Shown: piece after piece, positions 1 to 64,000 of the stretch
Layout: each line of letters opens with the position of its first letter
Numbering within the stretch: position 1 is the stretch's first letter
Assembly: GCA_964449215.1 (NCBI GenBank)
Contig: CAYVAH010000001.1
Span: 32,865-96,864, forward strand
Source of the DNA: Candidatus Undinarchaeota archaeon
Lineage (GTDB): Archaea; SpSt-1190
Direction of reading: 5' to 3'
Length of the DNA stretch: 64,000 nucleotides
Program-made: the position numbers and the translations under genes
The notes under the pieces: generated by a model
Databases searched by the model: none
Told to the model about the DNA's origin: nothing
Seen by the model: only the letters and a program-made list of their open reading frames with translations

Positions 1-1
1 C

Positions 2-3000
2 ACCACCCTGAACATCACAGAGATAAGATATACCTGGAAATATGGTATGCTCTTCAATGAAAGTCAAAATGCATTCACCAGGCTGAAAATATACGAGTAT
101 GTTCCCCTGATGGAAAATGCCACACTCTACATAAATGGAAACAGCAGCAGGACAACAGGGGGCTGGGGAGAAAACTTCACCCATTCACTCTGGGTAAGGG
201 ATCGCTTCGGGAGGAATGTATCGGTGTATTTCTGGCACAGGATTGTGGGCAATGAATGGGTGCTCGTGGACAACAGCACCTGTGCCTCCTGCGGAAGCTG
301 GACCCAGATGAATTTCAGCTACAACTACCAGCCGGATGACATAAACACCTGGGAATTCAAGTTCAACGCCACGAACGATGACGGGAACAACAGCCTTGAA
401 GGTTTTGTATATGTTGTCGAGAGGGACGACGTCATCCTGAACTTAAACAAGCCGGAGAATTATGAAATTGTAAACAGGAGCGGATCATATACATTCTCCA
501 CGCGGATATATGACACAGATAATCAGACATACCCGGATGGAACAATAGGAAAAATCTTTGTGTCAATATTCGACCAGAAAAACTTTGAAGACTCACCACC
601 GCCGCTATCCGCATCGGATGGCTGGCTGAACCGCACCGTAACCAATGATGACTGGTGCTCAAATGAAGGATGGTACTATCTGGGGAACCATAGCTGGTAT
701 ACCGCCACCACAGGGGACCAGTACATAAAGGACAACTCCAGCGCCGTAAGGAATTTCACCCTGATGGGAACCCTCAGTAACACAATCACCGAGTTGATAG
801 GGGAAAACGTGAGCAAAGAATACAACTCAACTGTAATAATAGAAGGGAATGTAACAACTGATTGTGGCGTGACTGTCACTTCACCAACCGCGAAGTTTAA
901 CCTCACCAATGGCCAGTATTACTGGGAGTGCACGGGGACTCCTGTCGGCAATACCTACCAATGCAACTTCCCAACATCTTCCGCACCCTATGGGTGGTAT
1001 AACATAACAATGCTTTCAAATCAGAGCCTTTATTGGGATGGATTTGCACAGCAAGTTGCTTCATTTTATCTGGCGAGCGTGCCGGATGTGAATGCAAGTG
1101 TTGACAACCTCGAGGCTCCCTGGGGGAAGAGCCCGTTCAATTTCACGTCATATGTCACGGACCAGGACAATGATACGGTGACCATCAGGTTCTGGCTCAA
1201 GAAAGGTTCAGGATCCTGGGACAATGAACACACAGACACCAAATCAAACACCAGCAACTATCTCACATATTACGAACGCACATTCACCTGCCCCGGCCCA
1301 AATGACGTTGGCACGTGGTACTTCAAAGTCAACGCAACAGATACGTCCGGCTACTGGAACGAAACCTCAATTATTCAGTTCAACGTCACCAAAGAGCCAA
1401 TCTGGGTGATGCACTACCTCGGCGATGGAAAAACAATCAACAGGAGCGATAACGAACCGGATACCCAAACACGGCTGGCCGTCAGGCTTTATGACTACAT
1501 TCTCAACACCAACCGCACAGATCTACTGGATTCAAATGTGCTCTTCTGGGTAAATGGCACATCATTCGTATCAACTCTGAACAGCAGTGGTAAAAACTAC
1601 TACCACGACTACAAACCGACCTGCTCATTCCCGGCAGGAAATCTCAGCTGGAAAGCCAATTTCTCGGGGGAATCCTGCTATGCTGACAATTCGAGTGTTA
1701 ACTTTAATATTGTTGTGATGGGGACTCTCAATGGCAGCCTCATCGTGCCAGACGGCAATACCAACTATTCGCAAGGCGAACTCTTCAACATCACCCTCAA
1801 CTTGACAGACGACTGCAATCAGACCATTGGGGATGCAGATGTGTGGTTTAACCTCACAAATACAAGAACGGGTGACTGGTATAGGTGCCCATCAAGTGGC
1901 TACGCACAATTCAACGGCACTTACTATCTATGCGAAGTCAATACTTCCGAATTCAAGGGCGGCTGGTTTGACATATATGTGAATGCAACAAGGCAGTATC
2001 ACTGGTCATACATCAAAAACTATCAAAATATCTATTTCCAGATAACGCCCGTTACTTTGAGTTCGCCACAACACAGCGCTCCGGGTGATGGCGGGTGGGG
2101 TGAGAACCACAGCTTCTCTGTGATAGTGGACCACTATGCGGATGTCCAGGTGTGCCTACTGGAAGACCTCGGAAGTGGATGGGAAATAACAGAGTGCAAG
2201 TCAATCCCGCAACCAACCAACCAGCAGGTCTTCTTCTACAGGACATACGACTGTGGGCCCGCGAGCAGCTTCGTTTCATATAAATTCAATGCAAGTGAAC
2301 CGGGAGTGCCAAGCACGCTCTCAAACACAACATCACAGAACCATTTCATCCAGAAGGATGACGTCCAGATTGTATACATAAAGGGCAATGAAAGCACGGT
2401 CAACAGGAGCAGTGGATACACCCCCTTCATCCTCCTGATAAACGACACAGACAAAGGAGAACCCGCTCCGTATGTCCAGAGCTATGATTCCCCAAGGGTC
2501 AGGTTCTTCGTCCACAATGGAACAACTTACCTTGAGGATGGAAGCAACGTGACAAACTCATCAGGTTATGTGGAATACAGATTCAACCCGAGTTGCAGCT
2601 ATGAGAGAGGTAGGGCAACCTGGTACGGATCAACAACCCTTGATGCCTGTTACAAAGCCGAGAACTCAGGCACCTACAACGTCACAATCCTGGCGGACAT
2701 TGCACCGAACATAACCTATCCAAATGGCGAAACTTTCTACAGGCTGGCTTCTCTGGTGATAAACATAACAGTTGAATACAAAGACGAATGTGGATTGCAT
2801 TACCTGAATGCAAGTGCTAACTACACCCTGATAAGCAGAGGGTTCGGAACCCACTATAACTGCACAAGCATAGATGACTACGAAAATGGCACTCAAATCT
2901 GCCATTTCGATGCGTCGTTTGCGGATCAGGGATACTATGATGTGAACATCACTGCATGGGGTGTTGAATACCACAACAATGCCACTTATCGGAAGAACAA

Positions 3001-6000
3001 GACATTCAACCTCATACAACTGTGGAAGCCACCAGTCCTCCAGAATGAGACAGTGACTCCTGAGCAGGATGGAGGTTGGGGAGAAAACTTCACGTTCTCC
3101 GTGAATGTAAGTGATGAGAACGCTGAAGACGTGAATGTTAGTTTGTGGCTGAGTCCGGACAACTCAACCTGGGAGTGGATCGAAACCCAGACCTGCTATG
3201 ACTGCGGTTCAATAACTCAACTTGATTTCAATTACAGGGATTATGACTGCTCTGATAAAGGGACGCAGTATTTCAAGTTCAACGCCACCGATTCCCACAA
3301 CTCAACTGACCGAACTGGATTGAACTTCACCGTATATGCCGATGATGTCCAGTTCTTATATGAGGGCCTCTCCACAGGAAACGATACAACTGTGAACAGG
3401 TGGGCGGGACAGTTGCTGAAAATAAGGGTCTATGACCCTGACAATGAAACCTATCTGCCAGATTCTGAAAACACACGATTCTGGGTCACCACTGATGGAT
3501 CGTCCTGGGGTGCCCCGATGGACTCTCAGACAGACAGCAGTTACACCAACGTTACCTTTACACCCGACTGCAACTATCAAGTCGGTCCACAGCTCTGGAA
3601 GGTCGGGACATTCGGAAATAACTGCTACAAAGACACCAATTCCACACTCCATCTCACCACGACAATAACTGGCTACATGTCACTCACAATTGACCAGCCC
3701 TCAGGTGAAATGTTCTTTGAAGGTGATAACGTCACAACCCGTGCGAACATCACAGATGAGTGCGGGTCCCCAACAATAGCAGATGCCACCGTAGCGTTCA
3801 ACGTCTCTCATGACAGTTTTTCAGCCCAGTGCAAACCCGTGCAGAACGAAGGAACAGGATGGTATAACTGCACCTGGAACGTCACCGGGTCTCCCGGCGG
3901 CTGGTACAGCGTGGGAATGAACGCAAGCAGGCAGTATTACAACAACGCCTCCACTATCAAGACAAATGCATTCTTCCATGAGATTGCACCTGTCCTGAGC
4001 GGTGAATATGTCACACCGAATGAAAGTCACTGGGGGACGGAATACACCTTCAAAGTGAATGTGACTGATGAAGATGACACGGTAAGAGTGAAGCTGTACC
4101 ACCGAAAATGGCCATCAACGCTGTGGTCCGAAGTCGAAACGCAGTATTGCAGCGACTGTGTAAACAAGACGCTGACCTTCAAGAGGACCTACACCCAGAC
4201 CGAGATAGGGACATGGGAATGGAAGTTCACCTCAACCGACGATGATCTCTGGTTCAACACGAGCGTCCACAACCTGACTGTGAATAAGAGGAATGTTATA
4301 GTGGAATACTACAGAGGAAACGAAAGCAACGTAACAAGATACGGCGATAATTCAACGCTGTTAACACTCGTGGTCAAGGACGCCGTCTCTAACTCCCCAA
4401 TAGGTCAGGGTCTGGATGGTGGTTTTTGGGTCACGACCAACGGCACAAGTTGGGGACCCAAAATCCCGGAGTCCACCGAAGAGGGAAGCTATCTCAACCA
4501 CAGCTTCAAGCCGGACTGCACCTATCAGACAGGAAAACAGAAATGGAAGGGCGGTGTCGATGAAAGCACGTACTACTACGCCGGTAACTCCTCGGAATAT
4601 AACGTGAGCATATACTCAATAATCAACGGAACCATAAATATCCCGAATGGCACCCGAATGGTGAGGGGCAGCGTTCTGGAAATCTATGGAGATGTCGGAG
4701 ACGAGTGCCCAGGTCTTACCAAGGGTGCAACAGTGAAATACAGGATATACAAGGGAATTGAGTTCATCCCGTCACCTGACCCGGCAAACGACCTGAACAA
4801 CGGCACATACAACGCCAGCTGGGACACCACAGGAGCAGCCCTGGGATGGTACAATATTACAATGAACATCTCAAAGGAATATCATTTCGATTATTACAGG
4901 AAGAAAGTTAATGCGTTCTATCTTGGATCGGGCACGGAGCTGCGCAATCCCTGGGTGGACAACTCACAGGACGGGTGGGGGTACAACTACACCTTCAAAG
5001 TTGAGGTCAGGGATGTTGAAAACGACGTGACAAATGTGAGCCTGTGGTATTCCAATTCATCCAGCGGGCCGTGGAAGTTGATAGACTGGCAGGAGATTCA
5101 GACCACCGTGTTCGAGAATGTTACATTCCACCACAGCTTCGAGTGCCAGGACTATTTTGACGGACCCACCACATATTACAAGTTCCTGGCAAATGACTCG
5201 AATGGTTTCATGGACGAAACTTCCCCACAGACAATCATACTCGAGCAGGATGACCTAGGATTCATAATAGAATCTGGATCAGGGGCCAGCATAGACAGGG
5301 AAGGAATCAACCCGTTTACATTCATAGTCAGCATAAACGACACAGATGCTGGAAAACTCGTTGGGGAGGGATTAAATGGCAGTTTCTACTTCACATACGA
5401 TTCCACGGAATTTGATGCAGGTCACAACACGACAACCAACGCCACCGGACAGATTCTCTACGACCACGACCCGAACTGCACATACACCACAGGGGTCCAG
5501 CTGTGGTATGTATCAATGCATGACAATGCCTGCTACAAGGACACGGATATGGGAACAAGCACATATTCCGTGATAGGCCAGCTAAAGAACAACATAGACA
5601 TTCCTATATTTGGTTCGGAGTTCAACGTCACGAACCGGATACTTATAAGATTCAACGTAACATCGGACTGTGAAGAGGAAGGAGGAATAAATGACACCAG
5701 CTCTGTGGAAATAACACCGAAGCATAATGGCACAGGAACGGAATACTCCTGCAGCGAGAATAATGAAGGTGATGGTTACTACAACTGCAGCTGGGACAGC
5801 ACAGGAAAACCGGAAGGAAACTACACCATAATTCTTCAGAGTTCCAAGGGCTCCTACAATTCCAACACCACAATACTGATGAACTGGTTCTGGCTGGAAA
5901 ATCTACCAACAAACTACACCCGCCAGTGGGTCAGCCCCAGCACTGGAGGTTGGGGTGAGAAATTCCAGTTCAACGTAACCGTGAATGACACGGAAGGGGA

Positions 6001-9000
6001 CACGGTCACCTGCAAGCTCTATGTGAACACGAGTGATGGCTTCGTTTACAAAGGGACGGACACAATCACAGGCACTGCCGGAATTGACACGGTAGGAAAC
6101 TGCTCTGTGGAAGTGAATGACTTCTCCTGTGGAGAGCAAGGGACTGCCGAATTCAAGTGGGAAATAACTGACGGAACAGCAAGCAATCCGTTGAACACCA
6201 CTGTGACGAGCGGACCCACCATAGAGCAGGACGATACCGTGACAGAATATCTCCTCGGAAACGGCTCCTATGTCAACAGATCAGGAGGTGTGACCGAACT
6301 TATTTTGAGGATAAATGACACCGATAGAGGAATTTATGTCCAGTCAAACGGAACTGTCTGGGTGTATGACGGTTCATACTTCCCGTGGAGCAACCGCTCC
6401 AACTCGACAGGACACCTGAAAATAGAGTTCACACCCGATTGTTCCTATTCCGCTGGGCTGTGGAACTGGGTTGGAGGCGCACATGGCGATGACTGCTACA
6501 AGGACTCCAACGTCAGCGGATACCTGGTCGTGAACATAACTGGGTGGATGAACACCAATGTGATAAACCCGGATGGAGAAAAATTCCTCAGGGGAACCAA
6601 CATAACAATATGGGCGAATGTGAGTGATGAGTGCAACAACTCGGTGGTTGGAGTCGCCCTCAACTTCACCATGAGAAGTGACCAGACCGGAAGCCTCTAC
6701 TACTGTGCCCCAATATATGATGAAGGAACGGGATACTACAACTGCACTTTCAACACCAGTGGAATGGACACGCAGTGGTATGACATAATCAGCAATTCCT
6801 CACGCCAGTACTTCAACCCGGCCAGTGACACCAAGGATAACGCGTTCTGGGTTGAAACTGCACCATTCCTGTTCGCACCTTTAGTGGACCCGGGTGTTGG
6901 AGGTTGGGGAGAAACATTTTCACCGAAGGTCAATGTAACGGATTATGACTATGATGATCTTACAGTAACCTGCGAGAAACGAAAGAACGGGACCAGCACA
7001 TGGTACTCCTGCGGCGCTCAAGGCAAGAAAGGAATAAACCAGCAAGCGGTGTTCTCCACCACATTTTCATCCGCCGATATAGGCAACTGGACAATCCGGT
7101 TCAATGTTACCGAGGATGACGGTGACATATGGAATGACACAATCGAAACCAACTTCACACTCGAGAAGGATGATACTGAAATACATTATGTGGATGGCAA
7201 TGAGAGCAGTGTAAACCGTGTATCCGGAATAGCTCAGCTCAAGCTCAAAGCAGTGGATACGGACAATTCCGGGCAGCAGATATCCTCCCAGCCAGCGGCA
7301 ATCTGGGTAACCACCGACGGATCCACTTGGGGGAGTGCATGGACGACCTCAACCCTCACAGATGGAACCATATCCGTTGACTTCAATCCCGGTTGCGAAT
7401 ATGATGTGGGCAAGCAAAAATGGAGGGGAGGACTCCGGCTGAATGATTACTGGAAGATGTCCAACTCCAGCGAGTTTAATGTGACCATAACCTCGGAAGC
7501 CAAGCCATACATAATAAAGCCGAAGAGCAAAATAGCCCTGAGAGGTGTAAATGATATTGAGCTGAAGGGGAACCTTACCGACCTGGGTGACTGCGGGCTG
7601 GTTTCCGGAGGTTCACTGAGCTTCTTTGTTCCAAGTGAGAATTACTATGAATGCTCTGCCACGGACCTCGGGAACGGGAACTACAGCTGCACAATACCTG
7701 CTGCAACCACGGGGAGCTGGGCATACGGCTGGCATAACCTGACATTCAACGGGACCCGCGAATATTTTGCCGTGTATAATGACACCGTGGTGGATTCGTT
7801 CTACCTTGCGGACGACCCCGAGCTGATAAATCCACATGTGAGTCAATCAAGCGTCCCGTGGGGAACCCAGCTAAACTTTGACGTAACCTTGATAGACCTC
7901 GATCCAGACAACAAGACGGTATATTTCTGGATAAAGAGACCCGGGCAGGACTGGAAACTCGAGAACAGCACTCTATATGTTGGAGCTACTGATGGTGACG
8001 GGGAGCTCATACAGTTCCCATTCATGACAAACTGCTCCGATGTTGGAACTGACTACTTCAAGTTCAACGTTACAGACACCTCCGGGTATAATGATACCAC
8101 TTCAGGGACGGACCAGTTCACAATACAGGAGCACGGAGCATTGCTGATAATAGAAGGTGGTGCAGGGGACGATGTCAGAAGAGAGGGAGACAACTTCGCC
8201 AACCTGAGTGTCAGGGTAAGAGACCAGACCACCGCAGAATATGTCGGCGCGGGAGTGAACGGAAGTTTCTGGATACCCAACAAGACAGAAAATGAAACAA
8301 TATTTGTCCAAACCAATGGGTCAGGGTATTTCAACTACCAGTTTAACCCGAACTGCACTCATGACATAGGCACACTGAACTGGAAGGTTGGGGTGGTCAA
8401 TGACATGTGCTATGTCGATGTTAACACAAGCTCCACCGTAAATGTTTATGGGCAGCTGAAGAACAATTTGCTGCTGCCGGCTTATGATGATAGCTACAAT
8501 GTGATGGACCCTGTGCCGGTGAGGTTCAACGTCTCGACAGACTGCCCGGGAGAAGGGCTTGTGGAGAATGCGACCACAACCGTGGAAATGGTGTCTCCAG
8601 GGTCCGGGGCGTTCGCATGCACACCTGTGCATAATGAAAGCGGCGGGTGGTACAACTGCACCTGGGACAGCACGGGAATGGAAGAGGGATACTGGGACAT
8701 TCGGCTGAACAGCAGCAATGAGTATTTTGACGACAACTCAAGCACATATGGGAACTGGTTCTGGCTGGAGAATGTGCCGGTGACGGCAGAAAACAGCACC
8801 GTCTGGGTGATGAACTGGACGGTGGGGGGGTGGGAATCCGCCAATCTGAGTGAGAGGCATGGGTGGACCAGAGAATTCAATTTCACCATAAACGTCAATG
8901 ATACAGAAGGCGATAATGTTACCTGCAGGCTCTGGATAAAACACAATTCTACGGGAGAGTGGAGCATTGCCGGGAGTGACGCCATTCAGGGCACACCCGG

Positions 9001-12000
9001 GATCCCAACCCAAGGGGAATGCAACGTCAGTTACCAGGGATTCTCCTGTGCGGATATAGGCACGAACGACTTCCTGTGGGAACTACAGGACGGGGAAACC
9101 GCAAACTACTGGAACACCAGCATAGAAAGTTTGAAGCTCAGGGAATCGGAAACAAATATAACAATAAGCGCAGGAGACGGCATGCAGATAGACAGGAACT
9201 ATGAGACTCTACCAATGACCGTTTTCGTATTCGACAAGGACAACAATGAATGGACCAGTGGAGTAAATGTAAGTTTCTGGGTCAGTCATGATAATCTGAA
9301 TCCTGAGCTTGACACCGTAAAGAAAACATCCGCTGGAAATGCCACATACTGGTTCTCCCCCGATTGCTCATATACCGTTGGCATCCAGAACTGGATGGCC
9401 GGGGTAAGTGATGGTTGCTTCCAGGACGTCAACACCAGCCAGTCAACAGCAACAATCTTTGGAACCCAGACACACTACCTGCTCTCGCCTGATGGAGAAG
9501 CCAGTCTGCGCGGAACTAACGTGACAATTCGAGGCAACATCACAGACGACTGTGGAAACGGACTGGACGATGCATATGTGAACTTCACGATGACCAGTGA
9601 TTTCACGGGAGAAATGTTCTATTGTGCACCGATAAGCAACGAAGGAACCGGATACTACAACTGCACCTTCAACACCAGCGGGATGCCAGCACGCTGGTAT
9701 GACGTAACGCTCAACGCCTCGAGGGATTATCACCACGATGGAAACGAGAGCTGGGACAACAGCTTCTTTGTCTCGACCGAGCCCATACTCACAACACCAA
9801 AGGTCAACACAAGCACCTATGATGGGGATGATGGACCCGTCGGTGGATACTCTGAATTCTTCAATTTCTCCGTGGTTGTCACGGATGAGGATGGCGACAC
9901 TGTCACCGCGGATCTCTGGCTGCGGTTCTGGAACAAGACAACAAACAGCTGGAATAGCTGGACTCATGAAGGGTTAAAAATATGTGCAGACTGCAACAAC
10001 ACCGTGCTTTCATACACAAAATACAACTTCTTATGTGAAAATATGGGAACCTGGCAATACAAGTGGAACGCGACCGACCAGTCGGACAATCCACCGGGTG
10101 AGGGGATAGAATACTCTGATGAGGTCTCACCAAACAACTTTACTGTAGAAGAGGACGACATACTGATAGAATATTATGCGGGAAGCGGGGGGTGGATATG
10201 GAGAAACGGAACAGAAACTGCAACCCTCAGCACAAAAGTCTGGGACGTTGATGACCAGAGATACCTCTCTACAGGAGAGGCAAGCGGCACTATATGGATA
10301 ACAAGGGATGGAACCAACTGGGATGATGGAAACCTCCTTAGTGTGCTGGCAGGCTTCTTTAACTTCACGTTCCAGCCGGACTGCACAAACAATTACAGCG
10401 TAGGGTTACAAAACTGGATCTCGGGAACCACCGGAAACTCATGCTTCAAGAATGCAAACTCCTCCACTCACAACATTACACTGAAAACGTATATGACCGG
10501 CCAGAAAGACTATCCGGATGGTGATGCCTACGAGCGCGGGAAGCTTGTAAACTTCAGTTACTATGTGGAGGACGAGTGCTCAGTCGGTATAACTGAATTA
10601 ACAAGAACACTGAAACTCAAATCGGGAACTACAACATACACGATAACTTCCGGAATAACTGACCACGGCAACGGCACATACACATACAGCTGGGATTCTG
10701 AAGGTAAGGTCCTGGGGTGGTATAACACCTCATTTGAGGTCAGCAAGGAACATTACGTGCCACTTAACATATCTGATAGCGATGTTTTCTACCTTGGAGA
10801 ACCACCGGAGCTTCAACTCGAGAGTGTTGATAAAATACTTGGGGGTTGGGGGGAAAGCTGGCATTTCCAGGTTCAGTGCAGGGACCTCGAGGGAGACACA
10901 GACATGGTCTACCTCTGGCTTAAAAAGAACTCCACAGCCCAGTGGGAGCTCCGCTCTCAACAATCCTGCACATCCACATCCTTCCTCATCCTGGACTTCT
11001 ATGACAATTACACCTGTGACTACATAACCCCACAAGCAGATAACACACTGTGGAAGTTCAACGCGAGTGATCAGTGGAACTTCACAGACGAAACCCCCGA
11101 ACACACAATAACCATAGAAAAGGATGATGTCAGCATAGAGCACGTATCAGGACATCTTGGCAACGTTGATAGAGAAGGTTTTGGCACAGTGACCCTTGCA
11201 GTGCGCGCCTACGACCCGGATAAGCTTGAATATCTCCCGGCTGGCAGGAGTGGAACAGTTTATGTAACAACGGACGGCTCCAGCTGGGACTCCGGAAACA
11301 CCAACAGCACGGACTCTTCCGGGAACGTCTATTTCATATTCAACCCCAACTGCTCCTATGGAACAGGAATCCAGAAGTGGCGGGGTGGAATAGAGGGAGA
11401 CTCCTGCTATAAGGATAGCTTCAGTCCTGACTTCACCCTGACAGTTTATGGTCAGCTAAAGATAGCACTTGACCAGCCACCGGAAGGAAGCACCTACCAG
11501 ACAACGGAAATCGTTGATATTCGACTGAATGTGAGCACTGATTGCCAGGATGAAGGACTCCTGAACGACTCCACGGTCAATATCACGTTGAACTCGCCGC
11601 TGGATGATTCAGAGTCCTGCACCCCTGTGAATAATGAAGGCGATGGTTACTACAACTGCAGCTGGGACACAACACTCAAGATGCCCGGATACTGGGACAT
11701 TTTCACCAACGCCTCGAGGGAGTATTACCATCACAACTACACGCAATACAACGACTGGATAGAGCTGAAGAACTCCCCGACCCAATACAGCGATATGAAT
11801 GTCACTCCCCAAGTCTCCGGGTGGGGAGACCTTTATAACTACTCTGTCAACATCAGCGATCCGGACTTCGACTCCGTAAACTGCACCCTGTATATATCCA
11901 CAAACGGTGGATCAAGCTATCAATCAATCGACACGATGATCCTGCCGGGTGGTAATGGAACCTGCTATTTCGAGAAGGAATACTCCTGTGATGACATTGG

Positions 12001-15000
12001 CGAGGACAACTATTTCTATTTCGTACTGAAGGACGGTTATAACTTGGTCCAAACGGATACCGTGCAGGGACCAAACATAACAAAGGACACACTGTCCATA
12101 CAGCATGAAACCGGGGACGGTGGAGAGGTCAACAGGAGCGTTAACTCTCTCACACTGAGGGTCAACGTAACGGACCTCGACAAAGAAACAATCGCTGATG
12201 ACAACATAGTTGTGTATTTCAATATCACCACCGACGGCACGAACTACATACTTGAGGACCAGGATAACACCACCCAGGGTAAAGCAAGCATAGATTTCGG
12301 TCCGGACTGCACCTATGATGTTGGGAACCAGAAATGGTTCGCATACACCGAAAACACCACCTGCTACTACCCGGCCAACACCAGCGAATTCAACCTCACA
12401 ATCATTGGCAAGCTCCAGAACACAGTAATTCTGCCAAATGGAACCGAACACTATATTGGTGAGGATAATGTCACCATACGGGTAAATGTGACAGATGACT
12501 GCGGTGACCTGATAGATGCTGAATACATAAACTTCAGTTCAATAAATCAGGACAGTTCGCAGAAATTTTACTGCTCGCCGATAGTTCATGAAGGGACGGG
12601 CTACTACAACTGCACCTTCAACACCAGCGGGATGCCAACAAGATGGTATGACGTCGAGGTGCACTCAAACCTGACATTCCACACCCTGAGCACAGCCACA
12701 CGAACAAGCGCGTTCTGGATAGAAACGCGACCAACGATATCCCTTGTGTCTGTAACCTCAGAACAGGGCGGATCGGTCGGCGGCTGGGGAGAAACATGGA
12801 CATACAAGGTGAACATAACGGACCTCGACAAGGACGAGGTAAAGGCATACCTTTGGGAGAGACCTGCCGGTGGGGAATTCCATCTGATATCTCCGTCAGG
12901 CAAGAGTAAGCCAGCCGGGATAGCCACACAGATTGTCACATTCACATATGCAGGGTATTCCTGCACCGACCTCACCACAAGCGCCAACAGGGAGTGGTTC
13001 GTGAATGGAACAGATGATCCGTCCGGAGAAATCAAGGATCCCGCCAACACATCTGTCGGCAGCTTTACCCTTGAGAGAAATGACATATTGATCTCACTTG
13101 ATCAGGGGAATAACTCAATGCTCAACCGCAGCAACGTGACCAACGGAGAACGCGCCAAGCTACGGGTTCACATACAGGATACCGACAGGGGCAGTTCAAT
13201 AAACACACAAGACACCGCGAAATTCTGGGTAACCACTGACGGGTCCAGCTATGCACTTGATAAGCAGACAACAACCGTTGAGCCTGGTGGGTATGTCAGT
13301 GACAATTTCCCAACTGCCAACAAATGCAATTATGATATTGGACCACAGAAATGGAAGGTTGACTTCGGGGAAACCTGCTACAAACCAACCATGAGTGATG
13401 AATGGAACATAACGCTATTCACCAATCCGCTAATGGTGACCTTGTACGAGCCAGATGGTGGAACATACAGGCAAAGTGAAGATGACATAAATTTCACGGG
13501 AATGGTTTCCGACGACTGTGGTGGAGTCGCAGGAGCAACTGTTGAGTTCAAGGCAAAACAGGGTCCCGAGACCAAATCGTGCACCTCCATCAACGACAAA
13601 GGAAACGGTAATTACAGCTGCACAATCCCCGCTTCCTCGACATCAACCTGGATTCTTGGATTTTACAACACGACGATAAACGCAAGTAAGCAATACTATA
13701 ACTCAAGCGATGTTCTACAAATTGATGATGGTCTGAAACTCGTAACGGATCCTTCTATAGAAAACATGCAAGTTTCAACGAGTGACTCCAACAATCCATT
13801 TGGGTGGGGGGAACTATGGACCTTCGAAGTCCAGCTATATGACAGTGACCAGGACACATACAACTTCGAAAAGGTGAACGTCAGTCTGAACTACTACAAC
13901 GGAACAAAATGGGTTGTTCTGAACACAACAATATGCAGTGCTCCAGACTGCGCAACAACATCTTTCATCGACTTCTACAGGTACTTCACCTGCGACAACA
14001 TTGGAACGGACATACCATTCAGCTTCACAGCCGAGGACTACTGGGGTTACAAAACAACCTACAACTTCACACAGACCATAACAAAAGATGACGCAGAGAT
14101 AACAATAACCCTGCAGCCTTCAAGCGTTGACAGAGAAGGTGGGATGGAAACGTTGCAGGCGCGTGTGTTTGACAAAGATCATTTCGTGTATCCGGGTACC
14201 GGTGTCAACACAAGCTTTGAAGTCACCTACGATGGCAGTAACTTCGACACACCTGTGTATAAGGCCACAGATTCGGGAAGTTACGCCTCTTACGATTTCA
14301 ATCCAAATTGCAGCTATGGAGTTGGCCAGCAGACATGGAAAGTAAGCGTACTGACTGACAGGTGCTACTCCTCATCATTCCTTGGATCTCCCTCGGCATT
14401 CATCACAGTGCTCGGTCAACTCAAGAATAACCTCATGGAACCTGAGAATGGATCAAGCTTCAACATACTTGTGGATTCTGTCTTCCTGAGGCTCAACATA
14501 AGCACCGACTGCCAGGGCGAAGGTCTCCAAGAAAATGCCACCACCACTATCGAGCTAATCTCTCCATATGGTCAGGTCTATAACTGTACTCCTGTGAAAA
14601 ACGAAACAGGAGGGTACTACAACTGCACCTGGGACACAACAGGAAAAGCTGAAGGGTGGTGGGATGTACGACTGAATTCAAGCAAGCAGAACTACAACAA
14701 GAATTCCACAACATACTGTGATAGATTCTGGCTCGAGAATTCCCCGCCAACCACCCAGAATGAAACCATACGGGTATTCAACTACAGCTCGGGAAGCTGG
14801 TACAACAGCCTCACCGGAGCCTGGAGCGCCCTCTACAATTATTCCATAAACGTGACAGACTTTGAGGGAGATGAAATAAACTGCAGCCTGTGGATAAGTA
14901 AGGACAACGGAACCAGCTGGGAGATGGTAGGTTATGACTTCCACTCGGCAACATACGGAACCACGAACAATGTCTATTGCTCCGTGGTGTATCAGGGCTT

Positions 15001-18000
15001 TGACTGTGGTGACATAGACACACCTGAAAACGGGTCATGGATCCCTGAGAAGGCAAAGAAGTTCAAGTGGACCATAATGGACAGCACCCCGGGGAACACT
15101 TATAACACGAGTTACAGATGGGGACCGAATGTTACGGAGGCCCGGGCTAGAATCGAACACATGGAAGGCAACAACAGTCTGTTCATAAGAAATCAGGATA
15201 CCAAACCACTTGTAGTGAATGTGTTCGACCTGGATAAAAATGCCTCTGCCACAAGCAATGTGTCATTCTGGGTAACCACCGATGCCTCATCATTCCGCCT
15301 TGAACTCACCAACAGGTCGGGCCCGGACGGCAACGCAACCTACTGGTTTGCCCCGAACTGCGACCACCTCGTTGGACCGAGCTACTACTACCAGAAGTGG
15401 AAAGCCATGATCAATGATGGGTGCTATCTCGAGAAAAACACCACAGAGTTCCAATATCGTCTTGTTGGATTCCTATCACCACAGATAACAGCCACAAGAA
15501 ATGAAACTCTTGATGCGAGAACAATCTTCCTGCGCGGAACCAATGTAACTGTGAATATCAGTGTGGATGACGAGTGCTCCGTTAATGTGGACAATGTTGA
15601 AATGAACGTAAGCCTCGTCAGCCAGTACGGAAATACATTCACATGCTCTCCGATTGATGAGCTCGGATCAGGGGAGTATAGCTGTGAACAAAACACAACG
15701 GGGATGCCAGCTCGCTGGTACAACATAACCGCCAGCTTCACATACCAGCCGTGGTACCTTGACGCTAATGCAAGCAAGACCTCTCCAATGAGTGGATACG
15801 GGTATGGTGCATTCTTCATAGAAACCAAGCCAATTCTCTCACTCGAAAAAGTAAACACGAGCAATTATGATGGAGATGATGGACCTGTCGGTGGGTACTC
15901 TGAATTATTCAATTACACTGTCAGGGTCACAGATGAAGATGGAGACCAGGTCAAGGTTCAACTCTGGTACAGCAAGTGGTTAGACCCCGGTTGGGGAGAC
16001 TGGGAGAAATTACTTACGACATCGACGAGCTCCGGAGGATCAGGGGTGAACTTCGCAACGTGCACCGACTGCAACAACACACTTGTATGGCTTGCAAAGG
16101 ACAATTACCTTTGCTCTGAGATGAGCAAATACAGATTCAAGATAAACGCAACGGATGAAATTGGATCCCCCGGAGGGTATGACTCTGAAAGCAATACATA
16201 TGGCTATGAAACCTCGGACCACAACTACACTGTTGAGGAAGATGATGTTGAAGTCCTGCACAGCAAAGGTAATGGATCCACAGTATGGAGAAACGGAACC
16301 GCCTCGACAACACTCGAGACGTATGTATTCGACATCGATGACCAGTCGAATCTCAGCGTGGGCGAAGCCCGCGGCAGACTGTGGATGACAAAGGACCACA
16401 GCAATTATGAGTTCATATCGACTCTTGACCTGCAGGGATCCCCGGGAGAAACAGGATATTTCACATATGACTTCTACCCGGACTGCACCTATGATGTCGG
16501 TAAACAGAAATGGATTGTGGAAACAGCCCCGATGCCGGGAACAACCTGCTATAAGTTCGTGAATTCCTCGGAGTTCGAAACGACACCAAGAGGTTTTCTC
16601 AACATGACAATAAACCTACCTGATGGTGAATATGTGGAGAGATATGAAGACAATGTCACTGTTGATTTCTATGTCTATGATGACTGTAATCAAGGAAAGA
16701 GCGGAACTGTAACTCAGATTAGGTTCATACACCCGCAGGAAACATACATCATCTATGATGCCTCAATAACCGACCACGGCAACGGCACATATACCTACGT
16801 CTGGGACCCGGACGTTGGAGGGGCGAAAATTGGACAGTACAATATAAGTATTGACTCGGACTACGAAAACTACTATGACCCCTACTATGAGAATACCACA
16901 GGATTCAAAGAGAAGGCATTCTGGATTCAGACAAGGCCAAGCCTCTGGAGCCCGACGGTGTTCAGCGTTGATGATGGCGGCTGGGGAGAGACGTGGACAT
17001 ACCAAGTGTATTGCAGGGACGAAGACTACGACAACATAAGCCTGTTGCTGTGGAAAAAGAAGGATTCAAGCTCAGAATGGGTGCTGATAGACACAAAATA
17101 CTGTCAATACTCGGGAATTGACGGCACCATAATCAGTTTCCAGAACAATTACTTCACCTGTGATGACGTAACACCCGAAGGGGAACAAACACTCTGGAAA
17201 ATAAACACAACAGACCCTTGGAACTTTAACCAAAGCACGGGAGACCAGACCCAGACAATACACAAGGATGACGTCAGTGTATTTCCATATTACCCGACAA
17301 AAACTGAAATTTCACGGGAAGGCCCGGACAATACAACATTCAAGTTCTCCATCTCGGATACAGACAGAGGGAATGCACCTGTAGGAGCAAACATAAGTTC
17401 TGTGGCCTGGGTCACATCCAACATAGCCTCAGAGTCGGGGGACTGGACAGTAGTTTCCCTGAACAAGACAGTAAGCGACTCTTCAGTCACATTCCTGTTC
17501 AATCCAAACTGCAGCCATAACGCCAGCTACCTGCTGTGGAAGGGTGGAACCTTCAACGACAGCTGCTACAAGGATGCCAACTTCTCAACCTCGTTCTACA
17601 GTTCCAAGAGCAAGATACACGTAATAGGACAGCTCAAGAACTTCATAAACCACCCGCCAAATGGAAGCAAGTTCTTTGTGGGAGAGCTCATAAACTTCAC
17701 CTTCAATGTAACAGATGAGTGCTACTCAAACTGGGGACCCATAGAGAACGCAACCGTGAACTTCAGCATAATTCTCCCGGGGATACAGCAGGACAACTAC
17801 ACTCAGGACGACTTGACTTATGTCGGTAATGGACTCTACAACTTCTCGTGGAACACCTACTTCCACAAGGGAGGGTACTGGGACATTGAGGTATTCACAA
17901 ACAAGACCCACTACTATGCGAATACCACCTATTTCGACAATTATCTCTATCTCAACAACACCCCACCACTTGTGGAAAACTTTTCCGTGACACCCGCTGT

Positions 18001-21000
18001 TGAAGGCTGGGGCAGAACCTTCACATACAGCGCGGACATCTACGACTCCCAGAAGGACAATGTAACCTGCAAACTCTTTGTCACCACAGACGGGGGATCG
18101 AACTGGGAATACAAAGGGGAACAGGTCATCTACTGGGGTAATGGAACCTGCGAAATTAACGTCACTGACTTCGACTGTTCTGACAGAGGGACTGACAACT
18201 ACTACCGCTTCCAGATAGATGATGGAACGGAAGGAAACCTCAGGAATACCACCGATATTTACGGGCCGAACATCACGGAGGACGATGTTGGTGTCTATTA
18301 TGCATACGGGAATGCCACAAATGTGAGCCGCAAGGGAACCAACTATACGAGCCTTTCATTTCTAGTCACGGATCTAGATAGAGGAAACATCACAGTGAGC
18401 GACGCTAACGGGACGTTCTGGATAACCCGAAATGGGGTAACATATGTCACACAACCTGTCGTCCAGACCAATTCGAGTGGATATGTGGTCTACCAGTTCA
18501 ACCCCGACTGTGACCCGCTGTATGAAACCATGGTCCAGAAATGGAAAGCAGGGGTTGTCGACGGCTGCTATGTGGACACCAACCTAACAGATACCTACGA
18601 ACTTACAGTGATGGGAGACCTCACCAACAATCTTGATTATATATACAAGAACAGCATACCCACAGCACCGCCAGTGAATCTGACAAAAGGCGAGGAGGAC
18701 CTGATAGCGGACATCCATGTGACGGACGATTGTGGACTCGACATAAGCTCGGCAAGCGTCAATATAAGCTGGATAAGCGAATATGGAAACAGGTACAATT
18801 GCACGGTGAGTGACAGCGGGAATGGCATATACAAGTGCAACATGCCAACCGACGCGATGAAGGCAAGGTGGTATGACATTGAAATAAATTCATCCAAGCA
18901 ACCCTATTATTATGACAGCCTGAACACCCTACAACAGAATGTGCTTTTCCTCGAGACCCGCCCGATAGTTACAAACCTCACGTGCCTCAACTGCCCGGGT
19001 GGGTGGGGCGAAACCTTCTATTTCGCCACCACACTCACCGACGAAGACCTTGACAACCTCACACTCAAGCTGTTTGTCCGCAAGCCAGGAACCGGCTTCT
19101 TCTACGAGATGAACTCAACAAACGTCACAGCTCCAATAATAAACAAGACCGTCGTGCTTTCAGTCCCGGATACCACCTTTGAATGCCCAACTCATCTTGG
19201 AACTGGAGAATTCCGCTTTGAGTCACAGGATGACAGAAAACTCACTCAGAGCAACACAACCAACTATACCGTGGAAAGGGACGACGTGAGATTCGAAGTC
19301 TCGGAAGGGGACGGAGACTTTGTGTGGAGGAACGGCACGGGAGCACTGAACCTCAGCCTTGTTGTGTGGGATGACGACAGAAACACCACAATATCTGGAA
19401 TACAGGGAACAGTATGGGTGACTGTGAACCAGAGCTCCTGGGACTCCGGCAAGGGTATTGGGACCAATGGTTCAGGATACCTTAACTATGAATTCATGAA
19501 TGAGCTCCCGCCAGGGGGGCAGAGATGTGACTATGAACTTGGACCACAGTGGTGGCGCGGGTGGGTGAATGACAGCTGCTACAAGGACACATACTCCCAA
19601 AACTACTCACTCACAATAAGGGCGGAACTCCTCCCAGTCATACATATCCCAGACGGCGAAGGTTATCTGCTCGGTGACCACATACTGGTGGCAGGAACCG
19701 TATCGGATGACTGCCCACCGCCTGTGGAAAATGCCACCGTGACCTACAAGCTCAAGAGGGGCAGCAACACATACACCTGCAGCCCAACAAACAGCTATAA
19801 CTGGACCGAGAATCTTGGGTGGTATAACTGCACCTGGGACGCCGGGTCGAGGGTGAAGGGCTGGTATGATATTGAAATGCAGACCAGCAAGGCATACTAT
19901 GCTGATAACTCGACAACCAAGGTCCAGGCATTCTTCCTTGGTGAAGCACCAACCCTGGAGAACCCGCAGGTGGATCACGACTATGGAGGCTGGGGCGAGG
20001 AGTATGTGTTCCAGGTAATATTCAGCGACCCCGATTACCACAGCAACAACGTCTCACTGTGGGTGAGCTCTGATAATGTGACATGGTGGCTAAAGGACTG
20101 GAAGAGTGCCATAGGCGTGGACACAACGGTCCAGTTCTTCGAAAGGTTCACCTGTGATGACATAAGCTCCTTCCCGGATGGTGTGAAATACTGGAAGGTT
20201 CGCGCTGTCGACCCGTTCAATTACAGTGATGAAACCCAGCCAAAGAACATAACATTCATAAGGGATGACGTGACCGTGACCCCGCAGGCAACAAGCAACT
20301 CGTCAATCAGGAGGATGGGAACTGGCGAAGCATACCTGGAATTCAGGATATATGACACCGACCTTGGGGTTTACCCGAATGAAAGTTCCACCAGAGTGTG
20401 GATAACCGAGAACTTCACGAATTACAGTGTGGTGAAGAGCTGCAACTCCACAAACGGGTATTGCAACGTCAGCTGGGACCCGACCTGCACTGCAGAAGCA
20501 GGTGTGCAAAACTGGGTGGCAGGAACCATGGACAAATGCTACCAGCAGGTCAACTCGACTCCAACGGACCTGGAGGTAATAGGCCAGCTCTACCTGCAGC
20601 CGAACCAGCCCGAGTATCACGAGATAGTGAACCGAAACACCACAACGGAGATGAACACCAGCGTAACGGATGAGTGTGGAAACTACGTGGAAAATGCAAC
20701 TGTCATCTGGTATAATGAGATATGGGACCAGATTGCCTCCGGCTATTACGCGAACTGGAGCATCGCCGCGGGCTACGAACTCGGATCGGAAACAATAAAC
20801 GTGAACGCCACCAAGACGCACTACGATGAGGGGACCAACTCCACAGTCGTGTATGTTTACGGGTGGAGCTCCATAACGGACATAAGTCCGGAAAGTGGAA
20901 GCGAGTTCGACGCAGGAAATTCCATCGTGGTTGACTGCACCGTGAAGGATGCCAACATAGGGAGCCCGATCCCGGGATACAGTGTTGATTTCTTCAAGAA

Positions 21001-24000
21001 CGGCACGTATCAAGACACAAAGGTCACACAACCAAATGGAGTGGCAACCTGGCAGTGGAACACCAACACTGAACCGCCCAGCTGGTTCAACATAAGCTGC
21101 CGCATAAATGACAGCTCCACCATGTTCTACAACACCTCGGTGGACACGGCATCGACAATGATCCGGATAAGGAGACCCTTGATATTCGAATACATAAGCA
21201 CTGTTCCGGGAACAATATACCGGAATGACTCTTATAACCCCCACGAAAGCAACATAAGTGTCAAGGTCGTAGAGGCACAGACAGGGCCAAGCGATGGTGC
21301 AAATGTAACATTCTACAACCAGACCTACTCACTCATAGACTACTGCATCACAAACTCTGACGGGAAGTGCTGGATACTTTACAATGCCACCAACACAATC
21401 ACCCCAGACATCTACAGGATATACCTGAATGCCACAAAGGATGGGACAGAGCCCTCTGTAACCAACTACACCTCCGTGAAGGTTATGGGTGTCCTGTATC
21501 TTAACATAACCAGCCCCGTGAACGGGAGTGAACACAACAAGGGAGAAACAATAGACCTGACAGTGGATGTGTGGGACGAAAACAACAACACCATAACTTC
21601 AGCAGATGCATACTGGTGGAATGAAACTGACATGGTGGGACAGGGGCTGTCAACCACTCTGAACCTGAAAACACAGCAGACGGGGTGGAGAAACATAAGC
21701 GTTGAGGTCAGAAAAGACTGCGCCAGCTATCCCGGAACGGAATGCTATGACAGGGCTTGGAACTATTCAATAATAAAAATAAACGGGCTCGCTGGGGTTA
21801 AGTGGGTATCCCCGCCAAGCTATGCGAACCCGCCGTGGTATGAGCTCACAATTTATGTCCCATACAACTTCACCTGCAATGTATATGATGAAATAACAGG
21901 CAATGGCATTTACAACTACACCACAAATGTCTGGTACCGATTCGGAACAGGACCATGGATCCACGCTGGAACCCTCCAGTCCAACATTGACGGGGACGTG
22001 AGCTACACATACGAGCCGAACCAAAAGGGAGACCTGACATTCAAGTGCAACATAACAGATGACCCGGACAAGCTGTATCAGGCAGGGGCGTCGGAAGCGA
22101 GTGCAACATTCAACGTTAAGGATAATGTGCTACCGACCATTGAGGATAATTACATCTACCCGACCTACGGGATTGAAGCTAACCTCAACCATACCACAAT
22201 CTACGCCACAATAAGTGACAATATAGGGATAAGTGCCACCTGGGTCTCTATAGAGCTGCCAAACGGGACATACTTCACGGACAGCATGGTAAGATACCCG
22301 GATGTCGTTGTTGACAAGAAAATCTCCGACCAGAACTCCACAGGATTCACCCACGTTGAGAATGCCAGTGAGCCTGGAGAAATGAAACATTTCAACGTGA
22401 CCATACACAACAATGAATCCTTCAATGTCTATTTCAACCTGACAATCAATGGAGAGCTTGTGTTCCCGAATGTGACAGCGAGCGCCGGAAGCAACACCAC
22501 CGTGGACGCCGTGGAGAATCACAGCTTTTCGCTTCCGGAGCCACTTGACGTGGAGGTCCAGTTCTTCAACGGAACAGGAGAACCAGTGAACGTGAGTCAT
22601 GTTGCATTCCTGGACTACCGGCTTAGCTCCTACAGATACAACTACAGTTATTACCCGGAAATCGGCGGAAACTACAATGTCACCATATATGCACAGGACC
22701 TGCCCCCTGAGAGCAATATACAGAGCAAGTTCACCGGCTCCTTCTATGTGTGGGGAACCACAAATGTAACAGCGAAAAACACGCCCAAGTTTGATGTTGC
22801 TGTGGGTATCACCCAGATCAATAGCTACACGTTCCAGCTGGTGGCAAACATAACCAACAATGGACCTGCAAACGCCTGGAATGTCAGCATGAACATAACG
22901 GACGATTCCTGGAACTACACGGAATACTGGAATGGCACCCACCAGCAAACGTATTTCTACTGCGGGAAGATTCCCGCAAACAAGTCGTGTGTAATCCCAA
23001 TAAACGTAACAATAAAGGAGAAAACCCCGCCTGTTGTCATCATTATAACCTCCAACGTCAGCTGGAGAAACCCGGACAAGAGCTGGAACTACACCTCGGA
23101 CACAACCGAGGTGGAAGTCGCCGACACGCCAGTAATAGAAATACTTGAAGATGAGCTGATCGCACAGGCACCACACGGTATGAGGAGCTATCTTGGCAAC
23201 CTAACAATAGCTTCCACGGGTAACTCGCCTGTGTTCGATCTGGAGGTCTTCCCGGTCGGTGGGAACCTGTTCTACGAGTGCCCCGAATGCAATTTAATAC
23301 TGTTCCCGGACTCCCAGGGGATAATGAATGCCGGAACGAATTACACGATGGACGTGGAACTCGACGTTCCGGGTGGCCAGACTCCCGGGGAATACTGGAC
23401 GGTAATCCGCGCAAACACTAGCAACGCCGCCTACGACGATGCATTATTGAATGTAACAATCCCGTGGAACAGTAGCTGGACCCGCTCGCCCTCTGGGCTC
23501 GGGACCATACTGGCACTGCTGAACACAAATGACACCATAGGGAATGTCACCATAAAGAACATAGGGAATGTCAGGGTGTATGTCACCACATACATAAGCG
23601 GTGCGGGAGCCACCCTCGTGACCGCGGAACCAAGGACCATGGGAATATCAAAGCTCACGTCGAGAAACCTCACAGTGAGTTACAGCATACCGCCGGATAT
23701 CTCGCAGGGACTTTTCCCCGTGCAACTAACACTAAGGGCAAAGGACGAAAAGGGAGACGATGCCGGACAGGAAACGGTCACATTCACTCTGAATGTCACG
23801 GACCTCCCACCAGCCATAGAAAACATCTATGTGGAACCACGGGACTTTGAAATATATCATGATGTTGTGAACATCTCCGCCACAATTACAGACAACTTTG
23901 AGGTCAGTCTGGCTTGGCTCAACATAACCCTTCCAAACGGCACATTTTACAGGAAATACATGAATAACACAGGGTCATTCTATTTCTCAGATTACAGCAC

Positions 24001-27000
24001 GAATATTACGGGCCTGTATATCCTCCGCATCTGTGCAAATGACAGCAGACAGCTGGAAGGATGCACAGCGCCCATAAACCTCACAGCCAACGCCAACACA
24101 AGCTTGAAGTTCCTGCCAAACAGGGAATTGGTAGTCGATAACGCCCGCTGGCTCGACCCCGTTAACTTTACACTCAATTACACCATAAAGAACGCCCGTT
24201 ACTCAAGAGCCTTCAACATAACTGCCAACTATTCAAGCCCCGATGGGTGGAACGTTTACCCACTGGGTGTGAACATCTCTCTGCTGTTGAAACAGGAGGA
24301 ATACAATGACACCCTGAACATTGAGGTACCGGCCGCCACCCTGCCAGGGAACTACAGCTTCAACGTCCTGCTCAACTGGACCAACCTCGATAACACCACC
24401 GGGTTGAACGACACGAACTTCACCATAGAAGTTCTTGAGAACCCACTCATAGAGTCCACTCCTGAAGAAATGAAGTTCACCATAATAAACAAGGAGTGGA
24501 AGAACAAGACGTTGTTTGTGGAGTCCGCAGGAAACGTTATTGTCAACGCTGTGAATGTTACTTGCTTCGGAGGAGTGGTATGCGAAAACATGAGCGTGAA
24601 CATCACCCCGAGCGTGCTTGGATCCATGCCACCGGGAACACTGGCACTTGTGGACATCAGAGTCCAGGTTCCGGAAATCTTTGAGACCGGACTGTATGAT
24701 GGCTACCTCTTCGTGAATGGCACGGAATCCAGCGACCTCACCCGCCTGTGGGTGAGGGTCCCACTCAACATTTCATGGGAGCACAACCCAACCAGCATTT
24801 ACAGGAAGCTTGTTCAAGGAGAAAGTGGAGAGTTCGGAGTTGTCACCATAAAGAACACAGGGAATGTTCTGACAAAACTGTGGCTCAATGTCACAGGGAA
24901 CATAACCGGTTACGTGTCCTTGAATGAAAGTTACCTCGAGATTCCAATCGAGGAGGAAAGATATGTGGCAATAAATTACAGCATGCCCCCAACATATGAC
25001 CAGCTCTATCTCAGCGGTGCCTTCATAAGTGAAAACAACAGCGCAAACATAACCCAACAGGCCACCTCGCTGGGGATGATGGTTCACCCGCTCTGGGTCA
25101 CCATAATTTCACCAACGCAGACCAGCCCAACAATAAATGTTAGCAACGGCACGACGATAAATGTAAACATAAGCGCCACCTATGGGTATTCGCTCATACA
25201 ATCCGGAATAACATTCAACGCATCACTCCACAGAAACGGAACATATTACGATGTGAATGAGAGCTACTACTACAATGACACGGATTTCCTCTGGCACCTG
25301 AACTTCACCGCACCGGACCTGAACCGGAGTACAGGCTACGACCTCGTGGTAACGGGCAACTATTCCCTCTATGATATTGCAAAGACGGACAGGGAAGACA
25401 AGGCAGTGATATACTATGATGTGATACCCCCGGTGGTTGACCTGAGACCGCCCGCGAAAGCGAGTGTCAACGGGACGGCCATGATAAGGCTGAACGCCAC
25501 AGATGCCGGTGGTGTGAAGGACGCCACCGCCACAATAACCTTCCCAGATGGGAACACTGTAAAGAGTTATGAAATGCATCTCGACTACATAGCTGGGGAC
25601 ACGTATGCGTTTTCACTGGCGTTCAACGAGACCTGGCAGGAAGGAATTTATGGGGTGTCCGCCAAAGCCTGTGACTATTCCGGGAACTGCGGATCCGACA
25701 CCGGTCAGTTCGCGACGTTCCAATACGCCAGGTTCTATGGCAGGACACTGGACCTCGAGAAGTCTGACGAGACTCCCATCAACCTGACATTCGACCTCTA
25801 TGAGGAAGGAACGATGAACCTGCTCCAGACAGTATATCCGAATGAAACTGGACATTACAACGAAACCATAGATGTGAGAACCTATGACATTGAAGCAGGC
25901 TTTTCGAATATGTCCTGCAAGTTCTACGGCGTTCCAATATTCACAGACGTTTATAACCCTGTCCAGATGGGCCGCATAAGTCCCAGCTTGATCGGGAAAG
26001 GCTCGCTGGTCGGGATGGAACTCGTCGAAAACCTGAGCTTCAGTTCCGCAAAAATAAAGTTCAGCTATGCGGGATATGAAGGAATAGATACCAGCAATCT
26101 GGCAGTATATACCTGCGAGGACTGGGTGAGGTTCAGTGGGTGTGCAAACAACAGCTGGGTCAGGAGCAACAGCACTGTGGTCGAACCCGGCACGGAAGAA
26201 GCCTACGTAATTGTAAGCGACCTTTCGGAAGCCTATGCCCTCGCAGAGTATGTTTGCGGGAACGATGTGTGCGAGACGCCCTATGGAGAAACGACTGCTG
26301 TGTGCCCGCAGGACTGCCCGGCAGGAGGGGCAGGAGCAGGGGGAGCAGCAGCAGGGGGTGGAGCCGGTGGGGGAGCAGCGGGAGGAGCAGCCGTCGCACC
26401 GGCTCCGACACCTACCATCCCGGCAGAAAAGTTCAAACCGGTACCTGTGGAGTTCAAGGCCCCTGTGATAGACATCACGATATACCCGGGTGAGTCAAAG
26501 GTCTTTGGAGTCGAAGTAACCAACAACATGGAAAATTCCACAACCGGGAGGACATATGCAGAGGGTCCTGTATGGACACTGCTGGAATTCCAGTTCGAAA
26601 ACTTCACCGTCGAGAACAAGTCAACAAGGACAGTGCAGATAAATGTTGTCCCAACTGCCAACGTGACTCCGGGTGTATATACAGGGGACATTGTCCTTGA
26701 AGTCGCGGGCATAAAGCACCGCATACCTGCTTCAGTAGCTGTGGAGATACTGGAAGAACCACTGCTCGACGTGAAGGTCAAAACACTCACAAAGAGGGTG
26801 GCACCCGGAGAGCCGTTGAAGTTTGAGGTCACCCTGATAAACATGGGTGGGACGGAGGAAATAGAGGACATAGTGGTCAACTACACGGTAATGACCCTCG
26901 AAGGGGAGGAAACCACAATAACAATAGCGGGAGAAACTGTAGCCGTTGAAAACCTGAACAGGTATGTCAGGGAGGTTACAATACCTGAAGATGTGCCTGA

Positions 27001-28387
27001 AGGGAGATATGTCGTTCAGGCAACCGCAAGCTACTGGTATGGCAGGAAATTCGCTCTGAGCACTGACAGCTTTGATGTTGTGATAGAACCGGCGCCCATA
27101 ACAGCAGTCAGAAGAATCTTTTCATCCTGGGTCACATGGGTGATATTCTTCATGCTGGCACCCATTGTATACTTCGCATACAGGTGGCTCTATCCATACT
27201 GGGTTAAGTGGAGGGAGAAGCAGAAATCCAAGCAGAGATACACCATGCCCATCGACATGGAAGAGCTTCCGAAAGAGGGACCGAGCTCCGTCAAGGTCGG
27301 GAAGCTTGCCGGGACGGATACTGATGCCTGGTTCGACCTCGATGACCTGATGACTCACGCCATAGTGGCGGGAGCCACAGGGTCCGGGAAGACCGTTTCG
27401 GCGATGGTGATAGCCGAGGAAGCACTGAAGAAGGGTAAGGCACTGGTGGTGTTCGACCCGACAGCCCAGTGGAGCGGCTTCCTTGCACCGGACAAAGACA
27501 AGAAGATGCTCAAGTTCTTCCCCAAGTTCGGGATGAAAGAAGAGGATGCGCGCTCATTCAAGGGGCTGATATTCGAAATAACTGACCCGGCACAGATATC
27601 CACAATAGACTTCAAAGAGTGGATAAGGCCCGGGGAAATAACGGTGTTCACACTCAACAAGCTCACAACCAGTCAGTTCGATGACGCCGTCAGGAATATC
27701 ATAACCACATTCTTCAACCAGGTCTGGGAGGAAAGTGCCGAGCTGAAAGTCCTGATTGTCTTCGACGAAGTTCACCGCCTGCTGGAGAAATACGGAGGTA
27801 AGGGTGGGTATGTTGCACTTGAAAAGGCTGCCAGGGAGTTCCGTAAGTGGGGCCTTGGAATGATGATGATATCGCAGGTCCTGAGCGACTTCAAGGAAGC
27901 TGTGAAGGGTAACGTGCTCACAGAGGTCCAGATGCACTCGAAGGGTCCGGACATAGAGCGTGTCAGGTCAAAGTATGGTGACGAATTCGCCGAGAGGCTG
28001 CTCCGCCAGGAAGTTGGTGTGGGCTTCGTCCAGAACCCGAAGTATAACAGGGGTAAACCCTGGTTCATAAACTTCCGCCCGCTTATCCACAGCCCGCACA
28101 AGCTACTTGAGGAGGAGCTCGACACTTATAAGCGGCTGGGAGCTATAATATGGGCAATCAGGGACAAGATAAAGGCCATGAAGGAGAAGGGCAAGGACAC
28201 AACAGACCTCGAGATGGAGCTCAAGCTCGCGGAGGACAAGCTCAAGACAGGAGCCTTCAGGATGGCCGAGATATATCTGGAAGGGCTGAGAAAGAGAGTG
28301 GGTGTCAAGGGAGAAAAACAGAAAAAAGAAAAACCAAAAAAAGGGACGGAAAAGAAGAAGAAAGCCAAAGGAGGTAAGAAGAAATGA
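2..28387 (+). CDS. Giant cell-surface repeat glycoprotein (>=9,461 aa in window, 5' end lies upstream of the window) with C-terminal TM helix and cytoplasmic HerA/FtsK-like (DUF87) P-loop ATPase domain
   Basis: Uninterrupted ORF of 28.3 kb. The frame is open from nt 2 with no upstream stop, and the first Met at 47 lies inside a repeat unit (NAF...GGWGE context), so the gene is truncated by the window. ~21 tandem ~320-aa units with conserved GGWGE, DxDxD, PDC..Y..G.Q.W, CYKD and YNCTW motifs. NxS/T sequons every ~10-15 aa. Ends with GA-rich linker, one TM helix, Walker A GATGSGKT and Walker B VLIVFDEVH, and a K-rich tail. Confidence 0.85.
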   Translation, partial: TTLNITEIRYTWKYGMLFNESQNAFTRLKIYEYVPLMENATLYINGNSSRTTGGWGENFTHSLWVRDRFGRNVSVYFWHRIVGNEWVLVDNSTCASCGSWTQMNFSYNYQPDDINTWEFKFNATNDDGNNSLEGFVYVVERDDVILNLNKPENYEIVNRSGSYTFSTRIYDTDNQTYPDGTIGKIFVSIFDQKNFEDSPPPLSASDGWLNRTVTNDDWCSNEGWYYLGNHSWYTATTGDQYIKDNSSAVRNFTLMGTLSNTITELIGENVSKEYNSTVIIEGNVTTDCGVTVTSPTAKFNLTNGQYYWECTGTPVGNTYQCNFPTSSAPYGWYNITMLSNQSLYWDGFAQQVASFYLASVPDVNASVDNLEAPWGKSPFNFTSYVTDQDNDTVTIRFWLKKGSGSWDNEHTDTKSNTSNYLTYYERTFTCPGPNDVGTWYFKVNATDTSGYWNETSIIQFNVTKEPIWVMHYLGDGKTINRSDNEPDTQTRLAVRLYDYILNTNRTDLLDSNVLFWVNGTSFVSTLNSSGKNYYHDYKPTCSFPAGNLSWKANFSGESCYADNSSVNFNIVVMGTLNGSLIVPDGNTNYSQGELFNITLNLTDDCNQTIGDADVWFNLTNTRTGDWYRCPSSGYAQFNGTYYLCEVNTSEFKGGWFDIYVNATRQYHWSYIKNYQNIYFQITPVTLSSPQHSAPGDGGWGENHSFSVIVDHYADVQVCLLEDLGSGWEITECKSIPQPTNQQVFFYRTYDCGPASSFVSYKFNASEPGVPSTLSNTTSQNHFIQKDDVQIVYIKGNESTVNRSSGYTPFILLINDTDKGEPAPYVQSYDSPRVRFFVHNGTTYLEDGSNVTNSSGYVEYRFNPSCSYERGRATWYGSTTLDACYKAENSGTYNVTILADIAPNITYPNGETFYRLASLVINITVEYKDECGLHYLNASANYTLISRGFGTHYNCTSIDDYENGTQICHFDASFADQGYYDVNITAWGVEYHNNATYRKNKTFNLIQLWKPPVLQNETVTPEQDGGWGENFTFSVNVSDENAEDVNVSLWLSPDNSTWEWIETQTCYDCGSITQLDFNYRDYDCSDKGTQYFKFNATDSHNSTDRTGLNFTVYADDVQFLYEGLSTGNDTTVNRWAGQLLKIRVYDPDNETYLPDSENTRFWVTTDGSSWGAPMDSQTDSSYTNVTFTPDCNYQVGPQLWKVGTFGNNCYKDTNSTLHLTTTITGYMSLTIDQPSGEMFFEGDNVTTRANITDECGSPTIADATVAFNVSHDSFSAQCKPVQNEGTGWYNCTWNVTGSPGGWYSVGMNASRQYYNNASTIKTNAFFHEIAPVLSGEYVTPNESHWGTEYTFKVNVTDEDDTVRVKLYHRKWPSTLWSEVETQYCSDCVNKTLTFKRTYTQTEIGTWEWKFTSTDDDLWFNTSVHNLTVNKRNVIVEYYRGNESNVTRYGDNSTLLTLVVKDAVSNSPIGQGLDGGFWVTTNGTSWGPKIPESTEEGSYLNHSFKPDCTYQTGKQKWKGGVDESTYYYAGNSSEYNVSIYSIINGTINIPNGTRMVRGSVLEIYGDVGDECPGLTKGATVKYRIYKGIEFIPSPDPANDLNNGTYNASWDTTGAALGWYNITMNISKEYHFDYYRKKVNAFYLGSGTELRNPWVDNSQDGWGYNYTFKVEVRDVENDVTNVSLWYSNSSSGPWKLIDWQEIQTTVFENVTFHHSFECQDYFDGPTTYYKFLANDSNGFMDETSPQTIILEQDDLGFIIESGSGASIDREGINPFTFIVSINDTDAGKLVGEGLNGSFYFTYDSTEFDAGHNTTTNATGQILYDHDPNCTYTTGVQLWYVSMHDNACYKDTDMGTSTYSVIGQLKNNIDIPIFGSEFNVTNRILIRFNVTSDCEEEGGINDTSSVEITPKHNGTGTEYSCSENNEGDGYYNCSWDSTGKPEGNYTIILQSSKGSYNSNTTILMNWFWLENLPTNYTRQWVSPSTGGWGEKFQFNVTVNDTEGDTVTCKLYVNTSDGFVYKGTDTITGTAGIDTVGNCSVEVNDFSCGEQGTAEFKWEITDGTASNPLNTTVTSGPTIEQDDTVTEYLLGNGSYVNRSGGVTELILRINDTDRGIYVQSNGTVWVYDGSYFPWSNRSNSTGHLKIEFTPDCSYSAGLWNWVGGAHGDDCYKDSNVSGYLVVNITGWMNTNVINPDGEKFLRGTNITIWANVSDECNNSVVGVALNFTMRSDQTGSLYYCAPIYDEGTGYYNCTFNTSGMDTQWYDIISNSSRQYFNPASDTKDNAFWVETAPFLFAPLVDPGVGGWGETFSPKVNVTDYDYDDLTVTCEKRKNGTSTWYSCGAQGKKGINQQAVFSTTFSSADIGNWTIRFNVTEDDGDIWNDTIETNFTLEKDDTEIHYVDGNESSVNRVSGIAQLKLKAVDTDNSGQQISSQPAAIWVTTDGSTWGSAWTTSTLTDGTISVDFNPGCEYDVGKQKWRGGLRLNDYWKMSNSSEFNVTITSEAKPYIIKPKSKIALRGVNDIELKGNLTDLGDCGLVSGGSLSFFVPSENYYECSATDLGNGNYSCTIPAATTGSWAYGWHNLTFNGTREYFAVYNDTVVDSFYLADDPELINPHVSQSSVPWGTQLNFDVTLIDLDPDNKTVYFWIKRPGQDWKLENSTLYVGATDGDGELIQFPFMTNCSDVGTDYFKFNVTDTSGYNDTTSGTDQFTIQEHGALLIIEGGAGDDVRREGDNFANLSVRVRDQTTAEYVGAGVNGSFWIPNKTENETIFVQTNGSGYFNYQFNPNCTHDIGTLNWKVGVVNDMCYVDVNTSSTVNVYGQLKNNLLLPAYDDSYNVMDPVPVRFNVSTDCPGEGLVENATTTVEMVSPGSGAFACTPVHNESGGWYNCTWDSTGMEEGYWDIRLNSSNEYFDDNSSTYGNWFWLENVPVTAENSTVWVMNWTVGGWESANLSERHGWTREFNFTINVNDTEGDNVTCRLWIKHNSTGEWSIAGSDAIQGTPGIPTQGECNVSYQGFSCADIGTNDFLWELQDGETANYWNTSIESLKLRESETNITISAGDGMQIDRNYETLPMTVFVFDKDNNEWTSGVNVSFWVSHDNLNPELDTVKKTSAGNATYWFSPDCSYTVGIQNWMAGVSDGCFQDVNTSQSTATIFGTQTHYLLSPDGEASLRGTNVTIRGNITDDCGNGLDDAYVNFTMTSDFTGEMFYCAPISNEGTGYYNCTFNTSGMPARWYDVTLNASRDYHHDGNESWDNSFFVSTEPILTTPKVNTSTYDGDDGPVGGYSEFFNFSVVVTDEDGDTVTADLWLRFWNKTTNSWNSWTHEGLKICADCNNTVLSYTKYNFLCENMGTWQYKWNATDQSDNPPGEGIEYSDEVSPNNFTVEEDDILIEYYAGSGGWIWRNGTETATLSTKVWDVDDQRYLSTGEASGTIWITRDGTNWDDGNLLSVLAGFFNFTFQPDCTNNYSVGLQNWISGTTGNSCFKNANSSTHNITLKTYMTGQKDYPDGDAYERGKLVNFSYYVEDECSVGITELTRTLKLKSGTTTYTITSGITDHGNGTYTYSWDSEGKVLGWYNTSFEVSKEHYVPLNISDSDVFYLGEPPELQLESVDKILGGWGESWHFQVQCRDLEGDTDMVYLWLKKNSTAQWELRSQQSCTSTSFLILDFYDNYTCDYITPQADNTLWKFNASDQWNFTDETPEHTITIEKDDVSIEHVSGHLGNVDREGFGTVTLAVRAYDPDKLEYLPAGRSGTVYVTTDGSSWDSGNTNSTDSSGNVYFIFNPNCSYGTGIQKWRGGIEGDSCYKDSFSPDFTLTVYGQLKIALDQPPEGSTYQTTEIVDIRLNVSTDCQDEGLLNDSTVNITLNSPLDDSESCTPVNNEGDGYYNCSWDTTLKMPGYWDIFTNASREYYHHNYTQYNDWIELKNSPTQYSDMNVTPQVSGWGDLYNYSVNISDPDFDSVNCTLYISTNGGSSYQSIDTMILPGGNGTCYFEKEYSCDDIGEDNYFYFVLKDGYNLVQTDTVQGPNITKDTLSIQHETGDGGEVNRSVNSLTLRVNVTDLDKETIADDNIVVYFNITTDGTNYILEDQDNTTQGKASIDFGPDCTYDVGNQKWFAYTENTTCYYPANTSEFNLTIIGKLQNTVILPNGTEHYIGEDNVTIRVNVTDDCGDLIDAEYINFSSINQDSSQKFYCSPIVHEGTGYYNCTFNTSGMPTRWYDVEVHSNLTFHTLSTATRTSAFWIETRPTISLVSVTSEQGGSVGGWGETWTYKVNITDLDKDEVKAYLWERPAGGEFHLISPSGKSKPAGIATQIVTFTYAGYSCTDLTTSANREWFVNGTDDPSGEIKDPANTSVGSFTLERNDILISLDQGNNSMLNRSNVTNGERAKLRVHIQDTDRGSSINTQDTAKFWVTTDGSSYALDKQTTTVEPGGYVSDNFPTANKCNYDIGPQKWKVDFGETCYKPTMSDEWNITLFTNPLMVTLYEPDGGTYRQSEDDINFTGMVSDDCGGVAGATVEFKAKQGPETKSCTSINDKGNGNYSCTIPASSTSTWILGFYNTTINASKQYYNSSDVLQIDDGLKLVTDPSIENMQVSTSDSNNPFGWGELWTFEVQLYDSDQDTYNFEKVNVSLNYYNGTKWVVLNTTICSAPDCATTSFIDFYRYFTCDNIGTDIPFSFTAEDYWGYKTTYNFTQTITKDDAEITITLQPSSVDREGGMETLQARVFDKDHFVYPGTGVNTSFEVTYDGSNFDTPVYKATDSGSYASYDFNPNCSYGVGQQTWKVSVLTDRCYSSSFLGSPSAFITVLGQLKNNLMEPENGSSFNILVDSVFLRLNISTDCQGEGLQENATTTIELISPYGQVYNCTPVKNETGGYYNCTWDTTGKAEGWWDVRLNSSKQNYNKNSTTYCDRFWLENSPPTTQNETIRVFNYSSGSWYNSLTGAWSALYNYSINVTDFEGDEINCSLWISKDNGTSWEMVGYDFHSATYGTTNNVYCSVVYQGFDCGDIDTPENGSWIPEKAKKFKWTIMDSTPGNTYNTSYRWGPNVTEARARIEHMEGNNSLFIRNQDTKPLVVNVFDLDKNASATSNVSFWVTTDASSFRLELTNRSGPDGNATYWFAPNCDHLVGPSYYYQKWKAMINDGCYLEKNTTEFQYRLVGFLSPQITATRNETLDARTIFLRGTNVTVNISVDDECSVNVDNVEMNVSLVSQYGNTFTCSPIDELGSGEYSCEQNTTGMPARWYNITASFTYQPWYLDANASKTSPMSGYGYGAFFIETKPILSLEKVNTSNYDGDDGPVGGYSELFNYTVRVTDEDGDQVKVQLWYSKWLDPGWGDWEKLLTTSTSSGGSGVNFATCTDCNNTLVWLAKDNYLCSEMSKYRFKINATDEIGSPGGYDSESNTYGYETSDHNYTVEEDDVEVLHSKGNGSTVWRNGTASTTLETYVFDIDDQSNLSVGEARGRLWMTKDHSNYEFISTLDLQGSPGETGYFTYDFYPDCTYDVGKQKWIVETAPMPGTTCYKFVNSSEFETTPRGFLNMTINLPDGEYVERYEDNVTVDFYVYDDCNQGKSGTVTQIRFIHPQETYIIYDASITDHGNGTYTYVWDPDVGGAKIGQYNISIDSDYENYYDPYYENTTGFKEKAFWIQTRPSLWSPTVFSVDDGGWGETWTYQVYCRDEDYDNISLLLWKKKDSSSEWVLIDTKYCQYSGIDGTIISFQNNYFTCDDVTPEGEQTLWKINTTDPWNFNQSTGDQTQTIHKDDVSVFPYYPTKTEISREGPDNTTFKFSISDTDRGNAPVGANISSVAWVTSNIASESGDWTVVSLNKTVSDSSVTFLFNPNCSHNASYLLWKGGTFNDSCYKDANFSTSFYSSKSKIHVIGQLKNFINHPPNGSKFFVGELINFTFNVTDECYSNWGPIENATVNFSIILPGIQQDNYTQDDLTYVGNGLYNFSWNTYFHKGGYWDIEVFTNKTHYYANTTYFDNYLYLNNTPPLVENFSVTPAVEGWGRTFTYSADIYDSQKDNVTCKLFVTTDGGSNWEYKGEQVIYWGNGTCEINVTDFDCSDRGTDNYYRFQIDDGTEGNLRNTTDIYGPNITEDDVGVYYAYGNATNVSRKGTNYTSLSFLVTDLDRGNITVSDANGTFWITRNGVTYVTQPVVQTNSSGYVVYQFNPDCDPLYETMVQKWKAGVVDGCYVDTNLTDTYELTVMGDLTNNLDYIYKNSIPTAPPVNLTKGEEDLIADIHVTDDCGLDISSASVNISWISEYGNRYNCTVSDSGNGIYKCNMPTDAMKARWYDIEINSSKQPYYYDSLNTLQQNVLFLETRPIVTNLTCLNCPGGWGETFYFATTLTDEDLDNLTLKLFVRKPGTGFFYEMNSTNVTAPIINKTVVLSVPDTTFECPTHLGTGEFRFESQDDRKLTQSNTTNYTVERDDVRFEVSEGDGDFVWRNGTGALNLSLVVWDDDRNTTISGIQGTVWVTVNQSSWDSGKGIGTNGSGYLNYEFMNELPPGGQRCDYELGPQWWRGWVNDSCYKDTYSQNYSLTIRAELLPVIHIPDGEGYLLGDHILVAGTVSDDCPPPVENATVTYKLKRGSNTYTCSPTNSYNWTENLGWYNCTWDAGSRVKGWYDIEMQTSKAYYADNSTTKVQAFFLGEAPTLENPQVDHDYGGWGEEYVFQVIFSDPDYHSNNVSLWVSSDNVTWWLKDWKSAIGVDTTVQFFERFTCDDISSFPDGVKYWKVRAVDPFNYSDETQPKNITFIRDDVTVTPQATSNSSIRRMGTGEAYLEFRIYDTDLGVYPNESSTRVWITENFTNYSVVKSCNSTNGYCNVSWDPTCTAEAGVQNWVAGTMDKCYQQVNSTPTDLEVIGQLYLQPNQPEYHEIVNRNTTTEMNTSVTDECGNYVENATVIWYNEIWDQIASGYYANWSIAAGYELGSETINVNATKTHYDEGTNSTVVYVYGWSSITDISPESGSEFDAGNSIVVDCTVKDANIGSPIPGYSVDFFKNGTYQDTKVTQPNGVATWQWNTNTEPPSWFNISCRINDSSTMFYNTSVDTASTMIRIRRPLIFEYISTVPGTIYRNDSYNPHESNISVKVVEAQTGPSDGANVTFYNQTYSLIDYCITNSDGKCWILYNATNTITPDIYRIYLNATKDGTEPSVTNYTSVKVMGVLYLNITSPVNGSEHNKGETIDLTVDVWDENNNTITSADAYWWNETDMVGQGLSTTLNLKTQQTGWRNISVEVRKDCASYPGTECYDRAWNYSIIKINGLAGVKWVSPPSYANPPWYELTIYVPYNFTCNVYDEITGNGIYNYTTNVWYRFGTGPWIHAGTLQSNIDGDVSYTYEPNQKGDLTFKCNITDDPDKLYQAGASEASATFNVKDNVLPTIEDNYIYPTYGIEANLNHTTIYATISDNIGISATWVSIELPNGTYFTDSMVRYPDVVVDKKISDQNSTGFTHVENASEPGEMKHFNVTIHNNESFNVYFNLTINGELVFPNVTASAGSNTTVDAVENHSFSLPEPLDVEVQFFNGTGEPVNVSHVAFLDYRLSSYRYNYSYYPEIGGNYNVTIYAQDLPPESNIQSKFTGSFYVWGTTNVTAKNTPKFDVAVGITQINSYTFQLVANITNNGPANAWNVSMNITDDSWNYTEYWNGTHQQTYFYCGKIPANKSCVIPINVTIKEKTPPVVIIITSNVSWRNPDKSWNYTSDTTEVEVADTPVIEILEDELIAQAPHGMRSYLGNLTIASTGNSPVFDLEVFPVGGNLFYECPECNLILFPDSQGIMNAGTNYTMDVELDVPGGQTPGEYWTVIRANTSNAAYDDALLNVTIPWNSSWTRSPSGLGTILALLNTNDTIGNVTIKNIGNVRVYVTTYISGAGATLVTAEPRTMGISKLTSRNLTVSYSIPPDISQGLFPVQLTLRAKDEKGDDAGQETVTFTLNVTDLPPAIENIYVEPRDFEIYHDVVNISATITDNFEVSLAWLNITLPNGTFYRKYMNNTGSFYFSDYSTNITGLYILRICANDSRQLEGCTAPINLTANANTSLKFLPNRELVVDNARWLDPVNFTLNYTIKNARYSRAFNITANYSSPDGWNVYPLGVNISLLLKQEEYNDTLNIEVPAATLPGNYSFNVLLNWTNLDNTTGLNDTNFTIEVLENPLIESTPEEMKFTIINKEWKNKTLFVESAGNVIVNAVNVTCFGGVVCENMSVNITPSVLGSMPPGTLALVDIRVQVPEIFETGLYDGYLFVNGTESSDLTRLWVRVPLNISWEHNPTSIYRKLVQGESGEFGVVTIKNTGNVLTKLWLNVTGNITGYVSLNESYLEIPIEEERYVAINYSMPPTYDQLYLSGAFISENNSANITQQATSLGMMVHPLWVTIISPTQTSPTINVSNGTTINVNISATYGYSLIQSGITFNASLHRNGTYYDVNESYYYNDTDFLWHLNFTAPDLNRSTGYDLVVTGNYSLYDIAKTDREDKAVIYYDVIPPVVDLRPPAKASVNGTAMIRLNATDAGGVKDATATITFPDGNTVKSYEMHLDYIAGDTYAFSLAFNETWQEGIYGVSAKACDYSGNCGSDTGQFATFQYARFYGRTLDLEKSDETPINLTFDLYEEGTMNLLQTVYPNETGHYNETIDVRTYDIEAGFSNMSCKFYGVPIFTDVYNPVQMGRISPSLIGKGSLVGMELVENLSFSSAKIKFSYAGYEGIDTSNLAVYTCEDWVRFSGCANNSWVRSNSTVVEPGTEEAYVIVSDLSEAYALAEYVCGNDVCETPYGETTAVCPQDCPAGGAGAGGAAAGGGAGGGAAGGAAVAPAPTPTIPAEKFKPVPVEFKAPVIDITIYPGESKVFGVEVTNNMENSTTGRTYAEGPVWTLLEFQFENFTVENKSTRTVQINVVPTANVTPGVYTGDIVLEVAGIKHRIPASVAVEILEEPLLDVKVKTLTKRVAPGEPLKFEVTLINMGGTEEIEDIVVNYTVMTLEGEETTITIAGETVAVENLNRYVREVTIPEDVPEGRYVVQATASYWYGRKFALSTDSFDVVIEPAPITAVRRIFSSWVTWVIFFMLAPIVYFAYRWLYPYWVKWREKQKSKQRYTMPIDMEELPKEGPSSVKVGKLAGTDTDAWFDLDDLMTHAIVAGATGSGKTVSAMVIAEEALKKGKALVVFDPTAQWSGFLAPDKDKKMLKFFPKFGMKEEDARSFKGLIFEITDPAQISTIDFKEWIRPGEITVFTLNKLTTSQFDDAVRNIITTFFNQVWEESAELKVLIVFDEVHRLLEKYGGKGGYVALEKAAREFRKWGLGMMMISQVLSDFKEAVKGNVLTEVQMHSKGPDIERVRSKYGDEFAERLLRQEVGVGFVQNPKYNRGKPWFINFRPLIHSPHKLLEEELDTYKRLGAIIWAIRDKIKAMKEKGKDTTDLEMELKLAEDKLKTGAFRMAEIYLEGLRKRVGVKGEKQKKEKPKKGTEKKKKAKGGKKK
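47..20250 (+). repeat. Intragenic tandem array of ~21 divergent ~0.96-1.0 kb coding repeats (tri-domain Ig-like/beta-sandwich units) of the giant protein
   Basis: GGWGE-type motif recurs at nt ~161, ~1115 (degenerate), 2091, 3070, 4030, 4975, 5945, 6898, 7858, 8830, 9845, 10845, 11820, 12785, 13805, 14825, 15895, 16980, 18010, 19000, 19990. Each unit then contains DDV..Y..GN.S.VNR.G, F.PDC.Y..G.Q.W..G..CYKD.N and GQLKNN..D.C..EG.GYYNCTW..G..WYD motifs. Units are divergent, not identical at DNA level. Confidence 0.7.
26321..26420 (+). other. Gly/Ala-rich low-complexity linker of giant protein (AGGAGAGGAAAGGGAGGGAAGGAAVAPAPTPT) encoded by purine/GC-rich tract
   Basis: Read directly: gcaggaggggcaggagcagggggagcagcagcagggggtggagccggtgggggagcagcgggaggagcagcc. 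Confidence 0.8.
27115..27190 (+). other. Single predicted transmembrane helix of giant protein (IFSSWVTWVIFFMLAPIVYFAYRWL)
   Basis: ~24 hydrophobic residues followed by a positively charged stretch (YWVKWREKQKSKQR), consistent with extracellular N-side and cytoplasmic C-side. Confidence 0.65.
27215..28320 (+). other. HerA/FtsK-superfamily (DUF87-like) P-loop ATPase domain, C-terminal cytoplasmic portion of giant protein, followed by Lys-rich tail
   Basis: Walker A HAIVAGATGSGKT (nt ~27368-27393) and Walker B KVLIVFDEVHRLL (nt ~27749-27775). The downstream EFRKWGLGMMMISQVLSDF...VLTEVQMH matches the arginine-finger/sensor region typical of HerA/VirB4/DUF87 ATPases. Tail is KQKKEKPKKGTEKKKKAKGGKKK. 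Confidence 0.7.
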
Positions 28388-29085
28388 AATGTCTGGTGGC
28401 GATGATGCTCCTGGCCGGAACATTCGCCCTCAGCTTCAGTTATGATGGCGAAGTTTTCGTGACCCCCGGTGAGGAAAGAGTGGTGAAGATATACCTGCAG
28501 AGCGAAAATGAAAGTGGAGTTTACCCTGTCACCTGCTCCTCAAGTATTTCTGTGAAATGTCCGAACTACGTGAGGATAAACCCGGGATCGGAAACCTTCG
28601 TTGCCCTGGAGCTCACAGCGGGAATCGGGCGGCATCTGGTGAATGTCTCGATAGGAGGGAGACCAATACGGTTTGTCGTTGAGTCTTCGAACCACACAGA
28701 TGTGTTTTACAATATGCTCCAGAGATACAACAACAGTTTTTTCAGGCTCGAAGCAAGGTATGGAAAGAGTGAACTCCTTGACCTGGGGAAGCTCCTGGTT
28801 TCGGAGGGGTTCTCCCACTACAAAAAAGGGGAATATCCTGCAGTCAAAGGAATTCTGGAAAATCTCGAGACGCTGCTCGGTGAATATTATGCCTCCATTG
28901 GAACCGTGGAGGAACAGCCAGCCAGACTTGAGCTGTCTTTCATTCCCCTCCTCCTAGTTGGAGGAATGCTCGGGGCTTACACCATTGCAACAAGGAAGCC
29001 GAAGAGAAACTCCGGGGCAGGGGAACTGAGCAAACTTATGGAAAAGGAGTTTGGAGGTGGAGTTGTTGGCAAAAAAGAAGACTAA
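28384..29085 (+). CDS. Small secreted/membrane-anchored protein (N-terminal signal peptide, C-terminal TM anchor), translationally coupled to the giant gene
   Basis: ATGA start/stop overlap with the giant ORF. N-terminus MKCLVAMMLLAGTFALS is signal-peptide-like. C-terminal LSFIPLLLVGGMLGAYTIATRKPKR is a TM plus stop-transfer. No recognisable family. Confidence 0.6.
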   Translation: MKCLVAMMLLAGTFALSFSYDGEVFVTPGEERVVKIYLQSENESGVYPVTCSSSISVKCPNYVRINPGSETFVALELTAGIGRHLVNVSIGGRPIRFVVESSNHTDVFYNMLQRYNNSFFRLEARYGKSELLDLGKLLVSEGFSHYKKGEYPAVKGILENLETLLGEYYASIGTVEEQPARLELSFIPLLLVGGMLGAYTIATRKPKRNSGAGELSKLMEKEFGGGVVGKKED

Positions 29086-30229
29086 GCCGAAGAAAGTCAA
29101 AAAGGAGGAAGAAAAGCCCGCGGAAGAGGCCCCAGAAGAAGAAGGCGGGGAACCGGCAGCAGAGGAAGGAGAAAGAACAATAGGAGATATTGTTGAGGAG
29201 GAGGGGCTTGTTTCCGAACCTGAAAGGGAGTCAATGCTCAAGCAGCAGGGGACACCTGAGCTCTCTGAAGTTCTGATGCGCATTGACAGAATTGACGGGA
29301 AGCTGGAGCTCTTCAAAGGGATGCTCGATTCCTTCAACGAAAGACTCATAGAACTCAATGAACGCCTCGGGGACACCCGCAGGATGGTCTTCGACAGGGA
29401 AAAATGGGCCTCAAAGCTCGAAACGGAGTTCGAGAAAGTGGCAGGCATTGTGAAGGAACTTGACCCGGAGAAAATCGTAATGAGGTTCGAGAAGTTCAAG
29501 ACAAGCATTGAAAAACAGAATGCAACCCTGGAAAAGCTCAACGACCTCCTGAAGAACCTATCGGAGCGGATGAAGATTGCGGAGGGGAAACTCGAGAACG
29601 TTAAGAGCCTCGAAAACGTGATGAAGGCCGGAAAGACCGTTGAGGAGAAATTGAAGAAGATTCAGGAAGCGAAGACATATACGGACAAAATATCCGCGAA
29701 GATAGAGGCGATGTTCCTCGAAACGAATGAAAGGGTCGCCATGATGAAGGAAAACCTTGATAAGATTGAAAAGCATGAGTCGATGCTGGGCGACCTGCTG
29801 AAGGAAATTGAATCACTGAAGTTCAAGATAGATGAAGAGCTCGTGAAAAAGAGGGAGGTTGAGGAACTTATTGAGTCCGCAAAAGACGTAATCATAGAAG
29901 AAATCGTTGGGATAAACCCAGTTGCTTTTGACAACCTTCGAAGGAGGGTCGCGATATTGGAGAACAAGGGAAAAAGCACCAGAGAGCTCGAAGAGGAGCT
30001 GAAGAAATACCAGACACTTATGGATCAGGTTGAAAGGGATTTCCAGATGGGGCGGATAAAGGACGAAGCCAGGAACGAGCTGAAGGCCAGCACGGAGAAA
30101 AAGATAGAAGAAATCCGGCTGGTCCTTGAGAGCAGAAAGGGTCCAAAAAAGGTTGAGGGGAAGAAAGCAAAGGGAAAGGAAACCAAGTTGAAGGAAAAAC
30201 TTCTGAGCATGGGAAAGAAATCTACTTGA
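29051..30229 (+). CDS. K/E-rich cytoplasmic coiled-coil protein (start uncertain: TTG/GTG at 29051-29066; first ATG at 29234)
   Basis: Long ORF with heptad-like K/E/L-rich sequence throughout and no TM. Overlaps the previous gene across an A-run (ggcaaaaaagaag). SD-like GGAGGTGG at 29053-29060. Confidence 0.55.
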   Translation: MEVELLAKKKTKPKKVKKEEEKPAEEAPEEEGGEPAAEEGERTIGDIVEEEGLVSEPERESMLKQQGTPELSEVLMRIDRIDGKLELFKGMLDSFNERLIELNERLGDTRRMVFDREKWASKLETEFEKVAGIVKELDPEKIVMRFEKFKTSIEKQNATLEKLNDLLKNLSERMKIAEGKLENVKSLENVMKAGKTVEEKLKKIQEAKTYTDKISAKIEAMFLETNERVAMMKENLDKIEKHESMLGDLLKEIESLKFKIDEELVKKREVEELIESAKDVIIEEIVGINPVAFDNLRRRVAILENKGKSTRELEEELKKYQTLMDQVERDFQMGRIKDEARNELKASTEKKIEEIRLVLESRKGPKKVEGKKAKGKETKLKEKLLSMGKKST

Positions 30230-33200
30230 AAACCCTCTTCAGTTCCTCGAAGGTCTCGCGGGATATCAGCCCCTCTTCATATTGGCTCTTCAGTGTTTGA
30301 AGAACGTCAGATCCCCCTTCTGCTTCCCTTTTCTTCTTCACTATTTCCTCGAGCTTCTTCATCGCCCTCCTCTGCTCCCTCCCTTTCAGTATCTTGAACT
30401 TGTTTATGGCTATCACAATCAGGAGAATCAGAGCAAATATGGAAACGGCAATCACATACCAGTTCGGTGGAACCTCCGGGAGCGTGACTGTCGGCAGATA
30501 CCTCGGTTTTGAAATCTCCAGCCGGTATTTTATCTCCTCGATGGTGTTCTCCACATCAGATATCGTCTTGATTGCATCAACAGTCTGGTCCTTCTCGAGG
30601 TAGGTTTCAGCCACATCGAGCATTTCCCTGGATTTCCTGAGGAGGGAAAGAATCTTGGTAACATCACCCCCCCTCGCAGCAACCTTACCCGCCTGGTCCT
30701 CCAGATCCATAAGCTCCTCCCGGAGGGAAGCAATCCTCGCCCGGAGAGCCTCCTCCTGTGTCTTAAACACTATAACCTTGTAGAACTCCGAAACCTCCAC
30801 TTCACGGGAAATTATACGCATCTTGGTCACGTAGGTTCGGGCCGTGGCGTCCTCAGGGATCGTGAACTTCACGACAAGGTATCCACTTGACCCGGGAGAG
30901 AGGGATGCCACCTCCCTGACAACCTCGAACCAGTCCTTGTCTATGTCCTCAAAGAAAACTGTTATGTCGGAAAGGCCAACATCCCCTGTGTTCTTCACCT
31001 CGATGGTGAGATAACCCACCGAACCGCGGTTTATTATCATCTCATCCGGGAAGACGTTGGTTATTGTGAGCTCCATCACAGCAGCCTCAACCGGTGTTAT
31101 AATCTCAGGGGGGACCTCCTCCGGCGCAGCAGCTTCCACCACCCTGAAACCCCTCGAAACCTCAAGCGGGGGGTACACTGTCGAGTAGTTCAGAAGGACG
31201 TGGAGCGAGTAGCCCCCCGCTGACTGGTTGGAGTATATGGAAAGATTTGCAGTTAACGTGCGGTTGCCCCTGGCAGGAACGAATGTCGGCCTGTCATGGA
31301 CATAGGCATAAGTTCGATTCTGTGAATCCTCAATCCAGTATGAGAGAAGAACATCCTGGTCAACATCCCCGTAGTTCTCGAGCAGTATGGTGAAATTCAG
31401 GTCCTCACCCTGTGGCACCTCTGGGTCTATGCTGATTATATCAACGTCATAGGGTCCGCCAAAACTGACGCGGAAAGCCTTGAGCTTCCTCACCTGCCTC
31501 CCCCCTTGCTCAACTATAAGCTCCGCCAGATAGTATCCGGTGGTCGTTGGGAGGCTGTGCTTCGTCTGGTAGAGCCTGCTATTGTTCGTGACGTTGAAAA
31601 GCGAAAGCGAGCTGTTCGTGAAATAAAGATTCTCGGCCGAGTCATACACGTTCAGCGTGACTTCGTCCGGTTCCACCATAGGACCATCAGTATAGACGAG
31701 AGCGTAAAAGTGTGCCTGTATCGGCTGGCTTGAGTACCACACATATCCTACATCAAACTCAACATTATATTCCTCCCTGACGGAGAAGGAATACGTGGTG
31801 CTGTGATTAACTGTCTTGTTCGCCACCGGGTCCCGGTGCGAGGCATTCACAGTTATGGTGTAGTTGCCCAAGGGAGCATCATCGGGAATTGAAAATGTTG
31901 GTATCGGCAGCACCGTTCCATCGGACTGGAGCTCGTCGTGATATCGCAGGTATCCGAGCGAGTCGTTGAGCTTTAGAGAAACATTTGCAGGTATGGGAAT
32001 CCCGGACTCATCAGTGGTGTTTATGTATATGGATGCCGTTTCTCCCGTGTAGTATGTCCGGAAACCCGTTCCCACACTCGTGTGGAGTATTGGATAAACA
32101 TACAAGGTCAGGTTCTGACGGGAATAAAGCCCAAGGTTGTCTCTCGTCTCAACCTGCAAGGTGTAGTAACCGAACTCGTTGCTGTTCCCCCAGGTCCCGG
32201 GGTATGTGAGCTCGTAGTAGTAAGTCTCATTTGATTGATTCACGAGGTTCATGTCAGATGCCTGCACCGAGCCCCGGGGAAGAAACACAACGAGTCTGGT
32301 GAAGCTCAACCCCTGCCCGGATTTATCAGTGATATTCGCATAAACCGTTATGTCTTCAAGCTCCTGCGTAATATTCTTTGACAGTGTGGCATTTATCTCG
32401 GCAAGCTCTCTTGGTATCATACTCACGTTCAAATATCTCCAGGAGGGCTGTGCGACGCCAGCACTCACATTGTATGTGGCATTATAATAGTCCCTCGCGA
32501 CTCCGGTGAGATTCCAGAGTATGACAAAGAGGTGCACGCCCTGCGCTGGAACGGTGAAGTTGGTCTCATTGGTGTATGTATAGTTGGCGCTTTCCGGGGA
32601 AACGGTGAAGTTCAGTTCCACGTTACCCGTGTTGTTGACCATAACGTCGCACATCTTCCCCTCATCGAAAGCTACCTCGGTTGTGCAGTTCTCCGGGTGG
32701 AGCTCCCAGGTCCGGGAAACGGGAACTGTAATATTCAGGTACACAAAATCGTAACCATCATCGGAGCTTGTGTAATTGGCAGTTCCGGTATAATTGCCGG
32801 GGGAATAGCCGGGGGAGACATTCACATTCGCAGTCACATCAATCACAGAGCCAACAGGAATGAAGTCTATCTCGGGATAAAACGTTATGTTGAAATCATC
32901 CAGCCCAAGCACCGTTACACTCACCCCATTCACCTGGTCATTACCGGTGTTCCTGACGGTGAAGCCACCGATATCCGTGCTCTGACCGTGTGGCGCCGAA
33001 CCGGCCACATACGCTTCGTCTATCTGAAACTCCTTGTTCGAAAGAACTTCCACAGTGATGTTCGTGGTGTTGTATGTCACCCCTATTCCGGGATTCGCCC
33101 AAGAAACATTGACAACAACAGTGTAGTTCCCGGGCGTGCTCCGCTTCACAGCAAGCTCAAATGTCCTGAAACAGAACCCACCCACCGGCACGTCACCGCA

Positions 33201-35903
33201 GTTATACCTGTTGCCAGAAACGTTCGTGAGCCAGTAGGCCTCCGGGAGCTCCAGGGTGATGTTTGTGTCGAGGGCCGGAGAAGACCCTATATTCGTCGTG
33301 TTCACAGAAACCGTGAAATTCTGAAATTTATACCACCTCATCCTGTCAGAGGTGAGGGCGGAGGGCGTGGCGTTCACGCTCATAAAAGTCTCTATTATGC
33401 TAACCTGGACAGGTATGGAATCCCAGACGCCATTCTCCGAGGACGCATTTAGAGTACCATCAAAGGTACCACGCTCATGGTCACTTGGCATATACACCCA
33501 GACCTCCACAGAAGCATTTTCACCCTGGAAAATCAAGGAAACATTTGAAGGGGTGAAATTGAAAGTCATGGTGGGTATTCCTGTGACGTTGAACGTCACA
33601 TTCTGCAACTCGAAGTTTCCTTCGGATAAGACGGTTATATTCCCCATATAGTTCCACTCGCCTGGAGCGGCAGTTATGGAAATGTTCTCCTCGGCAATCC
33701 TGAGTGAGGGATTCGGGTCCACGGAAATGTTGAACGTGGTGTTGTAGCTGTCGGTGGTGTTGTCGGAGTTCAACCAGTCCACTGTGGCATTCACAAGATA
33801 AAACCCTGGAGTTTCATTTTCGGGGACCCACACATCAAAAAACCTGATGGAAGATTGAAAGAGGTCTATCGTACCAAGCTGTTCGAAGCTCGTGTTCACC
33901 CACCAATTCCCGGGGAGATTCAGGGTAATGTTGGTCGCGTAGGCGGTGCCGTTCCCGAGGTTGGTCACATTCGCCACCATCGTGAAGTTCTGTCCTTCAG
34001 AAAGGGTCACGTTATCTATGGACTCCCTGCCGCCTGTGAAATTCAGACCGACAGTCACATCCGTCACATACGTCACTGAGGTAAAGGTGTCCTGCGCCGT
34101 CCCTGTGTTGCCAAGTCTCGTAGCATTACAGACAAGTGTGAACACACCATAGTATGAGGGGGACACGAATTCTATCAGGTATGTGCCGTTCCCATAGTCA
34201 GTTACATTTGGGTTCGCATCTGTGGAGTCATACACACAGCTTATATTCGCCCCGGGGATGTATGTGTCATTACGGTAGTTGGTAACCTCCATGGTCGCAT
34301 TTATGGTGCGATTAACGAACCCGTAGTCATTTGAAATATTGAGTGACGCAGTGTAGGTATCAAACACAAAAAAGCTGGCGGTGGTCGTGTTCAGGAGCAC
34401 GTTCTTCTGGTCCCAGGCATAAGCCGTGATATTCCACTGACCTGTCGAGTTCGACTCGTTCAGGATGAAATAATTTGTGTAGAGGTCGTCCCCTGCCTGC
34501 GAATCCCCATGACTCCCGTCGTCATAAAGGGTCAGCGACAGGTCGCCCCCCTCAGACACAATGGTCGCATTCACGAGGGTTATCAGCCCGGAATCCACGG
34601 TGGCATTAACAAAAACTGTTACATTCTCCCCGCGGTTATAGCTTGAGTGTTCCGTTGAAGCGTTCAGGAACACCTCCCATTTTTCCGAAAGAGTCTTTGA
34701 CGTTTCCTCCCTGAAAAGCAACCTGTTCCTGAGGTTCCTGACTTGGGCGTCAGTCGGAGATCCCTTGATCGCGGAAGGGCTGTTGAAATGAAGTGCTGTC
34801 ACCTCATATAGGGTCTCATCTGGCTGAACCGTCACATTGGAAAGTTCAATACCCCCCCTCCCCCAGCTGTTGTTCCTGTTGACGGAAGCATAGGGACCCG
34901 AATCCTCAACATTTATGATACCAACGTGGAAGTTCGCGAACTCCGCGGCAAACCAGAACCACGAGGCAGGCTCGGAGGCATTCCCGATTATTATGCTGTT
35001 CGTCCCTGCCCTTTTAACATCAAAGAGCAAAGCACCAGCAGGAGTGGAATTGCGGGTTATGTTATAGTCCGCCGTGTTCTTGTAAATTTGCTCCACCTTT
35101 ATCCACTGGCTCTGATTGTAGAATATGTAACGCTTCACAATTTCACCTTCTGTCTGGTTTGTGGAGTTCCATACAACTTCCTTCCCTCTTTGCTCCACCA
35201 CGAGCCTTGCAGGACCCTGATAGAGAACTGTCATGTTGTTGCGAAGGTCGAACGTAAAGTTGTGTGTGTCATTGGAATACTGCATATACTCAATGGGGTT
35301 CTCCCCCTCAGACGGAGGAGACCAGAACTCATTCTCAGCATAGTCCTTTATTCTATAGATGCCTGAAACGTTGGCGCCCCGGGAGGTGTCTATCCAGTAT
35401 TCAAGACCTTTTGTGGTTCCGGAATCCTCAATGGTCACGTTGACCTGCAGCTCCTCGCCATCCCAGCTGTACGGGATGACAGTGTAGTTGATGGCGGGCT
35501 TGCTGTCGGTGTCATAGTAGAGACAAAAGACCCTCAGCTCGTTGGCCGCGAGGGTACCGTTCATTATGAACGCCAGCGTTCCGTGAAAATTCATCGAGGC
35601 GTTGAACCCCTGACCCTCATCGAACTGGCTCGGCAGCTCGAACATGGCACTCCCGCTGGAGGGATCCTGCTCTATGAGGCGGAGTGAAGTGGCGTTGATA
35701 GTCCCGCTTCCCCCAGAAGCATTCAGCTCAGCAGTAAGGTTCAGCGGGAACTCTATTGGCCAGTCTTCGCGGGAATACTTGGAAGCATTTACTTCGATAC
35801 ACACACGGTAATCCCAGCTGGAATCCCACCACTCCAGCTTCGCAAAAGCCGGGAGAACCAAAAGAAGCAGCAGCAGGGCTACCCGAAACCTCACGGAATT
35901 CAA
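30222..35903 (-). CDS. Large surface (S-layer-like) glycoprotein, 1,893 aa, with N-terminal signal peptide, C-terminal coiled-coil stalk, TM anchor and short cytoplasmic tail (start codon TTG at 35903 or GTG at 35894)
   Basis: N-terminus (M)NSVRFRVALLLLLLVLPAFA is signal-peptide-like. Very high NxS/T density. Coiled-coil segment at aa ~1720-1810. TM is WYVIAVSIFALILLIVIAINKF. TATA-like GGCTTAAATTAAAAGCC at 35909-35925. Convergent with the giant-gene operon, with 3' ends overlapping by 8 nt. Confidence 0.75.
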   Translation of the reverse strand: MNSVRFRVALLLLLLVLPAFAKLEWWDSSWDYRVCIEVNASKYSREDWPIEFPLNLTAELNASGGSGTINATSLRLIEQDPSSGSAMFELPSQFDEGQGFNASMNFHGTLAFIMNGTLAANELRVFCLYYDTDSKPAINYTVIPYSWDGEELQVNVTIEDSGTTKGLEYWIDTSRGANVSGIYRIKDYAENEFWSPPSEGENPIEYMQYSNDTHNFTFDLRNNMTVLYQGPARLVVEQRGKEVVWNSTNQTEGEIVKRYIFYNQSQWIKVEQIYKNTADYNITRNSTPAGALLFDVKRAGTNSIIIGNASEPASWFWFAAEFANFHVGIINVEDSGPYASVNRNNSWGRGGIELSNVTVQPDETLYEVTALHFNSPSAIKGSPTDAQVRNLRNRLLFREETSKTLSEKWEVFLNASTEHSSYNRGENVTVFVNATVDSGLITLVNATIVSEGGDLSLTLYDDGSHGDSQAGDDLYTNYFILNESNSTGQWNITAYAWDQKNVLLNTTTASFFVFDTYTASLNISNDYGFVNRTINATMEVTNYRNDTYIPGANISCVYDSTDANPNVTDYGNGTYLIEFVSPSYYGVFTLVCNATRLGNTGTAQDTFTSVTYVTDVTVGLNFTGGRESIDNVTLSEGQNFTMVANVTNLGNGTAYATNITLNLPGNWWVNTSFEQLGTIDLFQSSIRFFDVWVPENETPGFYLVNATVDWLNSDNTTDSYNTTFNISVDPNPSLRIAEENISITAAPGEWNYMGNITVLSEGNFELQNVTFNVTGIPTMTFNFTPSNVSLIFQGENASVEVWVYMPSDHERGTFDGTLNASSENGVWDSIPVQVSIIETFMSVNATPSALTSDRMRWYKFQNFTVSVNTTNIGSSPALDTNITLELPEAYWLTNVSGNRYNCGDVPVGGFCFRTFELAVKRSTPGNYTVVVNVSWANPGIGVTYNTTNITVEVLSNKEFQIDEAYVAGSAPHGQSTDIGGFTVRNTGNDQVNGVSVTVLGLDDFNITFYPEIDFIPVGSVIDVTANVNVSPGYSPGNYTGTANYTSSDDGYDFVYLNITVPVSRTWELHPENCTTEVAFDEGKMCDVMVNNTGNVELNFTVSPESANYTYTNETNFTVPAQGVHLFVILWNLTGVARDYYNATYNVSAGVAQPSWRYLNVSMIPRELAEINATLSKNITQELEDITVYANITDKSGQGLSFTRLVVFLPRGSVQASDMNLVNQSNETYYYELTYPGTWGNSNEFGYYTLQVETRDNLGLYSRQNLTLYVYPILHTSVGTGFRTYYTGETASIYINTTDESGIPIPANVSLKLNDSLGYLRYHDELQSDGTVLPIPTFSIPDDAPLGNYTITVNASHRDPVANKTVNHSTTYSFSVREEYNVEFDVGYVWYSSQPIQAHFYALVYTDGPMVEPDEVTLNVYDSAENLYFTNSSLSLFNVTNNSRLYQTKHSLPTTTGYYLAELIVEQGGRQVRKLKAFRVSFGGPYDVDIISIDPEVPQGEDLNFTILLENYGDVDQDVLLSYWIEDSQNRTYAYVHDRPTFVPARGNRTLTANLSIYSNQSAGGYSLHVLLNYSTVYPPLEVSRGFRVVEAAAPEEVPPEIITPVEAAVMELTITNVFPDEMIINRGSVGYLTIEVKNTGDVGLSDITVFFEDIDKDWFEVVREVASLSPGSSGYLVVKFTIPEDATARTYVTKMRIISREVEVSEFYKVIVFKTQEEALRARIASLREELMDLEDQAGKVAARGGDVTKILSLLRKSREMLDVAETYLEKDQTVDAIKTISDVENTIEEIKYRLEISKPRYLPTVTLPEVPPNWYVIAVSIFALILLIVIAINKFKILKGREQRRAMKKLEEIVKKKREAEGGSDVLQTLKSQYEEGLISRETFEELKRVFK

Positions 35904-35979
35904 AAACGGCTTAAATTAAAAGCCTTGCACCGAAAAAAACACGCTCCGCCAGAATTTTAGCTACTCTTGCATTTAAACA

Positions 35980-36168
35980 TCAGTTCAGCCTTGTAAAGCT
36001 CTCCTCCTCTTCCTGTCCGGGAAAAGGATGCTCCGGAAGCTCCTCCTCATAGAGGTCGCTTACCAGTATGTTCAACACAGCGTCGAGCTTTCTCTCGAGC
36101 CCCTTAATGCGGGACTCAAGTTCCTCAAGCTGCTTTTCCAGGGTCATATGGACAAGAGCAAAAGCCAA
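35980..36168 (-). CDS. Small coiled-coil hypothetical protein (62 aa)
   Basis: ORF with LEELESRIKGLERKLDAVLNIL heptads. No family recognised and it could be non-coding. Confidence 0.25.
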   Translation of the reverse strand: MAFALVHMTLEKQLEELESRIKGLERKLDAVLNILVSDLYEEELPEHPFPGQEEEESFTRLN

Positions 36169-36192
36169 ATATAAGTTTATCTACGCAATTCC

Positions 36193-36621
36193 GTGCTTAA
36201 AGAATTTCTCACTCTGGTCCTCCTGTTAGCCGTTGTGGTATTTGTGGGGAGCGGGGAAGAACAATACTACAAGGCGGAGCTGCGGAAAGTCACAATATAC
36301 CCGCAGGTCGCCTATCTCACCCTCGAAACAAGGGATGGAAACCTTTCAATGACCGTGTCCCCATCGCAGGGTGTGGCAATAAGGGACGCCCTGAACGAGG
36401 CGAGCCACCCGAGACCCACCACTCATGACCTGGCCGCAGAACTGGCAAGACTTTCAGGGGTGAAAAAGCTTGTGGTTCACGACCTTGTGAACGGGACTTA
36501 CATTGCAAGCCTGCATCTTGGGGCGGGAGTGGTAGATATCCGACCGAGTGATGGGATTGTAGTGTGCATCCGAGATGGTTGCCCAATCTACGTGTCCCGT
36601 GAACTCATTGCCGGCGGCTAA
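36193..36621 (+). CDS. Bifunctional-nuclease (BFN/DUF151) domain protein with N-terminal TM segment (GTG start)
   Basis: Motifs GVAIRDALNE and RPTTHDLAAEL resemble the conserved core of the DUF151/BFN family. N-terminal hydrophobic segment LTLVLLLAVVVFVG. Confidence 0.5.
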   Translation: MLKEFLTLVLLLAVVVFVGSGEEQYYKAELRKVTIYPQVAYLTLETRDGNLSMTVSPSQGVAIRDALNEASHPRPTTHDLAAELARLSGVKKLVVHDLVNGTYIASLHLGAGVVDIRPSDGIVVCIRDGCPIYVSRELIAGG

Positions 36622-37153
36622 AAATGACAAGGCTGTAGAGCCGATACAAAAATGAATAGAGTGCTATTGCCGAAATAACAAAAAGCGTTTCGATACCCTT
36701 ACCAAAAAAGATGCCTGTGGCTATAACTAGTATTCTTAGTGGCCTTAGGGTTGTCTTTTCAACAAATCTTCCTCTAGCAAGTCCCTCCATGATAGCCCCG
36801 GAATAGCTGGAGAGGAGTGTGAGGAGAACTGTCATCATACCTATTAAAGGAGAGTACATAATTCCCATTCCCACAACTATTATGCTGTCACTTATACGGT
36901 CACACAATCTATCTACAGCAGACCCCACGGAAGAGACCATCCCGTATTTCCTCGCCACCGTCCCATCAATAACATCAAGCATCCCGGAAATCAACACAAA
37001 AATTGCTGAGAGGGTTGTGTGACTCATAAAAAGCAGTACTCCTGCAATTGCCATTGAAACAGCCCCCAAAACCGAGATTTTTATCGGGTCAATCTTCGGG
37101 AGGACCTTCCCCATCTTCGGCTCAAGAAATCTTTTCACAGTCAGCATATTCAC
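36605..37153 (-). CDS. CDP-alcohol phosphatidyltransferase family protein (archaeal phospholipid head-group synthase-like)
   Basis: Signature D-G-x2-A-R-x8-G-x3-D-x3-D present as DVIDGTVARKYGMVSSVGSAVDRLCDRISD. Multiple TM segments. Confidence 0.7.
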   Translation of the reverse strand: MNMLTVKRFLEPKMGKVLPKIDPIKISVLGAVSMAIAGVLLFMSHTTLSAIFVLISGMLDVIDGTVARKYGMVSSVGSAVDRLCDRISDSIIVVGMGIMYSPLIGMMTVLLTLLSSYSGAIMEGLARGRFVEKTTLRPLRILVIATGIFFGKGIETLFVISAIALYSFLYRLYSLVIFSRRQ

Positions 37154-37196
37154 AATATTCCCTAGACATGTAATAGTTAAATGTTACCACGCCAAA

Positions 37197-37210
37197 ACTT
37201 TTTAAGAAAA
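37197..37210 (+). promoter_or_regulatory. TATA/BRE-like promoter element of tRNA-Asn (ctTTTTAAGAAAAG), ~25 nt upstream of tRNA 5' end
   Basis: AT-rich TTTTAAGA box at the canonical archaeal distance. Near-identical element (TTTTAAGAAAAGCTCGACCAAAAG) precedes tRNA-Ser. Confidence 0.55.
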
Positions 37211-37229
37211 GCTTGACCAAAACTTGTAA

Positions 37230-37331
37230 GCCCCGGTAGCTTAGCGGCAGAGCGCCTGGCTGTTACCCCGTTTCGGGTCACGGAGCGGGACAGAAACCAG
37301 GCGGTCGCAGGTTCGAATCCTGCCCGGGGCG
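37230..37331 (+). tRNA. tRNA-Asn (anticodon GTT) with a 30-nt intron at the canonical 37/38 position (37266-37295)
   Basis: Hand-folded. Acceptor GCCCCGG/CCGGGGC, D-stem GCTT/GAGC, anticodon stem CCTGG/CCAGG, loop CU-GTT-A, intron ccccgtttcgggtcacggagcgggacagaa, T-arm GCAGG-TTCGAAT-CCTGC, discriminator G, no encoded CCA. Confidence 0.75.
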
Positions 37332-37376
37332 CTTCCGCCCCCAACAAAATCCCCAACAATCTGAAGTCAATAAAAT

Positions 37377-37400
37377 GCCGGGATGGCCGAATGGTAAGGC
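37377..37400 (+). repeat. Exact 24-nt duplicate of the 5' half (acceptor + D-arm) of the downstream tRNA-Ser, followed by a duplicated promoter element containing an 8-bp-stem hairpin (GAGCTTTT-AAG-AAAAGCTC)
   Basis: gccgggatggccgaatggtaaggc occurs at 37377-37400 and again at 37437-37460. The intervening 36 nt carry the TTTTAAGAAAAGCTCGACCAAAAG promoter motif. Confidence 0.8.
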
Positions 37401-37436
37401 ACCGAGCTTTTAAGAAAAGCTCGACCAAAAGTGGAT

Positions 37437-37517
37437 GCCGGGATGGCCGAATGGTAAGGCGCTAGCCTGGAGAGCTAGTTCCCTCTGGGATTAGGGGTTC
37501 GAATCCCCTTCCCGGCG
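37437..37517 (+). tRNA. tRNA-Ser (anticodon GGA), type II with long variable arm
   Basis: Acceptor GCCGGGA/TCCCGGC, anticodon stem CTAGC/GCTAG with loop CT-GGA-GA, 14-nt variable arm TTCCCTCTGGGATT, T-arm AGGGG-TTCGAAT-CCCCT, discriminator G. Confidence 0.8.
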
Positions 37518-37518
37518 T

Positions 37519-37854
37519 ATGCGTGTGTTCTGCCCCTCCAAGGCGAAGGAACCATATCGGAAGGTTATTGAGGAACTTTCAAGGAGGGCGAGGGTTGAAG
37601 TGATATTCTCCAAAAGACTTCCCGATGATGGAGTGGTCCTGGACGAGAAGGGGGAACCACTGACAATGGAATTGCTGGAGAAACTTGTGGAGTCCGGGAA
37701 AGACCTTATAGTTGGCGGACCTGATGGAACCAACGCAAAGGGAAGAAGAATCTCCCTCGGGGACTACACGCTCAATCATCAGATAGCAATAATAGTCCTG
37801 CTGGACCTTCTGTTCCGTGTCAGGTTTCCCAGGCATCCATACAACAGGCACTAG
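37519..37854 (+). CDS. rlmH: RlmH-like SPOUT rRNA (pseudouridine) methyltransferase, short form (111 aa) starting 2 nt after tRNA-Ser
   Basis: C-terminal half aligns to bacterial RlmH: LIVGGPDG...ISLGDYTLNHQIAIIVLLDLLFRVRF...HPYNRH versus LLIGGPEGL...[23 protein letters not shown]...HPYHRE. Lacks the first ~15-40 aa of typical RlmH. Confidence 0.6.
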   Translation: MRVFCPSKAKEPYRKVIEELSRRARVEVIFSKRLPDDGVVLDEKGEPLTMELLEKLVESGKDLIVGGPDGTNAKGRRISLGDYTLNHQIAIIVLLDLLFRVRFPRHPYNRH

Positions 37855-39227
37855 GGCTCGAACTTTATTTTGGGTCCTTCATTCGTGTCCTCTATCCTGA
37901 TTCCTTCCTTGGAAAGCCGCTCGCGGATTGAATCACTCAGGGAAAATTTCCGGTCCCTTCTCAGCCTCTCGCGAAGCTCCGCCAATTCCTCCGCAAGCCT
38001 AAGCTCCCTCGGGGTCCATGACTTCCCCGGAAGGAAAGCAAAAATCTGATCAACCTTCCCAAAAGCTTCATACGCCTTCTCGACAGACTTCCTGTCCGGA
38101 TCGTTCGAAAGCACAAGAGAAGCCATGAAGCTTATATTTGCATATGCCTCGGGGGTTTTGAGGTCATCCTCAAGCGCTTCCACAGCGCGCTCGAACTCTG
38201 TTTCAATTTCCCGGGAGATGTCATCCGCACCATAAAGGCCCCTTTCCTTCCTCTGCAGAATCTCAAACCAGGCCCTGGCAACCTTCCACCACTGCTCCTG
38301 TCCCTTCTTCAGTTTCTCCCAAGTAAAATCGAGCTGGGTGCGGTAATGAGCGCTCAGGAGATAATAGCGGAGAACCTCGGGGGGAAAAGAGTCAAGTATT
38401 TCATCTATGCCTATTATGTTTTTCAGGGACTTGCTCATCTTTTCCTTGGCTATCGTGAGGAAGGCTGTGTGGACCCAGTACCTGACCCAGGGCTTCTTGC
38501 CAAAAGCCGCCTCGCTCTGGGCAATTTCATTTTCGTGGTGTGGAAATATGAGGTCAGAACCACCACCGTGAATGTCAAACTGCTTCCCGAGGTACCGGAC
38601 GCTCATGGCAGAGCATTCTATATGCCAGCCCGGACGGCCATCACCAAAAGGCGCATACCAGTAGGGCTCCCCTCCCTTACGGAACTTCCACAGAGCAAAA
38701 TCCGCCGGGCTCCGCTTTCCAGGGGCCGGTTCAATTCTGGCAACCTTTGGGTCCTCAAGACCCACCCCACTGAGCTTACCGTAGTCGGGAAATTTGCCAA
38801 CATCAAAGTATATCCCGTCATCCAGCTTATAGGCAAACCCGCCATCAAGGAGGGTCTGGACAAGCTCTATAATTTCTGGCATGTGGCCAGTAACTGTTGG
38901 AAAAACCAATGGCTCCTTTATTCTGAGCTTCTCAAGGACCTTGAAGAAATGCCTTGAATAAATGTCAGGAACCATCTGCCAGCTGTCAAACTCCCGCGCC
39001 CGTTTGATTATCTTGTCGTCGATGTCCGTGAGATTTATCACCATCTTCACCTTGTTCCCTTTAAACTCAAGAAACCTGCGGAGGAAGTCAAAGAACACAT
39101 AGGTGCGGGCATGACCAACATGTGTTCTGTCGTAAGGGGTCGGACCACAAACATACATCCTGACCTCCCCTTTTTTCATGGGTTTGAAATCTTCCACCTT
39201 CCTGCTGAGGGTGTTGTATATTTTCAT
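37851..39227 (-). CDS. cysS: Cysteinyl-tRNA synthetase
   Basis: Class I HIGH motif ([11 protein letters not shown]) and KMSKS motif (KMSKSLKN), ~458 aa. Confidence 0.9.
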
Positions 39228-39526
39228 CTTACCACCTTGACCTTGATTGATGAAAGCAGTTCAGAAAGAGCCCCGCTCTCCGGTTCCCTGGTAGCCAGAA
39301 CATCCTTTCCGAAGTAGTCCGCCAGAATCATGGTGACCACAAGCTCCGGGGACACCTCACCGCCATCGTTCACCACAAGGATTGCATCGGAATCAATAAC
39401 AGCCTTCAGATATTTTTTGATTCCTCCAGAAACCCTGCTGACCAAGTGCCCCTTCTCCCGGAGATTGTTGGCTATTTTTATGGAAGTCTCCCGGGACTCC
39501 GGGCCGGAACACACGGCAATCATCAC
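39224..39526 (-). CDS. Hypothetical protein (100 aa), ATGA-coupled to cysS
   Basis: ORF in the operon. Pattern (MMIAVCSG...ILVVNDGG) may be Rossmann-like. No family recognised. Confidence 0.4.
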   Translation of the reverse strand: MMIAVCSGPESRETSIKIANNLREKGHLVSRVSGGIKKYLKAVIDSDAILVVNDGGEVSPELVVTMILADYFGKDVLATREPESGALSELLSSIKVKVVR

Positions 39527-39559
39527 CGAATGCCCTGTCGGGAAGGTATAAAAAACTAA

Positions 39560-40954
39560 TCAAGCACGCCATACCACCGTTTTCAGCGTGGTCATTTCCT
39601 CCATCGTCTTTAACAATCCTTCCCTTCCCATCCCGGCACCGGGAGCCTCACCATACGGGAACACCCCAAGGCTGTGGAAGGGCGCACCGTTTATGTGAAC
39701 AGAGCCAACATCCAGTTTTTTCACGACCTCAAAAATCTGCTTGGCGCTGCTGCCGAACACAGAAGAGTCGAGGCGGTATGGGAGGGAATTGAAGTGTCCC
39801 ACGAGCCAATTTATGTCCCGGAACTGCATCACAGGTATAACAGGACCGAATGTCTCCTCATTTGCTATCCTCATGTGCTCATTGACCCCGTCAAGCACCA
39901 AGGGGTGGAAAAGATTTCCTTCCACCCTGTATTCCGTCATGGCCCTGGCACCTTTCGAAAGGGCGTCATCAACAAGGGACTTCACATTCTCAACCGCCTT
40001 GGCATTTATTAAGGGACCGACGTCCACTTCCTTGCTCAACGGGTCGCCAACCTTCCACTTCCCCACCTCCTTAACAATCAGCTCCTCAAGAGGTTCCTTG
40101 ACTTCATCATGCACCGCAACTGCCGAGATGGCATCACATCTCTGCCCGGAAAGGGTCAGTGCACCCTTGGCAATTTCCTTGGCAGCAAGCTCAAGGTTCG
40201 CATCAGGAAGGACTATTGCAGGCGCCTTACCGCCGAGCTCGAGCTGGAGCTTCTTTATCCCGGCATTCTCAGCAATCCACTTCCCCGCCCTGTAGCTTCC
40301 CGTAAATGCAACCATCTTCACAAGTTCACTCTTGACAAAAGAACCACCGACAACACTCCCCCGGCCCGTAACAGCATTCAGAACACCGGGAGGAAGAATC
40401 TCCTTGGAAGCAGCGGCGAAGTCCATAAACACCAGAGGGTCATCGCTTGGTGGCTTCGCCACAACGGTGTTCCCCGCGGCTATTGCCGGAGCCACCTTTG
40501 CCACCAGGGTAAAGAAAGGATAATTGAAAGGACCTATGGTGGCTATCACCCCAAGTGGTTCCCTAAAAACTGTGGCAGTAACACCTTTCGTCTCGACGGT
40601 TTCCCCTTTCAGGAAGAACATTTCAGAAGCAGCCACGTTAAGCCTTTCGGCAGCCCCGTGGACCTCAGCGTCACAGTGTTTCAGGGGCTTCCCGCTCTCA
40701 AGGGCCATAAGCTTCGCCAGTCTTGACCTGTTTTTCTTCACCCATTCGGAAAGCTGGAGCAGCATCTCACGGCGATCCTCCGGCTTCGTCCGCTCAAACT
40801 CCAGAAAGGCTGAATGTGAAGAACGGATGGCCCTGTCAAGCTGTTCTGGAGAAGCCGAGAAGACCGCCCCAACAACCTCACCGTCGTAAGGATTGAAAAC
40901 ATCCATCCGCTCCCCGCGTTCTTCCCTTCCATCAATAACCATGGGTTTTTCCAT
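39560..40954 (-). CDS. NAD(P)-dependent aldehyde dehydrogenase family protein
   Basis: ALDH signatures: FTGSYRAGKWIAENAG (cofactor-binding region), ELGGKAP (catalytic Glu motif), GQRCDAISAV (catalytic Cys). Confidence 0.85.
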   Translation of the reverse strand: MEKPMVIDGREERGERMDVFNPYDGEVVGAVFSASPEQLDRAIRSSHSAFLEFERTKPEDRREMLLQLSEWVKKNRSRLAKLMALESGKPLKHCDAEVHGAAERLNVAASEMFFLKGETVETKGVTATVFREPLGVIATIGPFNYPFFTLVAKVAPAIAAGNTVVAKPPSDDPLVFMDFAAASKEILPPGVLNAVTGRGSVVGGSFVKSELVKMVAFTGSYRAGKWIAENAGIKKLQLELGGKAPAIVLPDANLELAAKEIAKGALTLSGQRCDAISAVAVHDEVKEPLEELIVKEVGKWKVGDPLSKEVDVGPLINAKAVENVKSLVDDALSKGARAMTEYRVEGNLFHPLVLDGVNEHMRIANEETFGPVIPVMQFRDINWLVGHFNSLPYRLDSSVFGSSAKQIFEVVKKLDVGSVHINGAPFHSLGVFPYGEAPGAGMGREGLLKTMEEMTTLKTVVWRA

Positions 40955-41002
40955 GAAAAACCAAAGAGCACAGAAATTTAAGAGAGATTAAGGACTCTGG
41001 AG

Positions 41003-41737
41003 TTACATCCCTGTCGGGAAATCTATGAATCTCACAGGGATATTGAACAGTCCTGCAAGCTTCTTCCCGAGCGCCTTCACACCGAAACTTTCGGTGAAGT
41101 AGTGCCCCATGGCAACAACATTTATTCCCCTTTCTCTCGCGTAGTGATAACCATAGTGCGAGAATTCCCCCGTTATGAAAGTCGAACCGGGACGGAGGGA
41201 ATGAATCTCAGAGGTTCCTGCCCCCGCACACACATAAATTTCATTCACATCCTCGGGACCGAAACCCAGAACCAGCAATGGATCAGAAAGACGTGTGAGT
41301 TTTTTCAGAAGCATGTCAAAGCTCCCGTCGAATCTCGCTCTCCACACCAGGCCAGGAGCAGGTTCGGGTTTGAGGGAGAGGGCACTTATCAGCTGGACAT
41401 TGTTACCGACCTCCGGATGAGCATCGAGCGGGAGATGGCAGGCATAAAGGCTCATTTTCTTTTTCAGCAGGGTTTTCACCCTGGAAAGCATCTCCATCTT
41501 TATGGCGGGCGAAACGCCCCTCCAGTAAAGCCCATGATGAACAATGAGCAGGTCCGCCTCAGCTTCCCGGAACACCGGGTTACAGGCATCAACAGCCACC
41601 GCCACACTGCCAACCTCGTCCCCGGACTCCACCTGAAGACCGTTCAGGGCCTGATCCTCAGGGAATTTACCTATATCAAGGTAATCGTTGAGCCATCCAA
41701 CAATCCTATGGAGACCCGGCATGTCCGGCCAATCCAC
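41003..41737 (-). CDS. Nif3-family dinuclear metal-centre protein (YqfO/GTP cyclohydrolase 1 type 2-like)
   Basis: Length ~244 aa. N-terminal LNGLQVESGDEVGSVAVAVDA...ADLLIVHHGLYW and C-terminal metal-ligand His/Glu pattern are typical of Nif3. Confidence 0.7.
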   Translation of the reverse strand: MDWPDMPGLHRIVGWLNDYLDIGKFPEDQALNGLQVESGDEVGSVAVAVDACNPVFREAEADLLIVHHGLYWRGVSPAIKMEMLSRVKTLLKKKMSLYACHLPLDAHPEVGNNVQLISALSLKPEPAPGLVWRARFDGSFDMLLKKLTRLSDPLLVLGFGPEDVNEIYVCAGAGTSEIHSLRPGSTFITGEFSHYGYHYARERGINVVAMGHYFTESFGVKALGKKLAGLFNIPVRFIDFPTGM

Positions 41738-41751
41738 AGGTGGTTAAAACA

Positions 41752-42042
41752 CTATCCAAAAAGCATCCCGACGCCGGTGGCCGCGGCATCATCAAGCTCC
41801 CTGACCCTCCTCAGTATCTCTTCCCTGTTCTTGGCCTCCTCAAGTCCCTTAAGGAGCTCGAGGGAGAAAACCCGATCGTCCCCCCGGACCACCAGCACAA
41901 CAGACCCACCGCCAAGCCCCAGAACTCCGGGGTCAAACTTCCTGGCCTCACCGAACCTTTTAACATCCGGATTCTCTAAAATTTCATCCGCCACATCTTT
42001 CCCAACCATATAAACCCTGGTTTCCACAAACACACTTCCCAC
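41752..42042 (-). CDS. Hypothetical protein (96 aa)
   Basis: ORF between nth and the Nif3 gene on the same strand. No family recognised. Confidence 0.35.
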   Translation of the reverse strand: MGSVFVETRVYMVGKDVADEILENPDVKRFGEARKFDPGVLGLGGGSVVLVVRGDDRVFSLELLKGLEEAKNREEILRRVRELDDAAATGVGMLFG

Positions 42043-42057
42043 CCGAAATAATAAGCT

Positions 42058-42705
42058 TTACCTGTGTTTTTTCACACCCACCTTGGGGCATTGCTCCTCC
42101 AAAGGGCAGGAGCTACAAAAGGGGCTTGTCGGTCTGCAAACCTCCCTCCCGAAGGGAACCAGGAGGGCGTTTATCCTGTGCCACAACCGCCGGGGAACCG
42201 CTGCACGGAGAGCAACCTCCGTCTCGTTGGGCTTCTTCGTCCGGACCAAACCCCACCGGTTGCATATCCTGTGAACGTGGGTGTCAACACAGACCCCTGG
42301 CTTCCCAAAAGCAACAATCAGCACAAGGTTCGCTGTCTTCCGCCCTACCCCGGGGAGGGACACCAGCTCCCCAAGGGTGTCCGGGACCCTACCGCCATAC
42401 TGCTGGAGTAAAACTTCAGCCAATCTCTTCAGAGACCTCGCCTTTGTCCTGTAAAACCCCGCGGGATAAAGAAGGCGCTCCAGCTCGGAGAGGGGAATAC
42501 CTGCAAGGTCATTTGCATTTCGCACCCTGGAAAGGAGCCTCTCAGAAACCTCCTTTGTAGTCTCATCCTTGGTCCTGGCAGACACCACGGTGGAAACCAG
42601 CACCCTGAATGGATCGCGGAGGCCCGAGACGTATGGATGCACATGGATTGCCTTCTCCACAGCATCAAGCGTCCTCTCAAGGGTCTCCGGCGCAATCACA
42701 ACCAA
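42058..42705 (-). CDS. nth: Endonuclease III (DNA glycosylase/AP lyase, HhH-GPD with [4Fe-4S] cluster)
   Basis: HhH-GPD motif LPGVGRKTANLVL plus C-terminal C-x6-C-x2-C-x5-C (CRPTSPFCSSCPLEEQC). Confidence 0.9.
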   Translation of the reverse strand: MVVIAPETLERTLDAVEKAIHVHPYVSGLRDPFRVLVSTVVSARTKDETTKEVSERLLSRVRNANDLAGIPLSELERLLYPAGFYRTKARSLKRLAEVLLQQYGGRVPDTLGELVSLPGVGRKTANLVLIVAFGKPGVCVDTHVHRICNRWGLVRTKKPNETEVALRAAVPRRLWHRINALLVPFGREVCRPTSPFCSSCPLEEQCPKVGVKKHR

Positions 42706-42740
42706 AATAAAAGGCGATGATTATATTGTTTCTATTCCCG

Positions 42741-42815
42741 GGGGACCGTAGTGAAGCTTGGTTATCATGCCAGCCTTGGGAGCTGGTGGTCCGGGGTTCG
42801 AATCCCCGCGGTCCC
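42741..42815 (+). tRNA. tRNA-Pro (anticodon TGG)
   Basis: Acceptor GGGACCG/CGGTCCC, anticodon stem CCAGC/GCTGG with loop CT-TGG-GA, T-arm CGGGG-TTCGAAT-CCCCG, discriminator A. AT-rich TTATATT box ~20 nt upstream. Confidence 0.8.
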
Positions 42816-42947
42816 AAACAACATATATCGCACCACCTCCGTCAACGGCTTCGAGGTGAGCCCGCACGAGCGGAGCGAGTAAGGGCGACAACGAGAAGCG
42901 GTTGATTGAAAACGCAAATTATATAACGGAAGAGTAGTTAACTGGGC

Positions 42948-43427
42948 ATGAAAAGTCTGGCTGAAAAAAGGTACCTGAAATTGGGGGACTTTGGAGTAAA
43001 AAACCCAGAAAAAGACGCGAGGCAAATAATAGCCGAATGCCAAAAAGCGGGTATCAAACCCGGAAGGATCTTGAAAGACGCCGCAAAGTATTGCAAGAAC
43101 CTGTCAAAATATGCACTCAATGGAAATGAACTCGCCAACTGGTTTTCCAGATATGCGGGGGATATCGTTGGAAGTTTGAAGAATGAAAAAACAATCAGAG
43201 AGTTCTTCAAGGAATTGTATGAACAAACAGAGGCTCTATCATACAAATCAAGGGGTATGGCACTAAATCAAATTCTGTATGCACCATTAGTAATAAGGAT
43301 GTATGCAGAGAAAGGAAAGAACCCACTGCAGGAATTCAATGAAAGGCACCGGAAATTGTGGGAGACCACAAATCATAAACCTGTGTTGCATGGATATTCG
43401 TGGGGGCCCGCCGGGATGAGAGGATGA
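42948..43427 (+). CDS. Hypothetical lysine-rich protein (159 aa), visibly lower GC than neighbours, immediately downstream of tRNA-Pro
   Basis: Clean ORF with ATG start and no TM. AT-rich codon usage differs from flanking genes by eye. Confidence 0.45.
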   Translation: MKSLAEKRYLKLGDFGVKNPEKDARQIIAECQKAGIKPGRILKDAAKYCKNLSKYALNGNELANWFSRYAGDIVGSLKNEKTIREFFKELYEQTEALSYKSRGMALNQILYAPLVIRMYAEKGKNPLQEFNERHRKLWETTNHKPVLHGYSWGPAGMRG

Positions 43428-43482
43428 ACTTATCAGTTACAGAATCATCCAACAGGGAGCCCCGACACTCGTGTTTGAGTGA

Positions 43483-44001
43483 CTATACGGGAACACATTG
43501 AGTTTCCTGGCAGGTGTTAACCAGGTGGTCAACGGAGTGCTCGTTTCCCAGGAAGAACCCGCTGGGTAGCTTGCAGAACAAATAGCTTCCATCAACCAAA
43601 TAAGGGGTTCCTCCCCTGGACTGACAGAGCTGTTGCTCGAACTCCCTACCCATAAAATAACCATCAACATCCTGCGACTCAGTCGGGAATCCCTCCAGCC
43701 CGATAAAATTCCCGCCGGCTATGGCAAACATCATGGGGACCCCGAAGTCCCACTTAACCCCGTACCGGTCCAGCACCTCTTTGAACGCAGCACCATTGGT
43801 CGTCTTTACCAGCTTTACTCCTTCATGCCGGGACTCAAGGTAGTTCATCAGGGTGTGACAGTGGGGACATGCCTCAGAATAAATGAGGTATATCACACTA
43901 TCATTTCCAGTCACGTTAAATGACTGCCCCATGGATTTCCTGCTGAAAGACAGGGCTCCCAGCACGAGAAATATCAGCAGGGCAAGCTTCCATTTCTCCA
44001 T
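43483..44001 (-). CDS. Secreted thioredoxin-fold thiol-disulfide oxidoreductase with DsbA-type CPHC active site
   Basis: N-terminal signal peptide MEKWKLALLIFLVLGALSF. CxxC motif is EACPHCHTL. Cys-rich C-terminal extension. Confidence 0.6.
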   Translation of the reverse strand: MEKWKLALLIFLVLGALSFSRKSMGQSFNVTGNDSVIYLIYSEACPHCHTLMNYLESRHEGVKLVKTTNGAAFKEVLDRYGVKWDFGVPMMFAIAGGNFIGLEGFPTESQDVDGYFMGREFEQQLCQSRGGTPYLVDGSYLFCKLPSGFFLGNEHSVDHLVNTCQETQCVPV

Positions 44002-44004
44002 CTC

Positions 44005-44658
44005 TCACACCATAAACAGCACGGCTATAAGCAGAATCCCCGCAATAAGGTGAAGTTCCTTGATATATTTCTCTTTCAACTTCATTATTCTTTGTGGACT
44101 TGTTCCAAAAGCAACCAAGACTGTAAGCACCACCATCGGCAGGGTAAAGAGAATGTTATAGTATATTAGAAAAGGAAGCATCACAAAAAAGGGGTACTTG
44201 GCCAGGATCCCCAGCGCAAGGACATACGGCCCAGAAGAGCATGGGAGCAGAAGAATTGAGCAGAGTGCAGCCACCGGAATGGCCATCAGCGGACTTTCCA
44301 CGGACTGAACCACCTTCTTTGCCAGGGGCCGGAAAGACATGGGCATTTCCATGGATGCAAACCCTGGCTTGTAGGAGAGATATGCATTGAACTCGACAAG
44401 GGCCATCACAATTAGAAGGACCTTCAAGACAAGTTGAATCTCCCTTTGAATCCCAAAGGCATACACCACCTGGAGAAGACCTGCACCATACAGGGCATAC
44501 ATCACGAACACCGTAACTGTGAAAAGCATGCCGCCCAAGAGGACATCTCTGCAACCTTTCCTGATGACCAAAGCTGAGAGCAAAAGAGCCATGACTGAAA
44601 TCGTGCACGGATTGAAGGCATCAACCAGGGCAAGTGAAGTTATCTGAGCCAGCACCAT
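44005..44658 (-). CDS. ccdA: CcdA/DsbD-family transmembrane thiol-disulfide electron transporter
   Basis: Six predicted TM segments. Conserved Cys in TM1 (DAFNPCTISV) and TM4 (LLLPCSSGPY) are typical of DsbD_2/CcdA. Adjacent to the thioredoxin-like gene. Confidence 0.7.
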   Translation of the reverse strand: MVLAQITSLALVDAFNPCTISVMALLLSALVIRKGCRDVLLGGMLFTVTVFVMYALYGAGLLQVVYAFGIQREIQLVLKVLLIVMALVEFNAYLSYKPGFASMEMPMSFRPLAKKVVQSVESPLMAIPVAALCSILLLPCSSGPYVLALGILAKYPFFVMLPFLIYYNILFTLPMVVLTVLVAFGTSPQRIMKLKEKYIKELHLIAGILLIAVLFMV

Positions 44659-44695
44659 ATAAACAACAAATTGAAACCATATATATCAATTGGTT

Positions 44696-45244
44696 TCAAT
44701 CCTTGGAACCTTCTATCAAAACAGGCTTCCGGGGAAATGAAACCCAGTTGCTTTCGGGATCAAAGAATCTGAGTGGTTCTGGAAGGTCCGCAGTGACACC
44801 AATACGGAAACTCCTCGCCAGCTTCCGTGGGGAATCGCCGGGTTCAACCCATACCCCTGTCGATTCGCAGAGAGGCAAACCATTCAAAGAGCGGTCAATC
44901 CCAAGTGCCACTGTCAATCTTCCGGGCCCGCGAGTATCAGCTTCAAAATTGAGAGGCTCAACGGCACGGATGAGAACTGCAGAGACCGGGCGGGTGGTGA
45001 AGTTCAACATCCAGTATCTGTGAACATTGTAAACAAAGAGATGCCCGGCTCCATCAAACATCGGAGCATTATACCTCTTTTTCCCGTGACGGGCCCTACT
45101 CGCCGGGTCATCACCAGAGTAATATGCCTCAGTTTCTACAATTTTCCCCCTGTATTCTTTGCCTTCAAGCCTGCGGACCAGAGTCATACCAAGAAGTTCC
45201 CTGGCAACTATCTTCGGATCCCTGTGAAAAAACTGAGCTTCCAC
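44696..45244 (-). CDS. mpg: DNA-3-methyladenine glycosylase (Mpg/AAG family), GTG start
   Basis: GKIVETEAYYSGDDPASRARHGKKRYNAPMFDGAGHLFVYNVHRYWMLNF aligns with the AAG core (IVETEAY...PGTLYVY...YGM..C.N). Confidence 0.8.
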   Translation of the reverse strand: MEAQFFHRDPKIVARELLGMTLVRRLEGKEYRGKIVETEAYYSGDDPASRARHGKKRYNAPMFDGAGHLFVYNVHRYWMLNFTTRPVSAVLIRAVEPLNFEADTRGPGRLTVALGIDRSLNGLPLCESTGVWVEPGDSPRKLARSFRIGVTADLPEPLRFFDPESNWVSFPRKPVLIEGSKD

Positions 45245-45266
45245 GTGAACTCAAAAGGAAAGCAGA

Positions 45267-46346
45267 TTATAAAGCTTGAAGTATCAGCAGGAACCACGTA
45301 ACTGAAGTAAATGTTATCATGGCGTGGGGGAGATAACCAAGTTTTCTCGCCCTGAGTGCGGCGAGCGAAACTATGAAGGCAAATACAGTAACTCCAAACC
45401 CGGCAGAGGCAACAACAAGATGAAATGGGGCATTTATGAAGAATGCTATGAAGTAAAGAAAGAAAACACCCAAGAGAGTGGCAGTAACTCCCCTCTTCCT
45501 GTCAGCAAATTTGCCAACCAGATGGAGCCCAATCAGGATAAATGACGTGTAGAAGATTACCACGGAGAAAAGGTCTATTATGGAAGAAAGCGGTTCTGAA
45601 AAGACCCCGGCAAGGTAACGGGTGGCGAGGCCGTCCACACCAGTCCCAGAAACTGCAACCGCGAACGGAAGATAGAGCAGAAGGATTATAGACATTGTCA
45701 TATAAAACGCCTTTTTCGTTGACTCCTTGCTGCGAAGAATGTTCCTGACCCTTGGAATCATATTGTGACCGAAAAACGCCAGGGCGGACACGAGGAACAG
45801 GGGAACCATCGAGTCAAAACCGACTAGGGGGGAGGAAACCGTGGAAGCGGGAGGGGTGGTTGCAGTCGTCCTCAAAAATATCTGCACAGGCAACTCCATT
45901 CTCGGGATGGTTATGAGAGTCAGGAGGGAAACAAAGAAAAGCGTGAAAAACGAAAGGAAGCTTGTGAACTCGGCGGGGAAATGAAGGTCCATCACCAGAG
46001 GAACCAGAAGTATTGACATCACAAGAAGGTGGGAAACACCAAGGTGAATCTTCAGTCCAAGGGCGTATGACACAAGGGCCAGAAACACCACTGTCAGCTC
46101 TGACACCACTAGAGCTTTCTTGGCATGGGGGCCAAGATAAGTCTCAACTTCCTCCTCAACAGTCCCGGGGGTCATATCAATTATCAGATAGCCCAGACCA
46201 AGCATATACACGAACCCTGCAAATATCACGAAAACTGAAAGCAGACCGACCTCCTTGGCCAGCACTGGAAGAGCAAAGACCCCTGCCCCAACAATAGCCG
46301 AAATTAAAAGGGATACCGAGGTATCAAATCTATCCACGTAACCCAT
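45267..46346 (-). CDS. Amino-acid permease (APC/Trp-Tyr permease-like), ~11 TM segments
   Basis: N-terminal SAIVGAGVFALP motif typical of APC transporters. Highly hydrophobic throughout. Confidence 0.55.
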   Translation of the reverse strand: MGYVDRFDTSVSLLISAIVGAGVFALPVLAKEVGLLSVFVIFAGFVYMLGLGYLIIDMTPGTVEEEVETYLGPHAKKALVVSELTVVFLALVSYALGLKIHLGVSHLLVMSILLVPLVMDLHFPAEFTSFLSFFTLFFVSLLTLITIPRMELPVQIFLRTTATTPPASTVSSPLVGFDSMVPLFLVSALAFFGHNMIPRVRNILRSKESTKKAFYMTMSIILLLYLPFAVAVSGTGVDGLATRYLAGVFSEPLSSIIDLFSVVIFYTSFILIGLHLVGKFADRKRGVTATLLGVFFLYFIAFFINAPFHLVVASAGFGVTVFAFIVSLAALRARKLGYLPHAMITFTSVTWFLLILQAL

Positions 46347-46356
46347 AAAGCAGGCA

Positions 46357-47895
46357 CTATAAAATCCTTTCCAGGTTCAGCTCAAAGGCTGCCATCGGCA
46401 TCCCAATTCTCTCAGAGATTCCAGGGAAGACCTCACCATATACACCGAAGTCAGAAACGGCAGTGCGGCCGGGCATAAAAAATGGATGTTCTCCCTGCTC
46501 CCATTTCGCATTGATGGAAAACACGGAAAGGAACCGGTCCACCACCGCTTTTATCCCCGAAAAGCCCGCACCGGCGTGAGCAACCATACCGGCAAGCCTG
46601 AGCTCCTCGGAGGGGGTGAAAACCTTCCCAATCTCAAACACCCTCTGGGGGTAATCCGCATCCTTGTTCGCCAAAAAGACATCGAATATTCCAGGGAGGA
46701 GGCTCTGCCGGAGCGCTGAATACTCACTGCTCTTTGGATTTGACACACCCAGCTCATATGGACCACAAAGAGCGAGCAAGAGGGGGGATGTCAGCATAAA
46801 TGTTTTCAGCTCGACAAACCCAAAACCAACCATCAGTTTCCGGACCTCATTTTCCAGCTCCTTCTCTCCCATGGGCTCACCCACGGAGAAGGAGTGTGGT
46901 ATCTCCCCTTTGAATTTTTCATATCCGTGTGCTATTGCAACCTCTTCAGCGATATCAATCTGACCAAAAATGTCAAGGCGATACGGGGGGACAAGAACAT
47001 CACCATCAAAACCAAGCCTCATCCTTTCCAGCCTCTCAACAACCTCATTCTTCTTCAGCTTCAAGCCAAGTATTCGGTTCACATACGAAAGATTGAGCTT
47101 CATTCTCCTTGGCAGGTAGGACGGACCTGGCGTAACAACCCCGAGCCTTCCTCCCCTTTCAGCAAGAGCCGTCGCGACAATAGCCACAATACCATCAGTT
47201 CCCTCAACGGTCCCTGTTGAGTCTATGAAAAAATTCCTGGTTTTGGGAGTAACCTTACAGAAATCGGCGTTAATTATGGGGGGCATCGAAAGAACCTGTC
47301 CCTCTGAATCCACAAGCACTGGTGCCTTCCCCTTCCCCACCAAGTGCGCGTACGCTCTCCCCTTGGCATTTGACTTCAGTATTTCCTTCCCGGTCATCTC
47401 GGACTCTTCCTCGAGGGGCTGGAACTTTATACTGTTAAGGGAAAGCTCCTTGTAAGTTATGGGGGGCTCAATCTTATCGAGGTCATAGATACCTATGCTG
47501 TATTTTTTTCTGTTCCTCCCCACGGTGGTGTGAAGCTTTTCCTGCATCTGCATGAGAGACTTTACAGCTTCACCAGACAACCTGGATCCAAGAACTGTTG
47601 AGAAGCTCAGGAACGGGCGGATTGTTGACTTTTTGACCCGGACCTCAACATCTGATGGCTCAACTTTCCAGAGAGGATACCCCGTCTCTGCCCCCAAGAA
47701 ACCGTTTAGCGAACGAGCAATCCCCTCCGTGCAGACCATGTCCATTCTGTTTGGTGAGACCTCAACCCGAAGGCCATTCTCGTCAAAGCTATCCACAGGG
47801 GTCCCGAACATGTCTAAAGCCTCGATCACCCCTTCAAGCGATTGCCTGGCCTTCAGCAAACCTGCAAGCTCCTTGAAGTTCACATCGATTATCAA
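46357..47895 (-). CDS. pheT: Phenylalanyl-tRNA synthetase beta subunit, archaeal type (revised TTG start overlapping pheS stop)
   Basis: ORF extends to 48003. The archaeal PheT N-terminus (MPxxDV.K.DLERL) aligns to (L)IIDVNFKELAGLL, which begins at TTG 47895 preceded by SD GGAGGTG. TTGA overlap with the pheS stop. Confidence 0.8.
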   Translation of the reverse strand: MIIDVNFKELAGLLKARQSLEGVIEALDMFGTPVDSFDENGLRVEVSPNRMDMVCTEGIARSLNGFLGAETGYPLWKVEPSDVEVRVKKSTIRPFLSFSTVLGSRLSGEAVKSLMQMQEKLHTTVGRNRKKYSIGIYDLDKIEPPITYKELSLNSIKFQPLEEESEMTGKEILKSNAKGRAYAHLVGKGKAPVLVDSEGQVLSMPPIINADFCKVTPKTRNFFIDSTGTVEGTDGIVAIVATALAERGGRLGVVTPGPSYLPRRMKLNLSYVNRILGLKLKKNEVVERLERMRLGFDGDVLVPPYRLDIFGQIDIAEEVAIAHGYEKFKGEIPHSFSVGEPMGEKELENEVRKLMVGFGFVELKTFMLTSPLLLALCGPYELGVSNPKSSEYSALRQSLLPGIFDVFLANKDADYPQRVFEIGKVFTPSEELRLAGMVAHAGAGFSGIKAVVDRFLSVFSINAKWEQGEHPFFMPGRTAVSDFGVYGEVFPGISERIGMPMAAFELNLERIL

Positions 47896-49277
47896 AGGAA
47901 CACCTCCCTGTCCCTGAGCCACTTCAGGTCGCTCCTGTAAAGTTCCCTTATGTCCCTCAATCCATATTTCAACATAGCTATTCTCTCTATACCCAACCCC
48001 CACGCAAGGACATGAGTATCCTTCCCGGTGAGCGGCTTCACCACCTCGGGGCGGAAGATTCCAGACCCCCCAAGTTCAATCCAGCTTTTCTTTGATTCAA
48101 ACCACACATCAACCTCTGCGGAAACCTCTGTGTAGGGGAAGTACCCCGGTCTCACACGGATCTTTGGGAAACCCAGCTTCCTGAAGAAGCTCTTCAGATA
48201 CCCAACAAGGTTGTTGAAATTCACACCCTCATCAAAAACAATTCCATCAACCTGATAAAACTCGGCAAGGTGTTTGTAATCAACAGTCTCATTCCTGAAT
48301 GCCCTGCCTATGGAAAAGACCTTGGCGGGTGGCTCCAGTTTTGAGAGCATCCTGGCCGAAACCCCGGTCATGTGGGTCCTCAAAAGTTTCCTGGTGGCTT
48401 CCTTCGGGTCCCATCCCCCCCATAAACCTTCATGAACCTTGGATACCGCCGCCGCCACCTCCGGGAGCTCTGCCTCACCCTCCATGTAGAAAGTGTCCTG
48501 CATCTCCCTTGCAGGGTGGTCCTGAGGGACGAAGAGGGCATCAAAACACCAGAACCCGCTCTCCACGTGGGGACCATCAGCCTCCATAAAACCCATCTCA
48601 AGGAAAACCCTGCGAATCTTCTCAATGATATCGGAGAGGGGATGATAGCGGCCCGCATATTTGGGTGGGACGGGAGTGTTGGGTGAAAAGGGAAGAAACT
48701 CCTTTTTCCTCCACTTCCCCCCCTTCAGAAGCCCGGGGGTGAGTTGAGTGATTGCCCCTTTCGCCTCGACCTTTTCCCCTTCTTCGGTGAGTCTGACGAG
48801 ATAATCAACTTCTTTCTTTTCCCTTGCCCACTTGCGCTTCTTTAACAGGGCCGCCTCCTTGCTCCCGGGAAGAACCTTTTTCTTCAGCGCTATCTCCTCC
48901 TCGGTCAAAGGGGGATTCTCGACAGCGGCCACAACCTTCTTTCCCTTTATCTCAACCCATTTCCTCTTCAACGCCCAGTTGAGCGCGAGCCTGTCTTCCA
49001 CCTCATCAAGTTTCTTCGGCAGTTGTTTCAACAACACCCGTTCCGGGACCCCTCTCCTGGCAACTGCCTCACCCTCCCCCGTAAGGACAATAGAAGACTT
49101 CGAAAGCTTTTCAACCTCGACCGCGCCCTTCTTACTCAAGCTGTATGCTATCCTCCCAACAGCAGACTTATCAACACCCATCTCCGGAGAAAGTTCCGAA
49201 GCAAGAGCTTCCGGCTTTCCTGTTTCCTCTTTCCTTTTTTTCAACAGCTTGACCAGTTTTGCCTCTGAGGGGTGCAC
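47892..49277 (-). CDS. pheS: Phenylalanyl-tRNA synthetase alpha subunit, archaeal/eukaryal type
   Basis: Class II motifs: motif 2 region GSGIFRPEV and motif 3 GLGIERIAMLKYG. ~461 aa with an N-terminal wHTH-like region. Confidence 0.85.
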   Translation of the reverse strand: MHPSEAKLVKLLKKRKEETGKPEALASELSPEMGVDKSAVGRIAYSLSKKGAVEVEKLSKSSIVLTGEGEAVARRGVPERVLLKQLPKKLDEVEDRLALNWALKRKWVEIKGKKVVAAVENPPLTEEEIALKKKVLPGSKEAALLKKRKWAREKKEVDYLVRLTEEGEKVEAKGAITQLTPGLLKGGKWRKKEFLPFSPNTPVPPKYAGRYHPLSDIIEKIRRVFLEMGFMEADGPHVESGFWCFDALFVPQDHPAREMQDTFYMEGEAELPEVAAAVSKVHEGLWGGWDPKEATRKLLRTHMTGVSARMLSKLEPPAKVFSIGRAFRNETVDYKHLAEFYQVDGIVFDEGVNFNNLVGYLKSFFRKLGFPKIRVRPGYFPYTEVSAEVDVWFESKKSWIELGGSGIFRPEVVKPLTGKDTHVLAWGLGIERIAMLKYGLRDIRELYRSDLKWLRDREVFL

Positions 49278-49294
49278 AAAAAGGAGTGTGTAGG

Positions 49295-49306
49295 TTCTAT
49301 AAAAGG
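49295..49306. promoter_or_regulatory. Shared TATA-like box (TTCTATAAAAGG) between divergent pheS and the regulator gene at 49325
   Basis: Located ~20-30 nt from both start codons (49277 minus, 49325 plus), consistent with leaderless divergent transcripts. Confidence 0.4.
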
Positions 49307-49324
49307 TTGTTGCGAAAGAAATAA

Positions 49325-50038
49325 GTGAAATTCACAAAGAAGCTCGGAAGGTCGGGGAAGGTCGCGGAGGTCACTGATGAACGGTCCCGCGCCTTTGACA
49401 TAGCATACTCCGGGGAGAAGGCATACCTGATAAAGGTCGTCCACAACATTGAGAGTGTCAACAGGGAGCAGGCGGAAACCATAAAGAAATGTGCCTCAGT
49501 CGTGGGTGCCGAACCCCTTTTTATAAGCGGGCACGGGAAAACCCCATTAAAGGAAAACGTCGTCTATAGGAGGCACGGAATTCCCGTTATGAAGGATAAG
49601 ACCTTCCTGAAGTTCATGAAAGGCGAAAGGACATTCTTGGCCGACCGCGGGGGCATCAAGGTCCCCATCAAGGGGCTCGGACATGCCATGAGGAAGGTTG
49701 GGATGAGCAGGTCAACACTTGCCAAGCTCGTTGGGGTAAGCGTGGAGATGGTGAGAAAATATGAAAAGGGCATGGCGCATCCGGGGGAGAAGGTGGCCGG
49801 ACGGCTGATAGACATTTTCGGGGATGGGATAGTCGAAAAACTCCATTATGAGCAGAAGGAAGTCAGGAAGGTGTATATAGGGAAGGCCCCTTTCGAAATG
49901 GCTGTGAAAAGAAAAAAGCCCATCCTGATAAGTTTCAAGTCCAGCCCGGAAAGGGTCAAGAACCTTGAAGCTGTCTCGGATGTGCTGGACGCCGAACCTG
50001 TGGTCACCAAGGACCTTGAAGGAATTGACCTGGAATAA
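49325..50038 (+). CDS. Putative archaeal transcriptional regulator with C-terminal XRE-type HTH (COG1395-like), GTG start
   Basis: HTH_XRE-like segment MSRSTLAKLVGVSVEMVRKYEKG in the second half. Overall layout resembles the conserved archaeal COG1395 family. Confidence 0.5.
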   Translation: MKFTKKLGRSGKVAEVTDERSRAFDIAYSGEKAYLIKVVHNIESVNREQAETIKKCASVVGAEPLFISGHGKTPLKENVVYRRHGIPVMKDKTFLKFMKGERTFLADRGGIKVPIKGLGHAMRKVGMSRSTLAKLVGVSVEMVRKYEKGMAHPGEKVAGRLIDIFGDGIVEKLHYEQKEVRKVYIGKAPFEMAVKRKKPILISFKSSPERVKNLEAVSDVLDAEPVVTKDLEGIDLE

Positions 50039-50048
50039 ATTTTTAAAC
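50038..50048 (+). promoter_or_regulatory. TATA box (AATTTTTAAAC) of thermosome gene
   Basis: AT-rich box ~50 nt upstream of the ATG. SD-like AGGTGA at 50083-50088. Confidence 0.45.
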
Positions 50049-50094
50049 AACCGTTTTCCCATCTAAAGTGATAGGAATTCAATAGGTGATTAAA

Positions 50095-51720
50095 ATGGCA
50101 GAAGGAAATATCAGACAGCCGGTGGTAATACTGCCGGAAAATGCACAAAGGATACTCGGGCGGGATGCCCAGAGGATAAACATAATGGCAGCCAAGGCTG
50201 TTGCGGAAGTTATACGCAGCACCCTGGGACCGAAGGGAATGGACAAAATGCTGGTGGACAACCTCGGCGACGTTGTAATAACAAATGACGGGGTGACCAT
50301 ACTTGAGACAATGGACATTGAGCACCCTGCGGCCAAGATGATAGTCGAGGTGGCAAAGGCACAGGAAGACGAGGTGGGCGATGGAACGACCACAGCCACT
50401 GTGCTGGCCGGTGAGCTGCTCAAGAGAGCAGAGGACCTTCTGGACCAGGACATACACCCCGCTGTGATAGCCCATGGATACAAGCTGGCTGCCGAGAAGG
50501 CCATGGAAGTCGTGGACAAGATAAGTTTCGAAGTAACGCTGAACGATCTGGAACTCCTGAAGAAGATTGCAAAGACCAGTATGAATGGAAGGGGAACAGA
50601 GATGGGAATAGACTACCTCGCCAAGCTATCTGTTGAAGCCATAATGAAAATAGCTGATGAGGGAGAGATAGACGTTGAAAACATAAAGATTGAAAAGAAA
50701 GCTGGCGGGAGCATGGAGGACAGCGAACTCATAGACGGGATCGTGCTCGATAAGGAAAGGGTCCACAGCGGAATGCCGCGGGTTGTCGAAGACGCCAGGA
50801 TAGCCCTGCTGAACCTCGCCCTCGAAGTGAAGGAGCCGGAGACGGACGCGCAGATACAGATAACCTCTCCAACCCAGCTGGAAACCTTCCTCGAAAAGGA
50901 GGAGGAAATGATAAAGAAAATGGTCAACAAGCTCAAGGAAGCAGGAGCAACTGCTGTCTTCTGTCAGAAGGGCATTGACGACCTGGCACAGCATCTTCTC
51001 GCAAAGGAAGGTATATTCGCCGTGAGGCGAGTGAAGAAGAGCGACATGACAGCACTGGCCAGGGCAACAGGAGGCAAGATAGTGACAGATATAAGGGACA
51101 TAAGTGAGTCAGACCTCGGGTTTGCAAAGAAAGTTGAGGAGAAGAAGGTTGCAGGGGAATCGATGACCTTTGTCGAGGGCTGCAAGGATCCGAAGGCCGT
51201 TACAATACTCCTGCGCGGTGGAACGGAGCACGTAACTGACGAAGCGGAGCGCGCCCTGAAGGACGCCATAAAAGTGCTTGCCACTGCCCTGGAAGATGGC
51301 AAGGTCGTTGCCGGCGGTGGCGCAACAGAAATCAGCGTTGGGGCGGAGCTGCTGAAGATGGCCCCGAAGGTCGGGGGAAGGGAACAGCTGGCAATCGAGG
51401 CCTTCGCGAGGGCCATGGATGTCATCCCGAGAAGCCTCGCGGAGAACGCAGGACTGAATGCAATAGACCTCCTGGTAAAGGCAAAGAGTGACCATGGATC
51501 CGGAAAAATCAGGAATGGTATAGACGTCAACAGCGGAACTGTGAAGAACATGGCGAACCTTGGAGTCATAGAACCATCAAGAGTGAAGAAACAGGCGATA
51601 AAGAGTGCAAGTGAAGCCGCGACAATGATACTCAAAATAGATGACGTCATTGCCGCGAGCAAGCTTGACAAGGGAACAGGCGACAAGGAGAATATGGGTG
51701 ATATGGGCGGCGGCTTCTAG
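50095..51720 (+). CDS. ths: Thermosome subunit (group II chaperonin)
   Basis: N-terminus [19 protein letters not shown]...[10 protein letters not shown]...ITNDGVTIL...[10 protein letters not shown] and C-terminal GDMGGGF are hallmark group II chaperonin motifs. The ORF track started at GTG 50086; ATG 50095 is preferred. Confidence 0.95.
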
Positions 51721-51732
51721 CCGCGGCAAACC

Positions 51733-51743
51733 TTTTTTATTTT
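51733..51743 (+). terminator. Oligo-T tract (TTTTTTATTTT) just after thermosome stop; archaeal intrinsic terminator candidate
   Basis: T-run 13 nt downstream of the stop codon. Confidence 0.4.
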
Positions 51744-51759
51744 CATTTCCTTTCCTTAT

Positions 51760-52578
51760 GTGATCTCGGATTATCTCAAGGAAATGAGACTGACCCATTG
51801 GTATAAAGCCTTGATAGTTTTTTCAGGACCTCTTTTCGGTGGAGCCCTGCTTTCCTCAAGTCTCCTGAGGCTCATAATGAGCTTTTTTGCCTTTGGACTC
51901 GTGGCGAGCTCCATATATGTGATAAATGACCTCAAGGACGCTGAAAAGGACAGATTGCACCCAAAGAAGAAAGAACGACCGATAGCAAGCGGAAAAATCG
52001 ACGCAAAGAACGCAGTTATCTTCAGCAGTGCACTCCTCCTCTCTTCACTCTTACTGGCCTGGGCAGTGGATAGAACTGTCCTGTGGCTGGTTCTTTGTTA
52101 TTTTTTCCTCATGCTACTCTACACATTTTTCCTGAAGGAAATTGCTGTCATCGACGCCTTTGCGATAGCAGGGGGCTTTGTAATCAGGGCACTCGCAGGT
52201 TGCTTCGCCGCTGGGATCGAGGTGACCACATGGTTCTACCTGGTAATATTCTTCTTTGCGATATACCTGGCATTCTGCAAGAGACTGACAGAGCTGTCCC
52301 TCGCCGGGAAGGAACACAAAAACAGCCTGGCCGTCTATGAGCACCTGTCGGAAATCGGGATAGCAATCTCCGGCTCCGCAACCCTTTCAATGTATGCGAT
52401 ATACACGCTCGAAAAGAGCGGGCTGGTTATGTGGTCAGTCCCCCTCGCCTTCCTTGGGATGTTGCTGCACCTCAGGGAAACCTTTGCAGGGAAGGAAGTC
52501 CATGAAAGCCTGAAGAGCCCAGAACTCATACTGACCGGCCTTGCCTTTATCGTTATTGTTCTTCTAAGCCTTTATTAA
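51760..52578 (+). CDS. UbiA-family polyprenyl transferase, decaprenyl-phosphate phosphoribosyltransferase (DPPR synthase)-like (GTG start; alternative ATG at 51784)
   Basis: Motif VINDLKDAEKDRLHPKKKERPIASG matches the NDxxDxxxD...HPxKxxRPIAxG signature of the DPPR-synthase subgroup rather than DGGGP synthases (NKPNRPIPSG). ~8 TM segments. Confidence 0.7.
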   Translation: MISDYLKEMRLTHWYKALIVFSGPLFGGALLSSSLLRLIMSFFAFGLVASSIYVINDLKDAEKDRLHPKKKERPIASGKIDAKNAVIFSSALLLSSLLLAWAVDRTVLWLVLCYFFLMLLYTFFLKEIAVIDAFAIAGGFVIRALAGCFAAGIEVTTWFYLVIFFFAIYLAFCKRLTELSLAGKEHKNSLAVYEHLSEIGIAISGSATLSMYAIYTLEKSGLVMWSVPLAFLGMLLHLRETFAGKEVHESLKSPELILTGLAFIVIVLLSLY

Positions 52579-52648
52579 ATCGGGCGATTTCTCTGGTGGT
52601 GATGAAAAGAGGGTCGTCTGACAGGTGATGAGACCTCACTGAAACTGA

Positions 52649-55615
52649 CTAAATCAGCTCTTCTTCCTTGTCCCTGCTCGAGTAAATTCCATACGCAAGA
52701 ACAGCAAGGGCGAGTATCACACGGAAGTCCAGATTCAGCTTGACCGTGGACTTCAACAAAGCATACCGGGAATAATACATGGAGGTTATGTAGTCTCCGT
52801 GCTCATATGCATCCCTGGCTTTCTCTATATAGCCCGAAGCAAGCCTTGAACTGAGCGGGTTCAGGCTCTCAACCTGCGCAAGGAGCTCCTTGGCCTGCCC
52901 CCTGTGCTTCAATGAACGCGAGAGAAAGCTCTCAAGCCCTGCGCTCCTCACCAGGCTCATATACTTTTTCACTGCAGTCTCATCATCACCCAAGTCATGC
53001 AGTCTCTTGACCTCCTCGAGCTCTGGCAAGCGAATGCACTTTAATGGTGGAAGCCTGAAATTCTCCAGCACCTCAGAAACAACATTCGCTTCGACACACC
53101 CATATGTTGTGTAGTCAATTTTATCAGACAGGTGCTCATAGGCTTCTCCGTAGCTGGAGTACCCAAAAAGGAGGGAAGAATTCAGGGAACCATTCTGGAG
53201 TCTGAGTGGTTCACCCGGGGGTTCCAACTCGAAGTTTGATCTGAGTGCCACCCGCTTCTCCTCAAGCGGGTCAAGGGCAACCCCCACCATAGCAGGCATA
53301 TCACCGGAAACATACCTGGCAGGAATCTCAAACGACAGCTCCGCAGTTGAGTTTATAAGATTCTTCACAGTCAGTTCATCCCCGGAAGACAGGACCTCAA
53401 CAGATGGACCGAAGAAACTCACATTATGCTCGCCACAAGGAACCTCCACAAGCACTTCGGAACCGTCATAGAAGAAGGGCGCTGTTGAATTCATCCTCCT
53501 GCCACTGAATGGGTGTTCTATTGGGACAAGAACAGTCTCAAACTCACAGCCCGAAATGAAAACACACCTGGCCTCAGCTTCAAGACCATCAACAGAGTAG
53601 CTACAGTGGTGGTATGCCGGGTCCAGCAAGGACTCGTAACTTACATTGAAAATCACAATGGGCCCAACGTCCTTCAAGTTCAACCGGACAGTGTCACCGG
53701 AAAAACTCACAGAGGACAGGTAGGAGGTATCACCAACAAAGTTCTGGGAGTCTATATGCCTTGGGGGGAAGGGAAGATCCAGCACCGAGCTCGCCGAATC
53801 AAGCTGAACCCCCCAGCTGTTGTTCACGAGAACCGCGCAGTGCACATCAAAGGGCCTGCCAAGGACCGGTTTTTCAGGGTAGCACAAAACCCTGGAAGGA
53901 AGGTTTGAACTGAAGTCTTTCAGCAATTCGTCATACTTTTCCCTCATTTCCTCAAGGTATGGCTCTCTGGAAAGGTAATAGATAATGCTGTCAACATAAC
54001 CGGAAAATGCTGAAATCTTTCTGTCCTCAACCTTCACATCAACCCCCCTGTCCCTAAGAAATTGGGATAGACTCAGCAGCTCCGCCTTAATCTTCATGGC
54101 GCGATCCCTGTATTTCTCAAAAAACCTTTCCTCCACGTGATCCTTGAATGCCCTGACACCCGCAAGAACCTCGCTGGCACCTTCCCCACCGAGATTCCCA
54201 GAAAGACCGACCTTCCGCTGAAGAACCCGCAACTCATCTTTGAACTCCATAAGTTCAGAAACATCAAGATAAGGTTCAATCCTTTCCAGGAGTTCCAAGG
54301 TGAAGTTCAACTCGGATTCCGCCAGCTCCAGACTGAGCCTGTCGGCCTCATCTTGAAGCTGGTTTTCCTCAAGATATTCAATTCTCGCATCCAGGAATGC
54401 CTGGGATGTTAGGAGAAGCCTCTGTGGCAGTTCCCCGTCATACTCGCACGGCCGCCCGTATGACCTGCAAAGGGCTTCCATTGTCTCAACCTGCCCGGTG
54501 AGGTATGACCAGGCAGATGCCACCAGTCCATCCATGTAGGATCCCTCAACCAGCACCCTTTCGTACCCCAGAAACTTCTCGCCTGAACTTTTCGAAACCC
54601 GAGCGGCCTCCATCGCCCTGAAGAGCTTTTCATACGCCTCCTTCACTCCTGAAAGTGTCGGCACATCCCAGCTCGACGCCACCAACTCACCGGATCCCTG
54701 AAGCAAGGAGAGTGCCAGCCTGACTGATGAGTTTGAAAGGATTGAGTTAAGGGCCTCCGCCTGCGAAACAACCAGCGACTCCTGATCCAATTTTTTCACA
54801 GCTTCCCTTTCCCTGGAACCGAGAAACTCTGATACAGCAAGCAAGTAATCTTTCAAGTCCCGGACCCATAAAAGTCTTCTGCGGAACTCAGACATATCAG
54901 GTCTCAACAGTGCATCTTCCAGCTGACCTCTTGTGTAAAAACCCTCAGGTGTGCAGGGGGAAGTCACACCAGGAAAGTAAACAGCCAGGAGGTATCTGGG
55001 AATCGAAACGGTACCATTAGAAGTTTCTATTGAGCATGAAGGCTCAAGAGGCCTGGGAAGAATTGTCGGGGAAGACTCCAAGGGGTCCATGCCTTCCACC
55101 CTCATACGCAGATCCATGTAGGTGACCCCATTTGGGAGGGCTACCCTCCCCGAAAACTCCGAAAGATCCTCTTCTTCATCCAGCAGCTCCATAAGGAGTT
55201 CGAGGTCATTTTGCATGAACTTCCCCTGAGCTGTGTCCAGCTTATAGGCAGTTCCAACAAGACGCTCTATGCCGGACCTGAGACCCCTGCCGAAGAAACT
55301 GAGGACCATGTTTTTTATGAAGGGAACCTTCTTCTTCATAGAAAGGGAGTCCTCCTGAACCTCCCTGGCAAGCACAACTGCCTCACTCCGGAGTTTGCGG
55401 AGCTCGGCGACATCCTGCTGGAGCGAATCATAGTAAAACGCCGCCCTCCCATCAATTCCAAGTTCCCCGGCACTTGGGAGGTACGGGACCTCGGGAAGGG
55501 AAGCGAACTGTGAAGCATACTCATATGCCATGTCGCTGTCCCAGAAAAGTTGGTCCACGAGCGTTCCAGTGTAGGCAAATACAGCCAGGAACAGGAAAAT
55601 GCTAACCTTTTTCAC
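52649..55615 (-). CDS. Large extracellular protein (988 aa) with N-terminal signal peptide and C-terminal TM anchor
   Basis: N-terminus MKKVSIFLFLAVFAYTGTL. C-terminal hydrophobic ILALAVLAYGIYS followed by charged tail. Several sequons. No family recognised. Confidence 0.6.
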   Translation of the reverse strand: MKKVSIFLFLAVFAYTGTLVDQLFWDSDMAYEYASQFASLPEVPYLPSAGELGIDGRAAFYYDSLQQDVAELRKLRSEAVVLAREVQEDSLSMKKKVPFIKNMVLSFFGRGLRSGIERLVGTAYKLDTAQGKFMQNDLELLMELLDEEEDLSEFSGRVALPNGVTYMDLRMRVEGMDPLESSPTILPRPLEPSCSIETSNGTVSIPRYLLAVYFPGVTSPCTPEGFYTRGQLEDALLRPDMSEFRRRLLWVRDLKDYLLAVSEFLGSREREAVKKLDQESLVVSQAEALNSILSNSSVRLALSLLQGSGELVASSWDVPTLSGVKEAYEKLFRAMEAARVSKSSGEKFLGYERVLVEGSYMDGLVASAWSYLTGQVETMEALCRSYGRPCEYDGELPQRLLLTSQAFLDARIEYLEENQLQDEADRLSLELAESELNFTLELLERIEPYLDVSELMEFKDELRVLQRKVGLSGNLGGEGASEVLAGVRAFKDHVEERFFEKYRDRAMKIKAELLSLSQFLRDRGVDVKVEDRKISAFSGYVDSIIYYLSREPYLEEMREKYDELLKDFSSNLPSRVLCYPEKPVLGRPFDVHCAVLVNNSWGVQLDSASSVLDLPFPPRHIDSQNFVGDTSYLSSVSFSGDTVRLNLKDVGPIVIFNVSYESLLDPAYHHCSYSVDGLEAEARCVFISGCEFETVLVPIEHPFSGRRMNSTAPFFYDGSEVLVEVPCGEHNVSFFGPSVEVLSSGDELTVKNLINSTAELSFEIPARYVSGDMPAMVGVALDPLEEKRVALRSNFELEPPGEPLRLQNGSLNSSLLFGYSSYGEAYEHLSDKIDYTTYGCVEANVVSEVLENFRLPPLKCIRLPELEEVKRLHDLGDDETAVKKYMSLVRSAGLESFLSRSLKHRGQAKELLAQVESLNPLSSRLASGYIEKARDAYEHGDYITSMYYSRYALLKSTVKLNLDFRVILALAVLAYGIYSSRDKEEELI

Positions 55616-56684
55616 GCTCCCACCCCCTGCGACCCCACCAGATAAGAAGCACTGCCAGAGGTAACAACATGAGATAATTTACACCAAGCTCTCTCCTTAC
55701 AGGAGTCTTTTCCACCCAAAAATTTTCCCCCTTCAAAGGAAGGGGCCTGGAGTGAAAGCTTATATTGAGTTCCGGAAGCTTTTCAACAACCCTGGGGTGT
55801 CCATCCCCAGAAACCAGAAGAAGCGGCAATTTTTCCTCTCCTTTGGAAAATATGAGGGTTTCTTCATCTATGCTATCCAAGACATAGCCGGAAAAGCTGA
55901 GGGGGCAGTCCCTCTCAAATTCGAGAAGAGCATCATAAAGTGCAAAGAACTGGGGATCCTCAACGGAAGCCATTCTCATCAGCTCGTCCCTGTAGTCCAG
56001 AACAACTTCGTGACAAAGCGGGTATCCCTCAAGCTTCCCGGCCAGAAGCTCAAGAGCCTTCCTGCCACTTATCTTCCCTTTCATGAGAGCCTCCCCAATG
56101 GAACTGTCCCGCTCATAGACTCTGGAAGGGAAGTCCGGCACCGACCAGCTGGAAACCGCCACAAGCGACTGTGGGCGGGATTTCTCCAGGAGACCCAACA
56201 AGGTCCGCAGCGAGTTTTTACCATCACAGACATCCACCAGATAATCGTCCCAGCCATACTCATAGTATATCCTCGCCGCGGATTCAATGGAATCACAGGA
56301 ATAATTCGATGAAATTGCCGTCCCAATTGCGGCTTCCATCGCTCTCTTCGTTTCCTCATACCCGAGAGCCTCGGGAGAAAGCGAGTCAGAAACCATTCTG
56401 GACAGGAACTCCGAGCTGACCGCCCCACCGCTGTTCTTGAAAAACAGGGAATTAATGAAAAATTCTGTGGCTTTCTCAAGGGAGCGAAGGGGTTTTCCAG
56501 GGCATACTGACTTGAAAAGACCATAACTCAACCGGTCATACAAATCCGGATATGTCAACGCCGCAACCCTTGGGTCGCCGGGGGGGTATGCCCTGTGCTC
56601 CTCCTGAAAAATCACAGCATAGGGCGAGTCGCAGGCAAGAACAGAAGTTAGCACAAGAACAAAGGCGATGAACGGTTTATGCAT
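55602..56684 (-). CDS. Extracellular protein (360 aa) with signal peptide and C-terminal TM anchor
   Basis: N-terminus MHKPFIAFVLVLTSVLAC. C-terminal LMLLPLAVLLIWWGRRGWEREKG. Overlaps the downstream gene by 14 nt (operon). Confidence 0.55.
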   Translation of the reverse strand: MHKPFIAFVLVLTSVLACDSPYAVIFQEEHRAYPPGDPRVAALTYPDLYDRLSYGLFKSVCPGKPLRSLEKATEFFINSLFFKNSGGAVSSEFLSRMVSDSLSPEALGYEETKRAMEAAIGTAISSNYSCDSIESAARIYYEYGWDDYLVDVCDGKNSLRTLLGLLEKSRPQSLVAVSSWSVPDFPSRVYERDSSIGEALMKGKISGRKALELLAGKLEGYPLCHEVVLDYRDELMRMASVEDPQFFALYDALLEFERDCPLSFSGYVLDSIDEETLIFSKGEEKLPLLLVSGDGHPRVVEKLPELNISFHSRPLPLKGENFWVEKTPVRRELGVNYLMLLPLAVLLIWWGRRGWEREKG

Positions 56685-57094
56685 ACCGTAGATACTACTA
56701 CGCCGTAGGTTTTAAAATATTGATGTCGGACCTCTGCGGCCAAGCAGGACCTCCCTGTCATGAGTGGGGAAAAGATGAGAGTATTTCCCCTCTGCAGAAT
56801 GGTCATATTCAGGAACTCATCAAGGCTCACATTCACCTGAACACATCTACCGTCCTGCCAGTTACCATATGTGAAATTCCATCTCTCTTTGAAGTTCTCC
56901 ACCTCCCCATCCACAACCGCCCTCCTGAAGTCATACTCAAAGTTTCTCGCCATGTAGAAAGCCTCATCCGCATCCATCAGCACCCCTTGATTTTTCAGCT
57001 CAGATGAAACAAGCGTGCCATAGATAGCATATAGATTCACGAGAGTGGATGCGAGAAGGAAGAACCATGTTATGGCAAACACTCCGCGACGCAT
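56648..57094 (-). CDS. Putative type IV pilin-like protein (class III signal peptide-like N-terminus MRRG/VFAITWFFLLASTLV)
   Basis: Short charged leader ending in Gly, followed by a ~22-aa hydrophobic segment. Paralogous N-terminus to the upstream 97-aa ORF. Overlaps neighbours in the operon. Confidence 0.4.
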   Translation of the reverse strand: MRRGVFAITWFFLLASTLVNLYAIYGTLVSSELKNQGVLMDADEAFYMARNFEYDFRRAVVDGEVENFKERWNFTYGNWQDGRCVQVNVSLDEFLNMTILQRGNTLIFSPLMTGRSCLAAEVRHQYFKTYGVVVSTVCINRSSPLFLC

Positions 57095-57363
57095 ATTCTG
57101 TGCTCACCTCCACCAAAAACTCTGTTGGTGCAGTAACGGAACCTGTAAGGGCATTTGTGGAACTCCTCCCCGTCCACCCAGATAGCAAAACTTCCCGCAG
57201 GGAGTTCCTGAGGTGAATGCCCGTACATAAGCATCTGGGCGACGTCCTGTGCATATACCTCTGTCTCCCTGAGAACCGGAACAGGCTCTGATTCCATAAC
57301 ATAGAACAGGTAAGGTAGGAGAAATATCACCAGCAGAATCTCTATTGAAAAGAAACCCCTCAC
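57070..57363 (-). CDS. Putative type IV pilin-like protein (MRG/FFSIEILLVIFLLPYLF)
   Basis: Leader MRG, then F+1 and E+4 followed by a hydrophobic stretch, reminiscent of prepilin/archaellin N-termini. First gene of the minus-strand operon. Confidence 0.4.
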   Translation of the reverse strand: MRGFFSIEILLVIFLLPYLFYVMESEPVPVLRETEVYAQDVAQMLMYGHSPQELPAGSFAIWVDGEEFHKCPYRFRYCTNRVFGGGEHRICVAECLP

Positions 57364-57382
57364 ACAAAGAACTGCAAATAAG

Positions 57383-57418
57383 CCTTAAATACCTAATGAA
57401 CCTCCAAATGCTTAAATT
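57383..57418. promoter_or_regulatory. Divergent promoter region with two TATA-like boxes (CCTTAAATA at 57383-57391; GCTTAAATT at 57410-57418)
   Basis: Each box is ~22-30 nt from the adjacent start codon (57363 minus, 57440 plus). The same GCTTAAAT motif precedes the 1,893-aa gene at 35909-35925. Confidence 0.45.
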
Positions 57419-57439
57419 CTCCCCCGGACAGATAATTCC

Positions 57440-59020
57440 GTGGCAGACTGGGTCGATGAAGTCAGACAGGGCAGGGAAGAACTCTCAATAGGTTATCTGA
57501 TAAAAGCGAAGGGAAAGCGGGGCAATGTCGTCAAGAGCTACAAGAAGAACCTGGAAGCCCATATGGTGAATATGAAGGTCGATAAAGGAATCAACACGGG
57601 ACTCGTCCCACCGATGCAACCGATGATGGTCCTGCTCGAAGGGGACAACCTTGACTTTGAATCCTTCTCAAGGGACTGGATACTGAAGTTCTCCGGGACA
57701 GGTGGGTTCAGACTAAAGGCTGTGCAACTCTTCGAGAAATTTTACTACAGTGAAGCCTCACAGGTCCACGGAACGATGCTTCAAAAAATAACATACCAGA
57801 GAAACCAGGCCAAGGAGTTCCTCGCCTCCATCCAGAACCTCAAAACCGCCATAATAAACATAGAAAGCGACCTAGAAAAGCTCAACGAGCAGTTGAAGGC
57901 CTTCCAGGACGGGGACTGGGAACAGATAAAGGGGCTGTTCATAGACAACTATGGTGGACCGCAGAGGAGCTGGACCGCCATCGCAAGGAATGTCCCCCTC
58001 GTGAGAATGGCCATGACCTGGTTCCTCCGTCTGAAGGTGAAGAAATCCAGTGAGGAAGACATGCCCATAAAGGAATTTTCCAGGCTGAAGATAAACGAAA
58101 AAACCAGCCCGGATGACCTCAAGAAAATTTCCAGGAGGATAGATGAGTGCAAGAAAAGACTCGAAAAGGGTGCGAAGGAAAACAAGAAACTCATGCTCGA
58201 GGAGATTGACAAACTCGTGAAGGACGAACAGATGAACCCGGCGATAGCAAATTATCTGAAGAGAAAGATTGAGGAATTCTGGAACTGGGTGGTTGACTAT
58301 GTGAGCTGGCTTTCGCGGACCCGAAACAACATAATGAACAATCTCATCCAGCAGAAAGCCAACCTGAAGCTCTACATGAAATGGGCAGCGGACCACATAA
58401 TACAGGCCAAGAGGATGGAAATGAAACCGGAGGATGTCGTGGGGGATTTCCCGGAATTCAGTTTCAAGGGAGCACCAAAGGAAGTGCTGGCATCAGACTA
58501 TGTATTTTATGCTGATGAGGAACATAGACCGGACATATACGAGCTGTGCAGACCCTGGACACCTGTAATAATGACCTCCATTGTTATGGCAACGACCATC
58601 GAGCTTCAGAAAAAATTCATGGAAATGGGATTCATAACCTTTCATGGGTATATGCACCACCATGATGCTGAGATGCTTCCGGAACTGGCAAAGAGTGGAG
58701 GAAAGAGCCTGCTGGATGTGATGCGTGACTCCGGGGCGATAACCGATGATGAGCTGCCAAAAATATTTACACCGGAGGAAATAGAGGAGATGAAGTGGAA
58801 GGAGAAAAAAGGGAAAGAAACTTTCAAGGATAAACTCTGGTGGCTCGGGAGCGAACTGTGGGACAACTTCCAGGGTGTGCTAAGCATCTTCGGGATGGAA
58901 CTTCCGAAGCAGAGCCTTCCCTGGACCAGGGAGCGCAGGGCGGCCTCCATGGCAGCTGATCTCGCACTGAAGGGCGTAAGAGACTTCAAAAAGAGTAAAG
59001 GAATGCTGGTGGTTGAGTAA
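57440..59020 (+). CDS. Hypothetical cytoplasmic protein (526 aa) with central coiled-coil region
   Basis: Clean ATG ORF with no TM and no recognisable catalytic motifs. Confidence 0.55.
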   Translation: MADWVDEVRQGREELSIGYLIKAKGKRGNVVKSYKKNLEAHMVNMKVDKGINTGLVPPMQPMMVLLEGDNLDFESFSRDWILKFSGTGGFRLKAVQLFEKFYYSEASQVHGTMLQKITYQRNQAKEFLASIQNLKTAIINIESDLEKLNEQLKAFQDGDWEQIKGLFIDNYGGPQRSWTAIARNVPLVRMAMTWFLRLKVKKSSEEDMPIKEFSRLKINEKTSPDDLKKISRRIDECKKRLEKGAKENKKLMLEEIDKLVKDEQMNPAIANYLKRKIEEFWNWVVDYVSWLSRTRNNIMNNLIQQKANLKLYMKWAADHIIQAKRMEMKPEDVVGDFPEFSFKGAPKEVLASDYVFYADEEHRPDIYELCRPWTPVIMTSIVMATTIELQKKFMEMGFITFHGYMHHHDAEMLPELAKSGGKSLLDVMRDSGAITDDELPKIFTPEEIEEMKWKEKKGKETFKDKLWWLGSELWDNFQGVLSIFGMELPKQSLPWTRERRAASMAADLALKGVRDFKKSKGMLVVE

Positions 59021-59050
59021 CCCATATAAATTTTTCATTCTGGGCGTTTC

Positions 59051-59260
59051 ATGTCCAACAAGTTGGTTCCCTCCGCAGCGGTTGAGAGACTCGCAAGGAA
59101 GGCAGGAGCAGAAAGAATAAGCGCAGATGCTGTTAAGGCCATCTCGGATATTCTCGAAGAATACGCAGAGCAGGTTGCCAGACGGGCAGTAAAGTACACC
59201 AAGTACGCAAAGAGGAAAACTATAAAGCGCGAGGATATTGAATTATCGGCGTCGGAATGA
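59051..59260 (+). CDS. Archaeal histone (HMf-type histone fold)
   Basis: 69 aa. LARKAGAERISADAVKAISDILEEYAEQVARRAVKYTKYAKRKTIKREDIEL aligns with HMfB ([52 protein letters not shown]). Confidence 0.9.
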   Translation: MSNKLVPSAAVERLARKAGAERISADAVKAISDILEEYAEQVARRAVKYTKYAKRKTIKREDIELSASE

Positions 59261-60267
59261 AGACACTCATAGTTTGTATAGATAGGGATGACGATTTGGG
59301 TAGGAAAGCTTCTATAGAAGGCCCTGTGATCGGGAAACGGGCCGCACTCAATGCTGCCGTAAAACTCCTTATGGTGGATCCATCGGAAACGGACGCAAAC
59401 GCAATATTTGCCGGATTGAAGCTCTATGATGAAATAAAGGACGAAAAGGAAATCGCTGTGCTGACCGGGTCGGTGAAGGTAGGGTATCAGAGTGACATCC
59501 GGATAAAGAAGCAGCTTGACTCAGTTTTAAAGAAATTCAAGGCTGATGGAGTTATTTTGGTGAGTGACGGGAAGGAGGATGAGATGGTCCTCCCAATAGT
59601 TGAGTCCGTTTCCCCCGTCATAAGTCTGCACAGAATAACAGTTCACAGTGGAGAGGAGCTCAAGGGAGTTTATTATTCGCTGGCAAACTTCCTCAAGAGA
59701 GCAACGGAGGACAGAGACCTCGCCAAGCTCATCTTTGGCGTCCCTGGCATAGTAGCCCTTACATATGCCATCCTTGGGGCACAGAGCTGGAGATTGATAT
59801 CCGGGGTCCTGGCGGCATATCTGATAGTCAAGGGTCTTCAGCTCGAAAGGCCGGTGGGGGGTCTCTTCAATTATTTCAAAAGGTCCTTCCTGAACCTGAG
59901 TCTGTCCTTCTTTCTCTACCTGGTTTCGATGGTCCTTGTCGTGATAGCAACCGTCAAGACAACATATATTCAAGCGACCTCAACCATGGAGCTGGTGGCG
60001 CGAATCTCAGTTGACACAGGACCTCTCTTCTTTTACAGCGTGCTATCCCTTCTCGTCGGACTCGCCATAGACTCCTTGCCCAACCGGCAGAAAGCCTATA
60101 GCTTCATCAGTGCTGGTGTGGGACTTGGCGTCGTTTCCCTGGTCGCGAGAAGCGTGGGCTCCTGGGTTTTAGACCCCACTTACCCGTTGTCATATGTTGT
60201 TACTACGACCCTGTTGGGTCTTATTGTCGTAACTCTCGTTAAGCTATCATCTAAATTCATAAGATAG
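59257..60267 (+). CDS. DUF373-like archaeal integral membrane protein, ATGA-coupled to the histone gene
   Basis: N-terminal MKTLIVCIDRDDDLGRKA resembles the conserved start of the archaeal DUF373 family. C-terminal half has multiple TM helices. Confidence 0.5.
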   Translation: MKTLIVCIDRDDDLGRKASIEGPVIGKRAALNAAVKLLMVDPSETDANAIFAGLKLYDEIKDEKEIAVLTGSVKVGYQSDIRIKKQLDSVLKKFKADGVILVSDGKEDEMVLPIVESVSPVISLHRITVHSGEELKGVYYSLANFLKRATEDRDLAKLIFGVPGIVALTYAILGAQSWRLISGVLAAYLIVKGLQLERPVGGLFNYFKRSFLNLSLSFFLYLVSMVLVVIATVKTTYIQATSTMELVARISVDTGPLFFYSVLSLLVGLAIDSLPNRQKAYSFISAGVGLGVVSLVARSVGSWVLDPTYPLSYVVTTTLLGLIVVTLVKLSSKFIR

Positions 60268-60344
60268 TAGTTACGTAATACTGCACTAAAACAGTTACTT
60301 TCTAAAATACATAACATATTAAAACATAAACAAAAAAGCATCAC

Positions 60345-60632
60345 GTGGGAAGCAAACAGATTGACGGAATGTTCCTGCACGAGAAGCCAGCAAGGCTGCT
60401 AATAAAGATAAAGGAAGGAAAGGGAACAAAGTATGCTTCTGTTCTGGCAAAGGAAGTGGACTGCACATATTCCCACTGCATCAGGATTTTACAGAGCATG
60501 GAAAAACTCGGGCTCATTTCCTTCAAAAAAGGTGGCAGGACGAAGATGGTGTCCATGACAAAATTCGGTGAGGACGTCGCCTTCGCACTCGAAAACATCT
60601 ACCGCCTTTTTGACCGCTCACCTAAGAGATGA
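60345..60632 (+). CDS. Small winged-helix DNA-binding protein / putative transcriptional regulator
   Basis: 95 aa with helix-turn-helix-like core ASVLAKEVDCTYSHCIRILQSMEKLGLISFKKGG. Confidence 0.45.
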   Translation: MGSKQIDGMFLHEKPARLLIKIKEGKGTKYASVLAKEVDCTYSHCIRILQSMEKLGLISFKKGGRTKMVSMTKFGEDVAFALENIYRLFDRSPKR

Positions 60633-61103
60633 AATCTCGGTCACATAGGACTCTATTCTGTCCAGCAGTTCCTCCAGGACATACCGCCGAAAGACCCTGA
60701 AAGCCACTGAAAGATCCCCTTCTGCCAGCCTGTAATTCTTTCTCCCCTCAACAAGCCTCAGGGCCTTCAGCCGTTCGAGATGATACCTGACTGCAGATGG
60801 TGTTATTTTTGCCATTTGGGCCAGTTCAGTGACCGAAACAGAGCTTTTCTGTAGAAACGCCCGGAATATTGCCTCCAGGGGGCTCTTTGAGTCACCCGGG
60901 CGGATAAGCCCCATAGAAAGCAAAAAAACACGCAAATCTCTTTCAGCATTCCCGCTCGGGGGTTCATATTTTCTCAGTGTAATTTCAAATATTGGCGAAT
61001 CTCCCATAATATTTCGCAGGTCGGCGAAACTATTAAGGTTTGCCTCCAGAGCACGCCTAAAGGTGATTGTGCGTGAGCCATTCCCGGGAACCCTATTCCG
61101 CAC
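60618..61103 (-). CDS. ArsR-family winged-HTH transcriptional regulator
   Basis: VSVTELAQMAKITPSAVRYHLERLKALRLVE matches the ArsR/SmtB HTH signature. Confidence 0.7.
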   Translation of the reverse strand: MRNRVPGNGSRTITFRRALEANLNSFADLRNIMGDSPIFEITLRKYEPPSGNAERDLRVFLLSMGLIRPGDSKSPLEAIFRAFLQKSSVSVTELAQMAKITPSAVRYHLERLKALRLVEGRKNYRLAEGDLSVAFRVFRRYVLEELLDRIESYVTEISSLR

Positions 61104-61119
61104 AACCCTGAAAAAGTAT

Positions 61120-61215
61120 TTATATGTGCGAAAATTTACACATTATGTCCGAAAAATGCTGTTTTACCAAGAGGGGGTAGAAATTTCGGAAAAACAGCGA
61201 AAAATTTCGCGGAAC
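61120..61215. promoter_or_regulatory. Divergent promoter/operator region between ArsR-family and wHTH regulator genes with repeated CGAAAAAT/AAATTTCG motifs and strong SD (GGGAGGTGG)
   Basis: Direct and inverted copies read directly: gcgaaaattt (61127), ccgaaaaatg (61150), gaaatttcggaaaaacagcgaaaaatttcgcgg (61180-61212). Confidence 0.4.
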
Positions 61216-61226
61216 AGGGAGGTGGT

Positions 61227-61613
61227 TTGATGCTCGAAATAGCTGTAAATGAAGTGCCACTTTCTGGAATAAAGTCTGCTGAACAGCTTGCGGCCTTCGT
61301 GCTGAAGTCTCTCGGTCTATCAGATCTCAATGACGAAAGGGATGTGGACATCCTGATAGCCTTCATAAGGAATAAAGGAGGGTTGAAGGTATACGAGCTA
61401 AAGGAGATTGCCGGGCTGGGGCAGACCGCCACATACTCAAGAATAAAGAAGTTCCTGAATGCGGGGCTCATCTACAAGGCCAAAGGCTCAGTCTATCGCC
61501 TCCGGGAAAGAACCCTGAAGGACACCCTGGACTTCCGCGTGCGCAAGGATATTGAAAGAGTTTTTAACAGCATAGTGGAGGTTAGCGAGGAACTGGAAAA
61601 GAAAATCAAGTAA
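61227..61613 (+). CDS. Winged-HTH transcriptional regulator (128 aa)
   Basis: HTH-like LKVYELKEIAGLGQTATYSRIKKFLNAGLIYKAKG. Confidence 0.5.
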   Translation: MMLEIAVNEVPLSGIKSAEQLAAFVLKSLGLSDLNDERDVDILIAFIRNKGGLKVYELKEIAGLGQTATYSRIKKFLNAGLIYKAKGSVYRLRERTLKDTLDFRVRKDIERVFNSIVEVSEELEKKIK

Positions 61614-61780
61614 ATTTCCACAAAAAACTATTTTGTTTTTACAAATAGATGTTTGCCACAAAACTTGAAAAGTTGCTGAAAAACACATATAATTCCTGCG
61701 AGCTATACGAAAAATAGGCAAAACTGTAAGCACTTGGAAAGGACAAACGAAGGCAGCGGCACACAAAAAACACGGCTGAC

Positions 61781-61853
61781 AGCCCCGTGGTGTAGTGGTC
61801 AAGCATGCGGGACTTTGGATCCCGAGACCCCGGTTCGAATCCGGGCGGGGCTA
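61781..61853 (+). tRNA. tRNA-Gln (anticodon TTG)
   Basis: Acceptor AGCCCCG/CGGGGCT, anticodon stem CGGGA/TCCCG with loop CT-TTG-GA, T-arm CCCGG-TTCGAAT-CCGGG, discriminator A. Confidence 0.7.
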
Positions 61854-61924
61854 TCCCGGACAGGGCGCACCCGGAGTCACAAGTTCTTATAAAAAACAAA
61901 AAACTTTTTAGAGCAGACTCTTTG

Positions 61925-62030
61925 AGCTTCGTTGACATCAATTAACCCAGATTGACGCTCAATAACGTCAAAAATCAAACCAATTTGACGTCATTTGCGC
62001 TCATTGCAGGGATTTGATGTTAATATCAAT
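61925..62030. repeat. Iteron-like array of TTGAC...CAAT(A/T)AAC direct repeats and a TGACGTCA palindrome downstream of tRNA-Gln and upstream of the helicase gene
   Basis: TTGACatCAATtAAC (61932), TTGACgctCAATAAC (61952, 20 bp later), TTGACGTCAtttgcgctCATTGC (61985, containing palindrome TGACGTCA). Inverted repeat TTGACG-n8-CGTCAA at 61952-61971. Confidence 0.5.
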
Positions 62031-62173
62031 CTCAAATAAGGGCAAATAAGGTCAAGTAAGCGTAAAAGAGCTCAATGATGTTAGTGATTTCTGTTTCTGT
62101 TAAGTGAATTTTTGCATGTCACCATCAGGTAGATTATTCCACTTATAAAGAACCCCAATTTGTGAGAGTTATT

Positions 62174-64000
62174 ATGAGTGGTGATGATGTCTTTGAGCTC
62201 GTTGGACACAGAATTGTGAGAGCTTTTGGGCTGGAAAGGCCCACCAGGGTGCAGAAAGTGAGCATTCCGGAGCTTTTGAGAGGGAAAGAATGCCTCATTG
62301 TGGCAGAAACTGGAAGCGGAAAAACAGAAGCGGTAATGATACCAATACTAAAAATGCTTCCAAGAGAGCCCCTGGCCTGCATTTATGTAACTCCCCTGCG
62401 CGCGCTGAATCGGGATATATTCACCCGGATGAAAAAAGCCTGTGAATCCCTGGACTTCAAAATAGAAACCCGCCATGGAGACACCAGCCAACGTGCACGC
62501 CATGAACAGCTCAAAGATCCGCCAAACATACTGGTTACAACTCCTGAAACCCTGCAGGCAATACTCGTCGCACCAAAGTTCCGGCAATACCTGAGAAACA
62601 CCCGCTTTGTTGTCGTTGACGAAATTCATGAACTTCTGGACAACAAGCGCGGGCCGCAGCTCGCATGTGCCATCGCCAGATTGAGACGCGTGGCCAACTT
62701 CAAATTACACGGGCTGTCCGCAACAATCTCGGAACCAAAAAAGGTTGCCGCATACTTCTGGGGTGAAAATGTCAAAACGATAGTCAGCAAAGATGAAAAG
62801 GTTAAGGAAATCACGGTCGAAGTTCCAGGATGCACGGAAGAAGATTCCGCAACCTCAAGAGAGTCAGGTATGCCGCTGCAAACTGTGGCAAAACTGCGAC
62901 GCATCAATGAGCTCATTTCAAGAAGCACAATAATCTTCACAAACACAAGAAGCACGGCTGAGATTTTAACCAGCCGGTTGAAAAGATTAATTAACATCAA
63001 AGTGCATCACGGAAGTCTCAGCAAGGAACACAGGGAGTCTGTGGAGAAGGAATTCAAAGAGGGTATAATTGACAAAGTCGTTTCCACCAGCTCACTCGAG
63101 CTCGGGATTGATGTGGGCCACGTGGAGCAGGTAATACAATATGGCTCACCCCGCAGGGCGGATGCATTCACACAAAGGGTCGGGAGGAGCGGACACTTCA
63201 TCCACAGAAAATCGCGGGGGGTCATCATATGTGATGTTGGAGAGGCTGCGGAAAGCGCTGTGATCGCAAGAAGAGTTTTGAGCGGGGAACTCGAACCAAT
63301 CGAAACCATGGAGTGCCCCCTGGATGTCCTGGCGCATCAGCTCGTCGGACTAGTACTGGAAGAACGCGAAGTGTCCATTCCCGAGGCAGTCCAACTCTTC
63401 AAGTCCACCTGGGTTTTCAGAAAACTGACCATGGAAGATTTCATGAGAACTCTCACACTACTCGAACAGCTGGGGTATATCAGAAGAGATGGGGACTTCT
63501 ACCGGAGACGGGTAAGGGCGTGGAAATACTACTACAACAACATATCAACAATCCCAGATGAACGAAAGTGCAAGCTCATAGACAGCACCACAAGAAGGCC
63601 CATCGCCACCCTGGATGCTGAATTTGTTGAAGAGCTGCAACCTGGAGAGCGCTTTGTGGTCGCGGGCACCACATGGAGTGTCGTGAGCAAGGAAGGGGAC
63701 CGCCTGTTCGCCACAAACACCGGGGAAACTGATGCAGTAGCCACGTGGTCCGGGGAGCTCATCCCCGTGGACTTCTCAGTCGCCAGGGAGATCCCGGACG
63801 CCATAAACTCGCCAGAAAAATATCCCCTTGAAAAAAGGACCGCCGAAGAGGTAAAAAAGCTGGGGGAATACTCTAAAAACATCAGGGTAGAGACCCACAG
63901 AGACCTCACCATAATAATTACCTGGGCGGGGAACAAGGTCAACAACACACTTGCTCACATTATAGGGGCTTTCCTCGCAGCACAGTTTGGAGAAAACGTG
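62174..64000 (+). CDS. lhr: Lhr-type ATP-dependent DEAD/DExH-box helicase (3' end beyond window; not in supplied ORF track because no in-window stop)
   Basis: Translated by hand from ATG 62174. Motif I AETGSGKT, Ib TPLRAL, DExH VVVDEIHEL, motif VI QRVGRSGH. ~609 codons open to the window end. Confidence 0.8.
   Translation, partial: MSGDDVFELVGHRIVRAFGLERPTRVQKVSIPELLRGKECLIVAETGSGKTEAVMIPILKMLPREPLACIYVTPLRALNRDIFTRMKKACESLDFKIETRHGDTSQRARHEQLKDPPNILVTTPETLQAILVAPKFRQYLRNTRFVVVDEIHELLDNKRGPQLACAIARLRRVANFKLHGLSATISEPKKVAAYFWGENVKTIVSKDEKVKEITVEVPGCTEEDSATSRESGMPLQTVAKLRRINELISRSTIIFTNTRSTAEILTSRLKRLINIKVHHGSLSKEHRESVEKEFKEGIIDKVVSTSSLELGIDVGHVEQVIQYGSPRRADAFTQRVGRSGHFIHRKSRGVIICDVGEAAESAVIARRVLSGELEPIETMECPLDVLAHQLVGLVLEEREVSIPEAVQLFKSTWVFRKLTMEDFMRTLTLLEQLGYIRRDGDFYRRRVRAWKYYYNNISTIPDERKCKLIDSTTRRPIATLDAEFVEELQPGERFVVAGTTWSVVSKEGDRLFATNTGETDAVATWSGELIPVDFSVAREIPDAINSPEKYPLEKRTAEEVKKLGEYSKNIRVETHRDLTIIITWAGNKVNNTLAHIIGAFLAAQFGENV

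Follow-up and report, generated by a model that had tools for sequence, protein, structure and literature searches.

Gene content of the window

The stretch of DNA analysed here, referred to as the window, comprises 64,000 nucleotides of a contig from a Candidatus Undinarchaeota archaeon (CAYVAH010000001.1). Two large surface-protein genes on opposite strands dominate its first part, with two small genes lying between them, and a further secreted protein is encoded downstream (Table 1).

Table 1. Features of the window, with positions counted from its first nucleotide
Feature	Position	Strand	Remark
Giant surface-protein gene	2..28387	+	first ATG at 47; at least 9,446 aa in the window
21 tandem repeats of ~325 aa each (aa 1–6933)	47..20845	+	repeat HMM
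Non-repeat part of the giant's ectodomain (aa 6934–9023)	20846..27115	+	Pfam MG2, NPCBM_assoc/NEW3, Big_7, Nis1
Single predicted transmembrane helix of the giant (aa 9024–9042)	27116..27172	+	Kyte-Doolittle
Cytoplasmic C-terminal domain of the giant, 404 aa	27173..28384	+	HerA/FtsK/VirB4-type P-loop ATPase, then coiled-coil Lys-rich tail
233-aa protein, N-terminal signal-like segment and C-terminal membrane helix	28384..29085	+	conserved module member
392-aa Lys/Glu-rich soluble protein	29051..30229	+	conserved module partner
1,893-aa protein ORF	30222..35903	-	102 sequons
Ectodomain of the 1,893-aa protein (aa 22–1575, beta-sandwich), preceded by a signal peptide (aa 3–21)	31179..35903	-	all 102 sequons
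Remainder of the 1,893-aa protein: stalk, membrane helix, short cytoplasmic tail	30225..31178	-	
Membrane helix of the 1,893-aa protein (aa 1815–1833)	30405..30461	-	hydropathy score 2.96
988-aa secreted protein, N-terminal hydrophobic segment	52649..55615	-	no Pfam match

An earlier reading made from the sequence alone had placed the start of the giant gene at position 47. This position is merely the first ATG of the ORF (47..28387) and, since the reading frame remains open back to base 2 at the 5' edge, the gene extends upstream of the window. The N-terminus and the signal peptide region are located beyond that edge, and the syntenic orthologue in GCA_007050885.1 was found to be 13,237 aa long. 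The part of the protein within the window has a mass of 1.06 MDa and a pI of 4.4.

The 21 full repeats (E 1e-49 to 1e-119 against the repeat HMM) have a mean pairwise identity of 27%, and each consists of three Ig/macroglobulin-like beta-sandwich domains bearing 11–23 sequons. An AF2 model of repeat 12 is all-beta with a pLDDT of 90.7, and its top Foldseek matches are the MG domains of complement C5/C3. The transmembrane helix is the sole segment in the 9,446 residues with a Kyte-Doolittle value above 1.6 (1.84 in a 19-aa window). The cytoplasmic domain that follows matches DUF87/HerA in Pfam (1.6e-9) as well as ResIII and T4SS-DNA_transf, its closest PDB entry is HerA 4d2i (E=3e-9) and IcmO/DotL was also matched. 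A total of 677 homologues of this domain were found, mostly in DPANN archaea, where the Nanohaloarchaeota proteins are 52–53% identical to it.

The 1,893-aa protein matches NPCBM_assoc/NEW3 (2.4e-16) and MG2 in Pfam, which gave no homology to known S-layer families. Its beta-sandwich ectodomain is joined to the membrane helix by a helical stalk (aa 1576–1814), and a 340-aa module protein at the Aenigmatarchaeota locus L083 shows homology to the last 280 aa of the 1,893-aa protein (E=5e-23). We found 53 full-length orthologue clusters with identities of 26–73%, conserved along the full length of the protein; database entries (P0126) start it three residues later.

Sequon density and topology

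Within its 9,446 aa the giant carries 480 N-glycosylation sequons (N[^P][ST]), a density of 5.08 per 100 aa; the figure for the 1,893-aa protein is 5.39 per 100 aa, and the two proteins together bear about 580 motifs. Composition-preserving shuffles gave 140.9±9.8 sequons for the giant (z=34.8; the observed count was reached in 0 of 1000) and 25.9±4.4 for the 1,893-aa protein (z=17.1), which corresponds to a 3.4–3.9-fold excess. The background is provided by twelve soluble cytoplasmic proteins of the window, where 11 sequons were found in 4,879 aa (0.23 per 100 aa) and 8% of the Asn residues lie inside sequons as compared with 60–65% in the two large proteins. The extreme density that the sequence-only reading had claimed for both proteins was therefore borne out, also under the shuffling that it had proposed as a check, and the examples it quoted (NATLYINGNSSRTT, NFTH, NVSVYF and NSTCAS) were all found within the first 80 aa. 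Its estimate of one sequon every 10–15 residues agrees with the median spacings (15 aa in the giant, 12 aa in the 1,893-aa protein) but is too dense for the means of 18.7 and 15.2 aa.

The distribution of the sequons follows the predicted topology. Both large proteins have one C-terminal membrane anchor preceded by a string of Ig-like beta-sandwich domains, and all sequons are located N-terminal of the anchor and confined to that string. In the non-repeat part of the giant the density is unchanged to aa ~8500 and becomes sparser close to the membrane, with the last sequon at aa 8945 and the largest gaps at aa 8708–8830 and 8945–9020. In the 1,893-aa protein the sequons end at aa 1572, leaving the stalk free of them. 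No sequon was observed beyond either membrane helix, the 404-aa cytoplasmic domain of the giant with its ATPase included (0 sequons, 7 Asn), and past the helix sequons are practically missing from the 53 orthologue clusters of the 1,893-aa protein as well. Among the other genes of the window, the 988-aa secreted protein is sequon-enriched (10 observed, 3.2 expected), while 4 sequons were observed against 1.1 expected in the 233-aa protein and 2 against 1.0 in the 392-aa protein.

Proline is largely absent from the positions around the acceptor residue, with 2 cases at the middle position (NP[ST]) and 6 at position +3, where 19.4 were expected for each. Furthermore, threonine is favoured over serine (Thr/Ser 1.54 in sequons, 1.31 in the composition). 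The hydrophobic fraction at positions -1, +1 and +3 is 0.53–0.56 against a background of 0.38. A total of 211 of the 360 sequons that could be placed on a reference repeat (about 57%) fall in predicted beta-strands, where the side chains of Asn and Ser/Thr face outward, with hydrophobic residues at -1, +1 and +3.

Positional conservation of the sequons

Sequons were observed to be better conserved than their surroundings when orthologues were compared. In the closest orthologue (75.8% identity), 106 of 115 aligned sequons are retained (92%) as compared with 68% of the non-sequon Asn residues (Fisher p=1.5e-5). Across 48 orthologues of the 1,893-aa protein a sequon occupies the same column in 48% of pairs whereas residue identity is 38%; sequon conservation exceeds residue identity in all identity bins, and 35 columns hold a sequon in at least 75% of the sequences.

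The internal repeats of the giant behave differently. Sequons share a column in 22% of comparisons whereas overall identity is 27%, and the idea that they are better conserved than other residues among these repeats was not supported. Support for site conservation is taken from the orthologue comparisons only. About a dozen columns of the repeat alignment contain a sequon in at least 7 of the 21 repeats, with about 6–7 hot positions per repeat, and 61 columns are singletons; the hot columns reappear in the repeats of other organisms (r=0.71). Much of the inter-repeat signal in the giant is one of density and not of fixed sites. The sequence-only reading had proposed positional conservation of the sites, many of them at equivalent positions in successive repeats; such conservation is seen between orthologues and is only partial between the repeats. 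As an example, its NFT after GGWGE is literally present at 2 of 10 GGWGE sites, although 6 of the 21 repeats have a sequon in that column. Similarly, its NCTW occurs 4 times, and 11 of the 21 repeats have a sequon in the corresponding N-C-S/T column; its NTSG occurs 3 times.

Comparison with known surface proteins

The SlaA/SlaB proteins of Sulfolobus acidocaldarius resemble the proteins described here in being archaeal surface proteins with beta-sandwich domains and dense N-glycosylation sites, the latter predicted in our case. SlaA has 31 sequons, of which 27 carry confirmed glycans (PMC10903991, PMC2948927); its density is ~2.2 per 100 aa, and the 5.1–5.4 per 100 aa observed here is about 2.4 times that value. 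SlaB and the 1,893-aa protein share an arrangement of beta-sandwiches, helical stalk and C-terminal membrane helix, but the SlaB stalk bears sequons and the stalk of the 1,893-aa protein does not. No sequence similarity to SlaA/SlaB was detected and Pfam gives only the generic NEW3 and MG2 matches. SlaA/SlaB form an S-layer lattice, whereas the 1,893-aa protein is known solely as a predicted architecture.

A close parallel in layout is found with the SPEARE and other giant anchored proteins of Nanohaloarchaeota, such as NAR1_1133 and SVXNc_0300 (9,409 aa) (PMC6642349, PMC10266531). Like these, the giant of the window has a mostly extracytoplasmic ectodomain of tandem Ig-like domains, a single membrane helix near the C-terminus and a conserved ResIII/VirB4/HerA-like ATPase domain followed by a coiled coil (PMC6642349, PMC10266531). 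It differs in the repeat family of its ectodomain (the 325-aa triple-Ig unit) and in belonging to a non-halophilic lineage. Hamm et al. 2019 described SPEARE proteins as having at least one laminin-G domain together with serine-protease and toxin-like regions, and the use of protease and endonuclease domains as defining features was disputed later (PMC10266531). Pfam matched no laminin-G, protease or toxin domain (E<=0.01) within the 9,446 residues of the giant that lie in the window, and we therefore describe the predicted protein as SPEARE-like, sharing topology and cytoplasmic module, and not as a strict SPEARE member. Sequon density of SPEARE proteins is not discussed in PMC6642349 or PMC10266531; in our analysis of three Nanohaloarchaeota homologues of the ATPase protein, sequon enrichment was weak in two (z=1.3–1.4) and modest in the third (z=3.2).

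Another DPANN comparison is provided by the surface proteins of Nanobdella aerobiophila, which also combine several Ig-like folds with a C-terminal membrane helix. They carry 14–52 predicted N-glycosylation sites, with 36–52 in proteins of 908–1,320 aa (10.1101/2023.10.27.564410), a density of up to about 4 per 100 aa. These proteins are far shorter than those of the window and have neither a fused ATPase nor the 325-aa repeat, and their sites are software predictions without shuffling or orthologue-conservation tests.

Homologues and the conserved gene module

High sequon density was found to be maintained among homologues. A density of 3–8 sequons per 100 aa is kept in around 200 homologues, whole proteins or fragments; among 147 repeat-bearing representatives the median is 5.8 per 100 aa and the median ratio to shuffled sequences 2.98 (minimum 2.10). 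Orthologues of the 1,893-aa protein range over 3.0–7.2 and the module giants of Aenigmatarchaeota and Woesearchaeota over 4.3–8.8 per 100 aa. An exhaustive HMM search with the 325-aa repeat gave 976 matches, and the 5 fragments returned by a word-indexed profile search therefore reflect a limit of sensitivity. The closest syntenic contig carries the label Bathyarchaeota, and the best matches of the thermosome carry the labels Nanobdellati, Altiarchaeota and Undinarchaeota.

The giant belongs to a conserved DPANN module consisting of the ATPase-fused SPEARE-like fibre and the 233-aa, 392-aa and 1,893-aa proteins, which is kept in Aenigmatarchaeota and Woesearchaeota. In L090 the 233-aa protein has a syntenic counterpart of 234 aa (54% identity) and the 392-aa protein a counterpart of 430 aa (69% identity), and the 392-aa protein is also related to a 529-aa gene product encoded downstream of a stand-alone ATPase in Aenigmatarchaeota L083 (23% identity, E=4e-16). 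Stand-alone membrane HerA-like ATPases of this kind (~725 aa) share 43% identity with the giant over its last 660 aa; with one 726-aa DPANN protein the match covers aa ~8783–9418, the helix and ATPase included. They adjoin upstream genes for sequon-dense giants of 3,200 aa in Aenigmatarchaeota L083 and 15,808 aa in Woesearchaeota L089, and they also neighbour homologues of the 392-aa and 1,893-aa proteins. Giant ectodomain and ATPase are separate genes in these genomes, whereas the window, like P0182, P0196 and P0200, has both in one reading frame.

Origin of the sequon excess

The register specificity, proline exclusion and threonine preference fit the rules of an oligosaccharyltransferase. 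Together with the topology and the orthologue conservation these sequence features support the heavy N-glycosylation proposed by the sequence-only reading, and the sequons very probably represent selected acceptor sites for AglB-type N-glycosylation on the outward-facing parts of two membrane-anchored giants. The same reading spoke of an envelope, which overreaches as the giant is not an established S-layer protein but a fibre of SPEARE-like type that carries an ATPase on the cytoplasmic side.

The excess could instead be a structural trait of beta-sandwich domains, arising for example from polar-hydrophobic-polar strand alternation or Asn/Thr capping, with no relation to glycosylation. The hydrophobic alternation at the sequons, the large share of them in predicted strands and the richness of the domains in Asn, Ser and Thr are all in keeping with such a trait, but it should enrich related spacings alike, and N-x-S/T (3.37-fold) is the only register to be enriched. 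S/T-x-N, D-x-S/T, S/T-x-S/T and Q-x-S/T occur at 1.08, 0.95, 0.91 and 0.90 of expectation, and depletion was observed for N-x-N (0.37) and for N-x-D, N-x-G, N-x-A and N-x-V, the values of the five lying at 0.26–0.42. Beta-strand alternation was rejected as an artefact on these controls. The proline and threonine preferences also match the enzyme and not the fold, and sequon positions turn over among the repeats while density is held constant, which is unexpected for a structural motif. We consider this explanation very unlikely. An even less probable alternative, which we practically discount, is an artefact of composition or the multiplication of a few ancestral sequons by repeat amplification. 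The giant does consist largely of tandem repeats with a set of shared sequon columns; however, shuffles that keep the composition still yield z=35, the repeats are too divergent and have too many singleton columns for simple copying, and the non-repeat region at aa 7000–8500 is equally dense. Enrichment also extends to proteins outside the giant, namely the non-repetitive 1,893-aa protein with its orthologue clusters and the 988-aa protein, and both forms of this artefact were refuted by the shuffles, the non-repeat regions and the other proteins.

It is also conceivable, though unlikely, that the sequons are potential glycosites of which most stay unoccupied in this organism, either because it has no AglB or lipid-linked glycan pathway of its own or because it depends on a host. 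DPANN archaea have reduced genomes and reduced biosynthesis, and glycan supply is therefore uncertain for this archaeon. Within the 64-kb window we found no oligosaccharyltransferase or glycosyltransferase gene: no ORF of at least 150 aa has a Pfam match to the STT3 domain, no WWDYG-coding motif is present and there is no glycosyltransferase cluster. Contigs reached via the DUF373 gene identify the 3' end of the window as an Lhr-like helicase and not as AglB; a 100-aa ORF at 63010–63309 corresponds to no recorded gene. On the other hand, the retention of 92% of sites at 76% identity argues for ongoing purifying selection, as does the density upheld family-wide over distant DPANN lineages. Furthermore, the genome of Nanobdella aerobiophila, a cultivated DPANN archaeon, has aglBDE (10.1101/2023.10.27.564410).

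Proposed glycosylation and role of the fibres

Under the favoured reading, that of selected acceptor sites, both proteins would be exported by Sec, after which a membrane AglB would transfer lipid-linked glycans to most of the sequon Asn residues. The load predicted on this basis is about 500 glycans for the giant and about 100 for the 1,893-aa protein. Such a glycan sheath would let a very long and thin fibre stay soluble and stiff and withstand proteases and heat, and it may help in the recognition of the host cell. The giant would then act as a SPEARE-like host-contact fibre linked across the membrane to a cytoplasmic HerA/VirB4-like ATPase.

It is already established that surface proteins of archaea can be heavily N-glycosylated. 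The present finding therefore overturns nothing, and the two giants would be an extreme case of a known phenomenon. What stands out is the scale and the clean measurement, with at least 480 candidate sites in one polypeptide and 60% of its Asn residues in sequons. Sequon density provides a marker of the exposed face of DPANN host-contact machinery that can be read from sequence, and the conserved sequons offer a target set for glycoproteomics or mutagenesis. Of greater use than the number of sequons may be the gene context of the module.

We suggest more tentatively, as a plausible rather than a probable extension, that high sequon density with a fixed core of glycosites is a conserved and selected trait of the whole class of DPANN giant surface proteins, by which we mean SPEARE-like fibres of the 325-aa triple-Ig repeat together with the co-encoded ~1,900-aa protein. 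If this is true, these ultra-small archaea would carry filaments that reach out over hundreds of nanometres in a sheath of ~500 or more glycans per molecule and that are coupled to a HerA/VirB4-like motor in the cytoplasm. Such a coat would contribute to the working of the host-contact apparatus or to its evasion of host proteases and viruses, and it would be a large and unappreciated biosynthetic cost for reduced genomes. The data suggest that symbionts with such genomes either pay heavily for their supply of glycans or depend on a host for it.

Sequon density and specificity

Both large surface proteins are exceptionally rich in N-x-S/T sequons, as the sequence-only reading had proposed from example motifs that were all located in the sequence. 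The giant protein was found to contain 480 N[^P][S/T] sequons (5.08 per 100 aa) against 140.9±9.8 in composition-preserving shuffles (z=34.8), and the 1,893-aa protein contains 102 against 25.9±4.4 (z=17.1), and of the Asn residues in these proteins 60% and 65%, respectively, belong to sequons. The background of the window, taken from 12 soluble cytoplasmic proteins, is 11 sequons in 4,879 aa (0.23 per 100 aa; 8% of Asn), and the observation of extreme density is confirmed. A spacing of one sequon every 10–15 residues describes the medians (15 in the giant protein and 12 in the 1,893-aa protein) but not the means, which are 18.7 and 15.2. Two secreted proteins of 988 aa (10 sequons vs 3.2 expected) and 233 aa (4 vs 1.1) are also enriched. 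The 988-aa protein adjoins a 360-aa secreted/membrane protein and neither has a Pfam match.

High density is also seen among homologues. The 53 orthologue clusters of the 1,893-aa protein (26–73% identity) have 3.0–7.2 sequons per 100 aa, with a ratio to shuffle of 2.6–4.6. An exhaustive search with the repeat profile retrieved 976 representative proteins, of which 351 reach E<=1e-30, and the best 147 of the 976 matches (248,119 residues in total) have a median of 5.8 per 100 aa (2.95–8.30) and a median ratio of 2.98 (minimum 2.10).

In the ectodomain, N-x-S/T is enriched 3.37-fold and is the only enriched register among those compared. The values for S/T-x-N (1.08), D-x-S/T (0.95), Q-x-S/T (0.90) and S/T-x-S/T (0.91) lie close to expectation. 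Depletion, to 0.26–0.42, is seen for N-x-N, N-x-D, N-x-G, N-x-A and N-x-V, as if Asn were consumed by sequons. Proline is avoided both at x (2 observed vs 19.4 expected) and at +3 (6 vs 19.4), and the Thr/Ser ratio in sequons is 1.54 vs 1.31 from composition. Avoidance of proline and preference for threonine are known properties of STT3/AglB-type oligosaccharyltransferases.

Repeat fold and positional conservation of sequons

A profile built from GWG-anchored segments revealed 21 consecutive repeats of ~325 aa in the giant protein, with a mean identity of 27%. The AlphaFold2 model computed from the alignment of the 21 repeats (pLDDT 90.7) has three beta-sandwich domains per repeat, and its top Foldseek matches are macroglobulin domains of complement C5 and C3. 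The other 2,000 ectodomain residues match MG2, NEW3 and Big_7 of Pfam. Each repeat has an invariant Trp, a near-invariant GGWGE motif and two invariant Cys residues (C209 and C273 in repeat 12), a pair that suggests the disulfide of an extracellular Ig-like domain. The hydrophobic fraction around sequons alternates (0.55, 0.56 and 0.53 at -1, +1 and +3 vs a background of 0.38) and, of 360 sequons with a position on the reference repeat, 211 (57%) lie in predicted strands; many sequons therefore sit on the outward face of beta-strands, which explains how such a density fits a folded domain.

Equivalent glycosites in successive repeats, another claim of the sequence-only reading, were observed only in part. 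Repeats of the giant protein have 783 column-sharing sequon pairs vs 185±13 by random placement, and about 6–7 hot columns hold a sequon in 9–13 of the 21 repeats, but a sequon is matched in the same column in just 22% of pairs (39% within ±2 columns), below the overall identity of 27%, and 61 sequon columns are singletons. The hot columns reappear in the homologous repeats of other organisms (r=0.71, 317 columns).

Orthologues give a clear positional signal. The giant protein and its syntenic orthologue in locus L090, aligned over 2,601 residues (75.8% identity), share 106 of 115 sequons (92%), whereas 68% of non-sequon Asn residues are kept (Fisher p=1.5e-5). Among 48 aligned sequences of the 1,893-aa family, sequon conservation exceeds residue identity in every identity bin (41 vs 32, 50 vs 39, 71 vs 56 and 87 vs 71%). 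Sequons occur in at least 75% of the 48 sequences at 35 columns, where 34 of the 102 sequons of the window protein are found.

Topology

Features of the locus and of the two large proteins
Feature	Window position	Strand	Residues (aa)	Remark
Giant protein ORF	47..28387	+	9,446	
21 repeats	47-20845		1–6933	
Giant juxtamembrane ectodomain	26170-27115		8708-9020	sequon-free stretches of 122, 75 and 73 aa, the longest
Giant hydrophobic helix			9024–9042	single
1,893-aa protein ORF	30222..35903	-	1,893	convergent with giant ORF
Signal-like segment			N-terminus	1,893-aa protein
Sequon-bearing part			up to 1572	1,893-aa protein
Helical stalk			between sequon-bearing part and membrane helix	1,893-aa protein; 0 sequons
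Membrane helix			1815–1833	1,893-aa protein
Short cytoplasmic tail			after membrane helix	1,893-aa protein
DPANN-conserved module	26400-35903			
988-aa and 360-aa proteins	52649-56684	-		
Archaeal histone-fold gene	~59050-59260	+	69	equivalent position; annotated in related contigs
DUF373 membrane-protein gene	59257–60267			
Stacked ORFs	62348–63948	-		probably spurious
Lhr-like DEAD-box helicase gene	62174-64000	+	757 or more in locus L084	runs off 3' edge

The last sequon of the giant protein is at aa 8945 and none occurs in the 404 residues past the helix. This tail is a HerA/DUF87-type ATPase (Pfam 1.6e-9; ResIII and T4SS-DNA_transf also score) with HerA 4d2i as the closest solved structure. 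Across the 53 orthologue clusters, almost no sequons are found past the membrane helix of the 1,893-aa protein. Set against the membrane helices, sequons are thus restricted to the predicted extracytoplasmic, beta-rich parts of both proteins, and the sequence statistics show selection of N-x-S/T on these predicted exposed parts. The juxtamembrane ectodomain, homologous to the ectodomain of a stand-alone ATPase protein, could serve as a glycan-free interaction or assembly surface.

Locus and source organism

The giant frame is open from window base 2 (TTLNITEIRYTWKYGM...) and position 47 is merely the first ATG; the gene therefore extends upstream past the 5' edge, with the N-terminus and signal peptide outside the window. 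Its orthologue in the closest syntenic relative (GCA_007050885.1, contig SMYQ01000001.1) has 13,237 aa. Two small genes separate the two large ORFs. Related contigs carry an annotated histone-fold gene directly before the DUF373 gene and overlapping it, and the minus-strand stacked ORFs are probably spurious because of the helicase gene at the 3' edge.

Archaeal housekeeping neighbours (CysRS, PheRS alpha and beta, thermosome, NIF3 and a UbiA-type prenyltransferase) are present, and the MAGs with the best thermosome matches (76–82% identity) carry the labels Nanobdellati, 'Altiarchaeota DPANNHV' and Undinarchaeota, which indicates a DPANN archaeon. Public labels of the nearest relatives (loci L003, L004, L021 and L090) conflict between Altiarchaeota, Nanobdellati, Undinarchaeota and Bathyarchaeota, and some are probably wrong. 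As a rough estimate, cytoplasmic composition (4,487 residues; IVYWREL fraction 0.424, (E+K)/(Q+H) 4.4) suggests a moderate thermophile growing at roughly 60 °C (proxy about 62 °C).

A conserved module resembling SPEARE

Over its C-terminal 660 aa, the giant protein has 43% identity to a stand-alone ~725-aa protein that is common in DPANN (677 matches). This stand-alone protein combines a signal peptide and a 300-aa ectodomain with a membrane helix and a HerA-like ATPase. In loci of Aenigmatarchaeota (L083, L087) and Woesearchaeota (L089), its gene comes after a giant sequon-dense gene (giants of 3,200 aa and 15,808 aa; 4.3–8.8 sequons per 100 aa) and is followed by homologues of the window 392-aa protein and of the 1,893-aa C-terminus. 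This shared order places the giant and 1,893-aa proteins in one conserved module, which also occurs in L090. The module comprises the giant protein, a membrane-anchored HerA/VirB4-like ATPase, a 390–700-aa Lys/Glu-rich protein and a coiled-coil protein that carries a signal peptide and a membrane helix. The window version fuses giant and ATPase in one ORF and encodes the last protein, enlarged to 1,893 aa, on the opposite strand; a ParA-like ATPase comes next in the Aenigmatarchaeota loci.

With its Ig-repeat ectodomain and membrane helix, followed by a ResIII/VirB4/HerA-like ATPase and a coiled coil, the giant protein has the layout of the Nanohaloarchaeota SPEARE proteins (PMC6642349). This architecture has been re-analysed for the 9,409-aa SVXNc_0300 (PMC10266531), and neither paper treats sequon density. 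Since Pfam found no laminin-G, protease or toxin domains in the in-window giant protein, we regard it as SPEARE-like and not as a strict member.

Implications for N-glycosylation

With corrections, the reading of the predicted sites as N-glycosylation sites is supported. After export, AglB would transfer lipid-linked glycans to most sequons, and the resulting dense sheath would shield a filament of at least ~85 Ig domains and keep it soluble. Glycans occupy 27 of 31 sequons in S. acidocaldarius SlaA and thermophilic archaea generally have more glycosites (PMC10903991). A search for Pfam STT3 and the WWDYG motif found no AglB gene within the 64-kb window; one cultivated DPANN archaeon encodes aglBDE (10.1101/2023.10.27.564410). 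The phenomenon is known; the two proteins represent an extreme, well-quantified case of it, encoded in the SPEARE-like module of a DPANN archaeon that is not halophilic.

Follow-up and report, generated by a model that had tools for sequence, protein, structure and literature searches.

Overlapping genes behind a giant archaeal surface-protein gene meet at ordinary, conserved operon junctions

Do the two close-set genes downstream of a giant surface-protein gene in a Candidatus Undinarchaeota archaeon simply follow it as an operon, or could a run of A residues where their reading frames overlap fuse their products? In the stretch analyzed here (the window, 64,000 nucleotides), the giant open reading frame encodes at least 9,446 amino acids, a lower bound since its 5' end lies beyond the window edge; the surface protein reaches 14,690 amino acids in another assembly and ends in a cytoplasmic HerA/FtsK-like ATPase. 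The next gene (28384-29085) encodes a 233-residue type-I membrane protein with a signal-like hydrophobic segment at its N-terminus and a C-terminal transmembrane helix (about residues 183-203) with RKPKR after it. The third encodes a coiled-coil protein. We compared this arrangement across nine related lineages drawn from the Altiarchaeota, the Undinarchaeota and unclassified archaeal MAGs, with counts for the first junction taken from eight of them and those for the second from all nine. Both overlaps are real and conserved.

At the first junction, the overlap between the giant gene's stop and the next start described in the first-pass annotation is present in the sequence: the TGA at 28385-28387 and the ATG at 28384-28386 share the 4-nt ATGA, and a GGAGGT (28370-28375) lies 8 nt upstream of that ATG. 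The form [A/G]TGA is kept in seven of the eight lineages, and translational coupling and partnership of these genes are therefore plausible, in a quite ordinary form, as this is the textbook coupling overlap. The tight coupling that had been proposed is also in keeping with the second junction, where, in all nine lineages, the upstream gene carries a Shine-Dalgarno motif and the start codon of the coiled-coil gene within its final codons. The 4-nt ATGA overlap is the commonest type of prokaryotic gene junction (PMC10666635).

The second overlap was likewise found as annotated, and its extent depends on where the coiled-coil gene begins. Its frame is open from 29030 and offers TTG at 29051, GTG at 29057 and TTG at 29063 and 29066, after which the next in-frame start is the ATG at 29234, so that the earlier remark that no ATG precedes this position holds. 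TTG/GTG codons at 29051-29066 had been put forward as possible starts preceded by a sequence motif. A non-ATG start behind such a motif, GGAGGTG (29053-29059), does stand, but the motif precedes only TTG 29063 and TTG 29066: TTG 29051 lies upstream of it, save for its last G, which the two share, and GTG 29057 lies inside it. Homology identifies TTG 29066 as the start, so the coiled-coil gene overlaps the 233-residue gene by 20 nt; the TAA stop of the latter is at 29083-29085. The aligned codon is TTG in three other lineages and a clear ATG in five, a GGAGG(T)-type Shine-Dalgarno motif stands 5-11 nt upstream of it in 9/9, the second codon is Ala in 7/9, and the Lys-rich N-terminus of the coiled-coil protein is common to all.

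The first-pass annotation had further suggested that a +1 or -1 slip on the A-run (A6, 29071-29076) would fuse the membrane protein to the coiled coil. Relative to the 233-residue gene, the coiled-coil ORF lies in the +1 frame. The two would be joined only if ribosomes slipped by +1 (or -2) or if the mRNA had lost one A or gained two; a -1 slip leads into the third frame, where a stop codon lies at 29181-29183. The run itself is not conserved, several lineages lacking either it or the overlap: the longest A-run within the overlap is 2 in L011, L012, L014 and L016, and L013 and L017 have a 1-nt gap in place of an overlap, the junction otherwise reaching up to 26 nt of overlap. Nor is A6 unusual in the window (53 observed against 66 ± 10.5 expected); what rises above chance is the conservation, with tight junctions and Shine-Dalgarno motifs recurring in eight to nine diverged lineages. 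No fusion of transmembrane and coiled-coil parts was found among about 165 family members, no RNA structure downstream of the A-run, and no indel at the junction in eleven independent assemblies of two lineages. These observations, together with the ATG starts, argue against a frameshift fusion.

As read from the sequences, then, both overlaps are ordinary operon junctions led by ribosome-binding sites and would yield three separate proteins. That these proteins are partners, as had been presumed, draws support from a gene order conserved in every locus compared and from remote coiled-coil homologues, which also sit downstream of giant HerA-tailed genes. The cassette of giant surface protein and partner genes is conserved, and this context is of more interest than the overlaps themselves.

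The three co-directional genes that end at position 30229 are best explained by two ordinary operon-internal junctions in an archaeal gene cluster, giving three separate polypeptides, a reading to which we assign a probability of just under nine in ten. The 5'-most is the 3' part of a giant gene (2..28387, forward strand), whose frame is open from the first base and closes with the TGA at 28385-28387. The giant protein has at least 9,446 aa within the window, a lower bound since its ORF is open from the window's first base and leaves it at the 5' end. Gene calls give it 14,690 aa on an ENA contig from this lineage and 13,237 aa in the sister lineage, so that it ranks with the largest genes of Archaea, a domain in which proteins exceeding 10,000 aa are reported to be scarce (bioRxiv 10.1101/2023.11.21.568195). 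It is followed by the gene for a 233-aa type-I membrane protein (28384..29085, forward strand; stop TAA 29083-29085) and by that for a 387-aa cytoplasmic coiled-coil protein (29066..30229, forward strand; stop TGA 30227-30229).

At the first junction, the ATG of the membrane-protein gene (28384-28386) and the TGA of the giant gene share the forward-strand sequence ATGA (28384..28387) in a 4-nt overlap, which confirms the earlier observation that the giant gene's stop overlaps the next start. The giant gene's 3' end contains an SD-like GGAGGT (28370..28375, forward strand), placed 8 nt ahead of that ATG. The stop/start is ATGA or GTGA in seven of eight lineages (ATGA in the window, L011, L012, L014 and L017; GTGA in L005 and L016; the L numbers are our handles for homologous loci), the sole exception being L013, where a 10-nt spacer contains AGGAG. 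A purine-rich SD-like motif is found 5-10 nt upstream of this start in 6/8 lineages, L012 having only AGGT; there is no such motif in L011, and in L017 a GGAG stands merely 1 nt before the start. In favour of ATG 28384 as the start, every encoded N-terminus begins with M-(K/R/G) and continues into a hydrophobic stretch.

Judged by its shared ATGA and the conservation of this arrangement in orthologous loci, the junction belongs to the -4 class. No other class comes close to this one in frequency among 2.66 million unidirectional gene pairs (PMC10666635), and experiments showed coupling for 13 of the 14 Haloferax and E. coli pairs that were tested (PMC6728339). The first junction matches exactly the ATGA/GTGA termination-reinitiation systems of Huber et al. 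(2019, PMC6728339; 2023, PMC10666635), with which it shares co-directional genes, the ATGA itself, an SD-like motif in the upstream end, cross-lineage conservation and, as a likely rationale, subunit stoichiometry. A ribosome terminating at the TGA would reinitiate at once on ATG 28384, and such coupling would tie synthesis of the membrane protein roughly 1:1 to completed translation of the giant ORF. Unlike in those systems, the upstream ORF is at least 28 kb long here (44 kb in another assembly), so that the predicted coupling would gate partner synthesis on a very long translation event.

The second junction is of a different build. The frame of the coiled-coil gene is open from 29030, the preceding stop ending at 29029, and its in-frame starts are TTG 29051, GTG 29057, TTG 29063 and TTG 29066, followed by ATG 29234. 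The first-pass annotation had noted the lack of an in-frame ATG before 29234, which the ORF listing confirms, and had suggested a TTG or GTG start at 29051-29066 behind GGAGGTG, which is borne out, homology now fixing it at TTG 29066 (29066..29068, forward strand). TTG is a weak start codon. This one is followed by GCA (Ala) and Lys codons, and GGAGGTG (29053..29059, forward strand), which is read as Gly-Gly in the frame of the upstream gene, lies 6 nt before it; both elements fall within the last 11 codons of the 233-aa gene. Independent gene callers also place the start at the 29066 position. With this SD and a position conserved in all nine lineages compared, we predict SD-led initiation at a non-ATG codon, giving an N-terminus that would read (M)AKKKTKPKK. 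That the SD pairs with the 16S rRNA is an assumption based on the general archaeal anti-SD, since the organism's own 16S 3' end lies outside the window.

GGAGGTG has only 15 occurrences in 128 kb (both strands), and SD matches of 7-8 nt were found upstream of only 3 of 28 window ORF starts examined, two of them being the junctions described here. The exact motif is also present on the reverse strand at 47901-47907, near the gene for the PheRS beta subunit, and at 57105-57111, near the 56648-57094 gene, in both cases just upstream of likely internal-operon starts. These further motifs are consistent with an organism that uses strong SDs at operon-internal genes. For the 46357-48003 gene, the true start probably lies downstream of the one listed from the longest ORF.

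We aligned the second junction on the start codon in nine lineages, namely the window and eight further lineages for which loci were fetched (L005 and L011-L017); the coiled-coil protein has about 15 close relatives. At the position homologous to 29066, the window, L005, L011 and L016 have TTG, and L012, L013, L014, L015 and L017 have ATG. An SD-like motif lies 5-11 nt upstream of it in every lineage: GGAGGTG at 6 nt in the window, AGGTG at 6 nt in L005, GGAGG at 9 nt in L011 and L016 and at 6 nt in L017, GGAGGT at 7 nt in L012 and L015, GGGGGT at 11 nt in L013, and GGAGGTGA at 5 nt in L014. The second codon specifies Ala (GCN) in 7/9 lineages, with Val in L012 and Thr in L016, and all nine N-termini are Lys-rich, with M-A-(K/x)-K conserved. 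Because start codon, SD and Lys-rich N-terminus recur in the aligned lineages, we take the codon homologous to 29066 to be the start.

It is improbable that the coiled-coil gene starts elsewhere, either at TTG 29051, GTG 29057 or TTG 29063, with a longer overlap, or at ATG 29234, with none. All of these codons are in frame past the stop ending at 29029, AAAAGGAG (29042-29049) could serve GTG 29057, and ATG 29234 has the canonical start codon in its favour; however, the codon aligned with 29066 is the sole position with a start codon in all nine lineages, and L011 offers no alternative to its aligned TTG before an ATG 186 nt downstream. TTG 29051 and GTG 29057 overlap or sit inside the SD and TTG 29063 is just 3 nt from it, GGAGGTG standing ahead of TTG 29063 and TTG 29066 only. 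Initiation at ATG 29234 would leave a 148-nt untranslated spacer, and the stretch 29066-29233 is open, Lys/Glu-rich and closes with a strongly conserved peptide in every homologue. Since this peptide, GERTIGDIVEEEGLV.EPERESM (in the coiled-coil homologues TIGDIVEEEGLV(S/T)EP(E/D)RESM), lies upstream of 29234, that ATG is excluded as the start.

With the start at TTG 29066, the two genes overlap by 20 nt (29066..29085, forward strand), the coiled-coil frame being +1 relative to that of the 233-aa gene. The length of the junction drifts across lineages while SD and start are kept, from a 1-nt gap (L013, L017) through overlaps of 8 nt (L012), 14 nt (L011, L016), 17 nt (L014, L015) and 20 nt (the window) to one of 26 nt (L005), and the relative frame is +1 in 9/9. 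The junction sequences do not differ among five independent assemblies of the window's lineage, nor among six of the sister lineage, which rules out sequencing or assembly errors as the source of the frames. The second junction fits the longer out-of-frame same-strand overlaps that carry an SD in the upstream 3' end. The C-terminal residues of the membrane protein are variable (EFGGGVVGKKED, EFGGQNNG, ...GGDQNGQGE), and they are largely the SD/start region read in the other frame, the EFGG... residues corresponding to the SD. Inside the overlap, an A6 run (29071..29076, forward strand) is read as AAA-AAA (Lys) in the upstream frame and as GC(A AAA AA)G in the downstream one. The longest A-run in the overlap has 6 nt in the window, 5 in L005, 4 in L015 and 2 in L011, L012, L014 and L016, and there is none in L013 or L017. 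The A6 run is a by-product of Lys-rich termini and no conserved element: it is there only because both proteins are Lys-rich at this point.

This bears directly on the proposal, made in the first-pass annotation, that a +1/-1 slip on the A-run fuses the TM-anchored protein to the coiled coil. The comparison of homologous loci leaves it unsupported: the A-run is not conserved, two lineages lack the overlap, five have an ATG start and no fused homologue was found. Loci without the A-run or the overlap, and with a clear ATG, are what that annotation had itself named as refuting the idea. A -1 slip fails in any case, since the coiled-coil gene lies in the +1 frame of the 233-aa gene; it would enter the third frame, which stops at 29181-29183. 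The other direction would require a programmed +1 ribosomal frameshift at AAA-AAA-G (29071-29077), at which a P-site tRNA-Lys re-pairs from AAA to AAG and some ribosomes make a membrane-anchored fusion of about 610 aa, with ...EFGGGVVGKKKTKPKK... (GGGVVGKK followed by KTKPKK) as the expected junction-spanning peptide. We consider this very unlikely. The geometry allows it, the coiled-coil frame being +1 and open from 29030 and the re-pairing being possible at 29074-29077, and the fusion would be topologically sensible because the post-TM tail (RKPKR) and the coiled coil are both predicted to be cytoplasmic. The +1 relation is kept in all nine lineages as well, but such constancy is what inheritance predicts, since stops and starts move only in steps of 3.

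Against a +1 frameshift stand the homologues themselves, which mostly lack the A-run in the overlap and two of which (L013, L017) have no overlap, and the downstream ORF, which has its own conserved SD and start codon in 9/9 lineages. For a -1 shift the heptamer is out of frame; for a +1 shift the A6 run lacks a canonical context, its A-site codon being GAA, neither hungry nor a stop. No stimulatory element, whether downstream structure or a spaced SD, was found: prfB-like SD spacing is absent, and folding of 29077-29160 yields a z-score of +0.98, a stability matched by 172 of 200 shuffles. None of the nine loci is a single, fused ORF, and of about 165 fetched members of the coiled-coil family none has a TM-like segment, while the membrane-protein controls have one. 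Overall, the shift site is not conserved, downstream initiation signals are present and fused homologues are lacking. We give an equally slim chance to a reading in which +1 slips at a low level, confined to the window's lineage, tether the coiled coil to the membrane.

Just one archaeal programmed frameshift is documented, a -1 event in fucA1 (PMC8211752). The fucA1 gene of Saccharolobus solfataricus shares overlapping ORFs and an A-rich stretch in the overlap with the second junction (PMC1616953, PMC8211752). It differs in its in-frame X-XXY-YYZ heptamer and -1 ORF relation, in a putative downstream stem-loop, in having full-length single-ORF homologues and in lacking an independent downstream start (PMC8211752), none of which applies at the second junction.

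An even less credible source of a fusion is transcriptional slippage on the A6 run, which would give A5 or A8 mRNAs encoding it. There is a homopolymeric A-run inside the overlap, but appreciable transcriptional slippage is known from runs of about 8-9 nt or more, a length that six A's do not reach. The run is not conserved across lineages, it is invariant in the five independent assemblies, and A6 runs are no commoner in the window than expected by chance (53 observed against 66 +/- 10.5 expected); a long, conserved homopolymer was thus not found here.

Homopolymers are sparse in the giant gene too. Its first 28.3 kb (window 1-28321) contain no AAAAAA or TTTTTT, and all homopolymers of 5-6 nt in the gene are under the codon-shuffle expectation, with 3 A6 runs observed against 7.7 expected from codon-order shuffles (p about 0.09) and 23 G5 runs against 40 (p about 0.01). 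We rejected homopolymer depletion as a finding, as it is not significant individually (A6 p about 0.09); the low count may be a sign that runs prone to slippage are weakly selected against in so long an ORF.

Having set fusion aside, we return to the three separate products and to how their translation may be linked. Of the tight translational coupling claimed in the first-pass annotation, the tight junctions are conserved (stop/start overlap in 7/8 lineages at the first, SD and start in 9/9 at the second), and on these grounds coupled translation is plausible. The two junctions may differ in this respect. Huber et al. regard the range from -8 to +10 as predictive of termination-reinitiation, and overlaps of more than 8 nt are rare in H. 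volcanii (PMC10666635). The 20-nt overlap lies outside the range shown to couple by reinitiation, so coupling at the second junction may be weaker or of another kind. Initiation there would be led by the SD at TTG 29066; it may be independent and SD-driven, or may even be hindered by ribosomes finishing the upstream ORF. The start regions of both junctions are weakly structured, so unmasking of a hairpin would not be needed at the second. A scan of 27800-30600 for bacterial-type promoters and terminators was uninformative.

The 233-aa protein begins with a signal-like segment; an Ig-like beta-sandwich (about residues 23-101), which has two invariant cysteines, and a helical bundle follow, and then a TM helix at about residues 183-203 (nt 28930-28992), RKPKR and a predicted cytoplasmic tail of roughly 30 aa. 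Its AlphaFold2 model has a mean pLDDT of 60, with 80-89 in the beta domain; it has no match in Pfam or NCBIfam, and few relatives are detectable. The coiled-coil protein opens with a Lys-rich N-terminus and an acidic linker, followed by the conserved motif TIGDIVEEEGLV-EP-RESM; long helices then occupy about 290 aa, and the C-terminus, again Lys-rich, has a KLKEKL motif. Its AlphaFold2 model (pLDDT 66.6) shows nothing but long helices, for which Foldseek against the PDB returned generic helical hairpins only (e.g. ribosomal L29; E >= 0.1); a profile search of PDB sequences gave nothing under E 0.2, and Pfam and NCBIfam gave nothing meaningful. Matches of the two small proteins to Mce4_CUP1 and to SMC coiled coils were dismissed as sub-threshold noise.

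The coiled-coil family comprises 682 cluster representatives (E <= 1e-3) among 1.84 billion searched by profile, and corresponds to no Pfam or NCBIfam family. Several homologues were considered as candidate fusions and rejected: P0015 (635 aa) is a coiled-coil protein with longer Lys/Glu-rich tails, and the N-terminal extensions of P0041, P0042, P0047, P0078 and others are soluble.

In the giant protein, a huge extracellular part leads to a C-terminal TM segment, beyond which lie a cytoplasmic ATPase and a tail rich in Lys. Pfam matches in the extracellular part are confined to a few hits to Ig-like, MG2 and NPCBM_assoc domains. The cytoplasmic C-terminal part, encoded at 27290..27769 (forward strand), matches Pfam DUF87 with 38.6 bits (cut-off 23.2) and HerA (4d2i) with E 1e-8, the Walker A motif GATGSGKT and the Walker-B-like LIVFDEVH being aligned; from these matches it is predicted to be a P-loop ATPase of the HerA/FtsK superfamily. 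It is not assignable to any specific equivalog such as HerA, CedD or VirB4, since its top NCBIfam matches (CedD, HerA, TraD and VirB4) all score far under their cut-offs. It thus shares with HerA, the CedD/CedB DNA-transfer ATPases, VirB4 and TraD a DUF87/HerA match over the Pfam cut-off and the Walker motifs, and differs from them in that it forms one chain with an extracellular protein exceeding 9,000 aa, from which a TM segment separates it. The fusion of a DNA/protein-translocase-superfamily ATPase to a giant surface protein is unusual. The same ending, a TM segment, a cytoplasmic HerA/FtsK/CedD/VirB4-like ATPase and a conserved helix (...KTGAFRMAEIYLEGL...), was seen in giant proteins of close and remote lineages alike (the window, L011, L014 and the remote loci L020 and L022).

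A fourth conserved member of the cassette is the convergent gene for a 1,893-aa surface protein (30222..35903, reverse strand) with NPCBM_assoc/CARDB-like domains. Its C-terminus has a weak SHOCT match (18.2 bits, under the Pfam cut-off of 27); the L005 homologue shows a TM segment in its C-terminal part. The stop of the convergent gene (30222-30224, reverse strand) and that of the coiled-coil gene (30227-30229, forward strand) lie in an 8-nt 3' overlap (30222-30229), which leaves no room for a terminator between the two; in L005 the corresponding genes abut with zero gap. The order of giant gene (+), gene for a membrane protein of 234-287 aa (+), coiled-coil gene (+) and convergent gene for about 1,900 aa (-) is found in every locus long enough, and in L005 synteny with the window extends to the gene for CysRS.

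These loci come from Altiarchaeota MAGs (L011, L012, L015), Undinarchaeota (L014, L019), an unclassified archaeon (L013) and metagenome contigs (L016, L017). The closest relative, L005 (GCA_007050885.1), carries the submitter label Candidatus Bathyarchaeota, which stands out among cassette loci otherwise labelled Altiarchaeota, Undinarchaeota or 'archaeon' and may reflect mis-binning or misclassification. The window itself is archaeal, since it holds an intron-containing tRNA and encodes a class-I CysRS and an archaeal-type PheRS beta subunit. The tRNA in question is a 102-nt match (37230-37331, forward strand; Rfam, 60.3 bits, with no ARAGORN call) that is presumably an intron-containing archaeal tRNA; it adjoins a tRNA-Ser gene at 37436-37518.

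Remote members of the coiled-coil family extend this association. P0018 and P0020 (26% identity) are encoded directly downstream of giant genes, the former in L020 (1-9407; GCA_017880035.1) 194 nt from an 11,238-aa gene and the latter in L022 (1-9815) 68 nt from a gene of at least 2,846 aa, and both giant genes end in a DUF87/HerA-like domain. In both loci an AT-rich spacer with no membrane-protein gene precedes the coiled-coil gene, which has an ATG start and probably its own promoter. Spacers of 68-194 nt imply that strict coupling is not a family-wide requirement, and these loci show that the coiled-coil family as such is characterized neither by the overlap nor by fusion to a membrane protein. 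They strengthen instead the functional link of the family with HerA-tailed giant proteins.

The three products had also been presumed to be stoichiometric partners. The conserved gene order speaks for this, and a physical partnership is plausible because pairs with short overlaps are 4.5-8.1-fold enriched for subunits of heteromeric complexes (PMC10666635); in H. volcanii, 45% of such pairs encode them (PMC10666635). We infer that the three proteins, probably together with the 1,893-aa protein, would form one envelope-associated complex. A broader and more tentative reading, which we hold to be possible though somewhat less than an even bet, is that the junctions belong to an undescribed conserved archaeal envelope module, in which the -4 overlap would provide completion-gated stoichiometry. 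Its parts would be a giant surface protein of about 10,000-15,000 aa, TM-anchored to its own HerA/FtsK-like ATPase, a small type-I membrane protein, a cytoplasmic coiled coil and a surface protein of about 1,900 aa. Our literature searches found no description of a cassette of giant, membrane-protein, coiled-coil and convergent genes.

The junctions themselves matter little, as stop/start overlaps and SD-led internal starts are routine in prokaryotic operons. What they do provide is a corrected annotation, with TTG 29066 as the start of the coiled-coil gene and with separate products, and the conserved set of partners that they join offers an experimental handle on the roles of giant proteins.

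Follow-up and report, generated by a model that had tools for sequence, protein, structure and literature searches.

Directly upstream of the serine tRNA gene of this stretch, which comes from an uncultured vent archaeon, lies a new kind of partial tRNA gene: a short tandem module that joins the tRNA's own 5' part to a terminator- and promoter-like hairpin box. Natural vent populations are polymorphic for the module, and it is found again at no fewer than five tRNA genes in several uncultured archaeal contigs. On balance, we favour a reading in which the box serves as a terminator and as the promoter of tRNA-Ser, was installed together with the duplication of the tRNA 5' end, does not derive from a mobile element, and belongs to an array whose size is set by slippage or unequal recombination. 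We infer both activities, from position and conservation only, as well as the mechanism of origin. If the box is a working promoter, arrays of this kind are traces of essential genes having exchanged one promoter for another, with the former promoter left to drive a stub and the new one sitting at the correct distance. The interpretation given in the original prediction is partly supported, with copy-number variation and recurrence at other tRNAs as the main additions.

Anatomy of the tRNA-Ser locus

By the window we mean the whole stretch of DNA that was analysed, 64 kb in length. Table 1 lists the features around tRNA-Ser.

Table 1. Features of the tRNA-Asn/tRNA-Ser locus, in window positions unless stated otherwise.
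Feature	Position	Strand	Remarks
Proximal tRNA-Asn promoter box, paralogue of box B	37194..37229	+	candidate promoter; motif TTTTAAGAAAAGCTTGACCAAAA at 37200-37222
TATA-like TTTTAAGA of the tRNA-Asn box	-30..-23 relative to tRNA-Asn		
tRNA-Asn(GTT), 30-nt canonical intron 37266-37295	37230..37331	+	Rfam RF00005, 60.3 bits
tRNA-Asn trailer / spacer	37332..37374	+	no T-stretch; older tRNA-Ser promoter RGCTTAAAAAAGAYAAAYG of relatives absent
Pseudo-5' copy A	37375..37400	+	AT + tRNA-Ser nt 1-24 (acceptor 5' strand + whole D-arm)
Box B (element E), 34 nt between repeat copies	37401..37434	+	
Second 26-nt repeat copy	37435..37460	+	positions -2..+24 of functional tRNA-Ser
tRNA-Ser(GGA), class II, cloverleaf intact	37437..37517	+	
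Short SPOUT/RlmH-like ORF	37519..37854	+	ATG 2 nt beyond tRNA-Ser 3' end

As originally noted, the 24-mer GCCGGGATGGCCGAATGGTAAGGC begins at 37377 and again at 37437; there are exactly two copies even when 3 mismatches are allowed, and none of 100 shuffles gave two. It lies within a 26-nt repeat, ATGCCGGG...AAGGC (ATGCC...AAGGC), which is the only close direct repeat of at least 18 nt in the window, save one pair that is 76% identical. The unit of the array, 59-60 bp long, comprises the first 24 nt of the tRNA, presumably non-functional in this position, and a hairpin box of 34-36 nt. In the window, no further tRNA was found to have a copy of its own 5' part. The tRNA-Asn gene, missed when ARAGORN was run without the intron option, has an intron with a perfect hBHBh' motif. 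Only the two tRNAs scored above threshold in Rfam 15, where no model spans the unit at 37377-37436 with E<=10; a match to YrlA at 37300-37403 (13.4 bits against a gathering threshold of 69, E=7.4) is at chance level and overlaps the 5' part of the unit only.

Box B is laid out as ACC, a 9-bp palindrome at 37403-37423 (arms CGAGCTTTT at 37403-37411 and AAAAGCTCG at 37415-37423, loop AAG, then ACCAAAAGTGG), GACCAAAA at 37423-37430 and a fast-evolving GTGG(AT). The perfect hairpin predicted for this spacer is thus there, although its length is 9 bp rather than 8. The spacer was also said to hold a copy of the tRNA-Asn promoter box, and it does: TTTTAAGAAAAGCT(T/C)GACCAAAA is found at 37200-37222 and at 37408-37430, the 23-mer of box B (TTTTAAGAAAAGCTCGACCAAAA) being identical to its counterpart upstream of tRNA-Asn at 22/23 positions. 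Further copies of this motif were sought and none occurs elsewhere in the window at up to 3 mismatches; tRNA-Pro and tRNA-Gln of the window lack it.

Assuming that transcription starts near tRNA +1, box B has the arrangement of an archaeal TATA-type promoter, an A/T box centred about 26 nt upstream: its TATA-like TTTTAAGA (37408-37415) occupies -29..-22 of tRNA-Ser, and similar boxes lie at -30..-23 of tRNA-Asn and at -31..-24 of tRNA-Gln at locus L028 (L numbers denote collected loci and contigs). The hexamer TTTAAG/CTTAAA is the one most enriched in the non-ORF DNA of the window. As the older promoter of relatives has been lost from the window, box B is the only nearby promoter candidate and, judging by its placement, it is probably the working promoter of tRNA-Ser, with a start at or near +1. 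The suggestion of a decoy TBP/TFB site is not needed for a box that is placed as a real promoter would be. Given how closely its ATG follows the tRNA-Ser 3' end, the RlmH-like ORF probably depends on the same promoter(s) and shares a transcript with the tRNA; the adjacency of the two genes is kept in L014, L020, L032, L042 and L043. Note that the box stands farther from the tRNA in L030 (TATA-like sequence at about -42) and L013 (about -51), so that a leaderless start is not general.

The sole T-stretch, TTTT at 37408-37411, lies 11 nt past the pseudo-5' part. T-stretches are an established archaeal terminator, for example in Haloferax volcanii (PMC7237163), and the TTTT run of the box may well stop transcripts that arrive from tRNA-Asn or from an upstream unit. 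In the predicted fold of a read-through RNA, the upstream copy pairs with the 3' acceptor strand; such misfolding would fit the decay of older pseudo-5' parts described below and would make the upstream copy a cost, not a benefit. The same minimum-free-energy fold might be taken to indicate a non-canonical intron or a split/permuted tRNA, in which the real 5' exon is the upstream copy and splicing removes the 60 nt that follow it. However, no bulge-helix-bulge was found in any of 26 registers, although the tRNA-Asn intron used as a control was recovered (4/6/6), and in a sister lineage the pseudo-5' part has suffered a 1-nt deletion in the D-arm. We accord this alternative next to no probability.

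Copy number and conservation of the array

An RlmH-like protein of identical sequence is encoded on contigs that come from several assemblies (ENA, JGI and Logan) and share 99.0-100% identity with the window. The 0-17 SNPs that set them apart from it mean that several strains are represented, although some of the assemblies may share samples so that independent observations are fewer than contigs. The recovery of the structure from several assemblies, a few SNPs apart, rules out sequencing or assembly error, which had been named as the way in which the duplication might prove spurious.

The window, L001, L002, L004 and L005 have one extra 60-bp unit, and L003 (JGI 3300021467) has two, the second 60-bp unit being complete. 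In the Logan assembly of SRR7051285 (k=31), the left contig (L048) ends in ...AAT+A+ACCG and the right contig (L006) begins with GTGGAT+A+G. K-mers branch at these points only if there is a box-A-box junction, which implies at least two extra units in that sample; L007, from SRR7051242, starts at the same point as L006. The sister lineage, represented by L032 (= L040) and L041, has units of 59 bp, two extra in the former and one in the latter. The number of extra units, one or two, is therefore polymorphic in both lineages, and a head-to-tail repeat whose copy number differs among strains is by definition a minisatellite or VNTR. None of 10 contigs from the two lineages carries an allele with zero extra units.

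How far have these lineages diverged? Their flanks share about 89-92% DNA identity, 12/50 and 47/160 fourfold-degenerate positions differ (24-29% silent divergence), and the tRNA-Asn trailer is changed at 14/34 positions. The 32-nt core with which the box begins is nevertheless identical in both, and the pseudo-5' part differs by the single D-arm indel mentioned above, while the end of the box reads GTAATT in the sister lineage versus GTGGAT here. By our own arithmetic, an identical 32-nt core has a probability of about 4e-5 under neutrality. The original proposal that the extra copy is a relic of duplication is apt insofar as a duplication was involved, but the product is not dead: the box sits at canonical promoter distance and its core is the same in the sister lineage.

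Beyond the sister lineage, relatives of the RlmH-like protein in GTDB come from Candidatus Altiarchaeota MAGs (53-61% identity) and one Undinarchaeota MAG, and the nearest NCBI MAG by this protein is L014 (71% identical). The question whether the extra half-tRNA is present in related genomes has a mixed answer: it is there in the sister lineage and absent in L014 and L042 (71-73%) and in L020 and L043 (69-73%). A decayed pseudo-5' part was looked for in the spacer hairpin of L014, without a significant result (p=0.42). L014, L020, L032, L042 and L043 all have an older promoter-like box, RGCTTAAAAAAGAYAAAYG, upstream of tRNA-Ser. Its absence from the window falls within a 1.44-kb difference from L032, the right end of which coincides with the left edge of the array. 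L032 itself retains the older promoter 51 nt upstream of the array, so that the box may not be essential there.

These data bear on the possibility that the array is a neutral minisatellite, a slippage repeat without a role, with tRNA-Ser transcribed from upstream, by way of the tRNA-Asn promoter or the older promoter, and trimmed by RNase P. Copy number does differ among strains, no T-stretch separates tRNA-Asn from the unit, and the older promoter is still in place in L032. Against this, the core is conserved across a silent divergence at which neutrality would rarely spare it, alleles with zero units are missing from all 10 contigs, the box occurs at promoter distance at three loci, and the window lineage has tolerated the loss of the older promoter; moreover, the TTTT within the box would tend to halt read-through. 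We consider a neutral repeat unlikely.

A hairpin box family and its recurrence at tRNA genes

A structure-based scan of all collected loci returned 26 elements of the form C-NNNN-TTTT-loop-AAAA-N'N'N'N'-G-A(C/T)CAAAA, with 5-bp arms that vary in a compensatory fashion (GAGC/GCTC, AAGC/GCTT, AAAC/GTTT, AACC/GGTT and others). In L010, an Altiarchaeota MAG, the element begins directly after the 3' end of tRNA-Leu; in L011, an Undinarchaeota MAG, it directly follows the 3' end of tRNA-Ser(GCT), between convergent genes. Both have runs of T5-T6 just past the gene 3' end, where oligo-T is expected of a T-stretch terminator, and the palindrome supplies a T-run (T4-T6) on each strand. An inverted copy abuts tRNA-Ser +1 in L014 and L042, neither of which has the duplication, and the box of the window agrees at 24/27 positions with the L042 tRNA-Ser 5' flank read in reverse complement, with a similar match in L014. 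These matches to the L042 flank and to family members identify the box as host sequence, not foreign DNA.

Two other readings of the box were set aside. It is not the clade's general tRNA promoter, as it is missing at most tRNAs in related loci and at tRNA-Pro and tRNA-Gln of the window. Exact occurrences of the 23-mer in unrelated low-GC or bacterial-looking contigs probably reflect chance within a common family of motifs, those of the L025 type resembling bacterial promoters (TTGACC-N17-TAGAAT). To our knowledge, a dual terminator/promoter box family like this one has not been described, and with its compensatory arms, fixed A(C/T)CAAAA tail and frequent position directly after tRNAs, it deserves description as a regulatory element of these little-studied archaea.

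Every collected locus was scanned for tRNAs whose own 5' end is repeated in front of them. There are five independent loci at which a tRNA has a forward box before it (Ser-GGA, Asn, Ser-GCT, Gln and Leu), and in 5/5 a pseudo-5' fragment of the same tRNA stands directly 5' of the box, 0-3 nt away; most tRNAs in related loci have neither box nor fragment. At tRNA-Asn of L032 and L041, a 48-nt insertion consists of decayed tRNA-Asn nt ~5-25 (p=0.0006-0.004) plus a box, and the flank that precedes it is homologous to the flank abutting tRNA-Asn in L014 (score 45; 0/5000 shuffles). Upstream of tRNA-Ser(GCT), L013 has two 71-nt units [nt 1-17 + box + 26 nt], the first with a decayed pseudo part, and, farther upstream, older decayed copies of the box. 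In L028, tRNA-Gln(CTG) is preceded by its nt 2-25 (an exact 24-mer) plus a box, with a further unit upstream, and in L030 the order before tRNA-Leu(CAG) is a TATA-like sequence at -31..-22 of the pseudo copy, nt 1-17, box and 19 nt. Note that L028 and L030 were retrieved solely for containing the box, so that their pseudo fragments are unselected. Across the loci, the duplicated length ranges from 13 to 27 nt and the DNA between copies measures 34-54 bp at every locus.

Some related arrangements were also seen: pseudo-5' parts with different inserts occur at tRNA-Phe in L038 and tRNA-Tyr in L034, and in L039 duplicated tRNA 3' ends flank a box.

Recurrence at different tRNA genes is also what a remnant or miniature integrative element targeting the tRNA 5' half would leave behind. 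The pseudo-5' part would then be attL, the intact tRNA attR, and the box an element-borne promoter driving the restored tRNA. By analogy, the topology matches that of pTN3-like elements, in which attB is the tRNA 5' half and the element's promoter expresses the recombinant tRNA (PMC8371274), and the ancestral flank or promoter has stayed with the pseudo copy at tRNA-Leu of L030 and at both tRNA-Asn and tRNA-Ser of L032. The original prediction, too, had raised a scar of a mobile element, a possibility for which we find no direct support. With 34 bp between the copies in the window, inserts this short throughout and the same pseudo-part/box junction at every locus, independent decay of kb-sized elements is not a credible source. 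A third copy of the repeat was not found in 64 kb at up to 3 mismatches, and Pfam assigns housekeeping functions to the genes up to about 3 kb away (BFN, CDP-OH_P_transf, SPOUT, CysRS, Aldedh), with no element body and no integrase at the locus. Moreover, the insert matches host sequence (the tRNA-Asn box and the inverted L042 flank) rather than foreign DNA, and boxes of the family follow tRNA 3' ends, or precede tRNA-Ser in inverted form, in relatives that have no duplication. In IMG/VR, neither the 24-nt repeat nor the 19-nt palindrome nor the 23-nt box has an exact match. As for a viral or plasmid attP, four IMG/VR matches to the start of the repeat stop at 18 nt, lie in GC-rich DNA without a tRNA and appear to be due to chance. 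An integrative origin, in miniature or remnant form the chief rival to our reading, thus strikes us as improbable.

A second kind of integration can be judged from the same loci. CRISPR spacer acquisition duplicates the target 'repeat', and off-target activity of Cas1-Cas2 might have produced a 'neo-CRISPR' in which a 26-bp repeat brackets a single spacer of 34 bp. Both sizes are within CRISPR ranges (23-47 and 26-50 bp), although size alone is not diagnostic. However, the two 'spacers' are identical in the two-unit alleles L003 and L032, the duplicated length varies between loci, the same 'spacer', a host box that sits at promoter distance, turns up at five tRNA genes, and neither a CRISPR-like array in the window nor Cas domains among the called neighbours were found. 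This explanation is largely refuted, and we give it only a trace of credence.

Might the extra unit instead be a small RNA, either a genome-encoded 5' tRNA-half mimic of about 35 nt (D-arm plus hairpin) or a leader that regulates tRNA-Ser or the RlmH-like gene? The pseudo-5' part is conserved between the two lineages, multi-unit alleles provide each pseudo part with an upstream box at promoter distance and a TTTT about 35 nt downstream, and the unit is predicted to fold into a D-arm-like hairpin and the 9-bp hairpin (z = -2.3). Concerted evolution with the real tRNA 5' part could explain the conservation, however, and older pseudo parts decay (tRNA-Asn of L032, the first unit of L013, and L030). 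In addition, the single pseudo part of the window has no box upstream and the unit matches no Rfam family. A small RNA is therefore very unlikely in our estimation.

Origin, upkeep and relation to known systems

Returning to a box that is installed with the duplication and acts as terminator and promoter, we envisage the following course of events. The box would have been copied from a nearby family member, either the tRNA-Asn box or the inverted box that abuts tRNA-Ser in relatives, and the same event would have made a second copy of the leading ~25 nt of the tRNA; its most likely mechanism is template switching or slippage at the hairpin. Thereafter, the array could grow and shrink by slippage or unequal recombination between the repeated 26-nt 5' parts. 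It would persist because collapse to a single copy, that is to zero extra units, would delete the box and with it the proximal promoter. At some junctions the D-arm shares a few bases with the box's left arm (Leu CGAGC, Asn GAGC, Gln AAGC).

Simpler duplications do not account for the order of parts. In the window, L032 and L030 the array opens with a tRNA fragment, not with a box, which argues against plain tandem duplication of [promoter + 5' part]. In keeping with this, the sequence upstream of the first pseudo part does not resemble the box (window p=0.81; L032 p=0.29), and at tRNA-Asn the proximal box is unlike the distal ancestral flank (p=0.6-0.95). Tandem duplication of the whole tRNA followed by an internal deletion that keeps the terminator is attractive for L013 versus L011 but misfits the window, because the RlmH-like ATG directly follows tRNA-Ser in all relatives, with no box downstream.

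The duplications at tRNA-Ser and tRNA-Asn both end at the 3' end of the D-arm, and the tRNA restarts exactly at +1. The nearly constant junction (0-3 nt) and this shared end cannot be derived from simple slippage. One could imagine that the box is a self-propagating promoter/terminator cassette that moves from tRNA to tRNA, duplicating the first 13-27 nt of its target and restarting at +1. Such movement might come about by recombination that takes its bearings from the conserved D-arm and acceptor sequences in tRNA genes, by the box being a miniature non-autonomous partner of an integrase that targets 5' halves, or by stalling at the edge of a transcription initiation complex; box (-36..-1) and fragment (+1..+24) together are about the size of what we take to be the footprint of the archaeal initiation complex. 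If the cassette reading were true, it would amount to an enzyme-light, tRNA-specific archaeal 'mobile promoter' that leaves arrays of variable copy number behind. We regard it as tentative and rather unlikely.

Whatever their origin, pseudo-5' fragments can mislead tRNA annotation as well as att-site and island finders, and the repeated units break short-read assemblies.

A search of the literature for a precedent of the module, half-tRNA plus box, found none, although several known systems share some of its properties. With minisatellites or VNTRs it shares a head-to-tail period (59-60 bp) and a copy number that differs among strains of one population. Unlike in those, the unit is made up of a putative promoter/terminator box and the beginning of a gene that is essential, a functional gene includes the last unit, and zero copies would remove the candidate promoter. 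Like archaeal T-stretch terminators, the box family has T4-T6 runs that lie directly after tRNA 3' ends in L010 and L011, and like BRE/TATA promoters, the box has an A/T core at about -26 from tRNA +1 in the window; it differs in being a conserved hairpin of 9 bp whose arms change in compensation and whose A(C/T)CAAAA tail is fixed.

Template switching at quasi-palindromes and microhomology-mediated duplication with templated insertion are established in bacterial and human genetics. Their hallmarks are seen here in a palindrome at the breakpoint, short homologies and an insert that seems to be copied from nearby, possibly in inverted form. What we propose differs in that events recur at tRNA position ~17-26 and restart exactly at +1, a regularity greater than usual.

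Nanoarchaeum equitans has split tRNA genes and leaderless tRNA transcription (RNase P-free context: PMC10100707). As there, a tRNA 5' piece has its own upstream candidate promoter, placed for a start at +1. Here, however, the break is at nt 24/25 rather than 37/38, there is no joining complement or bulge-helix-bulge, and a complete tRNA follows.

Closest in topology are the att duplications left by pTN3-like integrases, enzymes that insert into archaeal tRNA genes at the 5' half (Cossu et al. 2017, cited through the review PMC8371274). In both cases a tRNA 5' fragment lies behind the original promoter and an intact tRNA with a new candidate promoter lies downstream. But pTN3-like duplications enclose a kb-sized element with a split integrase gene, where we find 34-54 bp and no integrase, and the units described here are tandem and polymorphic, their 'new promoter' being drawn from a host box family. 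Partial tRNA genes beside full ones are also known from Thermococcaceae, where a survey ascribed them to two sources only, integration of 9-23-kb elements and, in one instance, a CRISPR spacer (PMC9897764). The present case likewise places a partial copy next to the full gene and fits neither source. The recurrence of the design at other tRNA genes in other archaeal contigs suggests that tRNA genes can acquire promoters in a way not described before.

The tRNA-Asn/tRNA-Ser locus and its sister lineage

The tRNA-Asn(GTT) gene, which was not called when ARAGORN was run without the intron option, carries a canonical intron (see table). The same tRNA is intronless in two relatives that lack the duplication, L014 and L042, and the intron was therefore gained or lost inside this clade.

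The ATG of a SPOUT/RlmH-like ORF (111 aa) lies 2 nt past the 3' end of tRNA-Ser (window 37517-37521), an arrangement found in all relatives (L014, L020, L032, L042 and L043). This spacing suggests that tRNA-Ser and the RlmH-like mRNA share one co-transcript. If so, RNase Z cleavage would yield a near-leaderless RlmH-like mRNA.

Two indels around the tRNA pair separate the window (at positions 36605-37199) from its ~90%-identical sister lineage (L032, at 1040-2482). In the window, a minus-strand paralogue of CDP-alcohol phosphatidyltransferase lies upstream of tRNA-Asn; in L032 the space between tRNA-Asn and tRNA-Ser is instead occupied by an epimerase and one more CDP-OH_P_transf gene. On its right side, this 1.44-kb difference stops where the repeat array preceding tRNA-Ser in the window begins.

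Hairpin boxes and look-alikes

The hairpin box that stands upstream of both tRNAs has family members on other contigs. On two low-GC metagenome contigs (L036 and L024), same-family boxes occur in tandem, ~27 nt apart, with compensatory arms and loops that differ (for example AAGC/GCTT, AGCC/GGCT and CC/GG), each followed by GACCAAAA, GATCAAA or similar. Older copies on L028 and L013 have GC-rich hairpins of ~16-22 nt inserted into the palindrome loop, such as TCACCCCGCCTACTGCGGGGGG. A further GC-clamped A/T near-palindrome in the window, GGCTTAAATTAAAAGCC, lies just upstream of the start of a 1893-aa ORF (30222-35903, minus strand).

An exact 27-mer, AAGCTTTTAAGAAAAGCTTGACCAAAA, is found 3' of tRNA-Lys(TTT) in a tRNA-Tyr/Lys/Thr(AGT) cluster of lake metagenome contigs (L025, L026, L029, L031 and L033). 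Since TAGAAT follows TTGACC at 17 nt, the site looks like a bacterial sigma-70 promoter, and we take the match as a chance likeness inside the motif family.

Duplicated tRNA ends at other loci

Features at the window and compared loci
Feature	Locus	Positions	Strand	Details
tRNA-Asn(GTT)	window	37230-37331		30-nt intron, 37266-37295; perfect hBHBh' motif
5' duplication at tRNA-Phe	L038	216-294	minus	own first 27 nt copied upstream; 53-nt insert between
5' duplication at tRNA-Tyr	L034	12134-12237	minus	tRNA intron ~150 nt; own first 13 nt copied upstream; 91-nt insert between
tRNA-Leu(TAA) 3' end	L039	1270-1450		two copies
Tandem boxes	L036	8036-8170		
Tandem boxes	L024	1397-1510		
Older box copies	L028	300-360	minus	
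Older box copies	L013	3190-3225	minus	
Near-palindrome	window	35908-35924		

Partial copies of a tRNA's own 5' part also precede tRNA-Phe and tRNA-Tyr on two other contigs. Their inserts are different ones and lack the box; the insert at tRNA-Tyr includes a further GC-clamped A/T palindrome, placed at promoter distance. On a third contig, the last 16 nt of tRNA-Leu(TAA) and 9 nt of trailer are present twice with a box in between, a 3'-end counterpart of the 5' duplications.

Follow-up and report, generated by a model that had tools for sequence, protein, structure and literature searches.

How is a protein gene expressed when its start codon lies a single nucleotide beyond the end of a tRNA gene, and can such a gene be complete? 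The question is raised by positions 37437–37854 of a 64 kb stretch of archaeal DNA (the window, i.e., the whole stretch that was analyzed). In this region, a class II tRNA-Ser(GGA) gene (37437–37517, + strand; Rfam, 64.7 bits; 37436–37518 by ARAGORN) is followed by a 1-nt spacer (T37518) and then by the ATG (37519) of a gene encoding a 111-residue SPOUT methyltransferase (COG1576/PF02590-like) that we designate mini-RlmH (37519–37854, + strand, including the TAG stop codon at 37852–37854). The tRNA-Ser gene ends with its discriminator base (G37517) and does not encode CCA. A TAG codon (37492–37494) in frame with the ORF is located in the variable arm of the tRNA, 27 nt upstream of the ATG, and no alternative ATG, GTG or TTG start occurs between this codon and 37519; the positions of the tRNA, the ATG and the in-frame TAG were given in an earlier, sequence-only reading of the locus, and Rfam, ARAGORN and our reading of the ORF agree with them. 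The answer that we favor, with a probability of about 0.65, is that mini-RlmH is a functional gene that is cotranscribed with tRNA-Ser and that cleavage of the cotranscript by RNase Z generates a leaderless mRNA.

The gene is closely packed with its neighbors. Downstream, the convergent gene for cysteinyl-tRNA synthetase (cysS; 37851–39227, − strand; Pfam tRNA-synt_1e, 387.6 bits) overlaps mini-RlmH by 4 nt, that is, the two stop codons share CTAG; the identical overlap is found in the related loci L016, L019, L020, L021 and L024. Upstream, the gene for tRNA-Asn(GUU) (37230–37331, + strand; Rfam, 60.3 bits) contains an intron of 30 nt at the canonical position 37/38; Rfam places an insertion of 31 nt in the anticodon loop, and L016, L019 and L021 have an intron-less tRNA-Asn(GTT) whose sequence is the same as that of the exons. 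ARAGORN in its intron mode wrongly calls this gene Ser(aga). None of the window's other tRNAs (Pro, Gln and Asn) is adjoined by an ORF, so tRNAs in this region do not as a rule abut an ORF. A minus-strand ORF in the window (37579–37851) and the long ORFs antisense to rlmH in L004 and L013 were taken as shadow ORFs. The closest syntenic genome is GCA_007050885.1 (labeled Candidatus Bathyarchaeota); the metagenome-assembled genomes of this archaeal group are variously labeled Altiarchaeota, Undinarchaeota, 'Bathyarchaeota' or simply 'archaeon'.

We consider the completeness of the protein before its expression. The sequence-only reading had recognized a C-terminal region resembling RlmH and other SPOUT enzymes, judged that ~15–40 N-terminal residues were missing, and offered as one explanation that insertion of the tRNA had truncated the gene to a pseudogene. 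The resemblance is upheld by Pfam, in which residues 26–101 match positions 56–144 of SPOUT_MTase (PF02590), although marginally (29.3 bits; gathering cut-off, 27 bits). In NCBIfam, the best score with the RlmH equivalog is 28.6 bits (cut-off, 141 bits), and all seven RlmH models are far under their cut-offs. The local matches to both collections begin at profile position 56 or later; the impression of a missing N-terminus arises because the local Pfam match covers only positions 56–144. When the profile of the family is aligned with that of canonical RlmH using hhalign (probability 99.7 %, E = 1.3e-25), the alignment extends from end to end: residue 1 pairs with residue 1–2 of the canonical proteins (150–160 aa), the C-termini pair, and the gaps in mini-RlmH are ~28 residues following strand β2 and three others of ~6, ~5 and ~2 residues. 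(MAFFT alignment with a sequence of Escherichia coli RlmH gave inconsistent gaps, so hhalign with RlmH representatives from the database was used instead.) By this alignment, the ~40 residues absent from mini-RlmH are internal, chiefly in the post-β2 segment that we take to be helix α2, and the N-terminus is complete.

The predicted structure agrees with the alignment. The AlphaFold2 model (pLDDT 91.5, pTM 0.84) has five strands, with β1 formed by residues 2–5; the N-terminal β1-α1-β2 unit is present and aligns with that of canonical RlmH. PDB chains of RlmH match mini-RlmH with E-values down to 6e-09, and in a Foldseek search of the PDB the 11 best matches are all RlmH (TM 0.69–0.73; 1o6d, 1to0, 1ns5 and 5twj at the top), followed by TrmD; the 111-residue model spans 141–153 alignment columns of RlmH chains that contain 147–157 residues. 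Mini-RlmH is thus predicted to have the minimal SPOUT α/β fold with the C-terminal knot region.

The 32 archaeal homologues that we collected, most of which are 111–113 aa in length, begin at the same Met and share the N-terminal consensus M[RK]I.CPSKAKEPY; both the length and the first Met are also retained in clades that have no upstream tRNA. Two types of N-terminal extension occur among database entries. In P0004, the extension is false, that is, it is translated tRNA. Extensions of 12 aa (MEAKPLNATTKV and similar sequences) were also considered as translated tRNA; this was rejected because those genes have their own TATA box ~25 nt before the ATG/GTG. Among the orthologues dN/dS is 0.03–0.14, and in codons 2–14 the differences are chiefly in third positions; the ORF is under strong purifying selection.

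With this evidence, the two explanations that question the protein itself can be weighed. The ORF might be what remains of a longer RlmH gene whose 5' end was removed by insertion of a tRNA cassette, leaving a pseudogene or a crippled protein; such a history would explain the length of 111 aa compared with ~155 aa in bacterial RlmH, the local profile matches that begin only at position 56 or later, and the stop codon in frame inside the tRNA. However, the confident model in which β1 begins at residue 2 contradicts it, and the same length and Met throughout the family (including the clades lacking the tRNA), the internal location of the missing residues in the end-to-end alignment, and the dN/dS values refute it; we regard a truncated remnant as extremely improbable, and the proposals of a missing N-terminus and of pseudogenization are both set aside.

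The alternative that the protein is a genuine methyltransferase but a paralogue of RlmH with a different RNA target deserves more weight, although we consider it unlikely. Bacterial RlmH (YbeA, COG1576, PF02590) is the m3-pseudouridine-1915 methyltransferase of 23S rRNA; it modifies N3 of this pseudouridine in helix 69, acting on assembled ribosomes as an antiparallel dimer. Mini-RlmH shares with it the predicted fold, the GGPDG and SLG.YTLNH loops, and the C-terminal HPY motif; it differs in its archaeal host, its smaller size (deletion of the post-β2 segment and of three smaller loop segments) and, as noted, in scoring below the NCBIfam equivalog cut-offs. The sequences VLDEKG, GGPDG and SLGDYTLNH align with the three canonical bights for binding SAM (LD..G, GGPxG and SLS..TL; roles from PMC5430550), and G66, G67, P68 and G70 in the second and S79, L80, N86 and H87 in the third are invariant in the family. 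Equivalents of H129, E138 (Asp/Glu), R142, Y152, R154 (Arg/Lys), T126 and the GGPxG loop are all retained (in mini-RlmH, D96 [Asp/Glu], R100, Y108 and R/K110 are among the conserved residues), which argues against a different function, as do the nearest structures, which are exclusively RlmH, and the finding that no other SPOUT family scores better in Pfam or Foldseek. The low equivalog scores favor a different function; so does the equivalent of the essential H153 of E. coli (N109), where at least 90 % of the family has Asn, other members have Thr or Cys, and none has His; the H153F mutant of E. coli RlmH is inactive (PMC5430550). The earlier description of the knot-forming C-terminal region as intact is supported, with this one position changed. 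Also in favor of a paralogue, an invariant glutamate of the post-β2 segment (E54 in the alignment of RlmH representatives, which we take to be E56 in E. coli numbering) falls in the deletion, and a search of representative sequences recovered only 12 clusters at E ≤ 1e-10, so mini-RlmH is a small, divergent branch. We read the protein as a naturally miniaturized RlmH-type SPOUT methyltransferase that keeps β1-α1-β2, the three loops for SAM and the majority of the catalytic residues but has lost the post-β2 segment and some loop residues; its predicted activity is the m3-pseudouridine methylation of helix 69 of 23S rRNA.

We turn next to the junction with the tRNA. It reads GCG-T-ATG in all seven of the distinct orthologues examined, which share 62–100 % protein identity; the 1-nt T spacer is invariant in the window, L007, L008, L016–18, L019, L020, L021 and L024, both in length and in identity. 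Because G-T-ATG is present in every orthologous locus that was fetched, the arrangement is more than chance. For most pairs of these loci pS is 0.68–0.93, so that saturation has been reached at most synonymous sites; the distance between tRNA-Asn and tRNA-Ser ranges from 61 to ~1600 nt. The tRNA has changed in a compensatory manner in L020 and L024 (acceptor stem GCCGGG/CCCGGC to GCTGGG/CCCAGC), and the minimum-free-energy fold of tRNA-Ser plus 63 nt of the mRNA retains the cloverleaf.

Signals by which the ORF could be expressed independently were sought at the level of motifs. Within 45 nt before the ATG, neither a TATA-like nor a Shine-Dalgarno-like sequence was found; no octamer there exceeds 5/8 A/T, and no GGAGG-like site occurs at −5 to −12. 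Elsewhere in the window, 12 of the 16 promoter-proximal genes have an octamer of at least 7/8 A/T whose center falls between −22 and −34; a TATA-like box ~27 nt before the start codon implies leaderless mRNAs, so the organism appears, from sequence, to use leaderless mRNAs for most of its promoter-proximal genes. Shine-Dalgarno sites of the GGAGGTG type occur on operon-internal genes. (Results from scanning for sigma-70 promoters and intrinsic terminators were disregarded as uninformative for an archaeon.) Runs of at least four T residues are absent from the interval between the start of tRNA-Ser (37437) and the stop codon of mini-RlmH; past the tRNA-Ser start, T-rich sequence first appears on the + strand as TTTATTTT (37864–37871), located opposite the coding sequence of cysS, and this is a candidate archaeal oligo-T terminator for the unit. 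The orthologues have comparable T-rich stretches, without strict conservation. Several other tRNAs in the related loci have a run of 4–6 T residues within 10 nt downstream. The absence of both an encoded CCA and an oligo-T run between tRNA and ORF is consistent with a single primary transcript.

A candidate promoter for such a transcript is found upstream of the tRNA. An A/T-rich palindrome (AAACTTTTTAAGAAAAGCTT) followed by GACCAAAA precedes tRNA-Asn by 8–35 nt (37195–37222, + strand) and is promoter-like (TATA-like), although it could possibly also be a terminator. The motif AAAGCTYGACCAAAA occurs twice in the window, before the two tRNAs (0.45 occurrences are expected by chance), and it also flanks the tRNAs of related loci. 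Upstream of tRNA-Ser is an additional unit of 60 nt (37377–37436, + strand) composed of a copy of the tRNA's 5' end (37377–37400, its first 24 nt), a palindrome (CGAGCTTTTAAGAAAAGCTCG, 37403–37423), GACCAAAA and a spacer. With its center 24 nt before the +1 of tRNA-Ser, this palindrome is a TATA-like candidate for the promoter of the tRNA-Ser/mRNA unit. Two such units are present in L007 (a strain in which the protein is 100 % identical) and in L008 (TRF period 59, 2.4 copies, 100 % match); TRF reported no tandem repeat in the window, where only 1.4 copies are present and the repeat was recognized by inspecting the sequence and by comparison with L007 and L008. The assignment as a promoter is weak because the upstream architecture differs among loci: the palindrome is inverted or adjoins the tRNA in L016 and L019. 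It could instead be an oligo-T terminator. We also considered the partial copies of tRNA-Ser as att-site scars of an integrated element and rejected this, given the lack of an integrase and the separation of the repeats by only 59–73 nt; in L008, the 1.5 kb from tRNA-Asn to tRNA-Ser encodes epimerase-like and CDP-alcohol phosphatidyltransferase-like ORFs and no integrase.

Taken together with the junction, these features suggest how the gene would be expressed. Mini-RlmH, having neither a promoter nor a ribosome-binding site of its own, would form the 3' part of a tRNA-Ser(GGA) precursor whose transcription is driven by the TATA-like element preceding the tRNA. Because the tRNA gene encodes no CCA, an endonucleolytic cut following the discriminator base is required; RNase Z would make this cut directly after G37517, so that T37518 supplies the first base of its predicted 3' product and the mRNA would start 5'-p-U-AUG, that is, it would be effectively leaderless. 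The sequence-only reading had proposed a tRNA-mRNA cotranscript released by RNase P or RNase Z; cotranscription remains the best-supported explanation, as judged from the 1-nt junction and the lack of independent signals, and the enzyme would be RNase Z and not RNase P, which trims only the 5' side of tRNAs. One feature counts against this mechanism: the product of RNase Z bears a 5'-monophosphate, an end that archaeal leaderless initiation and mRNA stability may not tolerate in this lineage.

Two other routes of expression must be compared with this one. Transcription could begin at or beside the ATG from a cryptic promoter within tRNA-Ser, yielding a primary leaderless mRNA that needs no tRNA processing. 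A leaderless start with TATA ~27 nt upstream is the norm in the window, archaeal promoters can be degenerate, and internal start sites are common in archaeal transcriptomes (644 in Thermococcus kodakarensis; PMC4247193). However, the sequence from −34 to −20 (CTGGGATTAGGGGTT) is G+C-rich and belongs to the variable arm and T-stem; its best octamer falls short of those of the window's real promoters (5/8 compared with at least 7/8 A/T), and the stretch is not A/T-rich in L019, in which the variable-arm sequence at −30 is GAGCAG instead of GATTAG, so a hidden TATA box is not conserved there. Such a promoter also leaves the spacer of exactly 1 nt unexplained, and we judge it improbable. Somewhat less probable again is a cotranscript whose mRNA end is not made by RNase Z, the precursor being translated uncut or processed by a different nuclease. 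It shares the support for cotranscription, and 3' maturation of tRNAs does proceed by other routes in some organisms; nevertheless, in the fold of the uncut precursor the AUG lies at the base of the acceptor helix, and with no Shine-Dalgarno sequence internal initiation is implausible. An exonucleolytic route would have to start with a cut within the ORF, destroying the message, and the missing CCA demands a precise cut after the discriminator regardless, giving U-AUG. We infer, from sequence features, cotranscription of tRNA and ORF, a 5' end made by RNase Z and leaderless translation.

Related lineages lend independent support through further tRNA-Ser genes that abut ORFs. In L026, from a lineage with 53 % identity, tRNA-Ser(UGA) is followed by 1 nt (A) and the ATG of a decayed copy of the 5' part of rlmH, which includes a 22-nt perfect repeat of the real rlmH gene. 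In L006, L014 and L026, tRNA-Ser(GCU) is followed with no spacer (0 nt) by the ATG of an EamA gene, and this gene is genuine (134 aa; Pfam, 51.4 bits, profile positions 5–134 of 135). Within the mini-RlmH family, one clade has the gene coupled to an upstream rotamase gene (ATGA overlap), and in another the gene's own TATA box precedes the start codon by ~25 nt; the tRNA junction thus replaces a normal start context.

The nearest parallel is in mitochondria, in which tRNAs punctuate the transcripts and are excised by RNase P and RNase Z/ELAC2 to release mRNAs that are mostly leaderless. As in mitochondria, the start codon is 0–1 nt from the 3' end of the tRNA, a separate promoter or ribosome-binding site is absent, and RNase Z is predicted (here from sequence) to set the 5' end of an mRNA that would be translated without a leader. 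Unlike the genome-wide polycistron of mitochondria, the archaeal case concerns one chromosomal unit of a free-living organism, and punctuation would affect the message at its 5' end only. Archaeal cotranscripts containing tRNAs have been described: in T. kodakarensis, tRNA-Lys is located inside the 159-nt 5' UTR of TK0306, and RNase Z is proposed to free the snoRNA sR44 from a cotranscript with tRNA-Arg, as observed in Nanoarchaeum equitans (PMC4247193). Those units likewise use one promoter for the tRNA and the downstream RNA and invoke RNase Z for release; however, the start codon of TK0306 is not described as adjoining the tRNA, and the C/D box sRNA dicistrons of N. equitans and T. kodakarensis release noncoding RNA, whereas the cut predicted for mini-RlmH precedes the start codon by 1 nt, and only with it would the message become translatable. 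In bacteria, tRNA-mRNA operons also join tRNAs with a gene for a translation-related protein (e.g., thrU-tyrU-glyT-thrT-tufB of E. coli), but there the mRNA has a leader and a Shine-Dalgarno sequence and tRNA processing does not make the translation start. Our search of the literature for a prokaryotic leaderless mRNA made by RNase Z, which was incomplete in coverage, found only work on mitochondria.

If the cotranscript is real, it would be a conserved, non-organellar case in which 3' processing of a tRNA creates the 5' end of a translatable mRNA; the expression of a ribosome-modifying enzyme would be directly coupled to tRNA-gene output, and leaderless initiation in archaea would be able to use processed, 5'-monophosphate ends. 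It would also supply a rule for gene-finders in these genomes, as false, tRNA-derived extensions in database entries such as P0004 illustrate. More broadly, and as a tentative generalization to which we give rather less than even odds, tRNA-Ser genes in these archaea may act as combined modules for promoting transcription and for processing the 5' ends of protein genes, and may thereby be a chromosomal, prokaryotic counterpart of mitochondrial punctuation in which the RNase Z cut makes the message translatable. The persistence of the 1-nt junction through saturating divergence, the decayed relic in a second lineage and the tRNA-Ser/EamA pairs without a spacer point in this direction; the tandem copies of a tRNA 5' fragment and an A/T palindrome before these tRNAs may be part of such a system as well. 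For the family, RlmH itself had been reported to be the smallest of the SPOUT enzymes (PMC5430550). A homologue of 111 aa that retains the loops for SAM and the larger part of the active site would take over that place among the SPOUT methyltransferases on record and would be, as such, a useful minimal model for the folding of knotted proteins and for the role of the post-β2 segment in canonical RlmH.

The mini-RlmH gene, which encodes an RlmH-type SPOUT methyltransferase, is a 111-codon ORF that extends from an ATG at 37519 to a TAG at 37852–37854 (+) and directly follows tRNA-Ser(GGA) (37437–37517, +; Rfam tRNA, 64.7 bits; 37436–37518 by ARAGORN). The discriminator G of the tRNA (37517) is followed by a single T (37518) and then the ATG; an in-frame TAG (37492–37494), 27 nt 5' of the ATG, is located in the variable arm of the tRNA, and no alternative start codon occurs between this TAG and 37519. 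Rfam, ARAGORN, and reading of the ORF thus agree with the sequence-only reading on the positions of the ATG and discriminator and on the in-frame stop inside the tRNA. On the 3' side, the cysteinyl-tRNA synthetase gene (cysS; 37851–39227, −) is convergent and the two stops share 4 nt (CTAG, 37851–37854), so the 111-codon gene exactly fills the space between the tRNA and cysS; full-length transcripts of the two genes must be mutually antisense at their 3' ends. On the 5' side is tRNA-Asn(GUU) (37230–37331, +), with a 30-nt canonical intron at position 37/38 (ARAGORN in intron mode miscalls this gene as Ser(aga)); the intron is found in the window and in two homologue loci (L007 and L008) but not in the otherwise identical tRNA-Asn of L016, L019, and L021, which implies a recent gain or loss.

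Elsewhere in the window, a giant ORF (47–28387, +; at least 9446 codons) is probably cut by the window edge; its syntenic counterpart in GCA_007050885.1 has a called length of 13,237 aa. Pfam gives no match in its first 3000 residues and weak Ig-like, NPCBM_assoc, and MG2 matches in its last 3000, and a HerA/DUF87-type ATPase domain (39.6 bits) is located near the C-terminus. A second very large ORF, of 1893 codons, occupies 30222–35903 (−); its 1878-aa syntenic counterpart in L016 and L027 gives a faint NPCBM_assoc match and no other.

The sequence-only reading held that N-terminal residues of RlmH are absent and that tRNA insertion might have truncated the gene to a pseudogene. This impression arises because the Pfam match (PF02590) is partial, that is, residues 26–101 match profile positions 56–144 (29.3 bits; cut-off 27), and no NCBIfam RlmH equivalog model gives more than 28.6 bits (cut-offs at least 141). 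A database search identified 32 homologues; the majority are 111–113 aa with 100% query coverage, and they share the starting Met and a conserved N-terminus (M[RK]I.CPSKAKEPY; family alignment A1). The A1 profile matches that of canonical RlmH representatives (alignment A2; 150–160 aa) with 99.7% probability and from end to end, residue 1 to residue 1–2 and the C-termini to each other; the gaps are internal, the largest ~28 residues after strand β2, with others of ~6, 5, and 2 residues downstream. In the segment missing after β2, presumably helix α2 of the RlmH structures, canonical RlmH has an invariant glutamate. The AlphaFold2 model on A1 (pLDDT 91.5, pTM 0.84) contains β1 (residues 2–5), and its best 11 Foldseek matches in the PDB are all RlmH (1o6d, 1to0, 1ns5, 1vh0, 5twj; TM 0.69–0.73), aligned in 141–153 columns over chains of 147–157 residues. 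Selection is strongly purifying (dN/dS 0.03–0.14 among seven orthologous coding sequences, with pS of 0.68–0.93, at or near saturation, in all but one pair). Together, these homologues, the end-to-end profile alignment, the predicted structure, and dN/dS rule out both N-terminal truncation and pseudogenization.

In an exhaustive profile search, only 12 clusters reach E ≤ 1e-10; after them, RlmH-like proteins of 117–135 aa and then 140–160 aa form a continuum. Mini-RlmH thus represents a small branch of its family. Judged by predicted fold and profile, it is a divergent, miniaturized member of the RlmH branch of the SPOUT methyltransferases, with 111 aa vs 155 aa for Escherichia coli RlmH, itself called the smallest SPOUT enzyme in the literature; equivalog status is not reached with the NCBIfam RlmH models, and function as RlmH is putative. 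We mapped the model onto the E. coli RlmH residues tested by Koh et al. (PMC5430550): H129, E138, R142, Y152, and R154 correspond to H87, D96 (Asp or Glu family-wide), R100, Y108, and R/K110, and H153, essential in the E. coli enzyme (PMC5430550), corresponds to N109, a position where at least 90% of family members have Asn and none has His. The SAM-binding loops (GGPDG and SLG.YTLNH) are invariant or nearly so.

The homologue loci, drawn from genome, metagenome, and assembly collections, have three start-codon contexts (percentages give identity to the window protein). In group A (the window, L007 (100%), L008 (88%), L016–18 (71%; GCA_007050885.1), L019 (73%), L020 (73%), L024 (69%), and L021 (62%)), tRNA-Ser(GGA) is followed by …CCCGGCG-T-ATG, and the stop is overlapped by 4 nt (CTAG or CTAA) by convergent cysS in every locus. 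In group B (L002, L003, L009, L011, L012, L022, and L025), the ATG and the stop of the rotamase gene upstream share nucleotides (…AAAAATGA), which implies translational coupling. Group C (L005, L013, L023, and L006/L014) has its own TATA box (cTTATTAAAt or TTTTAATATT) ~25 nt 5' of an ATG or GTG, a start that adds a 12-residue extension. Within group A, the 1-nt T spacer is unchanged in length and identity in all loci, while the tRNA acceptor stem shows a compensatory change (GCCGGG/CCCGGC to GCTGGG/CCCAGC), codons 2–14 differ mainly at third positions, and tRNA-Asn is 61 to ~1600 nt from tRNA-Ser or not present; these sequence comparisons point to a junction under constraint.

The extensions of longer homologue entries are artefactual or lineage-specific. 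The 25 extra residues of protein P0004 (…EQGFESPSRR-M) are a translated tRNA T-arm and acceptor stem, present because its tRNA lacks the in-frame TAG. Database N-termini are inconsistent for the family (P0004, P0018, P0019, P0021, P0023, P0028, P0029, and P0031); entries other than P0004 have the 12-residue extension M..PLHATTKV, which starts ~25 nt downstream of a TATA box and is possibly a genuine feature of its clade.

For most promoter-proximal genes in the window, leaderless mRNAs are implied by a TATA-like box ~27 nt before the start codon (12 of 16 candidates; e.g., 42918–42950 and 44660–44690); operon-internal genes have GGAGGTG-type Shine-Dalgarno sites instead. This is the usual archaeal division between leaderless first genes and Shine-Dalgarno-led internal genes. 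Both signals are missing from the mini-RlmH gene: its ATG is preceded by 45 nt of tRNA sequence, in which the best A/T octamer scores 5/8, and the stretch at about −30 is not the same in L019. Between the 5' end of tRNA-Ser and the mini-RlmH stop, all T runs are shorter than four; the first T-rich run after the tRNA start is TTTATTTT (37864–37871), and several other tRNAs in related loci have a run of four to six T within the 10 nt 3' of them. Upstream of tRNA-Ser is an A/T-rich palindrome, CGAGCTTTTAAGAAAAGCTCG, centered 24 nt before the tRNA +1 and followed by GACCAAAA; in the window, this motif occurs only before the two tRNAs.

The palindromes in the window (37195–37222 and 37403–37430) have counterparts (loop TTTTAnGAAAA) next to tRNAs in L003, L004, L012, L013, L016, L019, L021, and L026, with symmetry preserved by compensatory arm changes (GAGC, CCACC, AAGC, AAAC) and GACCAAAA on one side. 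Some are upstream of the tRNA at about −25, promoter-like; elsewhere they separate convergent genes immediately 3' of a tRNA, resembling a bidirectional oligo-T terminator, and the orientation is inverted in L016 and L019. Tandem units composed of the first 17–24 nt of tRNA-Ser, the palindrome GAGCTTTTAnGAAAA(A)GCTC, GACCAAAA, and a spacer occur 5' of both ORF-abutting tRNA-Ser genes: one extra unit in the window (37377–37436) and two each in L007 (814–933; a strain with a 100%-identical protein), L008 (2484–2622; 59-nt period), and L006 (about 2987–3135, −; 73-nt period; a different isoacceptor in a distant lineage). The palindrome arm CGAGC/GCTCG stands where the tRNA has its anticodon stem (CTAGC/GCTAG).

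The best explanation for this comparative anatomy is that tRNA-Ser and mini-RlmH are co-transcribed. Archaeal tRNAs without an encoded CCA obtain their 3' ends by RNase Z cleavage after the discriminator, followed by CCA addition; after the cut, the tRNA ends in a 3'-OH and the trailer begins with a 5'-phosphate, and for the Bacillus subtilis enzyme a uridine just 3' of the discriminator stimulates cleavage. Because tRNA-Ser(GGA) has no encoded CCA, this cut is needed; on a shared transcript, whose predicted fold keeps the cloverleaf with the AUG at the base of the acceptor helix, the trailer would be U-AUG and the remainder of the ORF. A single obligatory tRNA-processing cut would then turn an untranslatable precursor into a leaderless mini-RlmH mRNA. 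The proposal would explain the three main features of the locus, namely the absent promoter and Shine-Dalgarno signals, the lack of a terminator between tRNA and ORF, and the strictly conserved 1-nt spacer. Release by RNase P or RNase Z had been suggested; RNase Z is the probable cutter, and RNase P concerns the 5' side of the tRNA only.

The arrangement would work like mitochondrial tRNA punctuation, here proposed from gene anatomy. It resembles the Thermococcus kodakarensis tRNA-Lys that is co-transcribed within the 5' UTR of TK0306, and the archaeal tRNA/C-D-box sRNA dicistrons released by RNase Z (PMC4247193); it differs from both in that the predicted cut is one nucleotide before the start codon. 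In the literature searched, with incomplete coverage, RNase Z and leaderless mRNAs are connected in mitochondrial work only.

Other tRNAs also abut start codons. In L026 (the contig encoding P0030, from a 53%-identity lineage; 9773–10054), tRNA-Ser(UGA) is followed by one A and an ATG, the start of a 49-codon stretch that duplicates the 5' end of rlmH in decayed form (MKIKEVAAMSRVTIWCP… vs MRVKTPAASSRVTIWCP… in the real gene at 10001; the two share a 22-nt perfect repeat); the functional rlmH is 146 nt downstream, with its TATA box inside the decayed copy. The simplest history is that an ancestral tRNA-Ser + 1 nt + ATG(rlmH) junction was later replaced via partial tandem duplication. A second, unrelated case is found in the same lineage, where a gene for a 134-aa EamA-family transporter has its ATG right after the discriminator G of tRNA-Ser(GCU), without a spacer (L006, 2498–2986, −; L014; L026, 10391–10879); the Pfam match (51.4 bits) covers profile positions 5–134 of 135, so this ATG is the genuine start. 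As independent support, the relic junction and the EamA abutment hint that the tRNA-to-start-codon arrangement may be selectable.
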